DNA of 63,858 bases, counting the filler. It is 5 parts of 5 records of this genome, joined end to end, with 100 filler letters (N's around TTAATTAATTAA, not from the genome) between each part and the next. Parts side by side here need not be neighbours in the genome. Positions count along the whole stretch, not along the records: positions 13,549 to 40,693 come from DRR723986_8680; positions 40,794 to 51,294 come from DRR723986_8688; positions 51,395 to 58,726 come from DRR723986_8689; 2 more parts are not named here. The stretch is one strand, 5' to 3'. Below, in pieces: positions 1-63,858 of this stretch. Each line of letters starts with the position of its first letter. The first letter of the stretch is position 1. The notes beneath the pieces are model-generated. The model was not told where the DNA came from and searched no databases. It saw nothing but the letters and a program-made list of their open reading frames with translations. A program made the translations under genes and the position numbers.

Positions 1-360
1 GATGATGCCACAGCGCGCGTAGGTGGACTTGCCCAGACAGATGGTCAGCACGTTCCGGGGTATGCGGAAGTACTCCACGGTTCGGGCCAGGGCAAAGGAG
101 TTGGGAGGGATGACACAGACGTCACCGACCACGTCGACAAAGCTGTTTTCGTCGAATGCCTTGGGATCCACCGTGGCCGAGTTGATGTTGGTGAACACCT
201 TGAACTCACTGGAGCAGCGCACGTCGTAGCCGTAGCTGGAGGTGCCGTAGGAAATCAGCCGCTGGCCGCCACTCTCCCGGACCTGGCCCGCTTCAAACGG
301 CTCTATCATGCCGTGCTCTTCGGCCATGCGCCGGATCCACTTGTCAGATTTGATGCTCAC
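1..360 (-). CDS. dcd: dCTP deaminase (3' end truncated by window edge)
   Basis: Minus-strand GTG at 360 reads [22 protein letters not shown]...[14 protein letters not shown], the typical Dcd N-terminus. Not in the ORF track. The dcd-mrp-metG order is conserved in Gammaproteobacteria. Confidence 0.93.
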
Positions 361-393
361 CTGGGTACCCCGTGAAACGCTGTTTGCTTGAAT

Positions 394-1209
394 TCAGTCA
401 TCGCTGACCGTGATTTGCGGAAACTCCCCGGCGGCACCCTGCCCCGGCTCGTCCAGAACGGCGAGAATCTTCCTCGCTGCATCGAGATAGCTTCCGGTAA
501 CGGCAGAATCGGGCTCAGCCACCACGGTCGGCCGGCCGGCATCGGTCTGCTCGCGGATCGACAACGCCAGCGGCAGGCTGGCCAGCAGCGGCACACCGTA
601 CTCACGGGCAATGCGCTCACCGCCGTCAGCCCCGAAAATGTGCTCGGCATGGCCACACTGGCTGCAGATATGCACCGCCATGTTCTCGATCACACCGAGG
701 ATGGGCACATCCACTTTACGGAACATCTCGATGCCCTTCTGCGCGTCGAGCAGGGCGATATCCTGCGGGGTCGTTACGATGACCGCGCCCGCCAGGGTCG
801 CTTTCTGGGACAGGGTAAGCTGGATATCACCGGTGCCAGGCGGCATATCAATAATCAGGACATCCAGGTCGCCCCACAGGGTCTGCTCCAGCATCTGCAC
901 CAGCGCCGAGCCCGCCATGGGGCCGCGCCAGACCATAGGCGTGCGTTCCCCTGCAAGATAGCCCATGGACATGGTCTTCAAGCCGTGCGCCATCACCGGC
1001 AGCAGGAATTCCCCACCCTGCTGCTCGGGCCGTGTGCCCTCGGCAATACCGAGCATGCACTGCTGGCTGGGCCCGTAAATGTCCGCATCCAGCAAACCAA
1101 CGGTGGCACCTTCGCGGAGCAATGCCAGGGCGAGGTTAACGGCAGTGGTGGATTTACCAACCCCACCCTTGCCCGAAGCCACGGCGATAATGTGCTTGAT
1201 CCTGTTCAT
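394..1209 (-). CDS. apbC: Mrp/ApbC (NBP35 family) Fe-S cluster carrier ATPase, short form
   Basis: ASGKGGVGKST P-loop, DADIYGPS, WRGPM, DMPPGT and CSQC motifs. Start placed at MNRIKH (1209). Confidence 0.93.
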   Translation of the reverse strand: MNRIKHIIAVASGKGGVGKSTTAVNLALALLREGATVGLLDADIYGPSQQCMLGIAEGTRPEQQGGEFLLPVMAHGLKTMSMGYLAGERTPMVWRGPMAGSALVQMLEQTLWGDLDVLIIDMPPGTGDIQLTLSQKATLAGAVIVTTPQDIALLDAQKGIEMFRKVDVPILGVIENMAVHICSQCGHAEHIFGADGGERIAREYGVPLLASLPLALSIREQTDAGRPTVVAEPDSAVTGSYLDAARKILAVLDEPGQGAAGEFPQITVSDD

Positions 1210-1383
1210 TGTGCTCCCGGCTGAGGGTCGTGCTGTGACGGGGGACACGGCCCCGCCGAAGGGCGCCCAGTATAGGTAGTTGCCCGCAGCAGGACAATGG
1301 CCGGCGGCGCGTACGCGCGTGAAATGGGCCTGCAAACAGGCTATAGTAGCGCCCCTTTTTCCCGGCCGCTCAAACCGTCACCC

Positions 1384-3414
1384 ATGACCCGAGACACTCG
1401 CACAATACTCGTCACAAGCGCACTGCCGTACGCCAATGGCTCCCTGCACCTGGGCCATGCGCTGGAACAGATCCAGACTGACATCTGGGTGCGCTTCCAG
1501 CGCTCCCGGGGCCATGACTGCCTCTACGTCTGCGCAGACGATGCCCACGGCACGGCCATCATGCTGACCGCGGAAAAACTCGGTATCACGCCCGAGGCAC
1601 AGATCAGCGCGATGCAGGCAGAGCATGAGCGGGACTCGGCCGGCCTGTTGATCAGCTTTGACAATTACCACTCGACCCATACCGACGAAAACCGGCGCTG
1701 GAGCGAAGAGATCTACCTGCGGCTGAAGCAAAACGGGCATATTGCAGCTCGCGAGATCACCCAGGCGTTTGACCCCGAGAAGCAGCTGTTTCTCGCTGAC
1801 CGTTTCATCAAGGGCACCTGCCCCAAATGCAAGACCCCGGACCAGTACGGCGACAACTGCGAGGCCTGCGGCGCGACCTATACACCCAACGACCTGATCG
1901 ACCCGGTATCCGCCATCTCGGGGGCAACGCCGGTGGAGAAAGCCTCCACCCATTTCTTTTTCCGCCTGCCGGAATTCGCCGACATGCTGCGCCAGTGGAT
2001 CGACTCCGGTTCCCTCCAGCCCCAGGTTGCCAACAAGCTGAAGGAATGGACGGAGGCGGGCCTGCAGGAGTGGGACATCAGCCGGGACGCCCCCTACTTC
2101 GGCTTCGAGATCCCCGGCGAGCCCGGCAAATACTTTTATGTCTGGCTCGACGCGCCGATCGGTTATATCGCCAGCTTCGAAAATTACTGTGCGCGCACCG
2201 GCACGAGCTTCGACAACTACTGGCTGCCCGGCGGCGACACGGAGCTATACCACTTTATCGGCAAGGACATTATCAACTTCCACGGCCTGTTCTGGCCGGC
2301 CATGTTGCACTCCGCCGGCCTGCGCACTCCGAGCGCGGTGTTTGCCCACGGCTTCCTGACGGTAAATGGCACCAAGATGTCGAAGAGCCGCGGCACCTTC
2401 ATCAACGTTGGCACCTACCTCCAGCACCTTGATGCCGAGTACCTGCGCTATTACTTCGCCGCCAAGCTGGGCGCCTCGGTCGACGACATCGACATGAGCC
2501 TGGACGATTTCGTCCAGCGGGTGAACGCGGATGTGGTGGGCAAGGTGGTCAATATCGCCAGCCGCTGCGCCGGCTTCCTGTACAAGGGGCACGACAATAC
2601 GCTGTCGGCCAGCTGCGCCGAGCCCACCATGGTGGCCGAGTTTATCGCCGCCGGCGACGATATCGCCCGGCTCTACGAGCAGCGGGAGTTCAACAAGGCG
2701 ATTCGCGAAATCATGGCCCTGGCGGATCGAGCCAACCAGTACATCGACGAATGCAAACCCTGGGTACTGGCCAAGGAGGCGGGTCGGGAAGCAGACGTGC
2801 ACGCAGTATGCAGCGTTGGCATCAACCTGTTCCGGGTACTGCTCACCTACCTCAAGCCGGTGCTGCCGGCCATGGCCGGCAAGTCCGAACAGTTCCTCAA
2901 TACCTCGCTGGACTGGACCGCCCTGGACGGGCCTCTGCTGAATCACAGGCTGAACAAATTCAAACCCCTGATGACCCGGATCGATCCCAAGCAGGTAGAA
3001 GCCATGGTGGATGCCAGCAGGGAGCAGGCGGCCCCGGCGCCGCAAGCAGCGAGCAAGCCCGCAGCCTCGGCCGCGGAGCCGATCGCCGGCGAGATTGCCT
3101 TCGAGGATTTCGCCAGGGTCGATCTCCGGGTGGCGGAGATTCTTGCCGCGGAGCACGTCGAGGGGGCGGACAAACTGCTGCGTCTCACCGTGGGTCTGGG
3201 AGACAGCGAGCGCCAGATCCTGGCGGGAATCAAGTCGGCCTATCAGCCTGACGACCTGGTTGGACGACTGACTGTCGTCGTCGCCAACCTGGCGCCGCGC
3301 AAAATGCGTTTCGGGACGTCCGAGGGTATGGTGCTGGCGGCAGGACCCGGTGGAGAGGATATCTTCCTGCTGTCCCCGGACGCGGGGGCCAAACCGGGCA
3401 TGCAGGTCAAGTAG
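1384..3414 (+). CDS. metG: Methionine--tRNA ligase with C-terminal tRNA-binding (OB) domain
   Basis: [15 protein letters not shown] (HIGH), KMSKS, CPKC/CEAC knuckle, C-terminal DLRVA...[15 protein letters not shown]. Confidence 0.97.
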
Positions 3415-3627
3415 GGAGGGGCCAGATGGTCCCTCAGCGTTATAAGCTTAGGCCGATCAAGTCATTGTTTCATAAGGATACTTTCCTTAACATCGCCGCT
3501 ATTACGCAGTCGGGCGGGAAATGCCTGCCTGCGGTCCAGTGGGGCGCACCGAAGCGGTGCCGCTGACGCGTTAAAATAGCACCCGGTGGCACGGGCCACC
3601 CGTTACAGCACTGCGAATGGGACCACC

Positions 3628-4206
3628 ATGCTGGCTGATTATTCCATCCTGTTGATCGGGGCTATCCTGGTCAACAACTTCGTACTGGTACAGTTCCTGG
3701 GACTGTGCCCGTTCATGGGTGTGTCCAATAAACTGGAAACGGCGATGGGCATGTCGATGGCGACGACCTTTGTACTCACCCTGGCGTCCGCCTGCAGCCA
3801 CCTCACCTACAACTTCCTGCTGCAGCCCCTCGGCCTGGGCTACCTGAAAACCATCTCGTTTATCCTGGTGATCGCGGTCGTGGTCCAGTTCACCGAGATG
3901 GTGGTGCGCAAGAGCAGCCCATTGCTGCACCGGGTGCTTGGCGTCTACCTGCCGCTGATCACCACCAACTGCGCGGTGCTTGGCGTTGCGCTGCTCAATC
4001 TCAACAAGGATCACAACTTCCTGCAGTCGCTGTTTTACGGCTTCGGTGCGGCGCTGGGCTTCTCCCTGGTACTGATCCTGTTCGCCGCCATGCGGGAACG
4101 CCTCGCGGTTGCAGATGTTCCGATGCCCTTCAAGGGCGCGGCCATTGGCATGATCACCGCCGGGCTGATGTCGCTGGCGTTCATGGGTTTTGCAGGGCTG
4201 GTGTAA
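3628..4206 (+). CDS. rsxA: Rnf/Rsx electron transport complex subunit A
   Basis: [18 protein letters not shown] and [12 protein letters not shown] motifs. First gene of the rsx operon. Confidence 0.95.
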
Positions 4207-4208
4207 TC

Positions 4209-4823
4209 GTGATCGAACTGCTTGCCCAATACCCACTCGCCGCCGCCCTGCTGGCCCTGGTCACCCTGGGCCTGGCATTCGGCGCCCTGCTCGGCTTTGC
4301 CGCGGTGCGTTTCCGCACCGAAGGCAATCCCATTGCCGATCAGATCAATGAGATCCTGCCGCAGACCCAGTGCGGCCAGTGCGGCTACCCGGGCTGCAGG
4401 CCCTATGCCGAGGCAATCGCCAGCGGCGATGCCGGCATCAACAAGTGCCCCCCGGGCGGTGAGGCCGGTATCCAGGCGCTCGCCGACCTGCTCGACGTGG
4501 AGCCGATTCCACTGGACGAGGAGCACGGCGAGGAGAAAGTCCCCGCGATCGCCCACATCCGTGAGGACGAATGCATCGGCTGCACCAAGTGCATCCAGGC
4601 CTGCCCGGTGGATGCGATCCTCGGCGCGGCCAAGCAGATGCACACGGTCATCGCCAGCGAATGCACCGGCTGCGACCTGTGTGTCGAGCCCTGCCCGGTG
4701 GACTGCATCGATATGATCCCGCAGCAGGAAACCCTGCAGACCTGGCACTGGCAGCTGCCCGACCCCGCCAGCCGGAAGGTGAATCTCATCGCCACGGATG
4801 CCGACCAGGAGCAGGCGGCATGA
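4209..4823 (+). CDS. rsxB: Rnf/Rsx subunit B (ferredoxin-type)
   Basis: [14 protein letters not shown] and two CxxCxxCxxxCP motifs. Confidence 0.95.
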
Positions 4824-6841
4824 GGAAAATATTCGACTTCCACGGGGGTATTCACCCCCCTGAGAACAAGCACCAGTCGCTGGCGCGCAGCATCGAGTTC
4901 GCCGGCATTCCTGACGAACTTGTGATTCCCCTGTCCCAGCACATCGGTGGACCTGCGGCGCCTCTGGTCACCCCCGGCGAACGGGTGCTGGGCGGACAGG
5001 AGATTGCCGAGGCAACGGGCCTGGTCAGCGTACCCCAGCATGCGCCCACTTCCGGTACGGTTGTAGCGGTGGAAGACCGGGCCATTCCTCACCCCTCCGG
5101 CTATACCGCGCTTTGCATCGTGATCCAACCGGATGGCCGGGATGAGTGGGTCGAGCTGGCGCCAGTCGAGCGCTACCAGGACCTCCCGACAGTCGAGTTG
5201 GTCCAGAAAATCCGCCAGGCAGGTATCGCCGGCATGGGTGGCGCGGGATTCCCGACCGCGGTCAAGCTAACGCCACGGGGTGAAATCACTACCCTCATCA
5301 TCAACGGCACCGAGTGCGAGCCCTACATCACCGCCGATGACATCCTGATGCGCGAGCGGGCGGAGCAGATTGTCTCCGGCACCCTCATCCTGCGCCACAT
5401 CATCCAGCCGCAGGAAACCATCATCGGGGTCGAGGACAACAAACCGGAGGGCTTCGCCGCTCTCACCAGGGCCGCCGAGGGCACCGGTATCGAGGTTGTC
5501 CCGTTTCCGACCAAGTACCCTTCCGGCGGGGAAAAACAGCTGATCGAAATTCTCACCGGCAAGCAGGTCCCCTCCGGTGGACTGCCCGCCGATATCGGGA
5601 TTGTCTGCCAGAACGTCGGCACCGCGGTGGCCGTGCATGATGCTATCGTCCGCGGCCGGCCCCTGGTTTCCCGCATCACCACGGTGACCGGCGAGGCCGT
5701 GGCGCAGCCCGGTAATTTTGAAACCCTGCTGGGCACACCAATGCGCTTCCTGCTGGATCGGGCGGGCTACGATGCGAGCAGGAATCGCCGCCTGATCATG
5801 GGCGGGCCAATGATGGGCTTCACGGTGCCCGACATCAGCGTTCCGGTGGTGAAAACCACCAACTGCCTGCTGGCACCGACCGAGCAGGAACTGCCCACCC
5901 CCCCGCCGGCCCAGGCCTGTATCCGCTGCGGCATGTGTGCCGAGGCTTGCCCGGCAAGCCTGCTGCCCCAGCAACTGTTCTGGTTTGCCCAGGGCAAGGA
6001 GCTCGACAAGCTCGAGAGCCACAACCTGTTCGACTGCATCGAGTGTGGCGCCTGTTCCTGGGCTTGCCCCAGCAATATTCCGCTGGTCCAGTACTACCGG
6101 GCCGGCAAGGCAGAAATCCTCCAGGTGCGGCGGGACCAGGCCAAGTCCGAGCATTCCAGGGAGCGCTTTGAAGCGCGCCAGCAGCGACTGGAGCGGGAAG
6201 AACAGGAGAAGGAAGCCAAACGGGCAGCGCGTAAGAAGGCGGCGGAGGCGCGCGCCGCGGCCGCGGCATCCGGCGGCGGTGAGCAGGACCCGATCCAGGC
6301 CGCCATTGAGCGCGCCCAGGCCAAAAAAGCCGCCCAGCAGGCGGCACCCGCAGACAGCGGCTCCGAGCAGGAGAAACTGGAACAGGCAGTGGCAACCACC
6401 CGCAAGCGTCTGGCAACCGCAGAGGACAAGCTCGCCGCTGCGGAAGCGGAAAACTCAGAACACATCGAAGCCCTGCGCACCGGGGTCAGCAAAACCCGCG
6501 ACAAGCTGGCCGCTGCCGAGCAAGCCCTGGCGGACTTCCTGGCCGCAAGTCCGGAGCCAGCTGCTGAGCCCGAAGCGGCAGCCGCAGACCCGGCGCAACT
6601 GGCGATTGAGCGTGCCATGCAGGCGCGTTCCGCGGCGGCCGCGCAGACCCCGGAGGAACGGGCCCGCGATCAGCTGGAAAAGCTGCGGCAGCGCCTGGTG
6701 AAGTCCGAAGCGCGACTCGCAGAGGGCCGAGCAGCGGGGGAAGAGGAGAAAATCCTCATCGCCCTGGAAGCCACCGTAGAGCGCCTGCGCGAGAAACTGG
6801 CGGAAGCAGAATCGCCGACTGCCGAGCGGGAGGACGCCTGA
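4820..6841 (+). CDS. rsxC: Rnf/Rsx subunit C with Ala/Glu-rich coiled-coil C-terminal extension
   Basis: [36 protein letters not shown] and CIECGAC motifs. ATG at 4820 overlaps the rsxB stop. Confidence 0.95.
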
Positions 6842-6842
6842 C

Positions 6843-7871
6843 ATGAGCCTGCTCCGGATTACCTCGCCCCACGCCCACGGCCCGATGAGCACCGCCAGGG
6901 TTATGCAGCAGGTACTGCTGGCCACAGTGCCAGGTATCGTTGTAATGACCTGGTTCTTTGGCTTCGGCACCCTGGTGAATATCGTCTGGGGCGGCCTGCT
7001 GGCGGTGGCATTCGAGGCCCTGGCCCTGACCCTGCGTGGCCGCCCCCCGGGTTTCTACCTGAAAGACTGCAGCGCACTGGTCACCTCCACCCTGCTGTGT
7101 ATCGCGCTGCCGCCCTACGCTCCCTGGTGGCTTATCGCCGTCGGTGTCGCCTCGTCGATCCTGCTCGCCAAGCACCTTTACGGCGGACTGGGTTACAACC
7201 CGTTCAATCCGGCGATGGTCGGTTACGTGGTGCTGCTGATTTCCTTCCCGCTGCAGATGACGGCTTGGGCACCACCGCGCGGTCTGGGCGAGCTCCCTGG
7301 CCTGATGGAGGCGCTGCAGGCCTGCTTCCTGCCCGCCAGCTATGACGCGGTCACCATGGCCACGCCGCTGGACCTGCTCAAGCAGAACAGCAGCCTGCTG
7401 ATCGAAGACCTCTGGGTACAGGAAGCGCAGTTCGGCCGCTGGGCCGGCATTGGCTGGGAATGGGTCAACATCGCGTTCCTTGTCGGCGGCGCCTGGCTGC
7501 TGTACCGACGCATTTTTACCTGGCACGCCCCGGTCGCCATGCTCGTCTCGATGAGCCTGCTGGCAGCCATCTTCTACGACGGCGGAAGTTCCGCCAGCGG
7601 TGGTTCGCCTCTGTTCCACCTGCTGAGCGGGGCAACCATGTTCGGCGCCTTCTTCATCGTTACCGACCCGGTCAGTTCGGCGGTCTCGAATCGCGGCCGC
7701 CTGGTTTACGGCGCCCTCATTGGCGCGCTGATCTACATCATCCGGGTCCGCGGCAATTACCCTGACGCGGTGGCGTTTGCCGTGCTCATCATGAACTTTG
7801 CCGCGCCCTTCATTGATCACTACACGCAGCCGAAAACCTACGGCCACAAGCGAGCGAGGGAAGAGCCGTGA
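6843..7871 (+). CDS. rsxD: Rnf/Rsx subunit D
   Basis: GGLGYNPFNPAM, TMATPLD (FMN-Thr) and FFIVTDPVS motifs. Confidence 0.95.
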   Translation: MSLLRITSPHAHGPMSTARVMQQVLLATVPGIVVMTWFFGFGTLVNIVWGGLLAVAFEALALTLRGRPPGFYLKDCSALVTSTLLCIALPPYAPWWLIAVGVASSILLAKHLYGGLGYNPFNPAMVGYVVLLISFPLQMTAWAPPRGLGELPGLMEALQACFLPASYDAVTMATPLDLLKQNSSLLIEDLWVQEAQFGRWAGIGWEWVNIAFLVGGAWLLYRRIFTWHAPVAMLVSMSLLAAIFYDGGSSASGGSPLFHLLSGATMFGAFFIVTDPVSSAVSNRGRLVYGALIGALIYIIRVRGNYPDAVAFAVLIMNFAAPFIDHYTQPKTYGHKRAREEP

Positions 7872-8515
7872 GAATGCTGGGCCAGTCGATCACCCGCAAT
7901 GGCCTGCTGCTCGGCCTGTTCGCGGTCTTTACGACGCTGCTGATTGCCGGCACTTTCCTGCAGACCCGCGACCGTATTGCCGAGGAACAGCGGCGCGCAG
8001 AGGAGAAAGCCCTGCTGCAGATCGTGCCGCGGGAGCGTCACGACAACTCCATGCTGGACGATACGGTCGCAATTCCCGCCGATGCGCCCGGGCTTGGGCT
8101 GCGGGAAGACAAACGGGCCTATCTCGCCCGCCGCGACGGCAAGGTGGTCGCGGCAATCCTCCCGGTGTCCGCACCCGACGGCTACAGCGGCGCCATCGAC
8201 CTGATCGTCGGGATCAACGCCGATGGCAGTGTGGCCGGCGTACGGGTGCTGGCGCACAAGGAAACACCGGGACTGGGCGACCAGGTCGACCTGAAAAAGT
8301 CCGACTGGATCCTGAGCTTCAACGGCCGCTCGCTGGAGAACCCCCTGCCGGCCCAGTGGGCCGTCAAGAAGGACAAGGGGGTGTTTGACGCCTTCACCGG
8401 CGCGACCATTACCCCCCGCTCCGTAGTCGCGGCAACCCGCAGGGCGCTGGAATACGCCCAGGCCCACCAGACTGAACTGTTCGCGCCGGCTGTCGCCGAC
8501 GGGGGAGACGCCTGA
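7868..8515 (+). CDS. rsxG: Rnf/Rsx subunit G
   Basis: [14 protein letters not shown] and TGATIT (FMN attachment) motifs. Confidence 0.95.
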
Positions 8516-9228
8516 TGTCAGACACCAGTTACCGCGAGCTGTCGCTCAACGGCCTGTGGAAAAACAACCCCGCTATCGTGCAGCTGCTCGGCCTGTGCCC
8601 GCTGCTGGCGGTTACCGGCAGCGTGGTTAATGCCCTGGGCCTGGCTGCCGCCACCACCATGGTCCTGATCTGCTCCAATACCTCTGTGTCGCTGATCCGT
8701 AACATCGTGTCCGATGCGGTGAGACTCCCGGCCTTCGTGATGATCATTGCCTCGGCAGTAACCTGCATCGAGCTGTTGATGCAGGCCTTTGCCTACGAGT
8801 TGTACCAGATTCTCGGCATCTTCCTGCCGCTGATCACCACCAACTGCGTTATCCTCGGCCGCGCCGACGGCTTCGCCAGCAGAAATCCGCTGGCTCCGGC
8901 GGTTTATGACGGTTTCATCATGGGGCTTGGTTTCGGTGTCGTCCTGGTATTGCTGGGCGCCCTGCGGGAATTGGTGGGCACCGGCGCCCTGTTTGCCAAC
9001 ATGGACCTGTTGTTCGGACCGGGAGCTGCAGCCTGGAAGATCGTGCTGGTCGAGGACTACCAGGCGTTCCTGCTGGCGGTACTGCCACCGGGAGCATTCA
9101 TTTTCACCGGCCTGATTATCGCCCTGAAAAACCTGGTGGACACGCAGATCAAGCGGCGCCAGGACGCGCGCAAAACCAGACCGGTCAAGGGCGCCAAGCG
9201 GGTACGGGTAACCGGAACAATCTCCTGA
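8515..9228 (+). CDS. rsxE: Rnf/Rsx subunit E
   Basis: [19 protein letters not shown] and LPPGAF motifs. Confidence 0.95.
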
Positions 9229-9236
9229 AGCGTGGC

Positions 9237-9638
9237 TCAGGCCGTCTCCGACAGCAGCAAGGTGTCCAGGATGTCATCAACAGCCGCATCGTCCATGCCG
9301 CGGTTATCCAGGTCACAACTGTAGGTCACGTACAGCAGCAAGCCTCCGGCGGCGAGATACCACTCGCGAATCGCCGCCTCATCATCAATGAAGGCGCCCG
9401 TCTGCCCGCTGAAGTCACCGCAGGTGACCGCCGTCCAGGACTCCGCCTCGGGGGATTCCGTCGCCGCAATCCGCCGCACCTCGTCGGGAGCGAATTCACC
9501 GCTGTCCTTATGCAGGGTGCTGATCTCGATACAGCCGACGTCGTCCCGGTCACCAACCAGAATGCTTTCGTCCTCACTCTCAGCCCACCACTCCGGCGGC
9601 ACCAACAGACTCCACCACTCGGTTTCCAGCACGTTCAC
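9237..9638 (-). CDS. Acidic hypothetical protein (DUF3805-like)
   Basis: 133-aa acidic ORF (WWSLLVPPEW...IEIS) packed directly behind rimI. The family assignment is from memory only. Confidence 0.6.
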   Translation of the reverse strand: MNVLETEWWSLLVPPEWWAESEDESILVGDRDDVGCIEISTLHKDSGEFAPDEVRRIAATESPEAESWTAVTCGDFSGQTGAFIDDEAAIREWYLAAGGLLLYVTYSCDLDNRGMDDAAVDDILDTLLLSETA

Positions 9639-9643
9639 GATCG

Positions 9644-10105
9644 CTATCTCTCCAGATCCAGGGACATCAATACCGCATCCTCGCGCCCGTCTGCCAACAG
9701 GTAGTAATCCGGGCGCCTGCCATCGACGGTAAAGCCGAGCTTCCTGTACAAGGCCCTTGCCCCGGCATTGGACTCACGAACTTCCAGCAAACAGCGTCTG
9801 GCCCCCGCGGCGCCGTACTGCGCCAACATCTGGCGCACCAGGGCCTGCGCCAGGCCATGACGCTGGAAGCGGCGGTCAACCGCCAGATTGAGCAGGGTAA
9901 CCTCGTCCACCACGCTGGAGCTGGCGATAAAACCTGCCAGGTCCGGGCGCACCACAGCGAGGGTGATAAAGCCGCGCTCGCCATCAAGTACGTTACGGAA
10001 GTCGCTTTCGCTCCAGTCACTCAGGTCAGTGAATTCGGCCAGCGCCGTCAGCGCTGGAATATCCGCCTCGCTGGCCGCACGCAGCTGGTACTCAGGGGTG
10101 GGCAT
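9644..10105 (-). CDS. rimI: Ribosomal protein S18-alanine N-acetyltransferase
   Basis: GNAT motifs LNLAV..FQRHGLA, LEVRESN..ARALY..LGF, RRPDYY...EDA. Confidence 0.92.
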   Translation of the reverse strand: MPTPEYQLRAASEADIPALTALAEFTDLSDWSESDFRNVLDGERGFITLAVVRPDLAGFIASSSVVDEVTLLNLAVDRRFQRHGLAQALVRQMLAQYGAAGARRCLLEVRESNAGARALYRKLGFTVDGRRPDYYLLADGREDAVLMSLDLER

Positions 10106-10772
10106 GGGGCTTCAGGTCGCGCCAAACCTGACGCTTGAGCCCGGGCTGCTCCAGCATGGCCCGGGTACTGAGCGTGGTCACCAGCTGCGGGGTTTTGACG
10201 GCACCGGCGGCAAGCCGACTGATGACGCCCTCACCCAGCAGGACGAGCCCGCTACAGGCCCCATCGTCCAGCTGGCGCTGGACGAAACTGCCGAGACTTG
10301 CTGCCGCAGCCTCGGGGCCCTGGTCTAGCTGGGCGTTGCGGTGTATCGGCCAATCAAACTGCGCCACCGCGCCCTCTGAGGCGGTGCCGGAAAGCGCGGC
10401 CGCCATGGCTTTCACCAGATGCACCTGCTCGGTTGCCAGGGGCATGGCGCCCAGATCTTCCAGCCACAGCCACCCCCCCGCCCGGATCGCGGCGATACTG
10501 AACCGGACGGACGGTGCCGCGGGCTCGGGAGGTTTTGCGGCAACTGGTGCAGCGCTCCTTCCGGTCGAGCCGACCGGAGCCTCCTGGCGCCTGGGTTCCG
10601 GCGGAGCCTGCCTAGCCACCACCGGTTCCACCGAGGGTCGCTCTGGCGCAACTGGCTGCAGCGCCAGCCGTGTGGTCGGTGCGGCACCTGGCGGATCAGC
10701 GCGCGAGACGTACTGGTCAATCCCCAGAGCATGGAGATAGGCACGGCGCCGCAATTCAGTGGAAGCTAGCAT
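10092..10772 (-). CDS. Probable divergent DNA polymerase III psi subunit (HolD-like, Pseudomonas PA4679 type)
   Basis: N-terminal RRRAYLHALGIDQYVSR, Pro/Ala linker, C-terminal K..VW..L. Lies immediately upstream of and overlapping rimI. Confidence 0.6.
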   Translation of the reverse strand: MLASTELRRRAYLHALGIDQYVSRADPPGAAPTTRLALQPVAPERPSVEPVVARQAPPEPRRQEAPVGSTGRSAAPVAAKPPEPAAPSVRFSIAAIRAGGWLWLEDLGAMPLATEQVHLVKAMAAALSGTASEGAVAQFDWPIHRNAQLDQGPEAAAASLGSFVQRQLDDGACSGLVLLGEGVISRLAAGAVKTPQLVTTLSTRAMLEQPGLKRQVWRDLKPHAHP

Positions 10773-10802
10773 GGGCCCAGTGTACCAACTTTGGCGGGGC
10801 GG

Positions 10803-11657
10803 CTATATCCAGCGCCAGCCGTGCCGGTTAAAAAAACGGATACCGCCGGTCAGGAACAAAGCGATATGACGCAGCCCCTTTTGCGCGGCGTAACCCCCGT
10901 GGTGCACGATCCGCATAGTCGGCAGGTAGTCGAGGCGCCCCTGCCGGGCAAGCCGCAGGGACAGGTCAAAGTCCTCGAAGTAGACAAAGAAGTCGTCATC
11001 GAACCCGTCTGCGGCCTGCAGAGCGGACCTGCGGGCGAGCATGAAGCAACCGCTGGCGAGTTCAGCCGGGAAGGGCTGACCCAGGGCACAGAGGTCCCGA
11101 TATTCATATTGGCCCAGGGCCTCCTTGAACCAGGCCCGCACAAACCCGGGGGCGAAGGCGCGCAGCAGCAGAACCCGCACCGACGGATAGCGCTTGCAGA
11201 GAAACTCCTGCCCACCGGTCGGTGACTCTGACCGGGGGCTGACCAGTACCAGCCCGGTGTCCGCCTGTAACGCGCGGATTCCGGCGACCAGTGCATCCGG
11301 GGCCAGTTCCACGTCGGGGTTCAGCACCAGGTGCAGGTCGCTGTTCGATGCCATGATGACGCGATTATGACCGACGCCAAATCCGCTGTTGCGCTCGCTG
11401 GTCACGACGCCGCTGTCCGGCAGGCCGAGCGGAGCCAGTAGCTCCGCATCGAGTTGCGCCAGTTGATGCGCATAGCCGGCGTCACAGGAATTATCGATGA
11501 GCGTGATACTGACCCGGTCCAACAGGCCGCCGGCACGTGCAGGCTCAATAGCCGTCAACAGGCTGGTCAGGGTATCCCGCAGCAGGCCGAGCGGGCTGTG
11601 ATACAGCACGACAGAAACACTCAGGGCACAGGCCCTGCTGGCCACAGGATCATTCAT
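10803..11657 (-). CDS. Glycosyltransferase family 2 (rhamnosyltransferase-like)
   Basis: SVSVVLY, IDNS, NSGFGVGHN, LNPD, SGCFML and FDDDFFVYFEDFDLS motifs. This is the C-terminal part of the track ORF 10803..12395. Start is 11657 or 11666. Confidence 0.88.
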   Translation of the reverse strand: MNDPVASRACALSVSVVLYHSPLGLLRDTLTSLLTAIEPARAGGLLDRVSITLIDNSCDAGYAHQLAQLDAELLAPLGLPDSGVVTSERNSGFGVGHNRVIMASNSDLHLVLNPDVELAPDALVAGIRALQADTGLVLVSPRSESPTGGQEFLCKRYPSVRVLLLRAFAPGFVRAWFKEALGQYEYRDLCALGQPFPAELASGCFMLARRSALQAADGFDDDFFVYFEDFDLSLRLARQGRLDYLPTMRIVHHGGYAAQKGLRHIALFLTGGIRFFNRHGWRWI

Positions 11658-11771
11658 GGCGCGCATGGTAGCAGGTGCCTGCCGGTGGCGACACAATCGG
11701 GAACCTGGCTCCAGTCCATCGGCCGTGACTGCTAAGATGGCGCTTTTGACACCCTCCACACGAGAGCCCCA

Positions 11772-13001
11772 ATGCCGTTCAAGCCCAGTACAGTGTTCGC
11801 CCGCTTCGGTCCCGGGGTTTTGGTTACCGCCGCCTTCGTCGGCCCCGGCACCATCGCCACCGCCAGCAGCGCCGGTGCAAATTTCGGCTTCGCGCTGTTG
11901 TGGGCCCTGCTGTTCTCCATCCTCGCCACCCTGGTGTTGCAGGAAATGGCGGCGCGGCTCGGCCTGGTTACCCGGGCGGGCCTGGCCGAGGCGATGCGCA
12001 GCAGCTTCAACACGCAGTGGCTCGGTCGTCTGTCGGTCGTCCTGGTGGTCGCAGCAGTGGGCCTGGGTAACGCGGCCTATGAGGCCGGCAATATCGCCGG
12101 TGCCGCCCTGGCCCTGACCACGATCAGCGGGATTGGGTCGGGGACCTGGGCTCTGCTGATCGGCGCGGGCGCCGCGCTGCTGCTTGCCAGCGGTCACTAT
12201 CGATTGCTGGAGTCGGTGCTGGTTGTGCTGGTCCTGGTGATGAGCGGCGTCTTCATTGTGACCGCCCTGGTAGTGGCACCGCCCATCGGGGAGATTATTA
12301 CCGGGCTCACCATCCCGCGCCTGCCGGAAGGCTCGATGTTGACGGTCCTCGCGCTGATCGGCACCACGGTCGTGCCCTATAACCTGTTCCTGCACGCCAA
12401 TGCGGTTCGTGAAAAATGGTCGGCGGAGGTGCCTGTCGAGCGAGCCCTGCGTGAGTCCCGCTGGGACACCGGGCTCTCAATCGGCCTTGGCGGACTGATT
12501 ACCCTGGCGATCGTCAGCACCGCGGCCGCCGCCTTCTTCCAGAGCGGCACCGCATTCACCGGGCAGAGTCTGGGCTTGCAACTTGAGCCACTACTGGGCC
12601 CCTCCGCGCGCTACGTGTTCGCCGCCGGCCTGTTCGCCAGCGGCCTGACCAGCGCCATTACCGCGCCCCTGGCGGCCGCGTATGCGGTCTGCGGCGCCCT
12701 GGGGTGGTCTGTTGGGCTCCACGGCCGGCCATTTCGCCTGGTCTGGGCGACGGTACTGTTGACCGGCACCCTGTTCGCCGCGATGGAAACCAGACCCCTG
12801 GCTGCGATTCTCTTCGCCCAGGTAGCCAATGGCTTCCTGCTGCCCTTTGTCGCCGTATTCCTGCTGCTGGTGATGAACCGGCGCAGCCTGCTCGGGGACC
12901 AGGTGAACGGGTCAATAGCCAATCTGCTGGGTGGACTGGTGGTCATCATCGCGTTCGGCCTCGGACTGAGCAAACTGCTCAGTGTCACCGGCATGATCTA
13001 G
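11772..13001 (+). CDS. Nramp-family divalent metal transporter
   Basis: GPGVLVTAAFVGPGT, QEMAARLG and GTTVVPYNLFLH motifs, with multiple TM segments. Confidence 0.88.
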   Translation: MPFKPSTVFARFGPGVLVTAAFVGPGTIATASSAGANFGFALLWALLFSILATLVLQEMAARLGLVTRAGLAEAMRSSFNTQWLGRLSVVLVVAAVGLGNAAYEAGNIAGAALALTTISGIGSGTWALLIGAGAALLLASGHYRLLESVLVVLVLVMSGVFIVTALVVAPPIGEIITGLTIPRLPEGSMLTVLALIGTTVVPYNLFLHANAVREKWSAEVPVERALRESRWDTGLSIGLGGLITLAIVSTAAAAFFQSGTAFTGQSLGLQLEPLLGPSARYVFAAGLFASGLTSAITAPLAAAYAVCGALGWSVGLHGRPFRLVWATVLLTGTLFAAMETRPLAAILFAQVANGFLLPFVAVFLLLVMNRRSLLGDQVNGSIANLLGGLVVIIAFGLGLSKLLSVTGMI

Positions 13002-13339
13002 GCCTGCCTGCCACGATGCCACGGGGCAGGCCACCGGAGCCGCGGTTCCAGCGGCGGCTCACGATTTATCCCATCCATCGTTGACTTGATATAACTTTTG
13101 GCTATATGAGCCTGCCACACCTGAGATACGCGGCATTTTTTGCGGCTGGCCATCTCGAATAAGTTTGTGCAAAAAATTACAAAAAGTGCGTATCACCATG
13201 TTATCTATGAAGTTTCCTCCCAAAAACCTGCTAAGGTGTAACGAAACCTCGGTTTTTAGTTGACTCTTTGGGCAGAGCGACCAGAATCGATAAGAGACCT
13301 TTCACACTATAAGACCTACTTAGTAGCGGGCATAAGGGG

Positions 13340-13448
13340 ATGATAATGATCAATCGGGTTGCCAACCTTACCAGCCGACTCGCAGTCCTGTGCGCCTTCC
13401 TGTTCACCGTCGCAGCCTGCGGCGGTGGTGGTGGCGGCGGCGGTGGCG
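13340..13448 (+). CDS. N-terminus of a lipoprotein, truncated by contig end
   Basis: MIMINRVANLTSRLAVLCAFLFTVAA-CGGGGGGGG: signal peptide, lipobox Cys and poly-Gly. AGGGG RBS upstream. Not in the ORF track. Confidence 0.7.
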
Positions 13449-13548
13449 NNNNNNNNNNNNNNNNNNNNNNNNNNNNNNNNNNNNNNNNNNNNTTAATTAA
13501 TTAANNNNNNNNNNNNNNNNNNNNNNNNNNNNNNNNNNNNNNNNNNNN
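13449..13548. other. Artificial contig linker (N44-TTAATTAATTAA-N44)
   Basis: N runs around a six-frame stop sequence. Confidence 0.99.
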
Positions 13549-13777
13549 GACTAAGTCTCAAGTCTTGAGACTCACAGGATGTTAACTCACCGGGAGCCAG
13601 ACTGCGAAACCCAAGTAATCGTGAAGCAAAAACAGATATTCCACCAACAACCAGCCAGAGTGACTCAAACTCTTGTGCTCCAAGAGCTACCCACCATCTT
13701 TCACTCTCCCCTTCTTAACACCAACTCAAATTCTGCATTTATACCATACGCGCCCGCCCTGCACGCGATATAGACAC

Positions 13778-15007
13778 TCAGTCTATTCGCAGGGCCGCAT
13801 AACTGACTGCTGAAGCACGTTCGCGCTCATCCCACATCTGATAGTCAAGGAGTGTGGCGCTCTGCGGGTTTAACATTTGCATCAGAGTGTATATCGGTGA
13901 AAGACCGCAGATACGGCGCTTGTCATCGACTGCGGAGACGAGACGGAAAAAACGGTCTGAGTCGCCGGCGCGGATCGCTTCGATTAAAGCCCGATCTTCT
14001 TCGCGGAGCTGCGTGAACTGTGTGTGTGCATCAAAACTATCACCAAACTTACGGCCGATATGCGCAAAATCAACGCTGGCAACGTAGACCACGTTAAGCC
14101 CGGAATCATCGAGGACTGATTTTAAGGTGTCGACAAATTCCACAAATCGTGCGCTGTCGCGTGGGAGGCTGCGGGCCCGAACAAACTCGTAAAACGATCC
14201 GATCAGGAGCGGCAGAACACGCGGACAGCGATCCCCATACAGTCTCTGGATGAATGGAATGTGAAATTCGATTGAATGTTCGATGCGATGTGCGCGTTCT
14301 TCGCGGCAGAGGTCAAAACCTAAACGACTGTCGAGTTCTTGCCAGATGTCACGTGCTGTTTCGACCTGGCCCAGTGGCGTCTCCAGGTCCTTAAACAAGG
14401 GCATAAACCAGTCGTCACGACCGTAATGTGACGTCGCCAGCACAACAACAAGGTCGGGAGTAGCATGTGCTATTGACTGATATGCCGGGGCATAGGTGGC
14501 GGCACCAATTTTTAAATCGATATGCGGTGCAATGACAGCACTGGATGTTTGTGCCGGCACCGGGCCTGCGGAGGAATTCTGTTTAAGTAAGTCATCGACG
14601 AACTGTTTAAGTTCGGCGGCTGAATCCGGATATGAAGATCCCGCGTGAAATGCGGGACGCACAGTGGCAGCTACAAATTCGCGGTCAACCTCTTGGCGGC
14701 GCACCTCGAAATTGTTGTTTAACAACATGGCGTTATCATCCAACAATTGCAGGGCCTTGCGCAGTTCAGTACTTGCACTCTGGTGACCTGCGGCGCCTTC
14801 CAAATGACCTGCGCGCTCAAGATCCTGCAGACTGCGCTGCCCGTTCAGGAGTTCAAAACGTTGGAATGAACACGGCAGTGAGATGATCCGCTCGGGCGCG
14901 TAGCCCTGTGTGTCATAAGCCAGCAATTGCTCAAAAGGCCCCTGCTTCCACGGAAATATTTGGACTTCGGGACGCAGGGGAGCAATTGGACTTAAGGGAT
15001 CGAGCAT
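13778..15007 (-). CDS. MEMO1-family protein (AmmeMemoRadiSam system protein B) with N-terminal extension
   Basis: RPAFHAGSSYP, IAPHID, EHSIEFH, SVDFAHIG, ICG and VSYA motifs. Confidence 0.85.
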   Translation of the reverse strand: MLDPLSPIAPLRPEVQIFPWKQGPFEQLLAYDTQGYAPERIISLPCSFQRFELLNGQRSLQDLERAGHLEGAAGHQSASTELRKALQLLDDNAMLLNNNFEVRRQEVDREFVAATVRPAFHAGSSYPDSAAELKQFVDDLLKQNSSAGPVPAQTSSAVIAPHIDLKIGAATYAPAYQSIAHATPDLVVVLATSHYGRDDWFMPLFKDLETPLGQVETARDIWQELDSRLGFDLCREERAHRIEHSIEFHIPFIQRLYGDRCPRVLPLLIGSFYEFVRARSLPRDSARFVEFVDTLKSVLDDSGLNVVYVASVDFAHIGRKFGDSFDAHTQFTQLREEDRALIEAIRAGDSDRFFRLVSAVDDKRRICGLSPIYTLMQMLNPQSATLLDYQMWDERERASAVSYAALRID

Positions 15008-15028
15008 GTAAATGTTTAATCGGTCAAC

Positions 15029-16186
15029 TTAGTTGAGTGTGGGGTCATCAACACTTGTGTGGTCATCATTAGACGGGTTGGCATTTGATGAATCTTCGCT
15101 GGACTGCTCTGCATCGTCTTCACGTTCTTCGGAGCCGAAGAGCGCATCGGCAAAGTTGCGCGAATCGAAGTGTTGGAGATCTGCAATCTGTTCGCCGACG
15201 CCGATGTAGCGAACCGGGATCTTAAATTCGTTGGCAATTGCGATGACGACACCACCTTTGGCGGTACCATCGAGTTTGGTGAGCACCAGGCCGGTGATCG
15301 GTACAACTTTCATGAATTCGCGCGCCTGCTGAATCGCATTCTGACCGGTTGTAGCGTCAAGCACCAGGAAGACTTCGTCGGGCGCAGTTTCCTTGAGTTT
15401 TTTCATGACGCGACCGATTTTCTCAAGCTCTTTCATGAGCTCAACTTTGTTGTGCAGGCGGCCGGCGGTATCAATAATTACCACGTCAGCATCGCGGGAC
15501 TGGGCTGCCTGTACCGTATCGTAAGCAACAGCAGCGGGATCAGCGCCATGGTGTTGTTTGATGATGTCAACACCGGCACGTTCGGCCCAAACTTCCAGTT
15601 GTTCGTTGGCGGCGGCACGGTAGGTATCGGCAGCGCCGATGACGACGTTTTTACCGCCTTCACGGTAGTTGTGTGCCAGCTTGCCGATGCTGGTGGTTTT
15701 ACCAACACCGTTTACGCCGACGACCATGATGACGTGCGGACGGCCTTCGGGCGGTACGCTAAACGTACGATCGAGTTCGCTGGAGGGGGACTTGATCAGG
15801 ATCTCGGAGATTTCTTGTTTGATGATCTCGTAGAGTTTACCCGAGTCTTCGATATGTTCTTTGCGCACCTTGCGGCGCACATTATCGATGATTTCTGTTG
15901 TTGTTTTGACACCGATATCGGCAGTGATCAGAATTTCTTCGATTTCTTCAAGCAGGTTGTCATCAATCTTACGGCCGGCGCCGAGGACGCGCGTGAGGCG
16001 ATTGACCAGACCTGAGCGGGTTTTAGACAGGCCTTCTTTAAGGCGATCGAGCTTAAGGGCTTTTTTGGCACCGGCGGCTACGTTAGAGATCTTCTCGGAT
16101 GCTTTCTCCTTAGCCGATGAGACCTTCTCTTTAGCCGACTCTTTGGCTGTCGAGACCTTCTTTTTGATCTTGTCGAAGAAACCCAT
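15029..16186 (-). CDS. ftsY: Signal recognition particle receptor
   Basis: GVNGVGKTT, DTAGRL, DATTGQNA and TKLDGTAKGG motifs. Start at MGFFDK. Confidence 0.96.
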   Translation of the reverse strand: MGFFDKIKKKVSTAKESAKEKVSSAKEKASEKISNVAAGAKKALKLDRLKEGLSKTRSGLVNRLTRVLGAGRKIDDNLLEEIEEILITADIGVKTTTEIIDNVRRKVRKEHIEDSGKLYEIIKQEISEILIKSPSSELDRTFSVPPEGRPHVIMVVGVNGVGKTTSIGKLAHNYREGGKNVVIGAADTYRAAANEQLEVWAERAGVDIIKQHHGADPAAVAYDTVQAAQSRDADVVIIDTAGRLHNKVELMKELEKIGRVMKKLKETAPDEVFLVLDATTGQNAIQQAREFMKVVPITGLVLTKLDGTAKGGVVIAIANEFKIPVRYIGVGEQIADLQHFDSRNFADALFGSEEREDDAEQSSEDSSNANPSNDDHTSVDDPTLN

Positions 16187-16280
16187 GTATTGACTCCACA
16201 ACTAACTGTATGATGAAGCGAGCGGTGCTCACGAATGTGCAAAGACTCCAGACGAATTCAGGGCATCATAATTTCCCCGC

Positions 16281-16808
16281 TCATAGCGAGGACGATTTTA
16301 GCTTCAATTGTTGACGCATTCGCCAGCCATAGACGCCGAGCGATGCAAGCATAAGCAATATGGCCAGCATTTGCGCAGCCATTGTCATCCAGGGCGCAGC
16401 CCCAAGTACAATCATTACCAAACTAACACCAATAGCCACGACGGCGGCTTTGCCAGTGTAATTTGAGGGAGGGACAACTTCCAGACGGCGACTGAGGTAC
16501 ACTCCGGCCAGCAGAATCAGTACGTCGCGCGCAAGAATCGCACCGGCGAACCACCAGGCCACACTACCTTTAAGCAGCAGGACCACTACGGCGGATCCCA
16601 CAAAAATTTTGTCTGCGAGCGGATCGACAATTTTACCGAGTTCGCTGATTTCATTGCGACGGCGCGCTACATACCCGTCGGCGATATCCGTGAGGTAGGC
16701 CACAATTCCAATGCCGATAGCCCAGATTGCCATGTCGTTCCAGAGAGCCCAGGCCATGGGTGGAACGAGAAGCAGGCGCGAGAAGCTGATGAAGTTTGAG
16801 ACTGTCAT
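16281..16808 (-). CDS. CDP-alcohol phosphatidyltransferase (PgsA-like)
   Basis: TDIADGYVARR...LGKIVDPLADK signature. Confidence 0.9.
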   Translation of the reverse strand: MTVSNFISFSRLLLVPPMAWALWNDMAIWAIGIGIVAYLTDIADGYVARRRNEISELGKIVDPLADKIFVGSAVVVLLLKGSVAWWFAGAILARDVLILLAGVYLSRRLEVVPPSNYTGKAAVVAIGVSLVMIVLGAAPWMTMAAQMLAILLMLASLGVYGWRMRQQLKLKSSSL

Positions 16809-18277
16809 GTATCAATTGTTCCAGTCTGGTTGCGATTTCCAGCGGCAGACAGGTTTAGTGAACGGCGCTGAATTCCAATGCTTAGAATTATGATTGCCAC
16901 GAGCAGACCGGGATACATTGGTTCGATTTGCGACATCCAGGGCAGGTCAGCCAGATAGGGCAGCACAATCCAGATCAATGACGTACCGGAGGCCAGAAGC
17001 ATTAGAACGGCGGCAAATCCATCCCTGAGCGTCCAGCGCGTGCTAAAACTGAGGAGTAGAGGGAACAGCAGGCCGGGAATCGCCACGGAACCCGTCAGGT
17101 ATAACAAACTTACGACTGAATTGCCGAGTAAGGCCAAACCGACCGCCAAAACGGCAGCGATTGCAATGCCGATGCGGCTCAGGATCGTGGCCGCCTGAGC
17201 GTCTGTTCGCGGAGCGGCACCCAACAAAAATCGCCCAAGACGCGTGGAATGCAAAATGTCGTTGCCAATCGTCACACCGCTGATAAAACCGAGACTGTCG
17301 AGTGTTGACATGACGGTCGAGAGCAGACCAACCACAAAAATACCTTTGATCACTGACGGCAGAACCGCGTCGCCGAGGAGCGGCAATGAAGAGAGCGGGT
17401 CGTCGGTAGCAATGTAGGCGCGGGCGTAGAGACCACAAATCAGTACGAGACTGTCAAAGACGACCCAGAAACCCATGGAAACAAAAATCCCATTGCGCGC
17501 AACTTTGCCGCTGACGGCAGCGGCACAACGCTGGTGGTAGGTTGGGTCAATAAACGTAAACAGAGCCAACATGTACCAGACCAGCAAATATTGCCATGAG
17601 AAACCACCGCTGGGATCGAGATGCGAAGATGGCAGCGCCGCAAGCATTTGCTCGGGCGAACCAAAATAGTCGAGTGTGAAGTAGAGTAGAAATGCAAAAC
17701 CGAGGTACATGAGTGTGAACTGCAGAACATCGGTATACACGCCGCCGCGCAAGCCGCCAACCAGCAAATAGCTCAGCGAAAACAGGGCGGCAAGGACGAT
17801 GCAGATAGAACGATCCCAGCCGGAGATCAGCTCTACCAGAACGCCAACGGTCAGGACATAACTGGCGGGAATCGTGATGATCAGGATCAAAAAGGAGGCG
17901 ACACGTGCGGAGCCGGTGCCATGCCGCGACTTTATCTGCTCCGGAATTGTGAGCCCGGTGGAGGCGCGCACACGTTTGGCCAGGAAAAGCGCAAACAAGA
18001 AGGAGCTGATGTAATAGGGCAGCATAAAACATACCCAGGCCACAATGCCACCGGTGTAAATGAATTCACCAACCCCGAGGATTGCACCGTAGAATGTAGC
18101 TACGAGTGTCATGACAAACAGCGGCATGGTCAGTCGCCGTCCGGCAAGGATGAACTCGGTGCGTGAGTCGCCCGAATCGGCGGCTTTATTGCGGCGGCGC
18201 GCCACGATGAAACCGGCCAGCTGGATAGCTACAAAGTAGAGCGCAATTACGATGAGATCGGCTGAACTGAGGTTCAC
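16805..18277 (-). CDS. Sodium:solute symporter family protein
   Basis: FILAGR, GGLRGGVYTDVLQ, QR..AA and STVMSTLDS motifs, with about 13 TM segments. Confidence 0.88.
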   Translation of the reverse strand: MNLSSADLIVIALYFVAIQLAGFIVARRRNKAADSGDSRTEFILAGRRLTMPLFVMTLVATFYGAILGVGEFIYTGGIVAWVCFMLPYYISSFLFALFLAKRVRASTGLTIPEQIKSRHGTGSARVASFLILIITIPASYVLTVGVLVELISGWDRSICIVLAALFSLSYLLVGGLRGGVYTDVLQFTLMYLGFAFLLYFTLDYFGSPEQMLAALPSSHLDPSGGFSWQYLLVWYMLALFTFIDPTYHQRCAAAVSGKVARNGIFVSMGFWVVFDSLVLICGLYARAYIATDDPLSSLPLLGDAVLPSVIKGIFVVGLLSTVMSTLDSLGFISGVTIGNDILHSTRLGRFLLGAAPRTDAQAATILSRIGIAIAAVLAVGLALLGNSVVSLLYLTGSVAIPGLLFPLLLSFSTRWTLRDGFAAVLMLLASGTSLIWIVLPYLADLPWMSQIEPMYPGLLVAIIILSIGIQRRSLNLSAAGNRNQTGTIDT

Positions 18278-18345
18278 TATTGGACCTTGATTGGACCTTG
18301 CGATTGGGCCGGTTTAGAGAAAGGAGCTTAAGACTCCCCCACCTG

Positions 18346-18384
18346 AAAAACAAAACCCCACGGCGGAATGCCGTGAGGTTTATT
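18346..18384 (-). terminator. Intrinsic terminator downstream of the epimerase gene
   Basis: Minus strand AAACCTCACGGC-ATTCC-GCCGTGGGGTTT followed by TGTTTTT. Confidence 0.65.
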
Positions 18385-18479
18385 CAATCAACTGATCAAT
18401 CAATTGACGTCCGGGCGGCGTGCCTCAAGCTGAATTGCAGCCGGTGTGACACCCAGGACTCAAACGCACACTCGCGGGC

Positions 18480-19403
18480 TTAGGACTGTTCCTTGAACCA
18501 TTCGATCGTGCGGATCAGGCCTTTTTCCAGATTAGTTTCCGGTTTCCAGCCGAGGGCTTTGAGCAGTTTGCGGTTTGAGCAAACGCTGCGGTCCTGCTCG
18601 CCATCCTGCGCGGGGCCGTAGGTTTCTTCAGCATCCGCCATTCCCATGCGGTATTTGAGGATGCGGAAGATGGTATTGACACTGTGCTCTTCGCTGGTTG
18701 AGCAGTTGTAAATACCTTTGGCTTTTTCATCCAGCGCCAGAACGTTCGCACGCACAACGTCATCAACGAAGTTGTAGTCGCGTGTTTGTGTACCGTCGCC
18801 AAAGATGACTGGGGTTTCGCCGGCCATCATTTTGCTGATGAAAATCGCGACTACTCCGGCTTCACCTTTTGGATTCTGGCGTGGGCCATAGACGTTGGTG
18901 TAGCGGAAGATGACGTGTTCGATATCGTGAACGGTCTTGTAATAGACCAGATATTTCTCATTGGCGAGCTTGGAAACGCCGTAGGGCGAGCAAGGACGCT
19001 TGGGATGGCGCTCATCGGCCGGGAAGTATTTCTGTTCGCCGTAGATGGCGCCGCCCGTGGATGAGAAGATGATCTTTTTGACGCCGGTTTCGCGCGCGGC
19101 TTCATAGAGATTGATCCCGCCAATCACGTTTACCTGGGCATCGAAGCCCGGTTCTTTGACTGACTCGCGCACATTTGCCTGTGCGGCATGATGGCTCAGA
19201 ATATCAAATCGCTCTTCCTCAAAGATTTCGGGAATCTCTGGGTCGGTAATATCGATTTCGATAAACTTGGCTTTGGGGTTGACGTTTTCCTTGAGGCCGG
19301 TTGAGAGGTTGTCGATCACAACAACGTCATGGCCCTCTTCGATATAGGCATCGACGATATGCGAGCCAATAAAACCGGCGCCTCCGGTAACAGCGATTTT
19401 CAT
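18480..19403 (-). CDS. NAD-dependent epimerase/dehydratase (UDP-glucose 4-epimerase-like)
   Basis: TGGAGFIGS, YGVSK and NVYGPRQ motifs. Confidence 0.92.
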   Translation of the reverse strand: MKIAVTGGAGFIGSHIVDAYIEEGHDVVVIDNLSTGLKENVNPKAKFIEIDITDPEIPEIFEEERFDILSHHAAQANVRESVKEPGFDAQVNVIGGINLYEAARETGVKKIIFSSTGGAIYGEQKYFPADERHPKRPCSPYGVSKLANEKYLVYYKTVHDIEHVIFRYTNVYGPRQNPKGEAGVVAIFISKMMAGETPVIFGDGTQTRDYNFVDDVVRANVLALDEKAKGIYNCSTSEEHSVNTIFRILKYRMGMADAEETYGPAQDGEQDRSVCSNRKLLKALGWKPETNLEKGLIRTIEWFKEQS

Positions 19404-19841
19404 AATCCAGCCTTACTCCATTTGCATTACTGAATAGACTGTGTGCAGGTGCAACCGTGTTTTATACACTGCCGCCCCTAAAAGTTCACCAGCGCGGCAC
19501 TCTCCCTCTGGGAGTTTTCCGCGTTGATATGCACACTCTGATTGCCGGATACGGCGCACTGTCTTGCGCGCGATTAAGCGGTATACGACTTTAACAACCG
19601 CCCGGCCTTGCAGTCCATGCCGTTTGCAATTCTATTGGAGTCGGGTTCATGTGGCCAGGTACTCTGCGGCCGCGGTGGGTGAACCAAATCGACCAAATCG
19701 CAAGACGACACGGCGATGAATTTAGCTACTGCAATTTTCAATATACGGCTATGTACGCACATAGCCAGCGCTTGATGCCGTCCGCACTGCTGCAGGGCAT
19801 GCGGCAGAATGGTTCGGCACAAACTGAATAGTCTTGAGACT

Positions 19842-21164
19842 TTAGTCTTTCTGGAGCGCACGACGGGCGATGTCACGACGGAACATCACGTTTTTGAAGC
19901 CGACTGCCTGTACGTTTGCATAGGCCGCCGTCACCGCTTCCCTAAGTGAAGCAGCCTGCCCGCAGATTGCCAGGACACGTCCGCCATTTGTCAGCAAGGT
20001 GCCGCTTTCGTCGCGGCGCGTTCCGGCGTGATAGACCATGTCATCCGCCACGTTTTCGAGGCCAGTGATTTCCAGGCCTTTTTCGTATGCGCCGGGATAT
20101 CCACCTGAGGCCAGCACAACACAGCAGCGGTGCTCGTCGGCCGTGGCTTCAGCAGCTGATTTGTCCAGCTTGCCGTTTGCGGCACTCAGTAGCAGGCGAG
20201 CAAAGTCGCCGCGGAACAGGTCCAGGATTACCTGGGCCTCCGGATCGCCCAGGCGCACATTAAATTCGACGACGGCAACTGCGCCGGCGGCGTCGATCAT
20301 AAGGCCACAGAAGAGGCAACCGATAAACGGCGTGCCTTCAGTCTGCATGCCGCGCAGGACGGGTTCAATTACTTCGGTTTCGATGCGGCGCAGAACTTCG
20401 GGCGTCACAACCGGTGCCGGAGCGTAGGTCCCCATGCCGCCGGTATTCGGCCCTTTGTCATCGTCAAACGCACGTTTGTGATCCTGCGCAGGCGCAAGTG
20501 TAACGTAGTCTTTACCGTCGCAGATTGCGAAGACCGAGGCTTCCTGACCTTCCAGAAAATCTTCGACAACAACGGTAGCGCCGGCAGCGCCAAAGCGACC
20601 GTCAAAAAACTCATCGATTGCGAGCAGGGCGGCATCTGTGTCTTCGCAGATGACAACACCTTTACCGGCGGCGAGCCCGTCGGCTTTCAGGACAACTTTA
20701 CCGCTTAGGGTTTGCAGGTAGGCGTGTGCGGCTTCGCGTTCGGCGTCAGTAAAAACGCGGTAGGCGGCGGTGGGCACGCCGTAGCGCTGCATAATTTCTT
20801 TGCTGAATTTCTTGGAGGCCTCCAGTTGCGCGGCGGCCTGCGATGGACCAAAAACGGCAACGCCGGCGGCGCGCAGGGCGTCACTCAAACCTTCGGCCAA
20901 GGGCTGCTCGGGACCAACAACGACCAGGTTAATCGCATGTGTGCGGCAGTATTCAACGGCTGCGGCATGATCACTCATGTTAACATTTACGGCTACCTGT
21001 GCGAGAGCGTCGATGCCCGGATTGCCCGCTGCGGCATGTAATTCAAGTGTGGCAGGCGAGCGATGCAGCGCCCGTGCCAATGCATGTTCGCGGCCACCAG
21101 ATCCAACCAGAACTACACGCATGACATCAGATGTTTGAGCAGATGAATTCGGAGAAGTTTGCAT
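19842..21164 (-). CDS. purD: Phosphoribosylamine--glycine ligase
   Basis: [28 protein letters not shown] and [10 protein letters not shown] motifs. Confidence 0.96.
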
Positions 21165-21303
21165 ATCGGATCGTTTGGGTTTTACCTGCAGGGAAATCGC
21201 GATTGACTGTTCAGGAGAAATTGTTTAATAAATTTTCATTAGTGTCGCCGGCAGCGCTTAAATGCTCGCCCTCAAACTTTCGGCGACGCTCGCAGCGACA
21301 AAC

Positions 21304-22035
21304 TTACCAGGGAAGCTCCACGCCCTGATAGTCAAAAAAGCGTCCGTTGTGCGTTGCCGATGTAGAATTAACAACTACATCCACAATTCCGGCGGCGGAC
21401 TCAGCTACGGGCAGAGTCGCCTGCGCACCACCCATGTCAGTTTGGGCCCAGCCCGGATGGATTGCGACTGTGACAACACCATCTTTTTCGAGTTCGAGCG
21501 ACATGCCGCGCACCAATTGATTCAGCGCCGCCTTGGAAATACGATAAGACAAGGACCCTGGACGTTTGTTTAAGCTGATCGAGCCCATGATGCTCGAAAT
21601 GTTAATCAACTTCTTTTGGGATCCACTGCGCAGAAGCGGCAGAAACCTCTGGGTCGTCAGCAGCGGACCGTAGAGATTAACATCAATATTAAACTGCAGA
21701 CCATCAATGTCAACATCCTGCAGCCCACCTTCATTGCGGTTAAGCACTCCGGCATTGTTAATCAGGACGTCCAGGCCGTCGATGCGCTTACCAACTTCGG
21801 CAGCCATGGCATTCAGACTGTTTGCATCGGTCACATCACAGACTAAGGCGATTACATCGTCGGGCGCAGCGGCCTGCAAAGCCAGCAACTCCTGGGCGCG
21901 GTTTGCATCGCGATAACCACCGATACAGCGATATCCGCGCTGCTGAAAATTCTTTAACAGCTCAAGGCCCACACCACGATTGGCACCGGTTATCAGAACT
22001 GTCGGCTTGCTTGTATTAATGGTATTTTTTGACAT
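21304..22035 (-). CDS. Short-chain dehydrogenase (CsgA/C-factor-like)
   Basis: TGANRGVG, NNAG, YRISKAALN and HPGWAQTDMGG motifs. Confidence 0.9.
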   Translation of the reverse strand: MSKNTINTSKPTVLITGANRGVGLELLKNFQQRGYRCIGGYRDANRAQELLALQAAAPDDVIALVCDVTDANSLNAMAAEVGKRIDGLDVLINNAGVLNRNEGGLQDVDIDGLQFNIDVNLYGPLLTTQRFLPLLRSGSQKKLINISSIMGSISLNKRPGSLSYRISKAALNQLVRGMSLELEKDGVVTVAIHPGWAQTDMGGAQATLPVAESAAGIVDVVVNSTSATHNGRFFDYQGVELPW

Positions 22036-22086
22036 GATTTTTTTGTTTATCTCCGGGTCGTCAATGAGAATCCATTGAGAAAGCGT

Positions 22087-24639
22087 TTAAGATCCGTAGC
22101 CAACAACGGTGTTAACAAAGTCGGCGAGCACGTCATCCAATTTATCGATGTCTTTCCCGCCGGCCGTTGCCATGTGCGGTTTACCGCCGCCGCCGCCGCC
22201 AAGTGCGCGTGCCACAAGCCCAACCAGTTTGCCGGCCGGGTATTGTTTTTTGAGGTCGTCAGTCACAACACACACCAGCTGCGCCTTGCCGTCGATTGCC
22301 AGGGCCAGCAGGCCGATGCCTTGTGTACCGAGAGCCGCGCGCAGCTCATCACCCAGGTTTTTAAGCTGGTCCATTGAATCCGTTTCAACGCGCTGCGCCA
22401 CGATGCGAATCTCGCCATGCAGTTTGGCTTGTTTAACAAAGTCTTCAACTCCACCGGCGAGTTCAGCGGCGCGGTGTTTGTCGATGTCTTTCTGCAGCTC
22501 CTTGACTTTGGACTGCAGCTCTTCGATCGTTTGTTTCTCACGGCGCAGGTTGGCTTCCATGCTGTCAATCCAGCGCTGCACGCCAATGCCGCTGACGGCT
22601 TCGATGCGGCGCACGCCGGAGGCGATTGAGCTTTCGCTCGTAATCTTAAACAAACCGATTTCGCTGGTATTGGAGACGTGTGTACCGCCACAGAACTCAA
22701 CGGAATAGCTGCCGTCCATAATCACAACACGCACACGATCGCCGTATTTGTCACCGAAGAACATGCGCACGCCCGGCACTTCGCGGGCCTCATCGATTGG
22801 CAGGTCTCTGGTTTCGACTGTGATGAATTCGCGGATTTTGGCGTTGACCATTGTCTCAATGGCTTGCAGCTCTGCGGCTTTCGGTTTTTCGAAGTGTGGG
22901 AAGTCAAAACGCAGGTAGTCGGGATGAACCAGCGAACCTTCCTGTTTAATATGTTCGCCCAAAACACGGCGCAGCGCTTCGTGCAGAATGTGCGTTACGG
23001 AGTGGTTCGCGCGAATCATGGAGCGGCGTTCGTGGTCGACGCGTGCCAGCGCGGTGCTACCTACCAACGGCTCAACTTCACCATCCAAAATGTGGACGAT
23101 AGCATCGCCGGATTTGCGCACGTCAACAACATTGTAGTCGGCGCCGCCAATTGTTAACACACCGGTATCGGAAACCTGACCGCCGGACTCGGCATAAAAT
23201 GGCGTCTGCGCCAGCACTACGCGATTGTCTTCGGCATACAGGACTTCGGACTCGCCGCTCTCGTGCTCGTAGCCGGTAAACTCGGTGGCAACGTCAAGTA
23301 CGGGAACATCTACTTCCTGATGATGTACTTTGCGGGCATCACGACTGCGTGACTTCTGGCGCTGCATGTGCTCATCAAAACCTTTCTGATCAACTTCAAT
23401 GCCGCGTTCACGGGCGATCAATTCGGTTAAGTCAAATGGGAAACCAAATGTGTCATATAACTGGAATACGTCAGCGCCGGGAATGCAAAGCGTCGCGCCT
23501 TCGGCAGCTTGCATGTCCTTAACAATTTCGTCGAAGCGTTCCAGCCCGCGCTCCAGCGTCTGCAGGAAACTATCTTCTTCACTGCGGACAACACGTTCGA
23601 TCATATCGCGCTGCTGCACCAGTTCCGGGAACATCTCGCCCATTTGTTCGGCGAGGACGGCGACAAGTTTATAGAGCAGCGGTTCGTTAAAACCCAGGTT
23701 GCGCGCATACCGTGCGGCGCGGCGCAGGATGCGGCGCAGCACATAACCGCGACCGGTATTGCCGGGCAGAGCGCCGTCGGCAATTGCAAAAGATAAGGTG
23801 CGGATGTGATCCGCAATGACGCGCATGGCGGTGCTGTCAGGATCTGTTAAGTCCTTAACATATTTGCGGCCGCTCATCGTACTGATTCTATCCAGCAGCG
23901 GTTTGAAGATGTCAGTGTCGTAGTTCGAGTCCTGGCCCTGCATGATGGCGCAGATACGCTCAAAACCCATGCCTGTATCGACGTGGCGGTTTTCGAGCGG
24001 CAGCAGTTCACCATCGGGCTGACGATTAAACTGCATAAATACCAGATTCCAGATTTCGATGACTTCCTGCACGCCGGCGTTAACCAGCGGACCACCGCTC
24101 AGGTCGGGCGTGCGATCGAAATGGATTTCACTGCAGGGGCCGCAGGGACCGGTAGCACCCATTTCCCAAAAGTTATCTTTGGCATCACAGCGGTGAATGC
24201 GCGATTCCGGTAGATAGTTTTTCCAGATTTCATAGGACTCGTCGTCCGTCTCAAACACGGTGGCGTGGATTCGCTCCACCGGCAATTTCCAGACGTCGAT
24301 CATCAGTTCCCAGGCCCAGGCAATTGCATCCTTTTTGTAGTAATCACCAAAGGACCAGGTGCCGAGCATCTCAAAGAAGGTGTGGTGGTACGTGTCGCGC
24401 CCCACATCTTCCAGGTCATTGTGTTTACCGCTGGCGCGAATGCATTTTTGTGTATCCACGGCGCGTGAGTATGGACGTGTACCGGTTGCCAGGAAGACGT
24501 CCTTAAACTGATTCATCCCCGCATTGGTAAACAGGAGTGTGGGATCGCCGTGTGGAATCACGGGCGCACTGGGCACGTGGCGGTGCTGCTTTTTCTCAAA
24601 GAACTCAATAAATGAGGTACGGACGTCTGAAGAATTCAT
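22087..24639 (-). CDS. alaS: Alanine--tRNA ligase
   Basis: FTNAGMNQFK, HHTFFEMLG, DTGMGFER, CGGTH and GGGGGKP motifs. Confidence 0.97.
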   Translation of the reverse strand: MNSSDVRTSFIEFFEKKQHRHVPSAPVIPHGDPTLLFTNAGMNQFKDVFLATGTRPYSRAVDTQKCIRASGKHNDLEDVGRDTYHHTFFEMLGTWSFGDYYKKDAIAWAWELMIDVWKLPVERIHATVFETDDESYEIWKNYLPESRIHRCDAKDNFWEMGATGPCGPCSEIHFDRTPDLSGGPLVNAGVQEVIEIWNLVFMQFNRQPDGELLPLENRHVDTGMGFERICAIMQGQDSNYDTDIFKPLLDRISTMSGRKYVKDLTDPDSTAMRVIADHIRTLSFAIADGALPGNTGRGYVLRRILRRAARYARNLGFNEPLLYKLVAVLAEQMGEMFPELVQQRDMIERVVRSEEDSFLQTLERGLERFDEIVKDMQAAEGATLCIPGADVFQLYDTFGFPFDLTELIARERGIEVDQKGFDEHMQRQKSRSRDARKVHHQEVDVPVLDVATEFTGYEHESGESEVLYAEDNRVVLAQTPFYAESGGQVSDTGVLTIGGADYNVVDVRKSGDAIVHILDGEVEPLVGSTALARVDHERRSMIRANHSVTHILHEALRRVLGEHIKQEGSLVHPDYLRFDFPHFEKPKAAELQAIETMVNAKIREFITVETRDLPIDEAREVPGVRMFFGDKYGDRVRVVIMDGSYSVEFCGGTHVSNTSEIGLFKITSESSIASGVRRIEAVSGIGVQRWIDSMEANLRREKQTIEELQSKVKELQKDIDKHRAAELAGGVEDFVKQAKLHGEIRIVAQRVETDSMDQLKNLGDELRAALGTQGIGLLALAIDGKAQLVCVVTDDLKKQYPAGKLVGLVARALGGGGGGKPHMATAGGKDIDKLDDVLADFVNTVVGYGS

Positions 24640-24758
24640 AACAGTCTATCGTATTTAATGTTAAATATCTACAATTCAAAAAGACTTGAGGGCTCAGGGG
24701 ATTGCGGCTTGTGATTCAGTGGCTAACAAAAAGCTCATCCTGATCAGCCCCATCTTCG

Positions 24759-26231
24759 TCAGCCCAGGCGGCCCCGTGTCACCCAGGCACTGTTAGTTGA
24801 GAATTTGGGTTTACGACCATTTCCAACGGACTCACGCGCCTGAACTCCCGCGGCTCCAACCACATGTTTAACATCTTCAGGCAGCTTGGCATTCCAGTGC
24901 TTTTGCACGTAAAACGTCGAGTAACTACCATCGATAAACGTTGCATTATCAAACACGTCACGACAGAACGGCACGGTTGTGTTTAAGCCACAGAGATGAT
25001 AACGGTCCAGCGCGTCTTTGCTGCGTTCAATGGCCTGCGCACGATCTTCGCCCCACACCACCAGTTTGGCAACCATCGGGTCGTAGTGCAAACTGCTTTC
25101 GTAGCCGGCGTACAATCCGGATTCGTGACGGATATATTCAGCTTGCGGCAGGTCCAGAAATTCAACGGTGCCGGCGTCGGGGAAAAAGTCGTTGTACACA
25201 TCTTCGACGCAGATGCGACATTCAATTGCGTGACCGTTAACAGCCACGTCGGCTTGTTTAAGTTCCAGGCTTTGACCTTCGGCGATGCGCAGCTGTTGTT
25301 CAACAAGGTCAACACCACTTACCATTTCCGTCACCGGATGTTCAACCTGCAGGCGCGTGTTAACTTCCATGAAATAGAAGGCGCCGGAAGCATCCAGCAA
25401 AAATTCGACGGTGCCGGCGTTGGTGTATTTGGCTGCGGCGACGAGGCGCGCAGCTGCCTGCCCCATTGCATCGCGTATCTCCGGTGTGACGGCCATTGAG
25501 GGCGACTCTTCAATCACCTTTTGATGGCGGCGCTGGATGGAACATTCGCGCTCGGGGAAGTAGAGTACGTTGCCCTGTTCATCGGCCAGAATTTGCAGCT
25601 CGATGTGTTTGGGGTCAACGATGAATTTTTCGATAAAGACGCGCTCGTCATTAAATGCCGTGGCGGCTTCCCCCTGGGCGCCTTTGAAGGCGGCGGGCAG
25701 GTCTTCGGCGGCATAGACTTCGCGCATGCCTTTGCCACCACCACCAGCGGCGGCTTTGAGGAGTACCGGGAATCCAATTTTGGCAGCAATTTGTTCGGCT
25801 TCGGCGAGGGATTCGACGGCACCGGTGGAGCCGGGAGCAAATGCGACGTCGGCTTTGGAGGCCAGGGCACGAGCTGCGGTTTTATCGCCCAGTAGAGTAA
25901 TTGCTTCGGGTGTCGGCCCAACCCAGATGAGTCCGGCGTCAATAGCGGCCCGTGCAAATTCCGCGTTTTCGGCAAGGAATCCGTAGCCGGGATGGACGGC
26001 ATCGGCGCCGCTGTCGGCCGCGGCATTGAGAATTTTTGGTATCTGCAGATAGGATTCGCGCGGTGTGACACCACCGATCGCGATTGCCTCGTCGGCTTCA
26101 CGCACGTGCAGCGAATCTTTGTCGGCTTCAGAGAAGACGGCGACGGTCGCCACGCCCAGGCGGCGACAGGTTTGGATAATTCGCAGGGCGATTTCGCCAC
26201 GATTGGCGACGAGCAGCTTTTTGATTTTCAT
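24759..26231 (-). CDS. accC: Biotin carboxylase subunit of acetyl/propionyl-CoA carboxylase
   Basis: ANRGEIA, HPGYGFLAEN, GGGGKGM, ECSIQRRHQK and EVNTRLQVEH motifs. Confidence 0.9.
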   Translation of the reverse strand: MKIKKLLVANRGEIALRIIQTCRRLGVATVAVFSEADKDSLHVREADEAIAIGGVTPRESYLQIPKILNAAADSGADAVHPGYGFLAENAEFARAAIDAGLIWVGPTPEAITLLGDKTAARALASKADVAFAPGSTGAVESLAEAEQIAAKIGFPVLLKAAAGGGGKGMREVYAAEDLPAAFKGAQGEAATAFNDERVFIEKFIVDPKHIELQILADEQGNVLYFPERECSIQRRHQKVIEESPSMAVTPEIRDAMGQAAARLVAAAKYTNAGTVEFLLDASGAFYFMEVNTRLQVEHPVTEMVSGVDLVEQQLRIAEGQSLELKQADVAVNGHAIECRICVEDVYNDFFPDAGTVEFLDLPQAEYIRHESGLYAGYESSLHYDPMVAKLVVWGEDRAQAIERSKDALDRYHLCGLNTTVPFCRDVFDNATFIDGSYSTFYVQKHWNAKLPEDVKHVVGAAGVQARESVGNGRKPKFSTNSAWVTRGRLG

Positions 26232-26599
26232 CCCGGGAGCCTGGTAGTTCGACGAAGCTTTTTCTACAGACCCGCAAATTACAAAATTTGTGTGGGCGAG
26301 CCGCGAGGATTCGATACATACACAGGCATTAATCTGAGGAGCGATGGGTAGAACAGGGTGTGCGGAATGTAAAGGTTTTATGTATGGACCTCAGCAAGTT
26401 TTTTGGTTTTGAGAACCAGAAACAGTGGCAGATTGTGTAACCGCACGACTTAGCTAGTGTTTCGGTTTTGTGGCAGCAACTCGCCCGATTGAACTTGGAG
26501 CTACCCACTCCGCATTATATAGCCACGCCAATATTAATTTACAGAGCTTAAGTCGATCACATCGGTGCAGAGCTCACTACAACTCTGGGAAGACAAATT

Positions 26600-28876
26600 A
26601 TGAGTAAGCTAAGCGCGACTTGCACTTTGGCTCTATGCCTTTTGTTTGCGATGACCGATCTTGAGGCCTTTGGCGAAGGTTATGTACATGGAATTGAATT
26701 TAGCAGCATTGGAGGCTTTGATTTTTGGCGAGTTAACATTGCAACTGGTGAATTCGAATCTGTCGCAAATTTTAATCACGGGTTTTCTAATTCAAGCGGG
26801 CTGATTGACAGTAAAAATGATGTCTATTGCATGTTTGCATCTGCCCCTGGTGGATACAACCTGCGGACCTATGACCTTGAAACGGGTCAATTAAAAAATG
26901 ACTTCCCGGACAAGCTGCCACAATTTTGGATCGCTCATTTCAATCCAGCTGACGGGCTGATCTACGCGATGTCTCGCGATTTTGATACAGATGAGATGAG
27001 CCTATTTTCAGTTAACGCAGCCGACGGTAGTTCTCACCTGCTGGGCACCTCCGTGTTAAATTGGGTTGGCAACAACTGCAGGACGTTTCTGGATTATATT
27101 AATCATCATCTATACATTCGTACTATTCACAACCACTACGCCGTCATTAATTTGACGGACGGACAGCTGGTGGAACACTCGACTCTGGCTGAGTCTGTAA
27201 CCGGGCCAGTCTATGAAGCCGAATCAAATTCGATCATTGGCGTCAGAGTCAATGACAATGGTCAATCCGACTTAGTACAAGTTTCAATAGATTCCCGCAA
27301 ACTTGTCGTGCTCAAGAAGAATCTTGCGACGAGCGTTCAAGGAGGAACATGTTCGGCTGCGTTCGATCCTGTCGGACGCCATTATATGTTTCTCGGGGCC
27401 GAAGGAGTGCTACAAATATTTGACATTAATGGTGAACTACTTCACAACGTACCCAACTCCACACCGGGAGCGCGCATACAACTTCAGCCGTACAATCCCT
27501 TTTACGGCACTCAAGATTTTGCAATCATAAGGGGTAGTGTACAAGGTGATCTTGCCAAGGACTGTTTACCAGGCGAAAAAGATGCTAAGTTAACACGACA
27601 TCCCGTGCTTGTACAACCGATCAATCGCCTTGCCTATACCCAACCGGACGGCAGCTTTACCTTGCGCCTGCCGGAAGGCAATTACACAATTGATGTCACA
27701 CCCAACGAACTATGGAATAACAGTTGCGCGCAAAATCCATCGAAATTTGTTGTTAACGATAGGCATGACCAGATCGATGGATTAGACTTTCAACTGGAGC
27801 CGCTAGAGTTGGTTCGAGATTTAGAAGTATCGATTAGCTCTTCTCGCCCTTTTGTAGGCAGGGAGTTGGTCTACTTTATTCAATACAAAAATTCTGGAAC
27901 AGTGCCATTTAGCGGCACACTGGTATTTGAGCATGATCCAGTTGTTGGGGACTTGGAGGCAAGTACCGAACCAACAAGCAGTTCTGCGAATCGTGTAGAA
28001 TGGGACTTACGCGGAATTCCGGTTGGAGCAATCAAAACCATCCGGATTTTGATGCGTGTTCCAGCTGAAGAAGAATTGCGTGGAACGCAAATATGCGCCA
28101 CGACATATGTAGAAGATGCACCAGAAGTCAGTGAGTTGTTGCGTCAGCACAATCGAGCTGAAACCTGCACCGAAATTGCAGCACCACTCGACCCGAACGA
28201 TATTAAGGTTCACCCGCATGGACTTGGCGAAAGTGGCCGCATTGATGGTGACGTGGCAACTTTGACTTATACAATTCGATTCCAGAATATCGGCAATGCA
28301 CCTGCACATGACGTTGTGATTCTTGACACCCTGGATAGCGATCTGGATATTAACACTATTAAGTTTGGTGCCTCTTCGCATGATTATTCGGTCAACCTTT
28401 ACAATGGCAACATTATAGAATTTCGCTTCGAGGAAATTCACTTGCCTGGCAAGGAACAAAATGAACCACAGAGCCACGGCCTGGTCAAGTTTCGCATAGA
28501 CTTAAACAAAAGCCTACCGGTCGATACTGAGATCATCAATAGCGCAGCAATATATTTCGACTTCAATAAACCTGTCATCACTAACACGGTTGTCAATACG
28601 ATTGGTGAGGCGGTTACAGGCATTGAAGAATTGCACGATGATGAAATTGTTGAGCTTCGTCCACTGGGCAACAATCGGTTTGTTTTACTACGGACAGATC
28701 AGCAGGCAGCGCGTCTGACACTTTATTCTCTATTGGGTGTAGCTCTTCAAACGCGAGACCTTCACAAAGAGAGTCAACTCGTCATTGATTTACGTGACCA
28801 ACCCAGTGGCCGCTATTTCTTACAGCTTAAGAGCGGCACCAGCACTATTGTTAAACCCATGATGGTTACACACTAA
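26600..28876 (+). CDS. Secreted protein: beta-propeller-like N-terminus, Ig-like/DUF7619-type domains, T9SS-type C-terminal sorting domain
   Basis: Signal peptide. DPND.K...YTIRFQNIG..A..V.I.DTL...AAIYFDFN.PVITN. C-terminal YSLLG...IDL...PSGRYFLQL. Confidence 0.8.
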   Translation: MSKLSATCTLALCLLFAMTDLEAFGEGYVHGIEFSSIGGFDFWRVNIATGEFESVANFNHGFSNSSGLIDSKNDVYCMFASAPGGYNLRTYDLETGQLKNDFPDKLPQFWIAHFNPADGLIYAMSRDFDTDEMSLFSVNAADGSSHLLGTSVLNWVGNNCRTFLDYINHHLYIRTIHNHYAVINLTDGQLVEHSTLAESVTGPVYEAESNSIIGVRVNDNGQSDLVQVSIDSRKLVVLKKNLATSVQGGTCSAAFDPVGRHYMFLGAEGVLQIFDINGELLHNVPNSTPGARIQLQPYNPFYGTQDFAIIRGSVQGDLAKDCLPGEKDAKLTRHPVLVQPINRLAYTQPDGSFTLRLPEGNYTIDVTPNELWNNSCAQNPSKFVVNDRHDQIDGLDFQLEPLELVRDLEVSISSSRPFVGRELVYFIQYKNSGTVPFSGTLVFEHDPVVGDLEASTEPTSSSANRVEWDLRGIPVGAIKTIRILMRVPAEEELRGTQICATTYVEDAPEVSELLRQHNRAETCTEIAAPLDPNDIKVHPHGLGESGRIDGDVATLTYTIRFQNIGNAPAHDVVILDTLDSDLDINTIKFGASSHDYSVNLYNGNIIEFRFEEIHLPGKEQNEPQSHGLVKFRIDLNKSLPVDTEIINSAAIYFDFNKPVITNTVVNTIGEAVTGIEELHDDEIVELRPLGNNRFVLLRTDQQAARLTLYSLLGVALQTRDLHKESQLVIDLRDQPSGRYFLQLKSGTSTIVKPMMVTH

Positions 28877-29217
28877 TTGCTGACGGCAGCTTACAATAGA
28901 CACTTTTCGCAGACTGCACTATACACAGGGTTCGCAAAGTCGGACCCTGTGTGCTTACTTCTGTCTATACGGGTAGAAACGGTGTTTGCGCCATTAGTTG
29001 AACAGACGACATTTGATTGAGGGCTGAGAGTCTTGAACTTCGGACCTGAGAGTTGAGTCGGCACTTGGGCCAACCGACCTCCCCTTTGCGCCAATCGCAC
29101 ATGCTACGTTTTTAGGCATATTCGAGTGTAATTCAGGACACCTACCTGCCCAAAAACAACAATCGACGCTAGCGGGAGTCCGGTAGCGCCGATACTCAAA
29201 ACTTCACAAAGCACTAT

Positions 29218-31584
29218 TTAGTTTAACTGGTTGTTACGCGGAAAGCGCTGCGACAACGCTCCGGCCTGCGGCAGTTCAAACACCGTCGACGTCTCAACTC
29301 CAGCGTCAATCTGGAAACGCCCCAGCTGATTCTGCAAATTCTCGGTGAGCGTCGTAAACTGCTCGGCGGCCTGCGCAATGTCAGTCGTGTTTTGCGCCGA
29401 TTCGCTTGTAACGCTAGAAATCGCCTCAACACTCTGCGCTATAAACTCACTGGCAGTTGTCTGCTCCTCACTCGCCTTGGCAATCTGGCGGATCATCTCA
29501 ACAACCGAGCCAACTTCGGTCACAATGCTATCCAAAGCCTCTCCCGCCTGATCCGCCAGCTGCAATCCCTCGGACACTTCATTGGTGCCCACATGCATCG
29601 ACTCAACAGCGGCTGTCGTTTCCGTTTGAATCGAACGGATCATCTCGTCAATTTCTTTTGTCGCCGTTGTAGTCCGCTCCGCCAGCTTGCGCACTTCGTC
29701 AGCTACAACTGCAAAACCGCGTCCATGTTCGCCGGCACGTGCCGCTTCAATTGCAGCATTCAGGGCTAAAAGATTTGTCTGGTCGGCGATGTCACCAATT
29801 ACCGAGGCAATGTCGCCAATCGTGGAACTCGACTCTCCCAGTCGTTTAACTGTTTCGGCAGAACTGCCAACAACGCGCGCAATTTCACGCATTTTATCCA
29901 CTGTTTTTTCGACGACTTTGCCGCCCTCACGCGCCAGTGTGCCACTGTTAACGGCTGCGTCGGCCGTAGCAGCGGCATTTTGTGCATTCTGTGTTATCGT
30001 ACTGGAAATCTGCTCTACCGCTCCGGCAACTTCCACGGCCTGTTCAGACTGCTGCTGCGCGCCAATTGAGAGCTGCTCCGTAGCGCGGCTAATGTGTTCC
30101 GCCGCTACGGACGTTGACTCCACCGATTGCAAGACCTGCTTCATTACTTCGCGAATGGTGGACACCGCGCGGTTAAAACCTGTGTTTAACTGCCCAATTT
30201 CATCATCGCGTTGCACCGGAATGTGCAGCGTTAAGTCACCATCAGCAAACTTTTTCATCTCTACCAGCATCTGATCTACACTTTCAGTTAAGTAGTGCTG
30301 CTGGGCTTCCGACTCACTGACGGCCACTTCGACTTTGAACTCGACATTTTCTTTCTCTTGGCGCACTTCATCCGTGACTTTGGCAATATTGCGCACCATG
30401 CCGTTAAAACTATTTGCGAGGCTACCAATCTCATCGACTTTGTTAAGTTCCAGTTCTACGTCCATTGCCCCGTCGGCTACGCGGAGTGCGGCATCGTTAA
30501 CCGACTGTATCGGCCGCACAATCGCACGACGCACCAGCACAACACCCACAAAAACTGTTAATAATAAACCACCCAGGAGCAACGCGCCGGAGACCCACAA
30601 AAATTCGCGCGCGGCCGCCAGCAATTCTGCTTCCGGAACCGCCTGCACCTGCACCCAAAAGTTGTCAGCCTCACCCGTTTGCGGGTAAACAGGACCGTAG
30701 GCCAGCACCTGTCCATGCTTTACTACTACGCCGGAACCTCCGCTAAGGACGGAGTCTGCAAGCTCAGGGAAGTCGTCAACAAATGACTCACTATGGCCTA
30801 GCTCCTCGCCCCACTCCTTACTTTCGTCAACATGTGTTAAGTAGGTTCCGCTTGAGTTAAGCAGCATGCACACATGTGAATCATCATTCATATCGCGCAG
30901 TTCAGTTAAAAATGTCTCAGCGCCAAAATCTATCACGAGCACGCCACGCGCCGCGGCCGCTGCTGCATATACCGGGACGCTGTAGCGGATGACAGACTGT
31001 AGCGGCTTGACAATTCGGCCATCTTCATCACGATCCAACGTTAACTCTGTCGCATGGATTTCTCCTGCGCGCAGGCCGACAGTTTCTTTCAGAAAGTCTG
31101 CGGAGCGCCGGTTAACGCGTTCTTCAATTGGGGGAATGCTAATTTTTTGCCCAGGCAGATGATCAACTCTTACGGCTTCTGTACCGTCGGCCAACACATA
31201 ACGCACGCGCAGGTATTGCGGTCGTGCACGCAGCAGCCCACTAAATATCGTTGTTAAACGCTTTTGCCACAACTCAGTCGTACTGCCGTCGCGCGGATCG
31301 ACACCGGCATTGTCAAGCGCACGCAGCACTCCCTGGACCGGCGGAACTTCCACCAGAAACTTGAGGTCGTCACCCGCCAGTTTAAGCGTACTCTCTACGT
31401 CGGCGGCAACATTTTGCACCGTATTCATTAACTCCGCACGGCCACCATCTTCAAGTGCATCCGTCGTAGCATCCATTCCATGCCAGGAGTTTAGTACCGA
31501 CGCAGTTAACACCGCCAAAAATATTATTAGACCTACCTGATATTGCACTTTACTGCGCAGCAAATTTAGAGCTCTACTCAACAT
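29218..31584 (-). CDS. Methyl-accepting chemotaxis protein (Cache sensor, two HAMP domains)
   Basis: Two TM segments, DEIG HAMP motifs, [37 protein letters not shown]. Confidence 0.95.
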
Positions 31585-31994
31585 ATTAACACCCGATTTA
31601 CCGCTAACTTCTCACTACCACTCGACTACTTCATTCCGAATCAAACCCAAAGAAGCCCATCTGTGCCGCCGTTATGCCTGCCTGAGGATAATCTGCAGCA
31701 GCGCCCGAAATCGCTGAATTCACTTCTGGTTTCTCCGCGTTGAAATCTGTCACGATGGACATTGGCCTAGCAAACTACAGTACAATTGGATTAGTTCCCG
31801 GCGCACAGTATTTTCATAAATGCTTAACAACTGGCCTTCCAAATTCGAAACAAGGACACTCCCCTTTTCAGACCGCCGCGCTCCCTGCGGTAGCTAGCTT
31901 TTTCCTCTTGTTAAGCATTGATTCCTCAGCCACAGGCATTTTAGCCCGTCACCAGCCGCTCAGCGAATAGACTCAAAGACTGGAGAAACTTCAC

Positions 31995-32067
31995 TCAGCG
32001 ACAAACAAAAACAAACCCCAAGCCTGCGATGTCATCGAAGCCGCAGGCGTAGAGGCAGCGCAAAGCG
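31995..32067 (-). repeat. Dispersed ~75-nt intergenic element, copy C
   Basis: Minus strand CGCTTTGCGCTGCCTCT...TCGCAGGCT...TGTTTGTCGCTGA aligns with the copies at 40287 and 58508. Confidence 0.6.
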
Positions 32068-32090
32068 CCGCTGAGAATATTTAGCCTTTA

Positions 32091-32121
32091 AACAACAAGA
32101 GCCGGACAAATTGCCCGGCTC
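32091..32121 (-). terminator. Probable terminator after mutS2
   Basis: GAGCCGG-N9-CCGGCTC hairpin followed on the minus strand by TTGTTGTTT. Confidence 0.55.
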
Positions 32122-32168
32122 CTGGTCTCAATTGAGCTTGATATTTGTTAACACCTGCAAAGATCCGT

Positions 32169-34529
32169 TTACTTGATCTCCACAATTGTTACGCCCGCGC
32201 CACCTTCGGTTAACTTACCCAGACGAAATCCGGCGACGCCAGGGTGCGTTTTGAGATAACGTTGCAAGGCCTGACGCAATGCGCCGGTGCCTTTGCCGTG
32301 CACCACGGTTAACTCAGTCAGGTTGCCCATCATCGCGTCGGCAATTGCATTTTCAACTTCCAGGGAAGCTTCTTCTGCATACATACCGCGCACGTCAATG
32401 CGCGACTGTGCGTTACTGCGGAACTCCAGCTCGTGCCGTTTAACTTTATCAACCTTTTTATTGGTTGGTTGAAGTTTGCCCAACTCCGTCTTAAACTTGA
32501 CGGAGTTAAACTCAACAACAGCGGAGCCATTGTCTTTATCCAGCGCAAGAATAACACCGGGCTTCTCAAAACCTTCCATGACGACAACATCACCTTGCTC
32601 AAAGTTGGCGGCCTGCGGCTTTTCAACTTTTTCGCGGGCCTGCCGGCCTTTGGCGATGATCTCTTTCTTGGCAGCTTCGTAGGTCTTACGGACTTCACCG
32701 ACTGGTTTCTGCTGCTCACGAATTTCACGGACGGTATTTTCGATTAGCTTGTTGGCGCCTTTAACAAGGTCGGCGGCTTCACTTTCGGCGGCGCGCACCA
32801 GGTCCTTGTATTTGCGGCGGAATTCGTCGAACTTGACTTCGTATTTATTCTCGAGGCGTTCAGCACGTGCCTGTGTTGCCGCAGCTTCCTGTTTAATCTT
32901 TTCGGTTTCGCGGCGGTAGCGCTGAATAATCTCGATACTTTCTTCCAGCTCATTGTGTTTTTCACCCAGGTATTCGCGCGAACGTTGCATGACAACCGGC
33001 GGAAACCCGAGCGAGTCGGCGAGCACAAAGGCGTAACTGTTGCCGGGCACACCCGAAAGAAAACGATAGGTCGGCTCCATTTTTTCGGCATCAAATTCCA
33101 TGCAGGCATTTGATATCTCGGGGCGACGCAGCGCATAACTTTTGAGTGATGTCTGGTGTGTGGTTACGATGTAAAAAGCTTGACGCTTAAACAAACCTTC
33201 CATCACACCAACTGCCAGCGCCGAACCTTCCTGCGGGTCGGTTCCCGAGCAGATTTCGTCAACCAACACAAGCGATAGCGGCGAACAATTTGTTAAGACT
33301 TCACGCAGGCGAATAATCTGCGATGAAAATGTACTTACGTCATTTTCAATCGATTGATTATCACCAATTGCGGCAAAGATGCTGCGGAAGCCGGTGGTAC
33401 ATTCGCCCAGCGGAAAAATTCCGGCAATTGCCATTGCAATGTTAAGTCCAATGCTTTTGAGCGCTACGGTTTTACCACCGGCATTCGGACCTGAAATCAG
33501 GTGACCGTAAACCTCGCCGCCAAACTCGATGCTGAGCGGAATAACACTTTTGCCGCCCTTGGCACGCACGAGCAGCGGGTGCCGCACTTTGTTTAACTGC
33601 ACGATCGGCTCATCGACAATCGTGGGTTTAACGCCGCCACAGAGATGTGCATGTCGCGCTTTGGCACGCAGCACATCGATTGTAGTCAGGATGTCAACCA
33701 TGCGTTCGGCGAATAAGGCCTCAGCGCCCAGCTCCATCGTGAGCGTCGTCAGAATCCGTTGAATCTCGCGAATTTCTTCGCCATAAAGCAGCGAAATCTC
33801 ATTGTTAAGTTCAAAGGTTTCGGCGGGCTCAATAAACACGGTGTTGCCGGTACCGGAAACGCCGTGAATGATGCCGGGAATGTGACGCTTAAACTCGGTT
33901 TTCATCGGCAGAACAAAACGCCCGTCGCGCTGGGTGACGAAGTCGTCGGTCAGCACGTCGGCAGCTTTTTCCTTGGCGAGAATGCGGTTTAAGCGCGAGC
34001 GCAGTTTGTTGGAAGTGTCGAGGATGTCACGACGGATCCGAGCGAGGTCTCGACTTGCGTTGTCACGCACATCACCATTATCGTCAATCGCATCGTGGAT
34101 GTGTTTTTCCAGCATGCGATTTTCATAGAGGTCCCCGGTAAAAGCTGCCAGCGCGGGCAATTCTTCCTCGTTTTGGGCGAAGAAGTGTTTGACCATGCGC
34201 GAGGTCCGCAGCATGTCGCGAACATTCAGCAGTTGAATCGGTTGCAGGAAGGCATTTTCGATTGTGGATTTTTGCAGCAGCGGGCGGATGTCATGCAGCC
34301 CTTCCAGCGGCAGGTCCAGGTCGCGCTGCAGGACTATGAGTAGTTCCTGTATGCGTTCGTGTTCCTGGCGCAGCCAGTTACTGTCCTCAACCGGTTCTAT
34401 GGCGCGAATTTGTTCGGCACCGAGCTCAGAGATTGCGAGTTCGGCAACGTGTTCAAGTACTTTGGGAAACTCCAGTTCTTCGAGGCTGCGCTGTACTAAA
34501 GCGCGTTCGTCGAGTTGATTACTATCCAT
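32169..34529 (-). CDS. mutS2: Endonuclease MutS2 with Smr domain
   Basis: GPNAGGKT, STFS, DEICSGTDP.EG and C-terminal HGKGTGAL Smr motifs. Confidence 0.95.
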   Translation of the reverse strand: MDSNQLDERALVQRSLEELEFPKVLEHVAELAISELGAEQIRAIEPVEDSNWLRQEHERIQELLIVLQRDLDLPLEGLHDIRPLLQKSTIENAFLQPIQLLNVRDMLRTSRMVKHFFAQNEEELPALAAFTGDLYENRMLEKHIHDAIDDNGDVRDNASRDLARIRRDILDTSNKLRSRLNRILAKEKAADVLTDDFVTQRDGRFVLPMKTEFKRHIPGIIHGVSGTGNTVFIEPAETFELNNEISLLYGEEIREIQRILTTLTMELGAEALFAERMVDILTTIDVLRAKARHAHLCGGVKPTIVDEPIVQLNKVRHPLLVRAKGGKSVIPLSIEFGGEVYGHLISGPNAGGKTVALKSIGLNIAMAIAGIFPLGECTTGFRSIFAAIGDNQSIENDVSTFSSQIIRLREVLTNCSPLSLVLVDEICSGTDPQEGSALAVGVMEGLFKRQAFYIVTTHQTSLKSYALRRPEISNACMEFDAEKMEPTYRFLSGVPGNSYAFVLADSLGFPPVVMQRSREYLGEKHNELEESIEIIQRYRRETEKIKQEAAATQARAERLENKYEVKFDEFRRKYKDLVRAAESEAADLVKGANKLIENTVREIREQQKPVGEVRKTYEAAKKEIIAKGRQAREKVEKPQAANFEQGDVVVMEGFEKPGVILALDKDNGSAVVEFNSVKFKTELGKLQPTNKKVDKVKRHELEFRSNAQSRIDVRGMYAEEASLEVENAIADAMMGNLTELTVVHGKGTGALRQALQRYLKTHPGVAGFRLGKLTEGGAGVTIVEIK

Positions 34530-34548
34530 ATCAGTGTATATCGCAGAA

Positions 34549-34995
34549 TCAGGTTAAATGCTCTTTTACGATGGCTTGCACGCGTCCACCGTCCGCCTTG
34601 CCACGCAGGGCTCCCATAGCGGCTCCCATGACCTTGCCGAAGTCGGCAGGACCGGAAGCGCCGGTTTTGGCGATAATTTCCTTGACGCGTGCTGTGATTT
34701 CCGCATCATCGAGTTGCTTAGGTAGAAACTCGCTGATGATTTCCAGTTCCGCTTGCTCTTTGGCGGCCAGTTCGTCCCGGCCGGCCTTCGTGTATTGTTC
34801 GATGGCGTCTTTGCGTTTTTTGGCTTCCTTGAGCAGCATTGTTTGCTCACCGGCAGCGTCCATTGGCCCTTCGGCACCACTTTTTTCGTATTCAAGGATG
34901 CGGGCACGCAGGGAGCGCAAGGTTTCCAGGCGAAGTTTATCACCAGATTTCATTGCTGCTTTGATGCCATCTACAATTGTCGTTGATAAACTCAT
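34549..34995 (-). CDS. GatB/YqeY domain protein
   Basis: K.AMKSGDK.RL..LR, LPKQL and GKVMG...GKADG motifs. Start at MSLS. Confidence 0.9.
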   Translation of the reverse strand: MSLSTTIVDGIKAAMKSGDKLRLETLRSLRARILEYEKSGAEGPMDAAGEQTMLLKEAKKRKDAIEQYTKAGRDELAAKEQAELEIISEFLPKQLDDAEITARVKEIIAKTGASGPADFGKVMGAAMGALRGKADGGRVQAIVKEHLT

Positions 34996-35095
34996 GATGA
35001 TCGTTCTCCAAGTGCATAAGCAAGTAGTGCGGCATCCATCCAAGGAGGCCGGCAGGCGCAGGTCCGGACAACAATTCCGGGCGCAGGCCATGCTA

Positions 35096-35141
35096 AAAAC
35101 AGAAAAAGCGAGAAACGTCCGCAGTGCGTGTTTCTCGCTTT
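35096..35141 (-). terminator. Intrinsic terminator after secG
   Basis: AAAGCGAGAAAC...GTTTCTCGCTTT inverted repeat with a T-rich tail on the minus strand. Confidence 0.7.
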
Positions 35142-35205
35142 CACCAGTTTGACCGGATTAAGTGATGTTTACGCTACGGCCTGTGGCCGCGCGCAGTTTG
35201 GCCAC

Positions 35206-35607
35206 TTATTCGTTCGGGTCTGCTTGATTGCCATCGGCTCCCTGATTCGCGGGAGTTTGCTGAGCAGGCGCTGTTTGCGCCGGCGCAGCCACCGGAGGTG
35301 CCGTTGGACGTGCTGCAGGGACACCGGGACGCGCAGTTACGGGTGCGCGTTCGCCGGAAGAAGTACCGTCAAGCAGAAACAGATTGGTCGTCAGGGTTAG
35401 CACGAGAATCGCTATCGCGGTGTAGATCGTGAACTTCTGGAGGAAGTCCGATGCCTGGCGTACGCCAAACACAGAACCGAACTGGCCACCGATCCCACCA
35501 AAGGCGGAACCTTCCAGGCCACCGCCTTTACTTGGTTGCAGAAGAATCGCGACGGTCATCAAGATTGCCAGTAGCATCAAGATGATAATGAAGATTGCAT
35601 AACCCAT
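35206..35607 (-). CDS. secG: Preprotein translocase subunit SecG
   Basis: ILLQPSKGGGL...FG...FLQKFT pattern, two TM segments. Confidence 0.9.
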   Translation of the reverse strand: MGYAIFIIILMLLAILMTVAILLQPSKGGGLEGSAFGGIGGQFGSVFGVRQASDFLQKFTIYTAIAILVLTLTTNLFLLDGTSSGERAPVTARPGVPAARPTAPPVAAPAQTAPAQQTPANQGADGNQADPNE

Positions 35608-35811
35608 GACTATATCCGAATATTATGTTGTGTTCACAGAGATTGGAACAAGCATTTCAAATTAAGAACAGCAAAATTAGATATACCGGAGCAACCGTAC
35701 AAGAAGAAAAGCAAAATAATCTTCGGTATAACCAAGAGATTTTTGTATTTTGACTGCCTTTCGCCGTTAATCACGGCGCCTTATTTCGGACATGTTCTTG
35801 CGTGGTTTACC

Positions 35812-36120
35812 GTGACGAAAGCCGATATAGTAGACAGAATCGCCGGAGCAACTGGCTTGACGAAGGTCGAAACCGAAGTGGTAGTAGACGGCTTCATCAA
35901 GACGGTAATAGAAGCTCTGACGGAAGGCAAGCACATCGAGATTCGTGGTTTTGGCACCTTTAAGGTGAAAAAACGCAAACCACGGATCGCTCGAAACCCG
36001 CGTACCGGCGAGCCGGTACCATTGGATGAGCACTACGTGCCCGTCCTAAAGGTTTCACGTGAGCTGCGTGACCGCGTCGATGCCAATTTAAAATCAGGCG
36101 AATATTCTATCGAGTCCTGA
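35812..36120 (+). CDS. HU/IHF family nucleoid protein
   Basis: GTG start, (M)TKADIV...IEIRGFGTF...ARNPRTGE. Confidence 0.92.
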   Translation: MTKADIVDRIAGATGLTKVETEVVVDGFIKTVIEALTEGKHIEIRGFGTFKVKKRKPRIARNPRTGEPVPLDEHYVPVLKVSRELRDRVDANLKSGEYSIES

Positions 36121-36193
36121 TGCCGCACCTTAGCGATGCTCCATTCTCCATTGTAGTGTAGTGTAGCTCCTGAAGGGAAAGTGCCAAGCGCCG

Positions 36194-36841
36194 ATGCAGA
36201 AACAACAATCGTTTAGCCTGATGTTCGCCCTCGCTCTGGGTATTGCCCTGGCCCTGGGTTTGACGTCGTTCGGCGTTACACGCCTCTTTATTGACACCCC
36301 TGCCGGGGATCTTGTCAAAGCCGATGGCGGCCCAGCACAGGCACGCCCGCCGGCTGCGCAGTCTATGCCGATGGACAGCGTAAGTGAGGCGCAGGCGCAC
36401 CAGAAACTGCAGTACCTGATGGCACTGCGGGACTCGGTATCTGCCGACTCGCTGAATGGCGAACTCGTATTGTCATACGCAAACGCTTTGTACGATGCGC
36501 GCATCTACCGGCGTGCCGCCGAAGTCTACTCACGTTATCTGCGTGAAATTGACTCGACGAATGCCGACGCACGCATCGATTACGGATTTACGCTCTTTGA
36601 ACAGGACTCGGTCGATCTGGCATTAGTCCAGACTGAGTACGCCCTAAAATTTCAGCCGGAACACCCGGTTGCAATGTTTAATATCGCCATCATCAACCTG
36701 CACAAACAGCAAGAAGATGAAGCGCGAAAATGGTTGGAGCGTTGCCTTGCGGCAATCCCTGACGACAAAGCTGAGATGCGTCAGCGTGTGGAACACGTGC
36801 TGGCAACTCTCAACCAACAGATGGATCAGACAACCCAATAA
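36194..36841 (+). CDS. Membrane-anchored TPR protein
   Basis: N-terminal hydrophobic helix and TPR-like helices (YANALY, PEHPVAMFNIA). Confidence 0.75.
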   Translation: MQKQQSFSLMFALALGIALALGLTSFGVTRLFIDTPAGDLVKADGGPAQARPPAAQSMPMDSVSEAQAHQKLQYLMALRDSVSADSLNGELVLSYANALYDARIYRRAAEVYSRYLREIDSTNADARIDYGFTLFEQDSVDLALVQTEYALKFQPEHPVAMFNIAIINLHKQQEDEARKWLERCLAAIPDDKAEMRQRVEHVLATLNQQMDQTTQ

Positions 36842-36876
36842 ATCATATATCTTCTCTCAATTTTCTGGAGGTGCTC

Positions 36877-36969
36877 ATGCCCTGCGGACGTAAACGCAAA
36901 CGCCATAAAATGGCGACGCACAAGCGCAAAAAACGCTTGCGCAAGAACAGACACAAGAAGAAGAAGTAA
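36877..36969 (+). CDS. 30-aa basic small ribosomal protein bS22-like (AURKAIP1/COX24 domain)
   Basis: MPCGRKRKRHKMATHKRKKRLRKNRHKKKK*, GGAGGT RBS upstream, strong terminator downstream. Below the ORF-track cutoff. Confidence 0.9.
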   Translation: MPCGRKRKRHKMATHKRKKRLRKNRHKKKK

Positions 36970-36980
36970 AAGCTTCGTCG

Positions 36981-37020
36981 CGCGCCTTGCCGGTCCTTCC
37001 GGCAAGGCGCGTTTTCTTTT
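36981..37020 (+). terminator. Intrinsic terminator
   Basis: CGCGCCTTGCCGG-TCCTT-CCGGCAAGGCGCG then TTTTCTTTT. Confidence 0.9.
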
Positions 37021-37089
37021 GCGGCCATTTAAACAGTAATTTGCGGCCTCATATTTTTCTCATTTACCATACAGTACAGGAATAGAGCC

Positions 37090-39642
37090 ATGAGCGCTTT
37101 TCCTTTTAGTACGTTTGAAGCCAAATGGCAAAAGGACTGGGAAGACAAACAGATCTATCGTACCGACGATAGTCTGGACAAACCCAAGTTCTACGTTCTT
37201 GACATGTTTCCATATCCCAGCGGTGCCGGTCTCCACGTAGGCCACCCCGAGGGATACACGGCAACGGACATCGTAGCCCGCGCCAAACGCATGCAGGGGT
37301 TTAATGTTCTACACCCGATGGGTTTTGACGCTTTTGGTCTACCCACCGAGCAGTACAGCATGAAAACGGGTATCCACCCGGCGATTGCTACTGAAGAGAA
37401 CGTTGCCAACTTCAGACGCCAGCTAAAAATGCTCGGCTTTTCCTATGACTGGTCACGCGAAGTCAGCACGTCCGACGCGGAATTCTATCGCTGGACGCAG
37501 TGGATCTTCAGATTGATTTATGACTCCTGGTTCGATACCGAACAGCAAAAGGCACGCCCAATCGCCGAGCTGCCGATTCCGGCCGACATTACCGACCCGC
37601 TCGAAATTCAGCGTTACCAGGATCAACAGCGCCTGGCCTACGTAGATGAAATCCCCGTAAACTGGTGCGAAGCCCTCGGCACAGTCCTGGCCAACGAAGA
37701 AGTCGATGAGTGGAAAGAAAAAGGCTACAGCGTCGTGCGCCGCCCCATCCGCCAATGGGTCCTGCGCATTACCGCTTATGCCGACCGCCTGCTCGAAGGT
37801 CTGGATGATCTGGACTGGCCCAACAGCACCAAGAAAAAACAGCAGGAGTGGATTGGCCGCAGCGAAGGCGCGCGCATCAGCTTCCAGCTCGACGGCCATT
37901 CCGAGTCGGTAGAAGTGTTTACAACACGCCCCGATACGGTTTTTGGCGCGAGTTATATGGTCCTGGCGCCCGAACACAAACTCGTCGCCCAGATTTGCAC
38001 GGACGCACAGCGCGAAGCCATTGAGGCTTACGTCGCGGCCGCAGCCCTCAAGTCCGACGTTGAACGTACCGGCAAAATCAAAGAAAAAAGCGGCGTCTTC
38101 ACAGGCGCATATGCTATCAATCCAGCTACGGGCGCCAAAGTCCAGGTCTGGATTGCCGATTACGTGCTGGCCTACTACGGCACAGGCGCAATCATGGCCG
38201 TCCCCGGTCACGATGAACGCGACCACGAGTTTGCCAAAGCCTTTGACCTGCCGATCGTTCAGGTGGTAAAACCCGCCGACGGCGCGGACCACGACATTCA
38301 GGCAAGTGCGCTGGCCGGCAACGGCACAGCGATCAACAGCAGCAATGCCGAAGTTGACCTGAACGGTTTGCCAACAGCCGAAGCCAAACAAACGATTACC
38401 GCGTGGCTCGAAAAACGCGAAATCGGCCAGGGCACAACCAACTATCGCCTGCGCGACTGGACCTTCTCACGCCAGCGCTACTGGGGCGACCCAATGCCAA
38501 TCATTCACTTTGAGGACGGCACGCGCCGCCTGCTCGACGAAGATGAACTGCCGCTGATGCTGCCGCCGATCGACGACTTTAAGCCGGCCGGTACCGGTGA
38601 GTCTCCATTGGCCAAAGTCGATGCCTGGGTCAACTACAAAGATCCCAAAACCGGCAAAACCGGGCGCCTGGAAACCAACACAATGCCACAATGGGCCGGC
38701 TCCTGCTGGTACTACCTGCGTTATATCGATCCGCATAACAGCGAGAAGATTATCGATCCGGAGCTGGAGCGCTACTGGATGAATGACAATGGCGTGGATC
38801 TCTACGTCGGTGGTCCGGAACATGCAGTTCTACACCTCCTGTACGCGCGCTTCTGGCACAATGTCCTCTTCGACTACGGTGTTGTTAAAACCCGTGAGCC
38901 ATTCCGCCGCCTGGTGCATCAGGGCATGATTCAGGCGGAAGATGGACGCAAAATGTCCAAATCACTCGGCAACGTTGTTAATCCCGACGAAGTTGTTGAG
39001 CAGTACGGCGCTGACTCCCTGCGCCTGTTTGAAATGTTCATGGGGCCGCTGCAGGACGACAAGCCTTGGTCCACCAAAGGTGTGGAAGGTGTGCATCGTT
39101 TTCTTTCGCGTGTGTGGCGTATGCTGCTCGACGATGAAGGCAAGGTGCGCGCGGACGTCCAAGCGGTGGAATTGACGCCGGAACAAGACTTCACCTTAAA
39201 CGCTACGATTAAAAAGGTAACTGAGGACGTTGAGACGCTCAGCTTTAACACAGCCATCGCCCAGATGATGATCTTTGTTAATGAGTTCCTTAACATTCCA
39301 GTTAAACCGCGTAGCGCCATGGAAGCCTTTGTGCGTGTCCTGGCGCCGTTTGCCCCGCATATTTGTGAGGAAATCTGGCAACGCCTGGGCCACACGAACT
39401 CGATTCACTTAACGGATTGGCCAAAGTTTGACGAATCCAAACTTGTGAAGTCCACGGTCGAGATTGTAGCACAGGTTAACAGCAAAGTGCGTGCAAAACT
39501 TAGCGTTCCAACGGATGCGCCGCAGGCCGATGTAGAAAAGATTGCAATGGCTGACGAAAGTGTGATTAAACACATTGACGGCAAACCCATCCGCAAGATC
39601 ATTTACGTTCCGAATAAAATCTTCAACGTGATCGCCAAGTAA
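37090..39642 (+). CDS. leuS: Leucine--tRNA ligase
   Basis: [28 protein letters not shown] and KMSKS motifs. Confidence 0.97.
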
Positions 39643-39695
39643 TACTTCTGACAATGGGGGTGCCGGCCGGCGCCCCCAATTTTTCAGGCAGGGAC

Positions 39696-40274
39696 ATGCT
39701 CGGATTAAAAACTCCCAGTAAACCAGAATGGGTCAAAGTTGCATCACAGAACATCGGTGCAATTCTGATCGACCACGCGCATTGTGAAAAGAAAGCCGGC
39801 GCCTTTGGCATGGCCATGATTTCACGTTATCCCGACCGCGACAGCCTGGTGCGGGCTATGATCGAACTGGTTAAGGAAGAGACTGAGCACTTTGAATTTA
39901 TTTACGAAGAGATTCGCAAACGTGGTTTAAAGCTGGAGCGCGACCGCAGTGCGCCATATGTTAAACAACTTTCGGCACATATTAACAAAAGTGAACCACT
40001 ACGCTTTTTGGACTTCCTGTTAACCGGTGCATTAATTGAGGCGCGTTCCTGCGAACGTTTCTCACTCCTCTCCAAGTGTGAAGACATTCCTGCAGACTTG
40101 CGCAAACTCTATCACGATCTGATGGCTTCGGAGGCGGGTCACTACCGCGCTTACACGGACATCGCACGCGAGCATTTCCCTAAGGAGCAGGTTAAACAAC
40201 GCCTGGACGAGCTTCTCGATATTGAAGCGGAAATCGTTTTAAACTTGCCCAACCAGCCGACGATGCACGGTTAA
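39696..40274 (+). CDS. miaE: tRNA-(ms2io6A37) hydroxylase
   Basis: DHAHCEKKA, EE.EHF, IEARSCERF and SEAGHY di-iron motifs. Confidence 0.92.
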   Translation: MLGLKTPSKPEWVKVASQNIGAILIDHAHCEKKAGAFGMAMISRYPDRDSLVRAMIELVKEETEHFEFIYEEIRKRGLKLERDRSAPYVKQLSAHINKSEPLRFLDFLLTGALIEARSCERFSLLSKCEDIPADLRKLYHDLMASEAGHYRAYTDIAREHFPKEQVKQRLDELLDIEAEIVLNLPNQPTMHG

Positions 40275-40286
40275 TCATTTAACATT

Positions 40287-40361
40287 TTCATGATCGCTTT
40301 GAGCCACCTCTGCTGACGCGCCGGGGTCTCAGGCTTTTTGATTTTTTTGTTTGGTGTTGAT
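40287..40361 (+). repeat. Dispersed ~75-nt intergenic element, copy A (terminator-like)
   Basis: TTCATGATCGCTTTGAGCC-[variable]-TCTCAGGCTTTTTGATTTTTTTGTTTGGTGTTGAT. Flanks are near-identical to 58508-58578. Confidence 0.75.
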
Positions 40362-40693
40362 CCTTGATTGCAATTTCATTGGGTCTTCCGCGGAGCCTTA
40401 TGGTTTTGCGCGGCGGGTCTGTTTTGTCGCTCAATTGTACGGGACTCAGTGATTCGCGTTTGCGGTTGTGAGGCTTGGATTCCTGGTGCAAAATTCTGCC
40501 TCAATAAAATGGAGATTTCAGCCTGGATGTGAGCCAGAATTCTCAGAGACTTAGCCTCTTCTGCATGTACTCAACAGTTACAAGACTAAAAGACTCAGCG
40601 GTCAGTATTCGAGGCTGATCGCTCGAATATTTTGGTTTTGGGATCAAAATCTTGACGCTCAGATTTTAGACACCCGGGTCGAGCCCTTAGGGC

Positions 40694-40793
40694 NNNNNNN
40701 NNNNNNNNNNNNNNNNNNNNNNNNNNNNNNNNNNNNNTTAATTAATTAANNNNNNNNNNNNNNNNNNNNNNNNNNNNNNNNNNNNNNNNNNNN
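40694..40793. other. Artificial contig linker
   Basis: N44-TTAATTAATTAA-N44. Confidence 0.99.
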
Positions 40794-40888
40794 ACGCGAG
40801 CAGGCTCGCTCCTCAGGATGAGGAAGTGGATTGAGGGAAGTGATCTTGGAACAAACGGATCGAAGAAAATCCGGGAAAGGATCTTCTC

Positions 40889-42172
40889 ATGATGATCGAC
40901 ACATCGCTGGTCGCCGGGGAAAACGAGACCCGCACAGCCGACCTGAAGCGTGACTATGAAACCCTGGGCGAAAGGCTCGACCGGCGCGGCGTCTCCATCG
41001 ATGCCATCAAGGCGAAGGTCGCCGCCTATGGAGTCGCGGTGCCGTCCTGGGGTGTCGGCACCGGCGGCACGCGCTTTGCGCGGTTTCCCGGCAAGGGCGA
41101 ACCGCGCCATATCTTCGACAAGCTGGAAGATTGCAGCGTCATCCAGCAGCTTACCCGTGCAACACCAAACGTTTCGCTGCACATTCCCTGGGACAAGGCC
41201 GACCCGGCGGAGCTGAAGGCCAAGGCAAGTTCGCTCGGGCTTGGCTTTGACGCCATGAACTCCAACACCTTTCAGGATCAGGACGGCCAGCCTCTTTCCT
41301 ACAAGTTTGGCTCGCTCAGCCATACGGATGCCGGCACGCGCAGGCAGGCTGTCGAGCACAATCTGGAATGCATCGAGATCGGCAAGGCCATCGGCTCCAG
41401 AGCCCTGACCATCTGGATCGGCGACGGATCGAACTTTCCCGGCCAGGCCAACTTCACACGTCAGTTCGAGCGGTATCTGGACGCAGCAAAAGCCATTTAT
41501 GCGGAACTGCCGGAAGACTGGCGGCTGTTCACCGAGCACAAGATGTATGAGCCGGCGTTCTATTCCACCGTGGTGCAGGACTGGGGCACCAACTACATGA
41601 TCGCGCAGGAGCTGGGTGAGAAGGCCTACTGCCTTGTCGATCTCGGCCACCATGCCCCCAACGCCAATATCGAGATGATCGTTGCCCGGCTGATCCAGTT
41701 CGGCAAGCTCGGCGGTTTCCACTTCAACGACAGCAAGTATGGCGATGACGATCTGGATACGGGCTCCATCGACCCGTATCGGTTGTTCCTGGTGTTCAAC
41801 GAACTGGTGGACGCCGAAACGCGAAAGGCGCCCGGCTTCGACCCGGCGCATATGCTCGACCAGTCTCACAATGTGACCGACCCCATCGAAAGCCTGATGG
41901 TCTCCGCCATGGAGGTGCAGCGCGCTTATGCCCAGGCACTGCTGGTCGACAGGTCTGCCCTGGACGGATTTCAGGACACGAATGACGCCTTGATGGCGAC
42001 GACCACGCTGAAAAACGCTTTCCGCACCGATGTCGAGCCGATCCTGGCCATGGCAAGACTGGAAAACGGCGGCGCCATCGACCCTGTTGCGGCCTACCGG
42101 AGTGCCGGATACCGGTTGAAGGTTGCGGAGATCCGTCCGGAGGTTTCCGGGGCCGGCGGCGGGATCGTCTGA
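40889..42172 (+). CDS. rhaI: L-rhamnose catabolism isomerase (alphaproteobacterial RhaI type)
   Basis: PSWGVGTGGTRFARF, HIPWD, EHKMYEP, DLGHH and HFNDSKYGDDDL motifs. Confidence 0.92.
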   Translation: MMIDTSLVAGENETRTADLKRDYETLGERLDRRGVSIDAIKAKVAAYGVAVPSWGVGTGGTRFARFPGKGEPRHIFDKLEDCSVIQQLTRATPNVSLHIPWDKADPAELKAKASSLGLGFDAMNSNTFQDQDGQPLSYKFGSLSHTDAGTRRQAVEHNLECIEIGKAIGSRALTIWIGDGSNFPGQANFTRQFERYLDAAKAIYAELPEDWRLFTEHKMYEPAFYSTVVQDWGTNYMIAQELGEKAYCLVDLGHHAPNANIEMIVARLIQFGKLGGFHFNDSKYGDDDLDTGSIDPYRLFLVFNELVDAETRKAPGFDPAHMLDQSHNVTDPIESLMVSAMEVQRAYAQALLVDRSALDGFQDTNDALMATTTLKNAFRTDVEPILAMARLENGGAIDPVAAYRSAGYRLKVAEIRPEVSGAGGGIV

Positions 42173-42223
42173 CCCAGGAGTATTGACCAGAAAATACCAG
42201 CCGGGAGGGGTCCCCCTTCCCGG

Positions 42224-43150
42224 TCAGACAGAGGCGCGAATGAGCGAGACCAGTGCCTCGACTTCCGGATCGAATTCATCCTTGTTCGGGATCAAAAGCC
42301 CGTATCGGCTCATGTGCTCTTCCAGTCTGACCGGCAGAATGCGGATCAGGCCGTTTTCTTGATAGTAGTCGGCAACCGATTGCGGCAGAACGGCCAGCAT
42401 GTCGCTTTTTCCGACCGCCAGCGTCGTCATCAGCATCGAAGACGTTTCAAGGCCGTAATGCGGTGCGGGCAGATCCGCATGAGCAAAAGCAAGCTCGATC
42501 GACATGCGCATCGGGCTGGGCCTTGGCTGCAGGATCCAGCTGAAATCACCAAGGTCCACGAGACTGAGCTGCTTGCTTGGCACCAGAGGATGCGACGGCG
42601 CCGCAACGACAGCGAGCCTCTCCTGCCAGAGCGGTTCGAAGCGGATGCCGGTCATGTCGAGATGTTCCACCGGCCGCCCCAGCACGATATCCAGCGCACC
42701 TTCGTTGAGCGCGGAAATGAGATTGTCGGAAGTCGACACCATCAGGCTGATCTGCGGACCGACATTGGTTTCCATCAGGTTCATCAGAAGCTCGGATACC
42801 TGCCCCGGCAACGCTTCCATGATCGCGCCAAGCCGCACCTTGCCATATTCGCCGCGTTGCATCGCCGACAATTGCGCCTTCAACCGCCCGGTCTCGGAAA
42901 TGATCTGGCGGGCATGCCGGGCAACCACCACGCCATAGGCCGTTGGTTTCATGCCCCTGGAAAGACGCTCGAACAGCGTGACCCCGAGCGTGTCCTCCAC
43001 TTCCTTCAAAAGTTTTGTCGCCCCGGGCTGGGAAAGGTTCAGCTCACGCGCGGATTCGTGCAGATTTGTCGTGACTTCCAGGCTCGCCACAAGGGCAAGC
43101 TGTTTGAACCGCAGGCGAGACAGGATCGCCATGTCGAAGGTTCCATGCAT
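42224..43150 (-). CDS. LysR family regulator (GbpR-like)
   Basis: RLRFKQL...SARELNLSQPGATK..KEVE HTH. Start is 43150 or 43132. Confidence 0.88.
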   Translation of the reverse strand: MHGTFDMAILSRLRFKQLALVASLEVTTNLHESARELNLSQPGATKLLKEVEDTLGVTLFERLSRGMKPTAYGVVVARHARQIISETGRLKAQLSAMQRGEYGKVRLGAIMEALPGQVSELLMNLMETNVGPQISLMVSTSDNLISALNEGALDIVLGRPVEHLDMTGIRFEPLWQERLAVVAAPSHPLVPSKQLSLVDLGDFSWILQPRPSPMRMSIELAFAHADLPAPHYGLETSSMLMTTLAVGKSDMLAVLPQSVADYYQENGLIRILPVRLEEHMSRYGLLIPNKDEFDPEVEALVSLIRASV

Positions 43151-43288
43151 ATCGATCGATCCGCTCAGTCGTTGGCGTACCCGCTTGGCGGTCTCAATCG
43201 ATACCGGATTTTTTCCTTTCCAGACAGTCAAATACCCGGCCTCATGTCTCAAGGTGGATCAAACGGCGGCTGACCGCCGGAGTTCTCC

Positions 43289-44200
43289 TCACTGCCCCCA
43301 GCGCAAAACCAGGGGATCGAGCCGGCGCAGAAGCGTCAGTAGCCTCTCGCGCACCGGCTGCGGCAGCGGGTCGATCGGATGCCGGCAGAAATCGGATTTG
43401 ATGACACCGCCTTCGACCATCGCCGCCTTGCAGGAGCGCCAACCGCACAAGCGGTTCTCGTGATTGATGACGGGCAGAACCCGCGCATAGGCATCTGCTG
43501 CCTCGTCGGTTTGGCCCGCGTGATAGAGCTCGATGACAGGCTTGATCTGGTCGACGATCATTCCCGAGGTCATCGATCCGCGCGCGCCTGCGTCCAGATC
43601 CGCCAGCAACGTGATGCCTTCTTCGCCATCAAATGGGCCTTCGATGGCAGGGCCGCCTTCAGCAATGAGAGACCGCAACTTGTTGGCAGCCTGCGGGCAT
43701 TCGATCTTGAAGAGCTTCACCATCTCGATCTCGCGGGCCATCTTCACCAGAAGCGGCACCGGCAAGTCGACGCCGGACAGGGGCGCATCCTGGATCATGA
43801 TCGGAATGCCGACCTCGCCAACGGCGGCGAATTGATCAAACGTCTGCTGGGCGTTCCCTTTCAAAAGAGCACCGTGATAGGGCGGCATCATCATGACAAC
43901 GGCAGCGCCAAGCGACTTGGCAAGCTGCGCCCGCTCTACCGCAATCCGTGTCGCGAAATGGCTGATCGTGACGATGACAGGAACGCGGCCATCGATATGC
44001 TCGATGCAAAGCCGTGTCAGCAACTCGCGCTCTGCATCCGACAACAGGAACTGCTCGGAGAAATTCGCCAGGATGCAGATGCCATCCGCGCCCTGGTCGA
44101 TAAGGCAATCCAGCACGCGGCGCATGCCCGGTTCATCAAGCGAACCGTCTTCGCAAAAGGGTGTCGGGGCGACAGGCCAGATACCGGAATAAGGGGTCAT
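43289..44200 (-). CDS. DHDPS/NAL-family 2-keto-3-deoxy-L-arabinonate (L-lyxonate) dehydratase
   Basis: ILANFSEQF, MPPYHGA, FKIE, DGEE.ITLLADL and INHENR motifs match my recollection of Azospirillum L-KDA dehydratase (AraD). Confidence 0.8.
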   Translation of the reverse strand: MTPYSGIWPVAPTPFCEDGSLDEPGMRRVLDCLIDQGADGICILANFSEQFLLSDAERELLTRLCIEHIDGRVPVIVTISHFATRIAVERAQLAKSLGAAVVMMMPPYHGALLKGNAQQTFDQFAAVGEVGIPIMIQDAPLSGVDLPVPLLVKMAREIEMVKLFKIECPQAANKLRSLIAEGGPAIEGPFDGEEGITLLADLDAGARGSMTSGMIVDQIKPVIELYHAGQTDEAADAYARVLPVINHENRLCGWRSCKAAMVEGGVIKSDFCRHPIDPLPQPVRERLLTLLRRLDPLVLRWGQ

Positions 44201-44281
44201 GGGGCTACGTGCTTTTGTCTTTGAGGATAATGGATGAGCTTCCTGCCCCGGCTTGCGGATCGGAGCAGGAAACCCGAAAGG

Positions 44282-45454
44282 TCACTCGGCAATGTCGAAG
44301 TGCTGGAGATGCTTGTCCGAGATCGTGATGCCGAGTCCGGGCAGATCGTCGTCAAGCTGCAGATAGCCGTCCACGGCTTCCGGGTCGCCTTCGAAGATGT
44401 AATAGAAGAGCTCGTTGCCGACCTCGACGTCGAACACCGGAAAATACTCGCTGACCGGGCAATTCGTGTTGGCCATGGTCAGATGGTAGTTGTGCATCTG
44501 GCCCGCATGGGGAATGACCGGGATCTGGGCAGCTTCGGCAATGGCGTTGATCTTCTGCGCCGCCGTGATGCCGCCAACCCGATTGGTATCATACTGCAGG
44601 ATGCTGACGGCCTTGCGGTTGATGAGCTCGGCACAGCCGATCACCGAAAACTCGTGCTCGCCGCCTGAAATCGGCACGATGTTCATAGCATTGAGTTCGG
44701 CATACCCGGCAACGTCATCGGCAATCACGGGCTCCTCGAGCCAGCGTGGCTCGTAGGGGGCGAGTTTCGGCAACATGCGCTTGGCATAGTCAAGGTTCCA
44801 GCCCATGTAGCATTCCAGCATGAGGTCATTGTCGTAGCCGATGACCTCGCGAACCGCCTCGACCCGCTTCAGGTTTTCCCGCATGCCCGGCATGCCGTCC
44901 TTGGGGCCAAAGCCAAAGCGGGACTTGAAGGCCTTGTAGCCGCCCTTCATTGCCTCCTCGGCTTCCTTCTGCATTGCCTCGATCGACCCAGCGTAGAGCT
45001 TGGAATAATAAACCGGGATCTTTTCCTTGGTGCGGCCGCCCAGAAGCTTGAAAACCGGCTTGCCGACCAGCTTGCCCATCAGGTCCCAGATCGCGATATC
45101 GATGGCCGAGATAGCCGTCATGCCGATCCCCTTGCGCCCCCAGGCGTGGCTGCGCCGGTACATCTTTTCCCAGATGTAGGCATAGTCGAACGGGTCTTCG
45201 CCGATCACCAGTGGTGCGTACCAGTCGTCGATGGCTTTCTTGACGACCGAGGGAGCCAAGGCGGCGTTACCGATGCCGATGGTGCCGTCTTCTGTCTCGA
45301 CTTCACATGTCAGCCACTGGTGAAAGCGGAAGGAGGACATTGCATCGCCCTTCATCCACAGGGCATAGGAAGCGTTGGTGCAGAAGTTGCCCTGCGGCGG
45401 GACCGTCGGACCTTTCCAGGTCCAGACGCGCGTGCGTACGGATTTGATTTTCAT
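44282..45454 (-). CDS. Enolase-superfamily acid-sugar dehydratase, L-lyxonate dehydratase type
   Basis: [29 protein letters not shown]..., ECYMGW, WLEEP and GEHE motifs. Closely resembles Labrenzia LyxD (from memory). Confidence 0.8.
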
Positions 45455-45467
45455 ATGGTTGATCCAC

Positions 45468-46490
45468 TCAATTGGAAATTCGGGAAGTCCGGCGCCGCGT
45501 TCCCATGGCGCAGGCAATGTTCCAGGCGTTGCGCATCGGGCCGACATTGGCCGTTCCCTTGCCGCGAATGTCGAAGGCGGTTCCGTGTGCCGGTGTGGTG
45601 ATCGGGATCGGCAGACCACCCTGCACCGTCACCCCCTGCCAGAAGCCCAGCAGCTTGATCGCGATCTGCCCCTGATCGTGATAGAGCGTCACGATGGCGT
45701 CGAGTTCCTTGGCGACAGCTTTCAGGAAAATGGTGTCGGAGGGATAAGGCCCTTCCACAGGCAGGCCCAGCGCCTTGGCCCGTTCGACTGCGGGCGTGAT
45801 GATCTCGATTTCTTCCGTCCCGAAATTGCCGTTGTCGCCATTATGCGGATTGAGGCCACAGACACCGATCCGCGGGCTCTCGAACCCGGCATCCTTCAAG
45901 GCCGAATGGATCAGCCGCGCAGCCTCGATAATCTTGTCTTCGGTGATGAGGTCAGCCACATCGCGCAGAGCGATGTGGCTCGTTACCCGGCTGGTCCATA
46001 GACCGTCCATCACGTTGAGTTCCGAGACACTGCCATTGTGGCCCAGCCGGTCGGCAAACCAGTGCAGCTCGTCCGACTGGCTCATGCCGGCCGAATGAAG
46101 TGATGCCTTGTTGAGCGGGGCAAAGACCAGCGCATCCGCCTTGCCTGCCCGAACCATGTCGACCCCCATGCCAAGCGTTTCCAGGCAATGTGCGCCACCT
46201 TCCGCGCTCACCTCGGCACGTTTCCAGCCACCTTCCGGAGCCTTGCCAACCTGCAGGAATGCCGGAACCCCGGACCCTTGCTCGGGCAGCACAGCCGATG
46301 AGACGACCTGATAGTCGAAACGGACACCGGCGATCTCCATGCCGGTTTTCAGCTCTCCCTCGTCTCCAAGGATCAGGATATCCGACGCCTGGCGGGCTTC
46401 CTCTTCGCCGAGAAGCCGGGCGACCAGTTCAGAGCCGATACCCGCCGGGTCGCCAAGGGTCAGAACCAAACGCGGTTTGGGCGTCGTCAT
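45468..46490 (-). CDS. PdxA-family (PdxA2-like) dehydrogenase
   Basis: [25 protein letters not shown] and [10 protein letters not shown] motifs. True start MTTPKP at 46490. Confidence 0.9.
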
Positions 46491-47767
46491 TGAATAAACT
46501 CCGTCAAAGCAAGGGAAACCTGGGGAACGTAGGTCACCAGAAGCAGGATCAGGGCGAGCACGCCGATGAACGGCAGGTTGGCACGGGACGTTTCCCAGAT
46601 GCCCGCCTTGGCAATCGAGCAGGACGTGATCAGCACCGAGGCGACCGGCGGTGTCTGCTGACCGATGGCAAGGTTGAGTGTTACCATGATGCCGAAATGG
46701 ATCGGGTCGATGCCAACCGCATTCACCAGCGGCATGACCACCGGTACGACCAGGATGATTGCTGCCGCCCCGTGCAGGAACATGCCGAGCACCAGCAAGA
46801 GCAGGTTGAGCAAGGCCAGCACGATGAAGGGATTGGTGGTCAGTTCGGTGATCTGCGCGGCCAGTTGCTGCGGCACCTGGGCCTGCGTCAGGAACAGCCC
46901 GAGCGCAGCGGATGTTGCCACCAGCAGCATGACCACACCGGTCTGGCTGATACCTTCCAGCATGGTCTTGCGCAGGCGCCGGACATCGAGATCCCGGTAG
47001 ATGAACAGGCCGATCACCAGGGCCGCCAGTACCGCCAGCCCGGCGCCTTCCGTTGCCGTCACGATACCGGAGAATATGCCGCCCAGGATGATCACCGGCA
47101 TGGTGAGTGCCCAGAAAGCTTCCCGGAAGGTTCTGGCAACGTGGCGAAGGTCGAAGCCTTCGGCGCGCGGCAGGTTGTAGCGAACCGCCAGAATGTAAGT
47201 GACGATCATCAGCAGTCCGCCGCCGAGAACGCCCGGAACGATACCGGCCACGAACAGCTTCAGCACCGAAGTTTCGGCAATTGCACCATAAAGGATCATG
47301 GGAATGGACGGCGGAATGATGATGGCAAGGGACGCCGAAGACGAGGTGATTGCCGCCGCAAGCGTCCGGGAATAGCCGCGTTTCTTCATTTCCGGGATCA
47401 GCACCGTACCGGTGGCGGCCACATCGGCCACGGCTGACCCGGAAATTTCGGCAAAGACCATCGAAACACCGATGTTGACCATGCCCAGCCCGCCCCGGAC
47501 AAAGCCGATGAGAGCAGTGACAAAGTTGATCAGCCTGACGGAAATGCCTGACGTGTTCATCAGGTTGCCGGCAAGGATGAACAGCGGAATGGCGATCAGC
47601 GGAAAGGAGGTCGAGCCCGAATAGAGCGCGATGGCCATGTCGTAGAGCCGGTCCGTACCCGAAGTCAGGACGAACCCGCCGAGAGCGACAATCCCGATTG
47701 CCACGGCAATCGGCACATTGATCAGGATCAGTCCGATCAGGACGATTGTTGTCAGAAGAAGGATCAT
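46487..47767 (-). CDS. dctM: TRAP transporter large permease
   Basis: AIPLFILAG, ISGSAVAD, IIPPSI and TPPV motifs. Confidence 0.92.
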   Translation of the reverse strand: MILLLTTIVLIGLILINVPIAVAIGIVALGGFVLTSGTDRLYDMAIALYSGSTSFPLIAIPLFILAGNLMNTSGISVRLINFVTALIGFVRGGLGMVNIGVSMVFAEISGSAVADVAATGTVLIPEMKKRGYSRTLAAAITSSSASLAIIIPPSIPMILYGAIAETSVLKLFVAGIVPGVLGGGLLMIVTYILAVRYNLPRAEGFDLRHVARTFREAFWALTMPVIILGGIFSGIVTATEGAGLAVLAALVIGLFIYRDLDVRRLRKTMLEGISQTGVVMLLVATSAALGLFLTQAQVPQQLAAQITELTTNPFIVLALLNLLLLVLGMFLHGAAAIILVVPVVMPLVNAVGIDPIHFGIMVTLNLAIGQQTPPVASVLITSCSIAKAGIWETSRANLPFIGVLALILLLVTYVPQVSLALTEFIQ

Positions 47768-48327
47768 CGCGTGCCCTCCCGTGCGTGCATGGCCTGGGCC
47801 TCTTCTTCAGCCTCGGCAATTGCGTGTTCGATTTCCGCGTGTTCCCGATCAACGCCGGCGGCAGCGTCGCGCAGCGTGCGTGGCAGCGTCAGCAGCGTTC
47901 CGATGATCATGAGACCTGAGGTGATGGGGATGACCGATTGCACGATGTCGAGCGTCATCCACGGAAGGCTGAGGAGTGAATCCCACTTGGCAACCGCCAG
48001 AACCGCATAGCCGTACCAGGCAACAATTGCGAAGAAGGCGATGACGAGCAGTTCCGAAAAGGCCGTCAGGGCCACCGCCAGCCCTCTCGGCATGGCAGTC
48101 ACCAGGCCGGAAAAGGACATGTGATGCCGCATGAAGACAGCGTAGGTCGCGCCGAAGTAGGTCAACCACGCCAGCATCACGCTGGCCAGTTCGTCGTACC
48201 AGGACGGCGAAGCCCCCAGATAGCGCATTGTCGTCGAGTAGATGACCGCTCCCGTCAAGGCGAGCAGAAGTGCGATGCAGACAGCCTCGATTGCGCGCAA
48301 CAAAAGGCGCTCGAACAAAGCAATCAT
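47764..48327 (-). CDS. dctQ: TRAP transporter small permease
   Basis: Four TM segments, RY...W.DELA motif, located between dctP and dctM. Confidence 0.9.
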   Translation of the reverse strand: MIALFERLLLRAIEAVCIALLLALTGAVIYSTTMRYLGASPSWYDELASVMLAWLTYFGATYAVFMRHHMSFSGLVTAMPRGLAVALTAFSELLVIAFFAIVAWYGYAVLAVAKWDSLLSLPWMTLDIVQSVIPITSGLMIIGTLLTLPRTLRDAAAGVDREHAEIEHAIAEAEEEAQAMHAREGTR

Positions 48328-48392
48328 GGCTCCTCCCAGAGAAATTGCCGGCCGGTTGACCCGGCCGGCTGTTTTGTCAGTGTCTTGTTTGA

Positions 48393-49376
48393 TCAGTCGG
48401 CAAGGCTCTGCGCCAGCCCCACCAGCTTGTCGCCACCCTCAACCTTTGCAGCAAAGGCTTCGTAGATCGGCGCAGACGCTGCGATGAAAGCGGACTTGTC
48501 GGCCTCGTTCACCTCGACCCCGGCGGCACGCACCTTGTCGACCAGCTCCCTGTCCGCGGTCTCGCCTTCATTGAGCGACCAGTCCTGCACCGAAGCTGCA
48601 ACTTCGGATACGGCCGTCTTGACGTTTTCCGGCAGCTTGCCCCAGGTTCCGGCACCCGTCGTCAGGTAGGTCGGCGAATAGACGTGACCTGTCAGGCTGA
48701 GATACTTCTGAACTTCCTGGAAATTGGCGCCGACAATGTTGGTGAGCGGATTTTCCTGCCCGTCCATGGTGCCGGTCTGCAAGGCCACGAACACTTCCGA
48801 AAATGCCATCGGAGTCGGGTTGGAGCCCCATTCCTTGAACATCGCGACGCGCCACTCGGAAGACGGTGTACGGATCTTCAGCCCGTCCAGGTCGGCCGGT
48901 GTGTTGATCGGGCGGGAGTTGTTCGTGATCTGGCGGAACCCGTTTTCCCAGGTCGAAATCACGTGAAGGCCTGCGGCTTCAGCCTTGGGCGCCAGTTCCG
49001 TCTTGACCAGATTGGCGTCGATGGCCTTCAGATGCTCGCGGTCCTTGACGAGGAACGGCATGTCGAACAGGGCGAATTCCGGCGCCACGTTGGTCATGAT
49101 GGACGAAATCAGGGTGAACTGCACGGTGCCGAGACGCAGCTTCTGCATCAGCTCCTTCTCGTCGCCCAGCTGTGCGTCGGCATAAAATTCGACCTTGTCG
49201 GCATCGCCGAGGCGCGCCTGCAGCTCCTCGGCGAACTTCTGCGCGCTGCGGCCCTGCAAGCTGTTGGAAGCTGCGCCAACGGCAACGATGTAGGTCTCGG
49301 CCTGCGCCGGCAGCGCACCGAAAGCAAAGACGGACGCGAGCAGGCCTGCACAAAGGCCCTTGTGTATCTTGTTCAT
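48393..49376 (-). CDS. dctP: TRAP substrate-binding protein
   Basis: Signal peptide, ENGFRQ, GLKIR and ALQTGTMDGQEN motifs. Start at MNKIHK. Confidence 0.92.
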   Translation of the reverse strand: MNKIHKGLCAGLLASVFAFGALPAQAETYIVAVGAASNSLQGRSAQKFAEELQARLGDADKVEFYADAQLGDEKELMQKLRLGTVQFTLISSIMTNVAPEFALFDMPFLVKDREHLKAIDANLVKTELAPKAEAAGLHVISTWENGFRQITNNSRPINTPADLDGLKIRTPSSEWRVAMFKEWGSNPTPMAFSEVFVALQTGTMDGQENPLTNIVGANFQEVQKYLSLTGHVYSPTYLTTGAGTWGKLPENVKTAVSEVAASVQDWSLNEGETADRELVDKVRAAGVEVNEADKSAFIAASAPIYEAFAAKVEGGDKLVGLAQSLAD

Positions 49377-49673
49377 TGATGTCTCCTCCACTTGACGGGA
49401 CCGACGACCGGCGACGGACGTCAACTCCCACCTAAGGGAACCTAGTGAAAGTCCGTTGCCAAGAATAATGGGAAGACAGGATCGACCGATAACCAAATGG
49501 AATTGATCACACCTGTTGCGAAAACCATGAGAGCAAGTACCAGCACCTGCTGCAAGCCCGATAACGGCGGTTTCCGCCCCTTGTCCCAAGCCGAAATGCA
49601 GCGTTCTGTAGCCTGATCAACCGAACTTTGGCACAGTCTGGCACTGCCAGAAATCAACCGGAAGGCCCATGGC

Positions 49674-50576
49674 GTGAAAGCCCAATATGTGGAACTGATC
49701 GACGCTGTCGCGACCCTTGGAAGCCTGGCGGCCGCCGCGAAGGTCCTTGGAAAATCTCAGCCAGCAATCACCAAGGCGTTGAAGAAGATCGAGGGCGACC
49801 TCGGCGTTGTTCTGTTTCACCGGGTGCCGAGCGGCATCGTGCCGACACTGGAAGGCCAGACCGTTATCGACCGTTGTCGCCGCATCCAAAGCGACCTGAA
49901 GAAGCTTTCGGAAGATGTCGCCCAGTCACGCGGGCAATATGTCGGCATGATTTCCGTGGTGGTCTCGCCGCTCGCCGCACTGAAGATCATTCCGCCGGTG
50001 CTGCGCCGGTTTCAGAACCGGTTTCCGGGCATCGAGCTGAACATCACCGGAGGCCACGCCCCGAAGGCCTTTCACGCGCTGAGGTCGGGCGAAGCGGATT
50101 TCGTCATCGGCCCGGCTCCTGACGGACAGCCCAAGGCAGGGCTTCATGTCGAACCGCTGCTGACGACATCAGTGACCTTCCTCGCGGGCCAGCAGTCCTA
50201 CCTGAAGGACCTGTCAAAACCGCAGGACCTGTTGAACGCACGATGGGCCGTTATCGGCCCGAGCAGCCGCCGCCCTCTTTTTCAGGACTTCTTCCGCCTG
50301 CACGGTCTGCAAGGGCCCGCCCCTGTCATCCGCTCCGATTCGATCCTCAGTATCCTGTCCGTTCTGGAACAGTCCGACATCGTCTGTTCGTTTCCATCGC
50401 TCATTGTGGACGAGGTCAGGGAACGGTGGTCCGTGACGGCGCTACCTGTCGACCTGAGCATGCTGACGGTGGATATTGCCCTTACCTGGACCAAGGAAAG
50501 GCTGCTGACGCCTGCGGCCCTCGCCTTTGCAGACATCGTTCGCGAAGAAGGCCGCAATTGCGCTCCCCAGACATGA
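49674..50576 (+). CDS. LysR family regulator, divergent from the TRAP operon
   Basis: GSLAAAAKVLGKSQPAITK..KKIE HTH. Confidence 0.9.
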   Translation: MKAQYVELIDAVATLGSLAAAAKVLGKSQPAITKALKKIEGDLGVVLFHRVPSGIVPTLEGQTVIDRCRRIQSDLKKLSEDVAQSRGQYVGMISVVVSPLAALKIIPPVLRRFQNRFPGIELNITGGHAPKAFHALRSGEADFVIGPAPDGQPKAGLHVEPLLTTSVTFLAGQQSYLKDLSKPQDLLNARWAVIGPSSRRPLFQDFFRLHGLQGPAPVIRSDSILSILSVLEQSDIVCSFPSLIVDEVRERWSVTALPVDLSMLTVDIALTWTKERLLTPAALAFADIVREEGRNCAPQT

Positions 50577-50692
50577 TTGGATATAACCTGAAGTTATATC
50601 CATGAGTTCGAGTTAATTGAGGGATATACCTCCGGAGTGCTAGTCTTCCCCCCAAGAAGGCCGCAGAAGCGGCACCTTGGGAGGACATCTGA

Positions 50693-51294
50693 GTGAATAT
50701 CCTGTTCGTCATGTACGACCAGCTGCGCTTCGACTATCTGAGCTGCGCGGGACACCCTTATCTGCACACACCGAATTTTGACCGGGTTGCCGCCAGGGGC
50801 GTGCGCTTTACCAATGCCTATGTGCAATCCCCCATATGTGGCGCCAGCCGGATGAGCTTCTACACCGGGCGCTATGCGTCCTCCCACGGGGCACAGTGGA
50901 ATGGCTACCCGCTCCGGGTCGGCGAACACACGCTGGGCGATCACCTGCGCAAGGCCGGCATGGACTGCTGGCTTATCGGCAAGACGCACATGAAGGTGGA
51001 TGCGGAAGGCATGACCCGGCTGGGGCTGTCCCCGGACAGCATCATCGGTGCCCGGCAGGCCGAGTGCGGATTTGATGTCTGGGTGCGGGACGACGGTCTC
51101 TGGGGCGAAGGGCCGGACGGCTTTTATGACGAAAAACGTTCGCCTTACAACGAATACCTCAAGTCCCGCGGCTATGCGGGAGAGAACCCCTGGGCGGATT
51201 TCGCCAACGCCGGCGTCGAAAACGGCGAGAAGGCGTCCGGCTGGATGTTCGACAATGCGGACAAGCCCGCCAATATCCGCGAGGAAGACAGCGA
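50693..51294 (+). CDS. Sulfatase/phosphonate monoester hydrolase family protein (truncated)
   Basis: NILF.M.DQLR, TPNFD, CGASR (formylglycine-type CxxxR) and GKTH motifs. Confidence 0.88.
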
Positions 51295-51394
51295 NNNNNN
51301 NNNNNNNNNNNNNNNNNNNNNNNNNNNNNNNNNNNNNNTTAATTAATTAANNNNNNNNNNNNNNNNNNNNNNNNNNNNNNNNNNNNNNNNNNNN
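51295..51394. other. Artificial contig linker
   Basis: N44-TTAATTAATTAA-N44. Confidence 0.99.
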
Positions 51395-51666
51395 GGTCGA
51401 GCCCTTAGGGCTGGATCCCGTTGTCTTGAAGACTGAATTCAAGAGAATTCCAGCTAACATCCACTCAAGATCTCCTCAATTCTTCGAGCTGTGAATCTTG
51501 CGGCCGGCAATCAGCCCCCACGCCCGGAATTCAGCTCCTTAAGCCCTTCAACCCGTAACTCGCAGCTTAACAGCTGTCGGCACGCCGCGGCGCAATCCGC
51601 CGATTTTGAAGTCTTATCAGGTAACAGTTAACAAGCTGAATACCCGCGTCAGACCAGGATAAAACC

Positions 51667-54600
51667 ATGAATACATTTCAGCAAAACCACAGTCCATTTC
51701 CTCAGGCAGGCCCGCAAAACAGTCGGCAGGCGGGCGAACAGAAAACACAGCGCATTCCCGGCACAGAACACTCGCTGGAATTGCACTACGATTCTGAAGG
51801 ACGGCTCTTGCGTCTGACAGGGGGCGGCCGCGAGTACATCAGCACCGATAATACCAAACGTCGTTTTGATTCTGGTTTTGCAGAGTTTGAAGAAATATTT
51901 GCCGCCGGTGCGCTTCTGCGCCGCGTAACAGTTATGGGGCGCAGCTGGACAGAGTTTTATCGCTGGGATGACCAGGCGCGTCCAACTGAAGTGGACGGCA
52001 TGCGTTTAACACGCGATGACTCTGATCGCGTAACTGGCTGCGAAGGGCATGGCCAGAGCTGGGAATACAGCTATGCCGATGACGTACTTGTACATGTTAA
52101 AAGTCATGCGACTGAGCGGCTGTTAAGTTATACGGCCGACCAAAAGCCTGCTGCAGTTAAACACGGTGACAAACAAGAAAACCTCCAATACGATTTGAAC
52201 GGCGATCGCCGGGCAATAGAGGGTACTCCCAAGACCTGGCACCGCGATGAAGAGGGGCGCCTGTGGGCTGTCTCCGATCAGCAGGGAACAATCCTGAGTA
52301 CTTACCTGTGGGACGAATTTGCATGCCTGGCACGCATAGATGGCCCCCCGGGCGGACCAATTGTTGAAGTTTATTCACTGGATTTGGGCGGAACGCCGGT
52401 ACGTGTAGCTACAGCCGAAAATACAACAATTATTCCACGCGATTTGTTTGGTGAAAACTTAACAGCACATGCTGGAGTGCCGGGACTGTTTGGCGGTGCG
52501 CAGCACAAAGGCATGGTGTATTTTGCCTATCGCAGTTATGACCCCAAACTGGGTTTGTTTAACTCGCCGGATCCACTCGATGGCAGCGCCGAAGATCCGC
52601 GCCGTGAAGAAGGGTTCACTGGCACCTTGATAGCCGAAAAAGCGACGGCGGCGGGTTACGGAGTCTGCGGCTACGATACGTATACTTACTGCGATCCGAC
52701 CGGTGCAATCGCCTGGTACTACTTGCTTTCGTCATTAACATGGGCTTTCCCGAATAACTGGTTCCTGACCTTGGGAATGGACTGGACGATTAACTTTTGG
52801 GGTAGCCTATTCTCCGGCAATATCGGTCGCTTTTTTAACTTCAGGCATATTCACAGCGACAGGTTAAACGTTGGTGGTGTGCTGCGTGACGGCGTCATGG
52901 CCAGCGAACGCGCGTTTGCCACACAGCACTATATCTGGGAGCAATTTGACTCCTTTGACCAGGCTAAAAATGTAATGGTCTGCGCGCCGGGTGATCGATT
53001 TTTACCGGGCTACTATGGCACGACCCTGCGCATGGTCGAAAACTCCAGCAGCCGAGCGTTTATGCTGCGCGGAATGCGGCGTTATGCTTACGACGGTGAT
53101 ATCAGCAATGATTATCCGGCCGGCTGGACGCGGCATGGCGGTGAGGCCGAAGCAATTGCACCAGGAGTGTTAACACCTCACTTTCCAGGTGGCGGCTTGC
53201 ACCTGGGGGACATGTTTACTGAATCGATTAACTGTACACCAACGTTCAGACCACCAGTACAGGGGCCTACAGATGCTACGATCGTAGAGCTGGAGCCGCT
53301 TGGGCCGATTGGCGTTGGGACTGCGAATACCAGAGTTGAAAGTTCGGTGCCCGAGCATGGCCTGGGTTTAAGTGAGAACGATTGGGTGGGCATGGCCGAC
53401 CCCAGCAACCGAACATTTGTTACACAAATACGTTCAGCGGTCGAAGAATCGAACGGCACAACCACGCTGCAGTTTAACCCTGATCCGACCGGGCTGGATA
53501 CTGCCGAACTGCGACTGCGCGGCCTGGAGGAAGACCGAACAACCGAAAATTTAACAAATATGACGGACCCGAACCGTCTGGAGACGACGGGTTCTTCTGA
53601 GCAATATGCTGTCGGTGACTATTTGCATCTGCGGCAGGGAAGTGATGATCGCGGATTTTCATTCATTACGGCACTCGAAGCGCGCGTGCAGCTGGATGCT
53701 GCGTTCACGGGGCCTCCAGGTTGGCCCGGAGCTGAGGTATTGCCGGTGGTTACCAGTGGATCTGTTAATACCGCCGAGTTAACAGCCTCGGGAACTGATA
53801 TTAACTTTCCGGATTCTCCGCGGCCCAGTAGCGGAGACTTAATCCGAGTATTCGACGGTACAAATGATATTGCTGTAGTTGTTGGAGCTGAAACGGGTAA
53901 CCAACGCGCAGTGGACCGCAGTCTGGCAGTCATGGGTGGCACGGGAACGTCCGTTAGCTGGCAAAACTTAACCGCCGGTGGCTCCATTGGAATTGCCGCT
54001 ACTTTTGACATCACGGCGCAGTTAACATTTGCACCCGAAGTTGTGCGCACCGCACCTTCCAGCGGATTCCTGGCTGTTCGCAGGCAGGACGATGTGGTGC
54101 AGGTACGCCGCGTGACGAGTCGTGATCACGATGCAATCGTCCTGGGGCCGGCAAAAACCGGAATTGCGGCAGACTACAGTGTCGAGCTGTTTAAGGCCAA
54201 AGACCCGAATGCAACCGACATGGGCATTCGTACAGTCTTCCAGCTGGCAGCGCCATTGACCACCACCGGTGCCGTCGCCCTGCAAATTCATCAGTTAACA
54301 AATGACACGCTGGCCGCTAATCTGGGCGGCACAAGCCTCGCGGGTTTTAGTCTGAATGCCGAGACGCTGAGTCAGCCGCTAACAACATATAACGCGAATG
54401 AGTTACGCCCATCGCAGGTAATAGCGCTGGATGACGGCAGCAACCAGGAAGTCGCACTGATTCGCAGTGTGGTCCGCGATGTGCTGCTGGACCGCGATCT
54501 GCCGATTCCCTCGGCAACGACTGACCTGCGCGCCGTACTGCTCGAAACCACGGGTGTTAACTACAGCGCCACCCGCATTTCAAACTCACGCCTGGTAGTG

Positions 54601-57600
54601 CTGCCGAACGCCTTCGGTGCGACTACCAGACTCGAAATGCCGCGTTTCTTTGAAGGCGAATTAGTTGAAGTGCAGTACTCAGCGGGTGGAACCCAAAATG
54701 ATCAGTTCCGGGTGACGGCGGTCTCGGGAACGCGTTTAACACTTGCATTCGGCCGCGCTGACTTGCCGGCAGGTGCCAGTGATTTCCGCGTGCGCAAATT
54801 GGCAGTTGCCGATCCGGATACGGGCGGCGGATATATCGCAATTAACGGCGCACCTTCACTCAGCAATCTTGGTGGCGCCAACACGCGCATTCTGCGTTTT
54901 CATCTCTGGAATTGGTCCAACCTGACCAATACCGAACGTATTGGTATAATCCATGACGGACAGACGCTGCCGGCGCGCATTCGTTTGCAAACGGCGTATG
55001 ACTGTACGCAGGCCGATCCGAACCCCGAGATTTTGAGTGTTGCGTCTTCGGTTGGAGGTTCAACGACCGGAATCTCAATGCCGCAGTTTGTTGTCGGCGA
55101 GCGCGTCGAAGCCGCCTGGGACCCCAGTGGCGGTGGAGGACGCCAGACGGAATTGTTTAACGTTTCAGCGGTTTCAGGAAGTGTTGTAACGGTCTTGCAT
55201 GACGGCGGCGCAGGCATGATTACGGCCGGCGCATCCAATATTACACTGCGCCATTTAGGGACGCTCGATATTAATTTAGGTGCGGCGCCCGCATCTGCAA
55301 GCGGCACAATTGCCATCCGCACACTGGCGCATTCGAACAACAACATCTGGGCTCCTGGTTTTACCGCCGAAACCGGCCAGACAATTGTACTTGCACCCGA
55401 CATCACCGGGACTTTAACACCCGGCAATCGCCAGGTTGTAGTTATACCTTTGCGCGAACTGGGGACACCAGCCGCAGCAGTTATGGAGCCCGGGGGAGTG
55501 CTCGTGCCGGAAGATCCGGAAAATTGGGAGCACAACCGCTATCAGTCCCTGGTGGAACACGAGCTGCGCCACACCGAGCAATATCTGTGGTGGGGACCAC
55601 TTTGGTTCACAGCATTTCCGCTCTGGGCTTTTGATCTTGGCTTTTCCTATGCCGCGGACGTGGATCTGCCGCGCTGGTCGGCCTTTGTGGCGGCAACGAT
55701 AGAACGCGACAGCAACAATAATGCGATTCGCCTGCTGCGCATCCCAAATGCTGAAGGCATTGAATTTGGCGATAACTCACACGTGCAGATTTTTCGCGGC
55801 TCGCTGCGTGAAACCGCTGAGTTTAACGCCGAACGCGCCAGTGACCTGTTCCAGATTAAACCCAAGGCTTCGGGAGAAACGGCACTGCCCGACGGCCCCG
55901 TGTTTGTCCGCAAACTTAACTCCGCACTCGGCCCCTCAGGCCAGGACTGGTACAGTGGAATTTATCAGGTATTTGATACTTTAACGCCGGGCGGCTTGTT
56001 AAACATCCTCTTTGGCGCCGGTTATGGTTCGATGATGCTCCTGCTGGTGCGCATTCCCTGGATGATTGCCAAAGCCTGCTCCACGTATACACGCCATGCC
56101 GTGACAGTATTGCCTTCACGCAATGAATTACAGTTGAGTGAAACCGGGCGGCGATCCGAATACACAAACGAACGCCGCGTAATTATTCGCCAGAACGGTC
56201 AGGACGACTTCGTACGCACACTGTCAAGCGTGGACGAAAGCGGAAAGTTAACACTCGGTTCAAGCCTTGGTTTTGAAGGCGCTGCCGAAGTCAGTCCCTA
56301 TGACACCAGCGTCGACAGTCAGTATTGGTACTGGCAAAAATATTACCCCGCAATTGTAAAAGCTGACAGCTTTGCGTCAATTACGGCGCAGGAAGAAGAC
56401 GGCGACCGCCTGGAAGTCTCGACTTTTGATCGCCTGCATATTATTGGCGAGAAAAATTCCAACCACGAGCGTTTCACCTTAACAACGACCGTAACGGCGG
56501 TTTCCGGCAATGACATTGAGTTAACAGATGCACTGCCTACCGACGCACTTGGCTCCTCGGATCAGGTACTGCGTGTTGCTAAAATCGGCCGCCAGGATAG
56601 TCAGGGACACGTTGAAAGTTTATTCCTCGATCAATACGGTCTGATGGGGCCCATGCGTTGGGTTTCCGATCCATTCCGTCAGATGCACCTGCGCAATATT
56701 GAAGAACCGGGCTCTGCCTGGGAGATAATCTCGCGGATTGCACGTTACATCTGGGGCACACATAACTGGAGCCTTGGACTGCCCGGTCACGTGTTTTTTG
56801 ACCGGCTTTTCCCAGGCGATGATGTTGCTTACCTTTCCGATATTGAGCAGGATTCATCCAACCAGAGTGGTGATCTCTATTCTGCGCTCGGGCGTCTGCG
56901 CGGAGATGTTAACATCGGCGATGGGTTTAACGCAACGATGGTGTTGGGCGATATTGCGCGCTACTGGTATTGGCCGAACCCACGCACGACGATGTTCCCG
57001 ACGCAGGCCGGTTGGTGCAACTCCAACTATAACCAGGATGTTCCCGGTGTTAACACCCGTCCCGCCGTTTGTGTCATGCCATTTGTAACAGCTGAATCAG
57101 GCGACGCAGCGCCGGGCAACGGAGCTGAGCCAAACAATAATGCTACAGCCGGCGCAGTCGGAACCCAACCGGGTCTGGCAGTCGCCGATGTTTTTTCTGA
57201 CAAAAATCCTGGTACTCCCGAGGATGTGCCCGGTGGTGGCGGGCCGCGACGAATCATGGCCAGCAATCGCGGATGGATTCCCACAAGCAAAACGCTCGGC
57301 CGCACGCAGGGAATGTACGTCGCCTTTACCACTCCAACAACTGGGGCGGACCGGCATCGCGTCACGACCGACAACGGAATTCTGCAGGCTGCCGAGGCAC
57401 GCCATGCGCAGGACGAAGGCAAGCAGAAGCTGCTCTACAATGTTAATGTTACCGACGTGACTGTAATGTTAAACGGCATTGCCGTCAGCGAGGGCATGAC
57501 AATTAATTTGTTAAAAACGCAGCGTGCGCGTTTTGTATGCACACCCAACAACAACCGACGCTATCGATTAACGGTATTACGTCCGGCGGACGGCGCGGTA

Positions 57601-58485
57601 GTACGCCGCAGTGACGAATTGGAAATTGACATGCAGGCGGCAGCTGCGAACAGCTCCGAACCTGTTGAAATCAGCCGCTACTATCGTTTTGACCCATCTT
57701 CCGGTCAGTTTGAGACTGGCGGCCTGATGCAGCACGGTGTGCACCTTCCAACCGATATCGACGTTGCGGTACGCCGTTTAACAGTTAACACTGTCGACAC
57801 ACCAATTGTCTTAAACAACCTGGCGGATGCAATCAACTTTGGCTCTTACGGTGGCACAATTCCGAGTCTTACTCCCGGCGCAGAGGTATTCGTGTTTATT
57901 GCCGCCAGTATCTTAAACTTTAACCCGGTAATTGGCTATCCGGGGACGCCGGCAATCGTTCACGCTTCGATTATTCAGGCCGATCGCACGTCCGCCGCAC
58001 CCGATACAAGCAAGGCTTTTCTGGGAACGGGCGCTAACGCAGGTGGCGTTTTTAGTTTATCGATTGACGCTAACGATCCACCTGAGGAGGAGGCGCACAT
58101 CACGGTCGACGTCTCAGTTGGAGCAGCAGCCAGTCCGGAGAGTTTAACACAGATTACGATTCCGATTACGGGGCATTTCCTGGCAACTTCGGGGGGCGCG
58201 TACACTGCGGCGGCTGGTGGCACGATCACACTTGACTGCGCAAATGTGGGTGGAGGCGGAGTCACACCCGACCCTGCTACGGTAGTGGTAACGATGCCGG
58301 ACGGTTCGGCACCTGCGGAAGTCAGCCCAGGAGTTCCGGAGTTAACATTTGCTGCGGGCGGCCCCAACCAGTTGGTGGTAACTGTTAACCCGGGTTTCAG
58401 CGGTGTCCTTGGCAATCGCCGTTTGTTAATAGAGGAGAGCGGCAACACATCGAACAAAGCGCGCCGGACGATCATATTAACATAA
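51667..58485 (+). CDS. 2272-aa protein: short YD/Rhs N-terminus with Rhs core (DPTG at aa 343-346), then a ~1900-aa C-terminus with repeated beta modules and HExxH
   Basis: YDSEGRLL, YDLNGDR, RSYDPKLGLFNSPDP and CDPTG motifs. HELRHTEQ at 55558-55581. AGGA RBS upstream. Uninterrupted 6.8-kb ORF. Confidence 0.85.
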   Translation: MNTFQQNHSPFPQAGPQNSRQAGEQKTQRIPGTEHSLELHYDSEGRLLRLTGGGREYISTDNTKRRFDSGFAEFEEIFAAGALLRRVTVMGRSWTEFYRWDDQARPTEVDGMRLTRDDSDRVTGCEGHGQSWEYSYADDVLVHVKSHATERLLSYTADQKPAAVKHGDKQENLQYDLNGDRRAIEGTPKTWHRDEEGRLWAVSDQQGTILSTYLWDEFACLARIDGPPGGPIVEVYSLDLGGTPVRVATAENTTIIPRDLFGENLTAHAGVPGLFGGAQHKGMVYFAYRSYDPKLGLFNSPDPLDGSAEDPRREEGFTGTLIAEKATAAGYGVCGYDTYTYCDPTGAIAWYYLLSSLTWAFPNNWFLTLGMDWTINFWGSLFSGNIGRFFNFRHIHSDRLNVGGVLRDGVMASERAFATQHYIWEQFDSFDQAKNVMVCAPGDRFLPGYYGTTLRMVENSSSRAFMLRGMRRYAYDGDISNDYPAGWTRHGGEAEAIAPGVLTPHFPGGGLHLGDMFTESINCTPTFRPPVQGPTDATIVELEPLGPIGVGTANTRVESSVPEHGLGLSENDWVGMADPSNRTFVTQIRSAVEESNGTTTLQFNPDPTGLDTAELRLRGLEEDRTTENLTNMTDPNRLETTGSSEQYAVGDYLHLRQGSDDRGFSFITALEARVQLDAAFTGPPGWPGAEVLPVVTSGSVNTAELTASGTDINFPDSPRPSSGDLIRVFDGTNDIAVVVGAETGNQRAVDRSLAVMGGTGTSVSWQNLTAGGSIGIAATFDITAQLTFAPEVVRTAPSSGFLAVRRQDDVVQVRRVTSRDHDAIVLGPAKTGIAADYSVELFKAKDPNATDMGIRTVFQLAAPLTTTGAVALQIHQLTNDTLAANLGGTSLAGFSLNAETLSQPLTTYNANELRPSQVIALDDGSNQEVALIRSVVRDVLLDRDLPIPSATTDLRAVLLETTGVNYSATRISNSRLVVLPNAFGATTRLEMPRFFEGELVEVQYSAGGTQNDQFRVTAVSGTRLTLAFGRADLPAGASDFRVRKLAVADPDTGGGYIAINGAPSLSNLGGANTRILRFHLWNWSNLTNTERIGIIHDGQTLPARIRLQTAYDCTQADPNPEILSVASSVGGSTTGISMPQFVVGERVEAAWDPSGGGGRQTELFNVSAVSGSVVTVLHDGGAGMITAGASNITLRHLGTLDINLGAAPASASGTIAIRTLAHSNNNIWAPGFTAETGQTIVLAPDITGTLTPGNRQVVVIPLRELGTPAAAVMEPGGVLVPEDPENWEHNRYQSLVEHELRHTEQYLWWGPLWFTAFPLWAFDLGFSYAADVDLPRWSAFVAATIERDSNNNAIRLLRIPNAEGIEFGDNSHVQIFRGSLRETAEFNAERASDLFQIKPKASGETALPDGPVFVRKLNSALGPSGQDWYSGIYQVFDTLTPGGLLNILFGAGYGSMMLLLVRIPWMIAKACSTYTRHAVTVLPSRNELQLSETGRRSEYTNERRVIIRQNGQDDFVRTLSSVDESGKLTLGSSLGFEGAAEVSPYDTSVDSQYWYWQKYYPAIVKADSFASITAQEEDGDRLEVSTFDRLHIIGEKNSNHERFTLTTTVTAVSGNDIELTDALPTDALGSSDQVLRVAKIGRQDSQGHVESLFLDQYGLMGPMRWVSDPFRQMHLRNIEEPGSAWEIISRIARYIWGTHNWSLGLPGHVFFDRLFPGDDVAYLSDIEQDSSNQSGDLYSALGRLRGDVNIGDGFNATMVLGDIARYWYWPNPRTTMFPTQAGWCNSNYNQDVPGVNTRPAVCVMPFVTAESGDAAPGNGAEPNNNATAGAVGTQPGLAVADVFSDKNPGTPEDVPGGGGPRRIMASNRGWIPTSKTLGRTQGMYVAFTTPTTGADRHRVTTDNGILQAAEARHAQDEGKQKLLYNVNVTDVTVMLNGIAVSEGMTINLLKTQRARFVCTPNNNRRYRLTVLRPADGAVVRRSDELEIDMQAAAANSSEPVEISRYYRFDPSSGQFETGGLMQHGVHLPTDIDVAVRRLTVNTVDTPIVLNNLADAINFGSYGGTIPSLTPGAEVFVFIAASILNFNPVIGYPGTPAIVHASIIQADRTSAAPDTSKAFLGTGANAGGVFSLSIDANDPPEEEAHITVDVSVGAAASPESLTQITIPITGHFLATSGGAYTAAAGGTITLDCANVGGGGVTPDPATVVVTMPDGSAPAEVSPGVPELTFAAGGPNQLVVTVNPGFSGVLGNRRLLIEESGNTSNKARRTIILT

Positions 58486-58507
58486 AAGTTAACATTAAAC
58501 AGATCAT

Positions 58508-58578
58508 TTCTTGACCGCTTTGAGCCCCGCCTTGGGGGCGGTTCTCAGGCTCTTTTGATTTTTATGTTTGTCGCTGAT
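58508..58578 (+). repeat. Dispersed ~75-nt intergenic element, copy B (terminator-like)
   Basis: TTCTTGACCGCTTTGAGCC-CCGCCTTGGGGGCGGT-TCTCAGGCTCTTTTGATTTTTATGTTTGTCGCTGAT. Confidence 0.75.
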
Positions 58579-58726
58579 GCTGCAGACCTGAGTCTGGGAT
58601 TCGGCAATTGAGACTGGAGTGAGTGGAGCTCTCTGCGCAGCAGACTCAAGTACTTGATGCTGAGACTTTGAGACTTGAGGTTTTGAGCCTCGAAGGATTA
58701 CGGCTCACAGCCCTAAGTGCTGTGAG

Positions 58727-58826
58727 NNNNNNNNNNNNNNNNNNNNNNNNNNNNNNNNNNNNNNNNNNNNTTAATTAATTAANNNNNNNNNNNNNNNNNN
58801 NNNNNNNNNNNNNNNNNNNNNNNNNN
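58727..58826. other. Artificial contig linker
   Basis: N44-TTAATTAATTAA-N44. Confidence 0.99.
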
Positions 58827-58833
58827 CGCCGTT

Positions 58834-58855
58834 GTAGGAGCGGTTTTAACCGCGA
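58834..58855 (+). repeat. GTAG-family REP (repetitive extragenic palindrome)
   Basis: GTAG-GA-GCGGTT-TT-AACCGC-GA: GTAG tetranucleotide plus short palindrome, at a contig start. Confidence 0.65.
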
Positions 58856-59054
58856 TAAGGGTTCCAACAGTGCTCATCGCCATCGGCGTTTTGGGCACTA
58901 GTTAAGCACTCCGAACCTGCGCGAGAGTAGAGGTGTTTTGGCTGGCTGGCCTGACCACAAATACCCTCCGCAACGATCAGACCAATAATAAAAACGTTCT
59001 GCACAGCGCGTAGTTCATGGCTATTTACCCTTCTGCTCGACAGGAGGATTTACC

Positions 59055-59747
59055 ATGACCCAACGAAATTGCTCGTCGCTGACCCACACCCCCGCCACGC
59101 CAGCCCCAAAAAACGCCACACCACCCGGTTGGTACAAGCCGCGTATTCGCGTCGCTACAACGGACGATGGCGCTCCGCGAGTGTACAAGCGCTACCCAAT
59201 GCCTGGGGCTGCCGCGAATACCTATTTTCGTTTTCTCGCCACCCACGAGTTTTCCATGCTAAAACAAATGGACCACTTTTCTTTTACCCCAAACTCGCCG
59301 CGCCTTAGCACGGCAAGCTTAACCTTGAGTTACTCCTACCTCCGCGGCACGCCGCTAAAAAGCTGGCCGCGCCATACTCCGCTACCGGCGGAATTTTTCC
59401 GGGCGTTAATCGCTGCAAGTCGTCAGATGCATCAGCATCAACTGGTCCACCTGGACTTGGGCAATGCCGGAAACATTTTGGTTTCGCCGTCGCAACAGCC
59501 TTTAATTATCGACTTTGGATCTGCCCTCAATACCTCACGCTTACCTGCCGTGATCCGCTGCTGGATGATGAGAAAAGACACCCTCGGCATTCTTAAGCTG
59601 TGGTACAAATTCAGCCGCGAGACCATGCCAAGCGCGCATCAGGAGTACTTTCTGCGTCACTACCGTAAAAACATTTACACGCCCAAACGTTTAAAGAAGG
59701 CCCTGAAGCGCCTCATTTTGCGCAAGCTCGGCGTTGCAGGTCGTTGA
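59055..59747 (+). CDS. Protein-kinase-like (RIO/Kdo/WaaP-like) protein
   Basis: VYK, HE, HLDLGNAGNILV and IIDFG motifs. Confidence 0.75.
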   Translation: MTQRNCSSLTHTPATPAPKNATPPGWYKPRIRVATTDDGAPRVYKRYPMPGAAANTYFRFLATHEFSMLKQMDHFSFTPNSPRLSTASLTLSYSYLRGTPLKSWPRHTPLPAEFFRALIAASRQMHQHQLVHLDLGNAGNILVSPSQQPLIIDFGSALNTSRLPAVIRCWMMRKDTLGILKLWYKFSRETMPSAHQEYFLRHYRKNIYTPKRLKKALKRLILRKLGVAGR

Positions 59748-59852
59748 TAGAACGACGGCAAATTCGTAATCAACAAAAAAGAAAAAAGGCGTATGGAAAA
59801 AGGGGAAACCACATACGCCAAGCAGGGAGGTAGAGGGGAAAGGCTTAAGCGG

Positions 59853-60302
59853 CTATTTCGACCACTTAGCAATTAAACGATCAACGGAGATTGCCCCCGC
59901 GCCATGCACTACGATGTAGGCGGCAAGCAAACCCCACACAAGGTGATACAACTCGGCCGCTGGCGCGATCGCCTCCAGGCTGATAACCGCGACAAAATTG
60001 ATAATAAAAATCCCAGCCGCGGCCGTTAGCGAATACAGCCCGAGCACTAACATCACCGGCAGCACCAGCTCGCCAGCGGTCGCAAGGAATGCCGCCACGC
60101 CGGCACTGAGCAAGGGCACGCTGTATTCCTCTTCAAACAGAAACAGCGTGGTTTCCCAGTCATCAATTTTGGTTAACCCCGACTTAAAAAATACCGACGC
60201 CAAATACAGCCTCGCCGCAAGTAACAGTAGCGGCGAAAGGTGCTGTACCCAGCCCCGCACTCGTTGTTCTAACATTGCTGATGTTACGACTAGTGTCTTC
60301 AT
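59853..60302 (-). CDS. DoxX family membrane protein (BufD-like)
   Basis: RLYLASVFFKSGLTK, LFEEEY.VP and GAG.ISVD motifs. Confidence 0.88.
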   Translation of the reverse strand: MKTLVVTSAMLEQRVRGWVQHLSPLLLLAARLYLASVFFKSGLTKIDDWETTLFLFEEEYSVPLLSAGVAAFLATAGELVLPVMLVLGLYSLTAAAGIFIINFVAVISLEAIAPAAELYHLVWGLLAAYIVVHGAGAISVDRLIAKWSK

Positions 60303-60314
60303 TGTCTTCTCCTG

Positions 60315-61106
60315 TTAGTTGACGCCCTCAGCACCGACGACGGCGCCGCTAGCGACCATTGTTTGTAGCCATGTCAGCAGCTCTGCCTCCGGCCATGCGC
60401 TTTGCGCAAACAAGCGCGCCACGCTATCACCGCGCTGGATGGCTTTGAGCAAAAGCAGCTGTTGTTGAGAGATCTCTTCCACCCGCACCTGCCAGCCCGA
60501 GCGAGTAACCAGTACCGCCTGTCCCTGCCCATGCGACAGCATGACCTTGGCGCGGCCGAAGGCGACGGTCTCTTGTGGATTCGGGTGCTTGTGGGCGTGC
60601 CAGATATGCGAGACGGGATAGCGCGAGACAAAAATAGCCAGCGCAGTATTCAATACCAAACGGCTTGTCTCAGCTTCCTGTGCCAGCCGCGCAAAGCTGT
60701 CGACATTGGCCAGCGCAAGCGCCGACTCCGCCACCTTCATCACAGCGTTATCTAGCTGCGCCACATCGACCAAGTAGTGAACCTGTCGCTGCAAACTGTG
60801 GCCAACCAACCAATCTGCCAGGCACTCACCAAACGCAGACCAGTCGCCACCGCGATTCGCCGTTGCACGCAAATACTGCACAGCCAGCGCCGCAAAAGTC
60901 TGCTCGCCCAGCAATCGCTTTACCGTGGGGTAACGGCTTGCCAGTGCTCGCTCTGCCCTCGCTTCCACGCCCTGGCGATAAAGCGCTAAGCCAGCGTCGT
61001 TATTTGACGAGGTGAAGGCCAACGGCGCACTTGGTAAATCGCCGCTATCGGACACTGCTTCGCCATAGATTGCCGCCAGAACACGGCTTTGCGACTCAGC
61101 CAACAT
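60315..61106 (-). CDS. DUF2063 / BufC-HvfC family peptide-modification partner
   Basis: LALYR...AL...YPTV..LLG...F, FGE.L..WL and YL.DVA.LD motifs. Overlaps the DUF692 stop. Confidence 0.85.
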   Translation of the reverse strand: MLAESQSRVLAAIYGEAVSDSGDLPSAPLAFTSSNNDAGLALYRQGVEARAERALASRYPTVKRLLGEQTFAALAVQYLRATANRGGDWSAFGECLADWLVGHSLQRQVHYLVDVAQLDNAVMKVAESALALANVDSFARLAQEAETSRLVLNTALAIFVSRYPVSHIWHAHKHPNPQETVAFGRAKVMLSHGQGQAVLVTRSGWQVRVEEISQQQLLLLKAIQRGDSVARLFAQSAWPEAELLTWLQTMVASGAVVGAEGVN

Positions 61107-61977
61107 CGACCCGCCCCTCGGCATGAATGTCCTGCATCAGCGCCCGCGCTTGATCCGCTTCGGCCACCAATCGCTCCAGGCTCGGCAGATTGTTATCCCA
61201 TTCCACCAAGGTGGGGCGCGCGCCAATGCCTTGCAGCACTTGTCGATAACACTGCCAACCAAGCTCGGAAACCGGGCAGGCATGGTCATCAATAAGCGTT
61301 TCCGTAGGGCCCACCTCCGTCGCGCCAGCCAGGTGAATCTCTACCACCGCCTCATGACCCAAGTCGGCGAGGTAGCGCTGCACAGCGGCGCCGACATCGT
61401 CTTCAGCGGCATTTCGGGCGTTGACCATCACATTATTCACGTCGAGGATCAGCCCACAGCCAGTGCCTGCAACCAGTTCATTCAAAAACTCTGCTTCGCT
61501 AAATTCACCCGCGCCCACATCGAGATAGGCGCAGACATTCTCGATAGCCACCTGTCGCCCCAACGCTTGCTGCAGTCGGTCTACATTGGCGATAGCATGT
61601 CGCAGACTCTCGCGGGTATAGGGAATGGGAAGAAGATCACCGCCGTGCACCAACCGGCCATTCACTTCGCCCCAGGCAAAGCAGAGGTGATCCGACACCA
61701 ACACGGGGTTGGTAGCGTCCACCAATGCCTTCAGCTTTGCAAGGTAGTCATCAGGGACCGCCACTGCTGAGCCCACACCAGCTGACGTGCCGTGCAAACT
61801 CAGCGCAACATGTTGCGAAAGCTCGACCAACAACTCCTTGAGCATTCCTCCGGCGGCAAAAAAGTTTTCGGAATGCACCTCGACAAAATCCACCGACACA
61901 CCCGTCTTCACCGCTTGAAGGAAATGCTCGGGACGCAGCCCGATGCCCACAGCCCTGGCACCCTGATGAACCTGCAT
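61096..61977 (-). CDS. DUF692 multinuclear non-heme iron oxidase (MNIO; BufB)
   Basis: GIGLRPEH, EVHSENF, SDHL, DLLPIP, IEN, LDVNN, EIHLAG, IDDH and EWD motifs. Confidence 0.93.
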   Translation of the reverse strand: MQVHQGARAVGIGLRPEHFLQAVKTGVSVDFVEVHSENFFAAGGMLKELLVELSQHVALSLHGTSAGVGSAVAVPDDYLAKLKALVDATNPVLVSDHLCFAWGEVNGRLVHGGDLLPIPYTRESLRHAIANVDRLQQALGRQVAIENVCAYLDVGAGEFSEAEFLNELVAGTGCGLILDVNNVMVNARNAAEDDVGAAVQRYLADLGHEAVVEIHLAGATEVGPTETLIDDHACPVSELGWQCYRQVLQGIGARPTLVEWDNNLPSLERLVAEADQARALMQDIHAEGRVDVG

Positions 61978-61981
61978 CGCC

Positions 61982-62260
61982 CTAGCCCTGTTGCGCGACG
62001 ATTTTCTTGGCAGTGGTTTTGTCGAAGCCACCCAAACTTTCGCAAGTGCCTTTAGCAACCAGCTTCCATTCGCCGGGGTCGTTCGCCACCTTGGACTGCC
62101 CCGCGCAGGAATGGGTACCCGCGATATTGCCGCAGTCATTGCCGCCCACTGGCGATATGCCGTAACACTTTTCCTTGCCACCGGCATAGGCGGCCGGACT
62201 CACCACCGCCCCAGACAGTGCGACTGCCAAAGCAGCGCCTATCATCAATTTCTGGTTCAT
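61982..62260 (-). CDS. DUF2282 bufferin precursor (BufA1 type)
   Basis: Signal peptide, then EKCYG...NDC...HSCAG...W..V.KGTC..LGG four-Cys pattern. Confidence 0.92.
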   Translation of the reverse strand: MNQKLMIGAALAVALSGAVVSPAAYAGGKEKCYGISPVGGNDCGNIAGTHSCAGQSKVANDPGEWKLVAKGTCESLGGFDKTTAKKIVAQQG

Positions 62261-62341
62261 TGCATTTACCTCTTTTTGTTAATGCCCCGCTGCCGGGGCA
62301 GTACAGCCTTTCATGTGCGGCGCAGTAACACCGCCGCGAAA

Positions 62342-62812
62342 TTACAATTCAGAAGCCGCCACATTTTGAATGTCACGCCATACATCGTTGGCTGTGTCGA
62401 TATAACCCGGCGCATCGGTCAACCAGCGCTTTTGTACATCTTTGTTCAGATTGAGATAGAGCTTGTTATCAACAATTTTCCACGCCGTCGGATCGGTATC
62501 GAGTTTCTTTTCCACCGACACACCAAAGGCACAGAAGCCGCCGTACTGCGGCGCATACGCAGCGGGGTTGTCGCGAAACATATTGCGGTTGCCCTCACTC
62601 ACAAAGTGATAGATGGCATTCTTGTAGGTTGCGGAATAGCGCGGCGATCCCTTTTTGGGTTGCGCTACGGTAAAGTAGGCCACAGGGTCATAGCCCTTAA
62701 TGGCCACATCATTCGCATCGGCGTTCATATCAATATCTGCAGCAAAGCTTGATAAGGACGCACCGAAAGTTGCCACGGCCAATAAGGTGTTTAATTTCTT
62801 CATGGTAGACAT
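62342..62812 (-). CDS. Secreted YHS-domain protein (Cys form of the YHS (seleno)protein family)
   Basis: Signal peptide, AIKGYDPVAYF, F..NP..YAPQYGGFCAFG and W.IVD.KLYLN motifs. Confidence 0.88.
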   Translation of the reverse strand: MSTMKKLNTLLAVATFGASLSSFAADIDMNADANDVAIKGYDPVAYFTVAQPKKGSPRYSATYKNAIYHFVSEGNRNMFRDNPAAYAPQYGGFCAFGVSVEKKLDTDPTAWKIVDNKLYLNLNKDVQKRWLTDAPGYIDTANDVWRDIQNVAASEL

Positions 62813-62924
62813 AAGATTGTTCCTGTTCGTTAATGGATGACTACGATGAATACATTACGCTCGGCCCGCTGGTGGTAATGGGTAGATCGTTCAAACTTTT
62901 GTGCAATTCATACGGAGTACACGC

Positions 62925-63782
62925 ATGGACAGGCTGTCGTATTTACTGGACCACCTAAACGTGAGTGCAGGCGTGTTCTTCACTGGCCAGCTATGCGGCC
63001 TGACCAACTTTGAAGAGAAAGATGTTGGCCATATCCACGTGCTGCGCTCAGGAACGATGGAAGTCATCGGCAGCGACAAACAAAGGCTCAGCATTGACGA
63101 ACCCTCGATGATTTTTTCCACCCGTAGTCATCGCCACCAACTCGTGGGGCAGGAGAACAATGGCGCGGAACTGGTCTGCGCCTCGGTGCGCTTTCAAACC
63201 GTAAATAGCAGCCCGGTTGTCGATGCTCTGCCAGCACTGGTCACCCTTCCACTGGCATCTGTGCGCGGGCTCGATACGTTTATTGAGGTGTTATTCGCCG
63301 AGGCCGATGCCCAGCAGGAAGGTAGCCTGGCAGTAATGAACCGGCTGATGGAAGTAATTTTTGTTGCCGTGCTGCGCCATATTATTTCTGAGGGGGAGTC
63401 ATCCAAGGGTATGCTCGCAGCACTGGCCGACCCACATTTAAACCGCGTGCTCAGTTATATCGGCGAGCAGCTAAATGGTGATTTATCCGTCGAGCACTTA
63501 GCCAACATCGCCGGCATGTCTCGCTCCTCGTTCATTCAGCATTTTAAGTCGCTACTCTCCGCATCGCCCGGTGAGTTTGTGCAACACGCACGTATTACCG
63601 CCGCCAAAAAGCTCATCCTAAAAGACAAACCCATGTCCGTCATTTGTCATAACGTCGGCTATGACGATGCCTCTGGCTTCTCACGCGCGTTCAAAAAAAA
63701 TACCGGCATCACGCCGCGAGAATGGAAAAAACTACACCTTATTGCGTCCAGTAATCACTCAAAAAACCTAGGGCACCTCTGA
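62925..63782 (+). CDS. AraC family regulator with cupin N-terminus (RclR-like)
   Basis: MDRLS.LL, two N-terminal-domain Cys (LCG, LVCA), ALADP.L, and AGMSRSSF / VGY....FSRAFK HTH motifs. Confidence 0.88.
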   Translation: MDRLSYLLDHLNVSAGVFFTGQLCGLTNFEEKDVGHIHVLRSGTMEVIGSDKQRLSIDEPSMIFSTRSHRHQLVGQENNGAELVCASVRFQTVNSSPVVDALPALVTLPLASVRGLDTFIEVLFAEADAQQEGSLAVMNRLMEVIFVAVLRHIISEGESSKGMLAALADPHLNRVLSYIGEQLNGDLSVEHLANIAGMSRSSFIQHFKSLLSASPGEFVQHARITAAKKLILKDKPMSVICHNVGYDDASGFSRAFKKNTGITPREWKKLHLIASSNHSKNLGHL

Positions 63783-63858
63783 CTAATTCGGTAATGGCTC
63801 AGCGGAGTCTCTGGCGTGCACTGGCGATGCGCAGCGCGAAGGTCAAGGGTGGTTCTCC

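Follow-up and report, generated by a model that had tools for sequence, protein, structure and literature searches.

The enrichment of the palindrome GTTAAC in two contigs of the DNA analysed here is probably a by-product of a wider clade signature, one that is centred on the tetramer TTAA and arises from a context-dependent mutation or repair bias. The window is a stretch of 63 858 nucleotides in which five contigs are joined by N-linkers, and all positions are counted along the whole window (Table 1). In the proposed mechanism the rare TA step would be concentrated in TTAA by a strand-symmetric, DNA-level signature of a Kapabacteria-like clade, the most likely cause of which is a mutation or repair bias that depends on sequence context and built up gradually within the clade. 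The bias would have become more visible as the window's lineage fell from ~57–59% to ~53% GC, and codon selection would oppose it in some genes. Within genes it is seen as the rare leucine codon TTA standing mostly before A, and as a preference for GTT before AAC and AAA.

Comparing a word with its own sub-words is the test that removes a false lead to a 'new HIP1'. The finding left standing is a context bias that is specific to the clade and of unusual strength, with an excess of TTAA and with TTA-A dominating a rare codon. It is also a tractable case of context-dependent mutation or repair shaping codon-pair usage in an uncultured lineage.

Table 1. Features of the window, with positions along its full length.
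Feature	Position	Strand	Description
Contig 1	1..13448		Outside the feature under study; 63.5% GC; TTAA O/E0 0.33; 1 GTTAAC
Contig 2	13549..40693		Kapabacteria-like chromosome segment; TTAA-centred bias
Contig 2, GTTAAC sites (n = 21)	13581, 20979, 22111, 23153, 24079, 25236, 25359, 26732, 27011, 27589, 27752		Exact match
Contig 2, GTTAAC sites (rest of n = 21)	29947, 30496, 31040, 31111, 31505, 32147, 32209, 32308, 39475, 40019		Exact match
TTAA-poor block, contig 2	13587..20978		2.8 TTAA per kb, about the composition expectation; 0 GTTAAC
TTAA-rich block, contig 2	20979..32313		7.1 TTAA per kb; 18 of the 21 GTTAAC of the contig
T9SS-tail protein and MCP gene, in TTAA-rich block	26600-31584		Without counterpart in the syntenic loci L001/L002
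Second GTTAAC-free stretch, contig 2	32314-39474		4.5 TTAA per kb
Contig 3	40794..51294		Outside the feature under study; 60% GC; single TTAA, O/E0 0.06; 0 GTTAAC
Contig 4	51395..58726		Assigned to the same lineage as contig 2
Contig 4, GTTAAC sites (n = 14)	51627, 53169, 53778, 54021, 54294, 54556, 56247		Exact match
Contig 4, GTTAAC sites (rest of n = 14)	56520, 56908, 57049, 57784, 58341, 58384, 58488		Exact match
Large ORF, contig 4	51667-58485	+	2272 aa; holds 12 of the 14 GTTAAC sites of the contig
Contig 5	58827..63858		Not clearly within the feature; 54.8% GC; TTAA O/E0 1.30

GTTAAC, its null models and its sub-words

GTTAAC occurs 37 times in the window: 21 times in contig 2, 14 times in contig 4, once in contig 1, once in contig 5, and not at all in contig 3. 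An earlier, sequence-only reading had listed the sites of contigs 2 and 4, and all 35 coordinates are exact matches; its single copies in contigs 1 and 5 were likewise confirmed. That reading had estimated 53–55% GC and ~6 and ~1.5 expected copies, close to the measured 52.5% GC in contig 2 and 54.5% in contig 4 and to the 5.9 and 1.5 copies predicted by composition. Together the two contigs hold 35 copies against 7.4 expected at order 0 and 6.6 at order 1, and dinucleotide shuffles of the whole window gave a mean of 8.65, with 0 of 100 reaching 37. As had also been noticed, the sites lie mostly in genes (31 of 35 in ORFs, 4 intergenic), where 17 are read as GTT-AAC (Val-Asn) and 14 as G-TTA-ACx (Leu-Thr), and one-mismatch variants are enriched, e.g. 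GTTAAA/TTTAAC with 49 against 16.

The excess survives the codon-preserving shuffle that had been suggested as a check. In genes, 31 copies are seen against 8.2 ± 2.5 after synonymous-codon shuffling and 6.7 ± 2.5 after codon-order shuffling, and 0 of 1000 shuffles of either kind reach the observed number. A dicodon-preserving shuffle, the other form of the suggested check, retains in-frame hexamers by construction, and its DNA equivalent is the order-4 Markov model. Here the excess is lost: for contigs 2 and 4 the order-3 model predicts 20 copies and the order-4 model 34.3, where 35 are observed.

GTTAAC is therefore not the enriched unit, because its count is predicted by its sub-words. The ratio of observed to expected copies under the maximal-order Markov model (O/Emax) comes to 1.02 for the window and, for the two nearest related genomes, to 0.81 (G001) and 1.04 (G002); it spans 0.81–1.14 in the seven samples that contain GTTAAC, the 40 kb sampled from G012 having none. 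The corresponding range for TGTTAACA is 0.80–1.11. Treating the two flanks as independent gives the same answer, as 208 TTAA × 0.39 (G at −1) × 0.42 (C at +1) yields 34 copies where 35 are seen. Measured over composition in the window, TTAACA/TGTTAA (6.9-fold) outrank GTTAAC (4.7-fold, or 5.3-fold over order 1), and TTAAAC/GTTTAA (4.9-fold), which do not contain GTTAAC, rank beside it. In the samples of the relatives GTTAAC reaches 1.65-fold (G001) and 2.1-fold (G002). Synonymous shuffling of the window genes leaves an excess both of TTAACA (42 against 9.2) and of TTAA (178 against 102.6). The excess of the longer words is explained by the shorter ones, as in a genome signature. GTTAAC is TTAA with its two commonest GC flanks, each side independent of the other, and is not itself the word that is recognised or iterated.

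Among the 16 NTAN words TTAA alone exceeds expectation, with ratios of 1.97 in the window and 1.30 in G001/G002 against 0.49 in the comparators (16 loci of similar GC). It makes up 16.7% of all TA steps in the window, 11.1% in G001/G002 and 3.8% in the comparators. Its O/Emax of 1.54–1.65 indicates a synergy beyond TTA × TAA / TA, and the preferred flanks are G or T on the 5′ side and A or C on the 3′ side (KTTAAM). Species differ strongly in how often palindromes occur. For comparison, Table 1 of PMC3077040 lists a mean occurrence/expectancy of 0.84 for TTAA (variance 0.10) over 200 genomes.

Two simple origins of the TTAA excess were rejected. The first, W-clustering, is not supported by AATT, which is unenriched under synonymous shuffling (1.10-fold). 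The second is a deamination sink, in which CTAG, CTAA or TCGA would be turned into TTAA; CTAA/TTAG are depleted, TCAA/TTGA and TCGA are over-represented, and depletion of one-step precursors gives no simple fit to the TTAA excess.

Origin of the contigs and distribution of the bias

Contigs 2 and 4 are placed, on sequence comparison, in a Kapabacteria-like lineage. The genes of contig 2, which include FtsY, PurD, AlaRS, biotin carboxylase, MutS2, LeuRS and MiaE, are syntenic with the loci L001 and L002 at amino-acid identities of 57–93%, and its AlaRS is 83–84% identical to those of G001 and G002. The contig contains 148 TTAA (O/E0 1.72), and contig 4 contains 60 (O/E0 3.06). Orthologues of the large ORF of contig 4 span its full length in G001 (70% identity) and in G002 (62%); the ORF is without a Pfam match. 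No internal repeats were found in it by TRF, self-blastp or self-blastn, so that its 12 GTTAAC sites are independent. The start of contig 4 overlaps the end of contig 2 by 17 nt, and the ends of both contigs lie in short palindromic repeats.

Contig 1, which carries an Rnf operon, comes from a different organism, and the source bin is mixed; its MetRS is only 36–37% identical to those of G001 and G002. Contig 3 (TRAP DctP, LysR, PdxA and an MR/MLE enzyme) and contig 5 (MbnB/DUF2063 and an AraC regulator) are probably from other organisms too, on evidence that is suggestive only: no counterpart in G001/G002 was found for the one ORF compared from each. Contig 5 has 1 TTAACA, counting both strands, against 1.6 expected. 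Given the MetRS and AlaRS identities, and since contigs 3 and 5 lack the signature, the scarcity of GTTAAC in contigs 1, 3 and 5 need not represent the rest of the genome. The TTAA bias is a practical marker for binning and decontamination, setting contigs 2 and 4 sharply apart from contigs 1 and 3.

That repeats, assembly or binning produced the whole pattern is scarcely credible, although the bin is mixed, contig 1 being foreign to it, and contigs 2 and 4 end in short palindromic repeats. The reading was rejected because the contexts of the GTTAAC sites all differ, the 2272-aa ORF lacks tandem or internal repeats, and the same signature is found in the independent assemblies of G001 and G002.

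In these two nearest relatives (5.6 Mb each) the bias is genome-wide. The GTTAAC/CAATTG ratio is 1.37 in one and 1.39 in the other, and its median over the 39 other related genomes searched is 0.17. A first survey took in 67 loci 8 kb or more in length, of which two, both from the nearest relatives, show a TTAA O/E above 1.1. In G004, the AlaRS of which is 71% identical, TTAA O/E0 is 1.03 and P(A after TTA) is 0.44; at the low end of the distance gradient, in G012, the values are 0.28 and 0.15. GTTAAC itself is nearly absent from some related genomes, with 11 copies in the 5.2 Mb of G012 and 16 in the 4.6 Mb of G041. The bias is common to close relatives and decays with phylogenetic distance. 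Of the original proposal, the part describing a DNA-level, lineage-specific excess stands, as the excess survives codon shuffling and is genome-wide in two relatives, while the part describing an iterated palindrome does not. The literature searched contained no account of GTTAAC over-representation, nor of a TTAA excess in Kapabacteria.

Coding frames, strands and site turnover

The bias acts at the level of DNA, not of translation. In the ORF sets of the relatives, which are crude longest-ORF greedy picks and not gene-caller output, the largest coding excess of TTAA is in the TTA-A frame (273 against 109 expected), whereas TTAA is slightly depleted in the xTT-AAx frame (514 against 596). Longer TTAA words are in excess in either permitted frame, xTT-AAC-A included, and TTAA overall only in TTA-A. 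T precedes TAA stop codons more often than expected (38 against 14.3). The non-coding DNA of the relatives contains 78 TTAACA against ~21 and 97 TTAAAC against 20–28, an enrichment of 3.5–4.8-fold, with a value of 0.43 for P(A after TTA). Words and their reverse complements match in frequency in four of the five stretches examined, the exception being contig 4 (TTAACA 23 against 13). The pattern of a genome signature is thus observed, in coding frames, in non-coding DNA and symmetrically on the two strands.

Within genes, 68% of the TTA codons of the window and 61–75% of those of G001/G002 have A as the next base; the share does not exceed 47% in 50 other loci, and it is 13–29% for the other Leu codons. 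This last contrast would also follow from a translational codon context, in which the slow, rare Leu codon TTA is tolerated before A (a +1 slip meets TAA) and pairs of the GTT-AAC type are preferred. The position of the largest coding excess in the TTA-A frame agrees with this, as does the absence of the signal from genes that avoid TTA, and the failure of TTAA as a whole to be enriched in the xTT-AAx frame leaves room for a translational component. Such a cause is nevertheless improbable, in view of the enrichment in non-coding DNA, the value of P(A after TTA) found there and the enrichment of xTT-AAC-A. Furthermore, a translational effect should be strand-specific, whereas the coding strand of the window genes carries 42 TTAACA and a similar 36 TGTTAA.

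TTAA frequency varies from gene to gene (chi-square 663, 254 degrees of freedom, 255 ORFs), and the bias is weakest in the top GC3 quartile (O/E0 0.82). The TTAA-poor block of contig 2 encodes Memo, FtsY, PgsA, SSF, an epimerase and most of PurD; the TTA codon is absent from FtsY, PgsA and the epimerase, and SSF, the epimerase and SecG are without TTAA. None of 10 000 random placements produced a second-largest gap between GTTAAC sites as long as the 7167 bp observed. This gene-to-gene variation is not predicted by a uniform mutational bias alone.

The positions of GTTAAC sites are not conserved above background. Between the window and L001 2 of 8 sites are conserved, and between the window and L002 2 of 10 (background 21%); between L001 and L002 the figure is 12 of 16, on a background of 64–67%. 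All of these numbers are small. Because third positions of the window and its relatives are only 50% identical, substitutions cannot be polarised. Between L001 and L002, words containing TTAA are kept in 66 of 86 cases against 62 of 101 for AATT, and TTAAAC/GTTTAA in 42 of 54 against a background of 64%. This slightly better conservation could reflect weak selection.

It is unlikely that TTAA or KTTAAM is a weakly selected target, whether of a nucleoid or other DNA-binding protein, of a TTAA modification enzyme, or as a flexible TpA step for packing in a GC-rich genome. The height of O/Emax, the occurrence in non-coding DNA and at stop codons, the slightly better retention than AATT between G001 and G002 and the restriction to one clade all accord with such a target. 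Against it, the excess is only 1.3–2-fold, many housekeeping genes (SSF, epimerase, SecG) do without TTAA, neither periodicity nor positional conservation was seen, no candidate protein was found, and the trait changes by degrees across the phylogeny instead of being on/off. A Kapabacteria clade process that funnels TA steps into TTAA, through context-specific repair or modification or through weak selection for a TTAA-binding nucleoid protein, is similarly doubtful. If true, it would reshape the choice of Leu codons, with TTA almost only before A, and would represent a weak, tetramer-based analogue of HIP outside cyanobacteria.

Comparison with known iterated words

Like HIP1 (GCGATCGC) and the alternative cyanobacterial HIPs, GTTAAC is palindromic, occurs about once per kb, is found in at least two frames within genes and is lineage-specific. 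The sequence-only reading had proposed a system analogous to HIP1. On a HIP1-like reading the hexamer would be made or kept by a cognate (perhaps orphan) methyltransferase together with biased repair, or by selection of sites. The density in the window, ~1015 per Mb, falls within the 500–2500 per Mb stated for HIPs by Elhai (PMC4390886), the excess outlasts codon shuffling, and G001 and G002 have a beta-class N6/N4 methyltransferase in common. This reading is very improbable nonetheless, and is largely refuted by the Markov test, in which O/E against sub-words is ~1. By the figures given in PMC5861425 HIP1 is 15–300-fold over-represented with conserved sites, and a value of at least 15.5-fold is given by Elhai for the hexamer HIP GGCGCC (PMC4390886). 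The excess of GTTAAC is 2–5-fold and vanishes against its sub-words (in the window, 4.7-fold over composition and 1.02-fold at order 4). HIP genomes, as described in PMC4390886, have the palindrome at the top of the word list, overlapping words that derive from it, and a matching methyltransferase. In the present case the overlapping, non-palindromic TTAACA/TGTTAA stand above GTTAAC, the two flanks are independent, sites turn over without conservation above background, and none of the methyltransferases compared correlates with the trait.

The methyltransferase comparison covered the families PF01555 and PF02086. G001 and G002 share one PF01555 beta-class N6/N4 enzyme, 94% identical between them and encoded at L100 1405-2373 (minus strand), and the two PF02086 matches are in G002 only. 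Orthologues of the PF01555 enzyme, at 50–57% identity, are present in G012, G041 and G014, the GTTAAC/CAATTG ratios of which are 0.01–0.08, and presence of the enzyme showed no association with the ratio (Mann-Whitney p = 0.79). The sole N6/N4 family common to G001 and G002 occurs in GTTAAC-poor genomes as well, and gives no support to the methyltransferase-driven iteration that had been proposed.

Uptake sequences (the DUS of Neisseria and the USS of Pasteurellaceae) are non-palindromic 9–12-mers with a very large fold-excess and hundreds to thousands of copies. GTTAAC resembles them in being short and frequent in the genes of one lineage, and differs from them in that no long word dominates and complements are about equal in four of five stretches. 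A search through 34 kb from the window and 427 kb from the relatives yielded no uptake-type word, and with O/E against sub-words at ~1 the suggested uptake signal was abandoned. Two 10-mers, ACTTAAACAA and TGACAAACAA, show the highest over-representation in the relatives. The best, ACTTAAACAA, has 23 copies in the 427 kb, in varied and mostly coding contexts. TGACAAACAA, with 36 copies, is a separate element often found just upstream of start codons, and is not enriched in the window (6 matches with at most one mismatch against 3.9 expected). A long-motif reading was likewise rejected.

The TTAA skew resembles species-specific oligonucleotide and palindrome signatures in being pervasive, strand-symmetric, present in coding and non-coding DNA, and in fading with distance. 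Unlike the usual signatures, it has TTAA at 1.3–2.0-fold, where this word is normally at or below expectation, and as the sole TA-containing tetramer in excess. Restriction-driven avoidance of palindromes concerns the same word, GTTAAC, which is scarce in several related genomes; in the clade of the window the sign is opposite.

Contig origin and the GTTAAC excess

Contig 2 carries the housekeeping genes for FtsY, PurD, AlaRS, biotin carboxylase, MutS2, SecG, LeuRS and MiaE, as well as a T9SS-tail protein and an MCP. Among 79 AlaRS loci from one-genome-per-species contigs, the nearest relatives are L001 (84% identity) and L002 (83%); the remainder, mostly labelled Kapaibacterium, Ignavibacteriota or Chlorobiota, reach at most 64% full-length identity. 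Contig 2 follows both loci in gene order, each gene sharing 57-93% amino-acid identity, except for the T9SS and MCP block, which they lack. The single 2272-aa ORF of contig 4 has orthologues over its whole length in G001, the genome of L001 (70%), and G002, the genome of L002 (62%), and the start of contig 4 shares a 17-nt overlap with the end of contig 2. The two contigs are therefore of one lineage. Contig 1 (Rnf operon, 63.5% GC, without the TTAA signature) lies outside it; no more than 36-37% identity links the MetRS of this contig to those of G001 and G002. The gene content of contig 3 (TRAP/LysR/PdxA) and contig 5 (MbnB-DUF2063, AraC) is proteobacteria-style, and the single ORF tried from each had no counterpart in G001 or G002, which does not prove a different origin. 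The window mixes contigs from at least two organisms and the bin is probably contaminated. The TTAA signature is missing from contigs 3 and 5, with one TTAA in the 10.5 kb of contig 3.

Features of the window (63,858 bases, five contigs with N-linkers between them)
Feature	Coordinates	GTTAAC observed	GTTAAC expected (composition)	TTAA per kb
Contig 1	1-13448	1		
Contig 2	13549-40693	21	5.9	
GAGACT/AGTCTC inverted repeats, contig 2 start	13549-13580			
Contig 2 block	13587-20978			2.8
Contig 2 block	20979-32313			7.1
T9SS-tail and MCP genes	26600-31584			
Contig 2 block	32314-39474			4.5
17-nt string, contig 2 end	40677-40693			
Contig 3	40794-51294	0		
Contig 4	51395-58726	14	1.5	8.2
17-nt string, contig 4 start	51395-51411			
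2272-aa ORF (+)	51667-58485			
Hairpin, contig 4 end	58700-58726			
Contig 5	58827-63858	1		

The sequence-only reading had described GTTAAC as a highly iterated, HIP1-like palindrome in contigs 2 and 4. Every coordinate that it named is an exact match and its counts per contig stand. Together the two contigs hold 35 copies, against 7.4 (Markov order 0) or 6.6 (order 1) expected. Four are intergenic and 31 lie inside ORFs, as GTT-AAC (Val-Asn, 17) or G-TTA-ACx (Leu-Thr, 14). A synonymous-codon shuffle of each gene, keeping protein sequence and codon usage, gives 8.2 +/- 2.5 ORF copies and reached 31 in 0 of 1000 shuffles; a codon-order shuffle gives 6.7 +/- 2.5. The 2272-aa ORF alone has 12 copies (2.5 in the shuffle) and the other 17 genes 19 (5.5). 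A search of this ORF for tandem and internal repeats found none, so its sites are independent. The excess in contigs 2 and 4 is confirmed as correct and statistically real.

TTAA as the anomalous word

The expectation for GTTAAC in contigs 2 and 4 grows with Markov order: an order-3 model gives 20 copies and an order-4 model 34.3, next to the 35 observed. In the relatives, the ratio against a maximal-order model (O/Emax) is 0.81 in G001 (240-kb sample) and 1.04 in G002 (142-kb sample). A dicodon-preserving shuffle retains in-frame hexamers by construction; under its DNA analogue, the order-4 model, the excess is gone. The 208 TTAA of contigs 2 and 4 have a 5' G in 39% and a 3' C in 42% of cases, from which, with independent flanks, 34 GTTAAC are predicted. 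The hexamer is accounted for by its sub-words, and the iterated-palindrome reading is not supported. Non-palindromic words are enriched no less: over composition, TGTTAA/TTAACA 6.9-fold, TTAAAC/GTTTAA 4.9-fold and GTTAAC 4.7-fold; against the synonymous shuffle, TTAACA 42 versus 9.2, TGTTAA 36 versus 8.4, TTAAAC 34 versus 10.4, GTTAAC 31 versus 8.1 and TTAA itself 178 versus 102.6. CAATTG, equal in composition to GTTAAC, has 31 copies in contigs 2 and 4.

TA is under-represented (0.54-0.65 of expectation) and, among the 16 NTAN tetranucleotides, TTAA alone is above expectation, at 1.54-1.65 times the value from TTA x TAA / TA. CTAG (O/E 0.03-0.06) and CTAA/TTAG (0.11 in G001/G002) are strongly depleted; the 7.3 kb of contig 4 contain zero CTAG. 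The TTAA ratio is already known as a species-variable trait, with a mean of 0.84 and a variance of 0.10 over 200 genomes (Table 1, PMC3077040), which places the clade in the upper tail. The trait is graded over the phylogeny and clade-specific: of 67 loci with a length of 8 kb or more, two, L001 and L002, have a TTAA O/E (order 1) above 1.1.

TTAA relative to base composition (O/E0) and the context of TTA in contigs 2 and 4 and in related genomes
Sample	AlaRS identity to contig 2	TTAA O/E0	P(A after TTA)	TA steps in TTAA
Contigs 2 and 4		1.97	0.68	16.7%
G001	84%	1.29	0.63	
G002	83%	1.26	0.63	
G001/G002 (427 kb)		1.30		11.1%
G004	71%	1.03	0.44	
G015	68% / 51% (two segments)	0.87	0.40	
G033	70% / 57% (two fragments)	0.78	0.28	
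G037	62%	0.37	0.22	
G012	65%	0.28	0.15	
16 comparator loci, 50-64% GC		0.49		3.8%

In whole genomes of 5.6 Mb each, GTTAAC occurs 2346 times in G001 and 2145 times in G002, and its reversal CAATTG 1708 and 1539 times (ratios 1.37 and 1.39); in 39 other related genomes the ratio has a median of 0.17 and a maximum of 0.82. The seven samples with at least one GTTAAC give it an O/Emax of 0.81-1.14; the 40 kb from G012 have none. GTTAAC is nearly absent from the whole genomes of five relatives of G001: G012 (11 in 5.2 Mb), G041 (16 in 4.6 Mb), G007 (21 in 2.2 Mb), G028 (18 in 2.0 Mb) and G022 (39 in 5.6 Mb), each with hundreds of CAATTG. The strength of this avoidance suggests HpaI-type restriction pressure in these lineages.

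Possible causes: mutation bias, selection and translation

Coding context was followed in 255 long ORFs of the relatives (331 kb, greedy picks rather than gene-caller predictions) against a synonymous shuffle. TTAA is enriched in frame TTA-A (273 observed, shuffle mean 109) and overall unenriched as xTT-AAx (514, 596), and for longer words the enrichment extends to either frame: GTT-AAC (62, 41), G-TTA-AC (33, 8.4), TTA-ACA (35, 5.1) and xTT-AAC-A (93, 56.6). The base after a TTA codon is A for 68% of the TTA codons of contigs 2 and 4 and for 61% of those in these ORFs, where other Leu codons give 13-29%; over 52 surveyed loci, L001 (75%) and L002 (73%) stand apart from the other 50 (at most 47%). 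A translational codon-context effect would act on such pairs, and is ranked third and considered improbable. A T also precedes the TAA stop in 38 of the 255 ORFs (shuffle mean 14.3), and the 50 kb left as non-coding hold TTAA 472 times versus 326-359, TTAACA 78 versus about 21 and TTAAAC 97 versus 20-28. On the coding strand the words are about as frequent as their reverse complements, and near-parity holds on four of five contig stretches checked, the exception being contig 4 (TTAACA 23 versus 13). A strand-symmetric, DNA-level cause is favoured.

Window GTTAAC sites are kept in aligned orthologues at 2 of 8 positions in L001 and 2 of 10 in L002, at an identical-hexamer background of 21% and a third-position identity of 50%; the aligned word in the relatives is usually a synonymous or near-synonymous one of higher GC (GTCGAC, GTCAAC, GTGAAC, G-CTG-AC, G-TTG-AC). 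Between L001 and L002 (92-95% identity) GTTAAC is kept in 12/16 cases (background 64-67%), TTAACA/TGTTAA in 22/27, TTAAAC/GTTTAA in 42/54, and TTAA in 66/86 compared with 62/101 for AATT. This is at most a slight excess, which fits mutation bias or weak selection on TTAA; such selection is ranked second and thought unlikely. Ranked first, as the probable cause, is a context-dependent mutation or repair bias that would generate the TTAA excess.

The bias varies from gene to gene. Two 7-kb stretches lack GTTAAC, a pattern reached in 0 of 10000 random placements and not expected from uniform placement, and TTAA counts are over-dispersed across the 255 ORFs (chi-square 663, 254 degrees of freedom), with O/E0 at 0.82 in the highest-GC3 quartile versus 1.4-1.5 in the middle quartiles. 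In the window, FtsY, PgsA, an epimerase and SecG lack the TTA codon and have few or zero TTAA, and the 2272-aa ORF (55 versus 17.8), the MCP (20 versus 7.2) and MiaE (10 versus 2.3) are rich in it. Codon selection may override the bias in some genes.

Known systems and accompanying elements

Uptake sequences are long, non-palindromic words, and no word of this type was found in contigs 2 and 4 or in the 427 kb of G001/G002. HIP1 is 15-300-fold over-represented at conserved sites (PMC5861425). HIP genomes have the palindrome at the top of the word list, followed by its overlaps, together with a methyltransferase that matches it; for the hexamer GGCGCC, one of Elhai's HIPs, O/E is at least 15.5 (PMC4390886). 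Leaving the methyltransferase aside, the clade has none of these features and resembles HIP genomes in raw density alone. The methyltransferase search covered families PF01555 and PF02086. G001 and G002 have one PF01555 (N6/N4) enzyme in common (94% identity), under NCBIfam equivalog cut-offs, whose nearest solved relatives are the beta-class M.MboIIA, CcrM and M.RsrI; two PF02086 matches occur in G002 only. Orthologues in seven other genomes (50-57% identity) accompany GTTAAC/CAATTG ratios of 0.01-0.82, and presence of the enzyme is not associated with the ratio (p = 0.79), which lends no support to a methyltransferase behind GTTAAC within these families. Literature searches turned up no account of over-represented GTTAAC or TTAA in this group. 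What contigs 2 and 4 show is best placed among lineage-specific genome signatures. It is a compositional bias centred on TTAA, specific to the clade and graded within it, that markedly affects the context of TTA codons.

The 17-nt string common to contigs 2 and 4, GGTCGAGCCCTTAGGGC, includes the near-palindrome GCCCTTAGGGC, and contig 4 ends in the hairpin CTCACAGC...GCTGTGAG. These contig-end repeats look like REP-like elements breaking the assembly, and the related words AGCTGTGAGC and CTTAGGGC are over-represented in G001/G002. Another element, TGACAAACAA(A/G)A, has 36 copies in 427 kb of G001/G002 (L080-L099, L001, L002) versus about 0.4 from composition. Many copies follow GC-rich sequence and precede an ATG by about 10 nt, which makes it a candidate promoter or 5'-leader element for the clade, although it is unenriched in the window (6 matches at no more than 1 mismatch versus 3.9 expected).

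The product of the 2272-aa ORF, without a Pfam match, is a large clade-specific protein, conserved full-length in G001 and G002. The T9SS block encodes two proteins, one of DUF7619/DUF11 type that ends in a T9SS sorting tail and the other a Cache-HAMP-MCP chemoreceptor of 788 aa, flanked by the biotin carboxylase and MutS2 genes, which lie much closer together in L001/L002. Searches with tblastn for both proteins gave zero matches in these loci, and the block was either inserted in the lineage of contigs 2 and 4 or lost from the relatives. Its GC content (47-50%) is the lowest of contig 2.

Follow-up and report, generated by a model that had tools for sequence, protein, structure and literature searches.

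A long ORF that opens with Rhs motifs and continues for most of its length beyond the expected cleavage site raises the question of whether its product is a toxin, a delivered payload or part of an injection machine. The window, meaning the whole stretch of 63,858 nucleotides that was analysed, joins five contigs through N/TTAATTAATTAA linkers, and the giant ORF (Table 1) is the only gene on its contig; the LysR/sulfatase and RIO-kinase genes that flank it lie on other contigs. Because the gene stands alone on a short contig, its missing neighbours are an assembly effect and its own contractile-injection-system (CIS) cluster is not visible in the window. No CIS partner family was present there (tblastn, best E 0.002), and no tape-measure-like gene ends within the 271 bp upstream. 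Nothing inside the window ties the giant gene to a CIS, an observation that counts against the payload reading set out below.

Table 1. Positions of the giant ORF, its predicted segments and the surrounding elements in the window.
Feature	Position	Strand	Description
Assembly linkers	51295-51394 and 58727-58826		N44-TTAATTAATTAA-N44
Contig carrying the giant gene	51395..58726	.	7332 bp; bounded by linkers
Non-coding upstream region, 271 bp	51395..51666	+	stops in all six frames; AGGA 9 nt 5′ of ATG
Giant ORF (P0001)	51667..58485	+	2272 aa; one uninterrupted ORF
N-terminus, aa 1-22	51667..51732	+	hydrophilic, poorly conserved, low-confidence; not a Sec signal
RHS/YD β-hairpin repeats, aa 23-279	51733..52503	+	~13 hairpins, pLDDT mostly 85-94; last turn of Rhs shell
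Rhs-associated core, aa 280-346	52504..52704	+	RSYDPKLGLF; D302-P303; D343-P344-T-G346; family-specific 18-19 aa insertion between Asp motifs
Aromatic/hydrophobic helix, aa 347-383	52705..52815	+	conserved; directly after predicted cleavage site; invariant W359, G370
Low-confidence region, aa 384-530	52816..53256	+	invariant W487-x-R489-x-G491-G492 ... F506-P507-x-G509-G510-x-H512
Small β-barrel/β-sandwich array, aa 537-1105	53275..54981	+	middling matches: L3-like barrels, phage tail-tube/tail-tip proteins
Tandem duplicate (aa 1131-1227) of barrel aa 984-1075	55057..55347	+	
PVC-metallopeptidase (DUF4157/eCIS_core)-like module, aa 1277-1330	55495..55656	+	HELRHTEQ at 55558-55581
Helical hairpin, aa 1422-1471	55930..56079	+	contains the protein's most hydrophobic stretch (1442-1465)
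Helical domain, aa 1648-1738	56608..56880	+	conserved C-terminal motif E1727-Q1728-x-x-S1731-x-x-S1734-G1735-D-L-Y1738
Ig-like β-sandwich array, aa 1800-2272	57064..58482	+	conserved up to C-terminal ...ARRTxxxx
Terminator-like hairpin with T-rich tail	58531..58559	+	hairpin 58531-58549; weak call

The N-terminus of the giant protein is an Rhs plug

An earlier note on this DNA had described the ORF as an Rhs protein with a small core, and both the ORF and its core motifs proved real: RSYDPKLGLFNSPDP occupies residues 289–303 and CDPTG residues 342–346, and 1,926 residues remain after G346. Its statement that the product lacks a signal peptide, a PAAR or VgrG domain and a T9SS C-terminal domain also held, with no hydrophobic stretch at the N-terminus and no PAAR, VgrG or Por_Secre_tail match in Pfam and NCBIfam. 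Residues 1–347 form the plug end of an Rhs shell, composed of its last turn and the Rhs-associated core. The NCBIfam model TIGR03696 (Rhs_assc_core) matched residues 280–346 below its cut-off (22.7 versus 32.5 bits, E 1e-4). Comparison by segment of the predicted fold of residues 13–347 retrieved Rhs, TcC and teneurin shells with Z of 15.9–24.7 in the best 14 matches and 9.0 in the next; judged on this model, the Rhs nature of the segment is far beyond chance. The model superposes on residues 967–1420 of S. bongori Rhs (Z 24.9, rmsd 3.0, 303 aligned) and also on Tse15 929–1395 and YenC 232–689, and the match to TccC3, among the best 14, extends up to the cleavage region. D302 and D343 align with the two DPxG aspartates of canonical cores; within the family both are conserved in at least 90% of sequences, and G346 is invariant.

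The YD/RHS β-hairpin fold is common to the T6SS Rhs effectors (RhsA, RhsP, Tse5, Tse15) and TcC of Tc toxins, in which the Rhs-associated core likewise closes the shell and RxYDPxxGxF, DP(I/L)G and a final DPxG end the repeat region. Unlike these proteins, the giant protein has about one third of the shell (~325 versus 700–1,400 residues), the insertion of 18–19 residues between the two Asp motifs and no PAAR, VgrG-binding or TcB-binding N-terminus; its post-cleavage part is conserved and 1,926 residues long rather than a variable toxin of 100–300, and its relatives have no conserved immunity gene. The motifs suggest that the giant protein may cleave itself at the DPTG site.

The giant ORF belongs to a conserved collinear family

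Together with its relatives, the product of the giant ORF makes up an unnamed, conserved family of full-length, collinear proteins of ~2,000–2,700 residues. At 90% clustering we identified 27 relatives (1,704–2,501 residues), which align from their own residues 2–53 through the C-terminal region of the query, whereas a search with residues 1–350 returned 171 representatives at E≤1e-3, of which 75 were at E≤1e-30; nearly all of the latter are 2,000–2,700 residues long and match N-terminally. Among the 40 longest relatives listed, most have an alignment that reaches within ~20 residues of their C-terminus, and all named members are called "hypothetical protein". The family carries more than 10 phylum-level labels and includes two cultured Cellulomonas genomes, with C. 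xylanilytica and C. gelida as examples of cultured carriers; none of 2.9 million viral contigs contained a relative. Because all full-length relatives carry the mini-core, it is a conserved arrangement rather than what is left of a truncation. The same searches overturned the idea of a one-off, "inverted" Rhs toxin with a polymorphic payload of ~1,900 residues, as collinearity and conservation run through this part to its final residues. Between the same genome pairs the giant gene shows 29–38% identity versus 58–71% for the sheath, and thus evolves faster than the core genes; this pace and the absence from viral contigs speak for a payload. The stretch of residues 1101–1200, which contains most of the duplicate barrel, is gapped in 61–78% of the 28 aligned sequences, and the E1727...Y1738 motif is also common to the second-tier family.

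The central HELxHxxQ motif (residues 1298–1305) fits the PVC-metallopeptidase (DUF4157/eCIS_core) signature, given as HExxHxxQ-E in the defining paper (Zhang et al, 2012; PMC3482391). H1298, E1299, L1300, H1302 and Q1305 are invariant in 28/28 sequences, and D1324 occupies the position of the E in the family consensus. Of 23 relatives, five were assigned PF13699 (eCIS_core), with one score lying at the cut-off (22.2 versus 22). The query itself falls below every Pfam threshold, with no family at E≤1, and besides the zincin motif neither Pfam nor NCBIfam recognised a toxin or enzyme domain in the query and its relatives; both results count against a payload. PLDc_2 occurs in two of 23 second-tier relatives, and P0052 has a 708-residue extension with a weak PETase-like match. 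Because rare relatives add such a phospholipase-D or lipase-like domain C-terminally, the C-terminus may reach the target.

The family gene closes a contractile-injection cluster

In other genomes, a CIS cluster of ~27 kb ends with the family gene. A tape-measure-like gene (FAM2; phrog_305, E 1.2e-11 and 1.9e-12) lies directly upstream of it in 17 of 19 related loci, and ends 0–158 bp before it or overlaps it in 14 loci; the 271 bp upstream of the query are non-coding, unlike in those 14 loci, which speaks against a CIS link. Further upstream, each of five genomes retrieved encodes a sheath (phrog_279, 4e-23), tube, GPD-like hub, Phage_base_V spike, either gp25 or an ORF replacing it, and Baseplate_J (phrog_6, 9e-42), with a PAAR match in two of the five. 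In a sixth genome (G121), a single contig carries both the sheath gene and the giant gene, separated by 17 kb; in 6/6 genomes examined further the two occur together and the giant gene closes the cluster. Five other genes of unknown function lie between baseplate-J and the tape-measure-like gene, and another seven conserved genes lack Pfam annotation. The suspected tie to an injection system was thereby strengthened, as the genes of relatives lie 3′-most in a cluster that brings a spike and PAAR of its own. The clusters share sheath, tube, hub, spike, PAAR, gp25, baseplate-J and tape-measure-like genes with eCIS of the Afp/PVC type; unlike in these, Pfam recognised no AAA+ ATPase or DUF4255 cap among the conserved genes, a result that tells against the payload reading. 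The sheath has no sequence relative in the PDB at E≤0.01.

Payload, structural part or toxin

We lean towards reading the giant protein as a payload or carrier that processes itself and belongs to an uncharacterised lineage of contractile injection systems. Its own Rhs protease would cut it after the DPTG site, it would travel with the CIS as payload or payload-carrier, and once the system has fired, the metallopeptidase module and hydrophobic segments may work on the target envelope or within it. Afp18, the toxin of more than 2,300 residues of the Serratia antifeeding prophage, is encoded at the 3′ end of its CIS cluster and carries enzymatic toxin domains; the two are alike in giant size and 3′-end position, and such domains were not found in the query. 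Known eCIS payloads are variable, and conservation over the whole length together with presence in every examined cluster of the lineage would sooner be expected of a structural part, which argues against a payload. Two sources describe DUF4157 as a marker of eCIS toxins, whose genes they place 3′-most in operons (PMC8213781, PMC11297309), and a third locates Cgo1 and Cgo2 of AlgoCIS as DUF4157 cargo inside the tube lumen (PMC8894135). The giant protein resembles DUF4157/PF13699 payloads (Cgo1/Cgo2, EAT toxins) in HExxHxxQ and in the 3′-end position of its relatives' genes, and many EATs in that its relatives have no adjacent immunity gene. Unlike these payloads, it has conserved β-domain arrays at the C-terminus rather than a swappable toxin, and its N-terminus is not a long disordered packaging region, with ~22 unconserved residues only. 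Its zincin module is central (residues ~1277–1330, with ~1,270 before it) whereas that of described cargo is N-terminal, a further observation against a payload.

The main alternative is that the protein serves the contractile particle as a structural subunit (tail tip, hub extension, fibre or membrane anchor) that is not ejected and in which the Rhs plug and zincin motif serve assembly or maturation; we regard it as possible, if rather doubtful. It would account for a family that stays collinear and conserved over its full length under more than 10 phylum-level labels and for the gene's occurrence in 6/6 examined clusters having sheath and giant gene. Like lambda gpJ and siphophage Tal, the protein is encoded directly after a tape-measure-like gene and consists of strings of small β-barrels and Ig-like domains, the latter also resembling S-layer proteins and adhesins. 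The likeness of its body to phage tail-tip, tail-tube and fibre proteins counts against a payload: Foldseek/VIA matched the lambda tail tip (8k35_A), Chi tail tip, JBD30 baseplate and T1 and Mystique tail tubes, BFVD gave tip-attachment-J and tail-fibre proteins (E 3e-8 to 3e-5), and the ESM Atlas gave weak leads to Prophage_tail, Sipho_Gp37 and YQBQ clusters (0.89–0.91, recognition 1829). However, the matches to tail proteins are of middling strength (Z≤9, TM≤0.14), gpJ and Tal have neither the Rhs plug nor the DUF4157 motif, and relatives of the giant protein are not found in viral contigs. Hub, spike and PAAR are already supplied by the cluster, and the eCIS fibre slot is filled by the five other genes. 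Rhs cores and DUF4157 are known from effectors and not from structural parts, and some relatives add PLD or lipase-like ends.

A further alternative, built on the earlier note's idea of a core that plugs into a separately encoded shell, is a stand-alone, "inverted" Rhs toxin whose mini-core docks into a separate Rhs/Tc-type shell and whose large polymorphic cargo needs no immunity. The mini-core does equal the plug end of TcC/Rhs shells, the Tc-toxin shell is built from two proteins (TcdB2-TccC3 structure entries), and at the superfamily level the plug and the post-cleavage L-x-S-x-x-T-W-x-x-P-N helix recur in proteins of 866–1,278 residues (P0131, P0135, P0157). This proposal is nonetheless improbable: the C-terminal 1,900 residues are conserved rather than polymorphic, and no RHS or Tc Pfam match was found among 55 partner proteins scanned, which leaves the Tc-type shell partner unsupported. 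The claims that no immunity gene exists and no small ORF follows could not be judged because the contig ends 241 bp past the stop codon, and the argument from missing immunity to a non-self or structural role rests on that contig end. Across 21 related loci, no downstream ORF of at least 40 residues was shared beyond the close pair L001/L002, and two short, weak matches (38 and 28 residues) were chance-like. A decayed remnant, or a truncated Rhs misassembled onto an unrelated long ORF, would suit a short contig in a bin with unequal GC (0.525–0.635) and GTTAAC content, but is contradicted by the uninterrupted ORF and by the recurrence of the same architecture in independent relatives (27 plus 75) drawn from many assemblies, the two cultured Cellulomonas genomes included, and is hardly credible.

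Downstream hairpin and GTTAAC sites

The hairpin of the terminator-like element is present, but the scan found as many such sites as expected from shuffles (9 versus 8.9). The GTTAAC excess in the giant gene is real, with 12 sites versus 1.3 expected. It does not show the long residence previously read from it, because only one of the other four contigs has an excess (21 versus 5.9 expected) and the closest homologue genes carry it too (12 sites in L001 and seven in L002).

Genomic setting of the giant gene

The giant gene is a single open reading frame encoding a protein of 2272 residues with a mini-Rhs N-terminus, and it is the sole gene on a contig of 7332 bp, with 271 bp ahead of its ATG. 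Because four filler linkers divide the window into five contigs, neighbourhood across a linker is meaningless, and the LysR, TRAP, "truncated sulfatase" and RIO-like kinase genes, which lie on other contigs, are not neighbours of the giant gene. We rejected the sulfatase ORF (Pfam Sulfatase, positions 2–108 of 301) as a disrupted gene since the end of its contig explains the truncation. Likewise, the contig of the giant gene ends 241 bp past the stop codon, so that neither the lack of an immunity gene proposed in the earlier note nor a lack of neighbouring secretion genes can be read from the window. A 14-nt inverted repeat with 93% complementarity is located 5 nt from each end of this contig; it may be due to chance or may be a palindromic repeat that broke the assembly.

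Coordinates of the contigs, linkers and genes described in the text
Feature	Positions	Strand	GC	GTTAAC sites	Remarks
Contig 1	1–13448		0.635	1	bounded by linker
Linker	13449–13548				N44-TTAATTAATTAA-N44
Contig 2	13549–40693		0.525	21	bounded by linkers
758-aa DUF7619/DUF11 protein	26600–28876	+
Linker	40694–40793				N44-TTAATTAATTAA-N44
Contig 3	40794–51294		0.600	0	bounded by linkers
Sulfatase ORF	50693–51294				cut by contig end
Linker	51295–51394				N44-TTAATTAATTAA-N44
Contig 4	51395–58726		0.545	14	bounded by linkers
Inverted repeat, left arm	51400–51413				AGCCCTTAGGGCTG
Giant gene	51667–58485	+		12	2272 aa
Inverted repeat, right arm	58708–58721				CAGCCCTAAGTGCT
Linker	58727–58826				N44-TTAATTAATTAA-N44
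Contig 5	58827–63858		0.548	1	bounded by linker
DoxX, DUF2063, MbnB/TglH/ChrH	59853–62187	−			gene trio
YHS-domain ORF	62342–62812

The motifs reported in the earlier note are present in the protein: RSYDPKLGLFNSPDP corresponds to residues 289–303 and CDPTG to residues 342–346, with 1926 residues following G346. Pfam gave no match to the protein at E ≤ 1, and the NCBIfam model for the Rhs-associated core (TIGR03696) matched residues 280–346 with 22.7 bits against a cut-off of 32.5 (E 1e-4). The N-terminus is hydrophilic, and a Kyte-Doolittle scan localised strongly hydrophobic stretches only to residues 1442–1465, 1931–1949 and 2064–2092.

The giant protein belongs to a family conserved to its C-terminus

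A whole-length search identified 27 relatives of 1704–2501 aa with identities of 27–69%, and BLASTP alignments showed them to be collinear with the giant protein from their first residues to the end. When residues 1–350 were searched against 1.84 billion representatives, we obtained 171 matches at E ≤ 1e-3, 75 of them at ≤1e-30. Nearly all of these 75 relatives are 2000–2700 aa long and match at their N-terminal end, the short ones being fragment-like. For most of the 40 longest relatives listed, the alignment stops no more than ~20 residues short of the relative's own C-terminus. The polymorphic C-terminus for which the earlier note had suggested such a search did not materialise, as the 1926 residues are collinear and conserved to the end. 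All publicly named members are annotated as "hypothetical protein". The giant family is real, widespread and unnamed; the window shows its member without the accompanying system, and the role we give it is inferred.

More distant giant relatives (second tier; E 1e-22 to 1e-10, 1700–2570 aa) have a somewhat longer Rhs part and keep a DPxG near residue 495, an HExxHxxQ near residue 1250 and an EQ-x-AS-xx-SGDLYS motif. The Pfam RHS_repeat cut-off was reached by all 23 second-tier relatives scanned; among 23 relatives of the closer, first tier, 10 were listed with this model, one of them above the cut-off. A search of 2.9 million viral contigs turned up no relative, which lowered the standing of a prophage-tail reading.

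Several members depart from the common architecture. The main first-tier exception, P0052, carries a C-terminal extension of 708 aa with a weak PETase-like match, and two of the 23 second-tier relatives scanned (P0102 and P0103) bear an added C-terminal PLD-like phospholipase domain (E 8e-12); these ends are toxin-like additions on an otherwise constant giant scaffold. Three shorter Rhs proteins (P0131, P0135 and P0157; 866–1278 aa) have in common with the giant family the insertion-bearing core described below and a post-cleavage helix with the pattern LxSxxTWxxPN, so that other bodies, too, may carry the plug-plus-helix module. At two loci from long-read MAGs (L013 and L019) the giant gene is broken into 3–4 ORFs by frameshifts, which are probably sequencing errors and not decay.

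The N-terminal region matches the last turn of an Rhs shell and its plug

The two halves of the giant protein were folded with family alignments, giving mean pLDDT values of 76.3 for residues 1–1150 and 78.0 for residues 1201–2272. VIA and Foldseek comparisons of these ~1100-residue models mostly reflected the Rhs part and Ig-like arrays, and barely probed the zincin module, residues 384–530 and the helical domain at residues 1648–1738.

In the predicted model, residues 23–300 form about 13 beta-hairpins with pLDDT of 85–94, that is, the RHS/YD beta-hairpin shell fold. Foldseek matched this region to teneurin, T6SS Rhs and Tc BC shells with E-values of 8e-10 to 2.5e-5. Using VIA-align, residues 13–347 superposed on residues 967–1420 of Salmonella bongori Rhs (8qjb_A) with a Z-score of 24.9 and an rmsd of 3.0 Å over 303 aligned residues, and also aligned with Tse15 (929–1395), YenC/RHS2 (232–689) and the TccC3 part of TcdB2-TccC3 (1704–2157). 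An independent all-against-all run agreed: its top 14 rows were all Rhs, TcC or teneurin structures, after which the Z-score dropped from 15.9 to 9.0. Based on these matches, the mini-core represents the last turn of an Rhs shell together with its closing plug, and ends exactly at the predicted autocleavage site. A complete cocoon would comprise about 700–1400 aa of repeats; in the giant protein the repeats span only residues ~23–279, which align to the last ~450 residues of the shells.

Residues D302 (in SPDPLDG) and D343 (in CDPTG) align with the two DPxG aspartates of the canonical cores P0155, P0159 and P0161. The two are separated by 41 residues, compared with 23 in canonical Rhs, with an insertion of 18–19 aa between them. 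D302, P303, D343 and P344 are at least 90% conserved and G346 is invariant. We take D302 and D343 to be the putative catalytic pair, partly from the Rhs literature and partly from mutant names in PDB titles, namely TccC3-D651A and the Tse15 variants D1369N and D1391N. Complex prediction of the mini-shell (residues 23–350) as a homotrimer, run with the alignment unused and no controls, speaks neither for nor against three mini-shells forming a closed cage (score 0.00, mark 0.32).

The body combines beta domains with a central zincin signature

The predicted cleavage site is followed by a conserved aromatic helix (residues 351–383, modelled with low confidence) and by a poorly modelled stretch containing the invariant motif W-x-R-x-GG ... 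FP-x-GG-x-H (residues 487–512). In the predicted model, residues 537–1105 form small six-stranded, L3-like barrels (Z ≤ 9) that weakly match the tail tubes of Mystique and T1, the tail tips of Chi and JBD30 and the lambda structure 8k35_A. Windowed self-comparison detected a barrel duplication between residues 984–1075 and 1131–1227 (E 5e-12). The second half contains, in order, the HELRHTEQ helix (residues 1298–1305), a barrel, a hydrophobic helical hairpin (residues 1422–1471), two barrels, a helical domain with the EQ...SGDLY motif and Ig-like sandwiches that extend to the C-terminus and match PrgB, titin, an RTX adhesin, the Sap S-layer protein and FdeC. Against BFVD, the first half matched structural proteins of phages, tip-attachment-J proteins and tail fibres (E 3e-8 to 3e-5, low TM). 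ESM Atlas provided no more than leads, for residues 1265–1480 (0.85; a cluster with 29% eCIS_core members) and for residues 1640–1800 (0.89–0.91, low recognition; Prophage_tail, Sipho_Gp37 and YQBQ clusters). Searched against PDB sequences, the family profile found nothing above chance level (E 0.44–0.81).

The HELRHTEQ helix carries the HExxHxxQ-E signature: H1298, E1299, L1300, H1302 and Q1305 do not vary among the 28 sequences compared, and an acidic residue follows ~22 aa past the motif (D1324 in the giant protein, E in the family consensus). The Pfam model PF13699 (eCIS_core, formerly DUF4157) matched around the HExxH in five of the 23 first-tier relatives listed, with 13.5–22.2 bits against a cut-off of 22 that was reached only by P0023 (22.2 bits), and in one of 23 second-tier relatives (16.9 bits); it gave no match to the giant protein itself at E ≤ 1. 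Zhang et al (2012, PMC3482391) used "HExxHxxQ-E" to define the PVC-metallopeptidase and proposed that this peptidase releases toxins which PVC-type systems export; in Pedosphaera they mention a C-terminal PVC-metallopeptidase that comes after an RHS array, an arrangement that differs from the giant family. DUF4157 has since been described as a core marker of eCIS and of the toxins encoded at their 3' end, in which linkers sometimes exceed 1000 aa (Geller et al, 2021, PMC8213781), and is reported in 36% of known eCIS toxins versus 0.06% of other genes (Danov et al, 2024, PMC11297309). Two DUF4157 proteins, Cgo1 and Cgo2, are described as located in the lumen of the AlgoCIS tube (Xu et al, 2022, PMC8894135). 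The giant protein shares the HExxHxxQ signature with such payloads of contractile injection systems (CIS); however, its motif is central and not N-terminal, the protein lacks a Pfam-level match, and in place of an N-terminal peptidase ahead of a variable toxin we observed the motif at residue 1298 of 2272 followed by ~950 conserved residues.

In relatives the giant gene closes a contractile-injection cluster

We analysed 19 loci from species-representative genomes, in which ORFs were called naively and then clustered. Among their taxonomic labels are Hyphomicrobiales (69% identity), Kapaibacteriota, Ignavibacteria, Binatia, Terriglobia, Chloroflexia, Verrucomicrobiae, Gemmatimonadaceae, Thermoanaerobaculia, Rhodothermales, Nanopelagicales and a pair of cultured Cellulomonas species, C. 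xylanilytica, whose homologue is WP_146926845.1, and C. gelida. In 17 of 19 loci a gene of ~1085 aa (FAM2) lies immediately 5' of the giant gene; for the two others (L011 and L014), where the caller chose a long opposite-strand ORF in its place, a genuine absence is improbable. FAM1, two paralogous genes of ~300 and ~540 aa, is likewise present in 17 of 19 loci. Further upstream we identified FAM5 (~540 aa, 10 loci), FAM4 (~330 aa, 11 loci; identity 52–64% across phyla), FAM6 (166 aa, seven loci) and FAM7 (~340–425 aa, seven loci), where the counts for FAM4–FAM7 are limited by the 10-kb flank. None of FAM1, FAM2 and FAM4–FAM7 is recognised by Pfam, and PDB profile searches with FAM1b and FAM4 gave nothing meaningful. 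In PHROGs, FAM2 corresponds to tape-measure proteins (phrog_305, E 1.2e-11 and 1.9e-12; phrog_167 and phrog_1535 at a second-tier locus) and FAM6 matches phrog_5417, of unknown function.

In five genomes we examined 20 kb further upstream with Pfam and PHROGs (L020–L024). All five encode a sheath (Phage_sheath_1C; phrog_279, 4e-23), a 129-aa tube-like protein, an uncharacterised protein of 409–549 aa, DUF6046, a GPD/gp44-like hub, a Phage_base_V spike and Baseplate_J (phrog_6, 9e-42); PAAR was matched in L021 and L023 only, and gp25 in L020 and L021 only. Six to seven conserved genes lie between baseplate-J and the giant gene, namely FAM7, FAM6, FAM4, FAM5, FAM1a, FAM1b and FAM2 (L001, 689–9922, with equivalents in L002–L019 and L030). 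Second-tier metagenome relatives are also preceded by FAM2, and L030 by FAM4, FAM5 and FAM1 as well. In relatives, a stand-alone contractile-injection cluster of ~17 genes thus ends with the giant gene. This sheath type occurs in two of 401 sampled genomes of the phylum of one relative, G003, which is itself one of the two; in the other, G121, the giant gene is found 17 kb downstream on the same contig. The 3' position typical of a CIS payload is seen in relatives, both from the proximal genes (17 of 19 loci) and from the sheath and giant gene occurring together (six of six genomes). Between the same pairs of genomes the sheath is 58–71% identical, baseplate-J 50–63% and the giant protein 29–38%; the giant protein travels with the cluster yet evolves like a peripheral part. 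Across 21 related loci, no downstream ORF of at least 40 aa within 1.5 kb was shared beyond the near-identical L001 and L002, with the exception of two short weak matches.

The sheath, tube, gp25, baseplate-J, spike and PAAR of these clusters are also those of Afp/PVC-type eCIS. An AAA+ ATPase (Afp15-like) and a DUF4255 tail terminator were not recognised by Pfam among conserved genes within the 20-kb flanks, an absence to be read with several cluster genes still unannotated. The sheath had no relatives among PDB sequences at E ≤ 0.01. Literature searches returned no description of this architecture; supplementary tables of eCIS surveys, outside that search, might list members.

Over its 63.9 kb, the window encodes none of the partner families (best tblastn match at E 0.002). 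In 14 loci read, FAM2 ends 0–158 bp ahead of the giant gene or overlaps it. The 271 bp upstream of the giant gene in the window contain stop codons in all six frames, and a 32-codon open frame at the start of the contig bears no likeness to FAM2 C-termini; either there is an insertion upstream, or gene and cluster have been separated.

Possible roles of the giant protein

We consider it somewhat probable that the giant protein is a payload or carrier of the CIS. In the mechanism that its sequence suggests, the protein would cut itself after DPTG. The one-third shell, too small for 1900 aa, could cover the hydrophobic helix after the cut. The protein would ride on the CIS and leave with the tube or spike upon contraction, and the zincin and hydrophobic hairpin would then act at the target envelope. 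The C-terminal PLD domains in two of 23 second-tier relatives and the weak PETase-like match of P0052 fit a C-terminus that reaches the target.

The main rival is that the giant protein is a structural tail-tip, fibre or anchor subunit, which we think possible though unlikely. Its full-length conservation, universal presence within the lineage, position after the tape-measure-like gene and tail-protein-like folds all argue for such a role. The earlier note had proposed a free-standing toxin that docks into a Tc-like shell, and this seems improbable to us; no RHS, TcB or TcA Pfam match was obtained among 55 cluster proteins scanned. The giant protein resembles Rhs and TcC proteins in having a plug, but lacks both the complete cocoon and the small variable toxin. 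An artefact or remnant is scarcely credible for a protein with 27 collinear relatives. A defence-system reading was dropped, as PADLOC, run on the giant protein and on 10 proteins of its partners, returned no match with E under 0.0017.

A further scheme can be drawn, to which we assign a small probability as a whole. The mini-Rhs would be a working "open" Rhs, in which the plug and last turn shield the hydrophobic post-cleavage helix on the CIS particle, either on their own or within a shell to which further copies or unknown proteins of the cluster contribute the rest. Firing would release a pre-cut body of 1900 aa with its zincin, membrane hairpin and Ig-like arrays, and the 17-gene cluster would represent an undescribed, ATPase-less CIS lineage transferred across more than ten phyla. 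If true, this would be a third coupling of Rhs to delivery, beside the PAAR-Rhs of T6SS and the BC cocoon of Tc toxins.

Rhs shells are seen as closed cocoons that enclose small toxins, and DUF4157 is known as an N-terminal tag on swappable CIS toxins. The giant family departs conservedly from both rules, with a one-third Rhs shell that keeps putative autoprotease motifs ahead of a conserved 1900-aa body and with a central DUF4157-type zincin, and its gene closes a rare yet widely scattered phage-tail-like cluster. The cultured and harmless carriers C. xylanilytica and C. gelida make the role of a partial Rhs shell, the role of DUF4157 and the build of this CIS lineage testable. For annotation, more than 100 "hypothetical" protein clusters could receive a name.

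Hexamer signature and other genes of the window

The giant gene contains 12 GTTAAC sites versus 1.3 expected, an excess that within the window is shared with contig 2 only and points to the contig with which the gene may belong. The earlier note took GTTAAC as a sign of long residence in the host, a view that does not hold, since the excess is also found in the closest homologues from other assemblies (12 sites in the L001 gene and seven in that of L002, with none in L004). TTAACA and GTTAAC are the most over-represented hexamers in contigs 2 and 4 and in L001 and L002; TTAACA is enriched 19-fold in the contig of the giant gene and 5-fold in contig 2, and GTTAAC about 6-fold over the whole L001 and L002 loci. 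This excess resembles a signature shared across a lineage. GC (0.525–0.635) and GTTAAC content vary between the contigs, so the bin may be mixed.

The 758-aa protein encoded amid housekeeping genes on GTTAAC-rich contig 2 combines DUF7619 and DUF11 with a weak match to Por_Secre_tail, the T9SS C-terminal domain, which hints that the host of this contig may bear a T9SS. Contig 5 encodes a trio of DoxX, DUF2063 and MbnB/TglH/ChrH (DUF692; E 5e-82) proteins, with the kind of pair that modifies RiPP precursors, as well as an ORF with a YHS domain.
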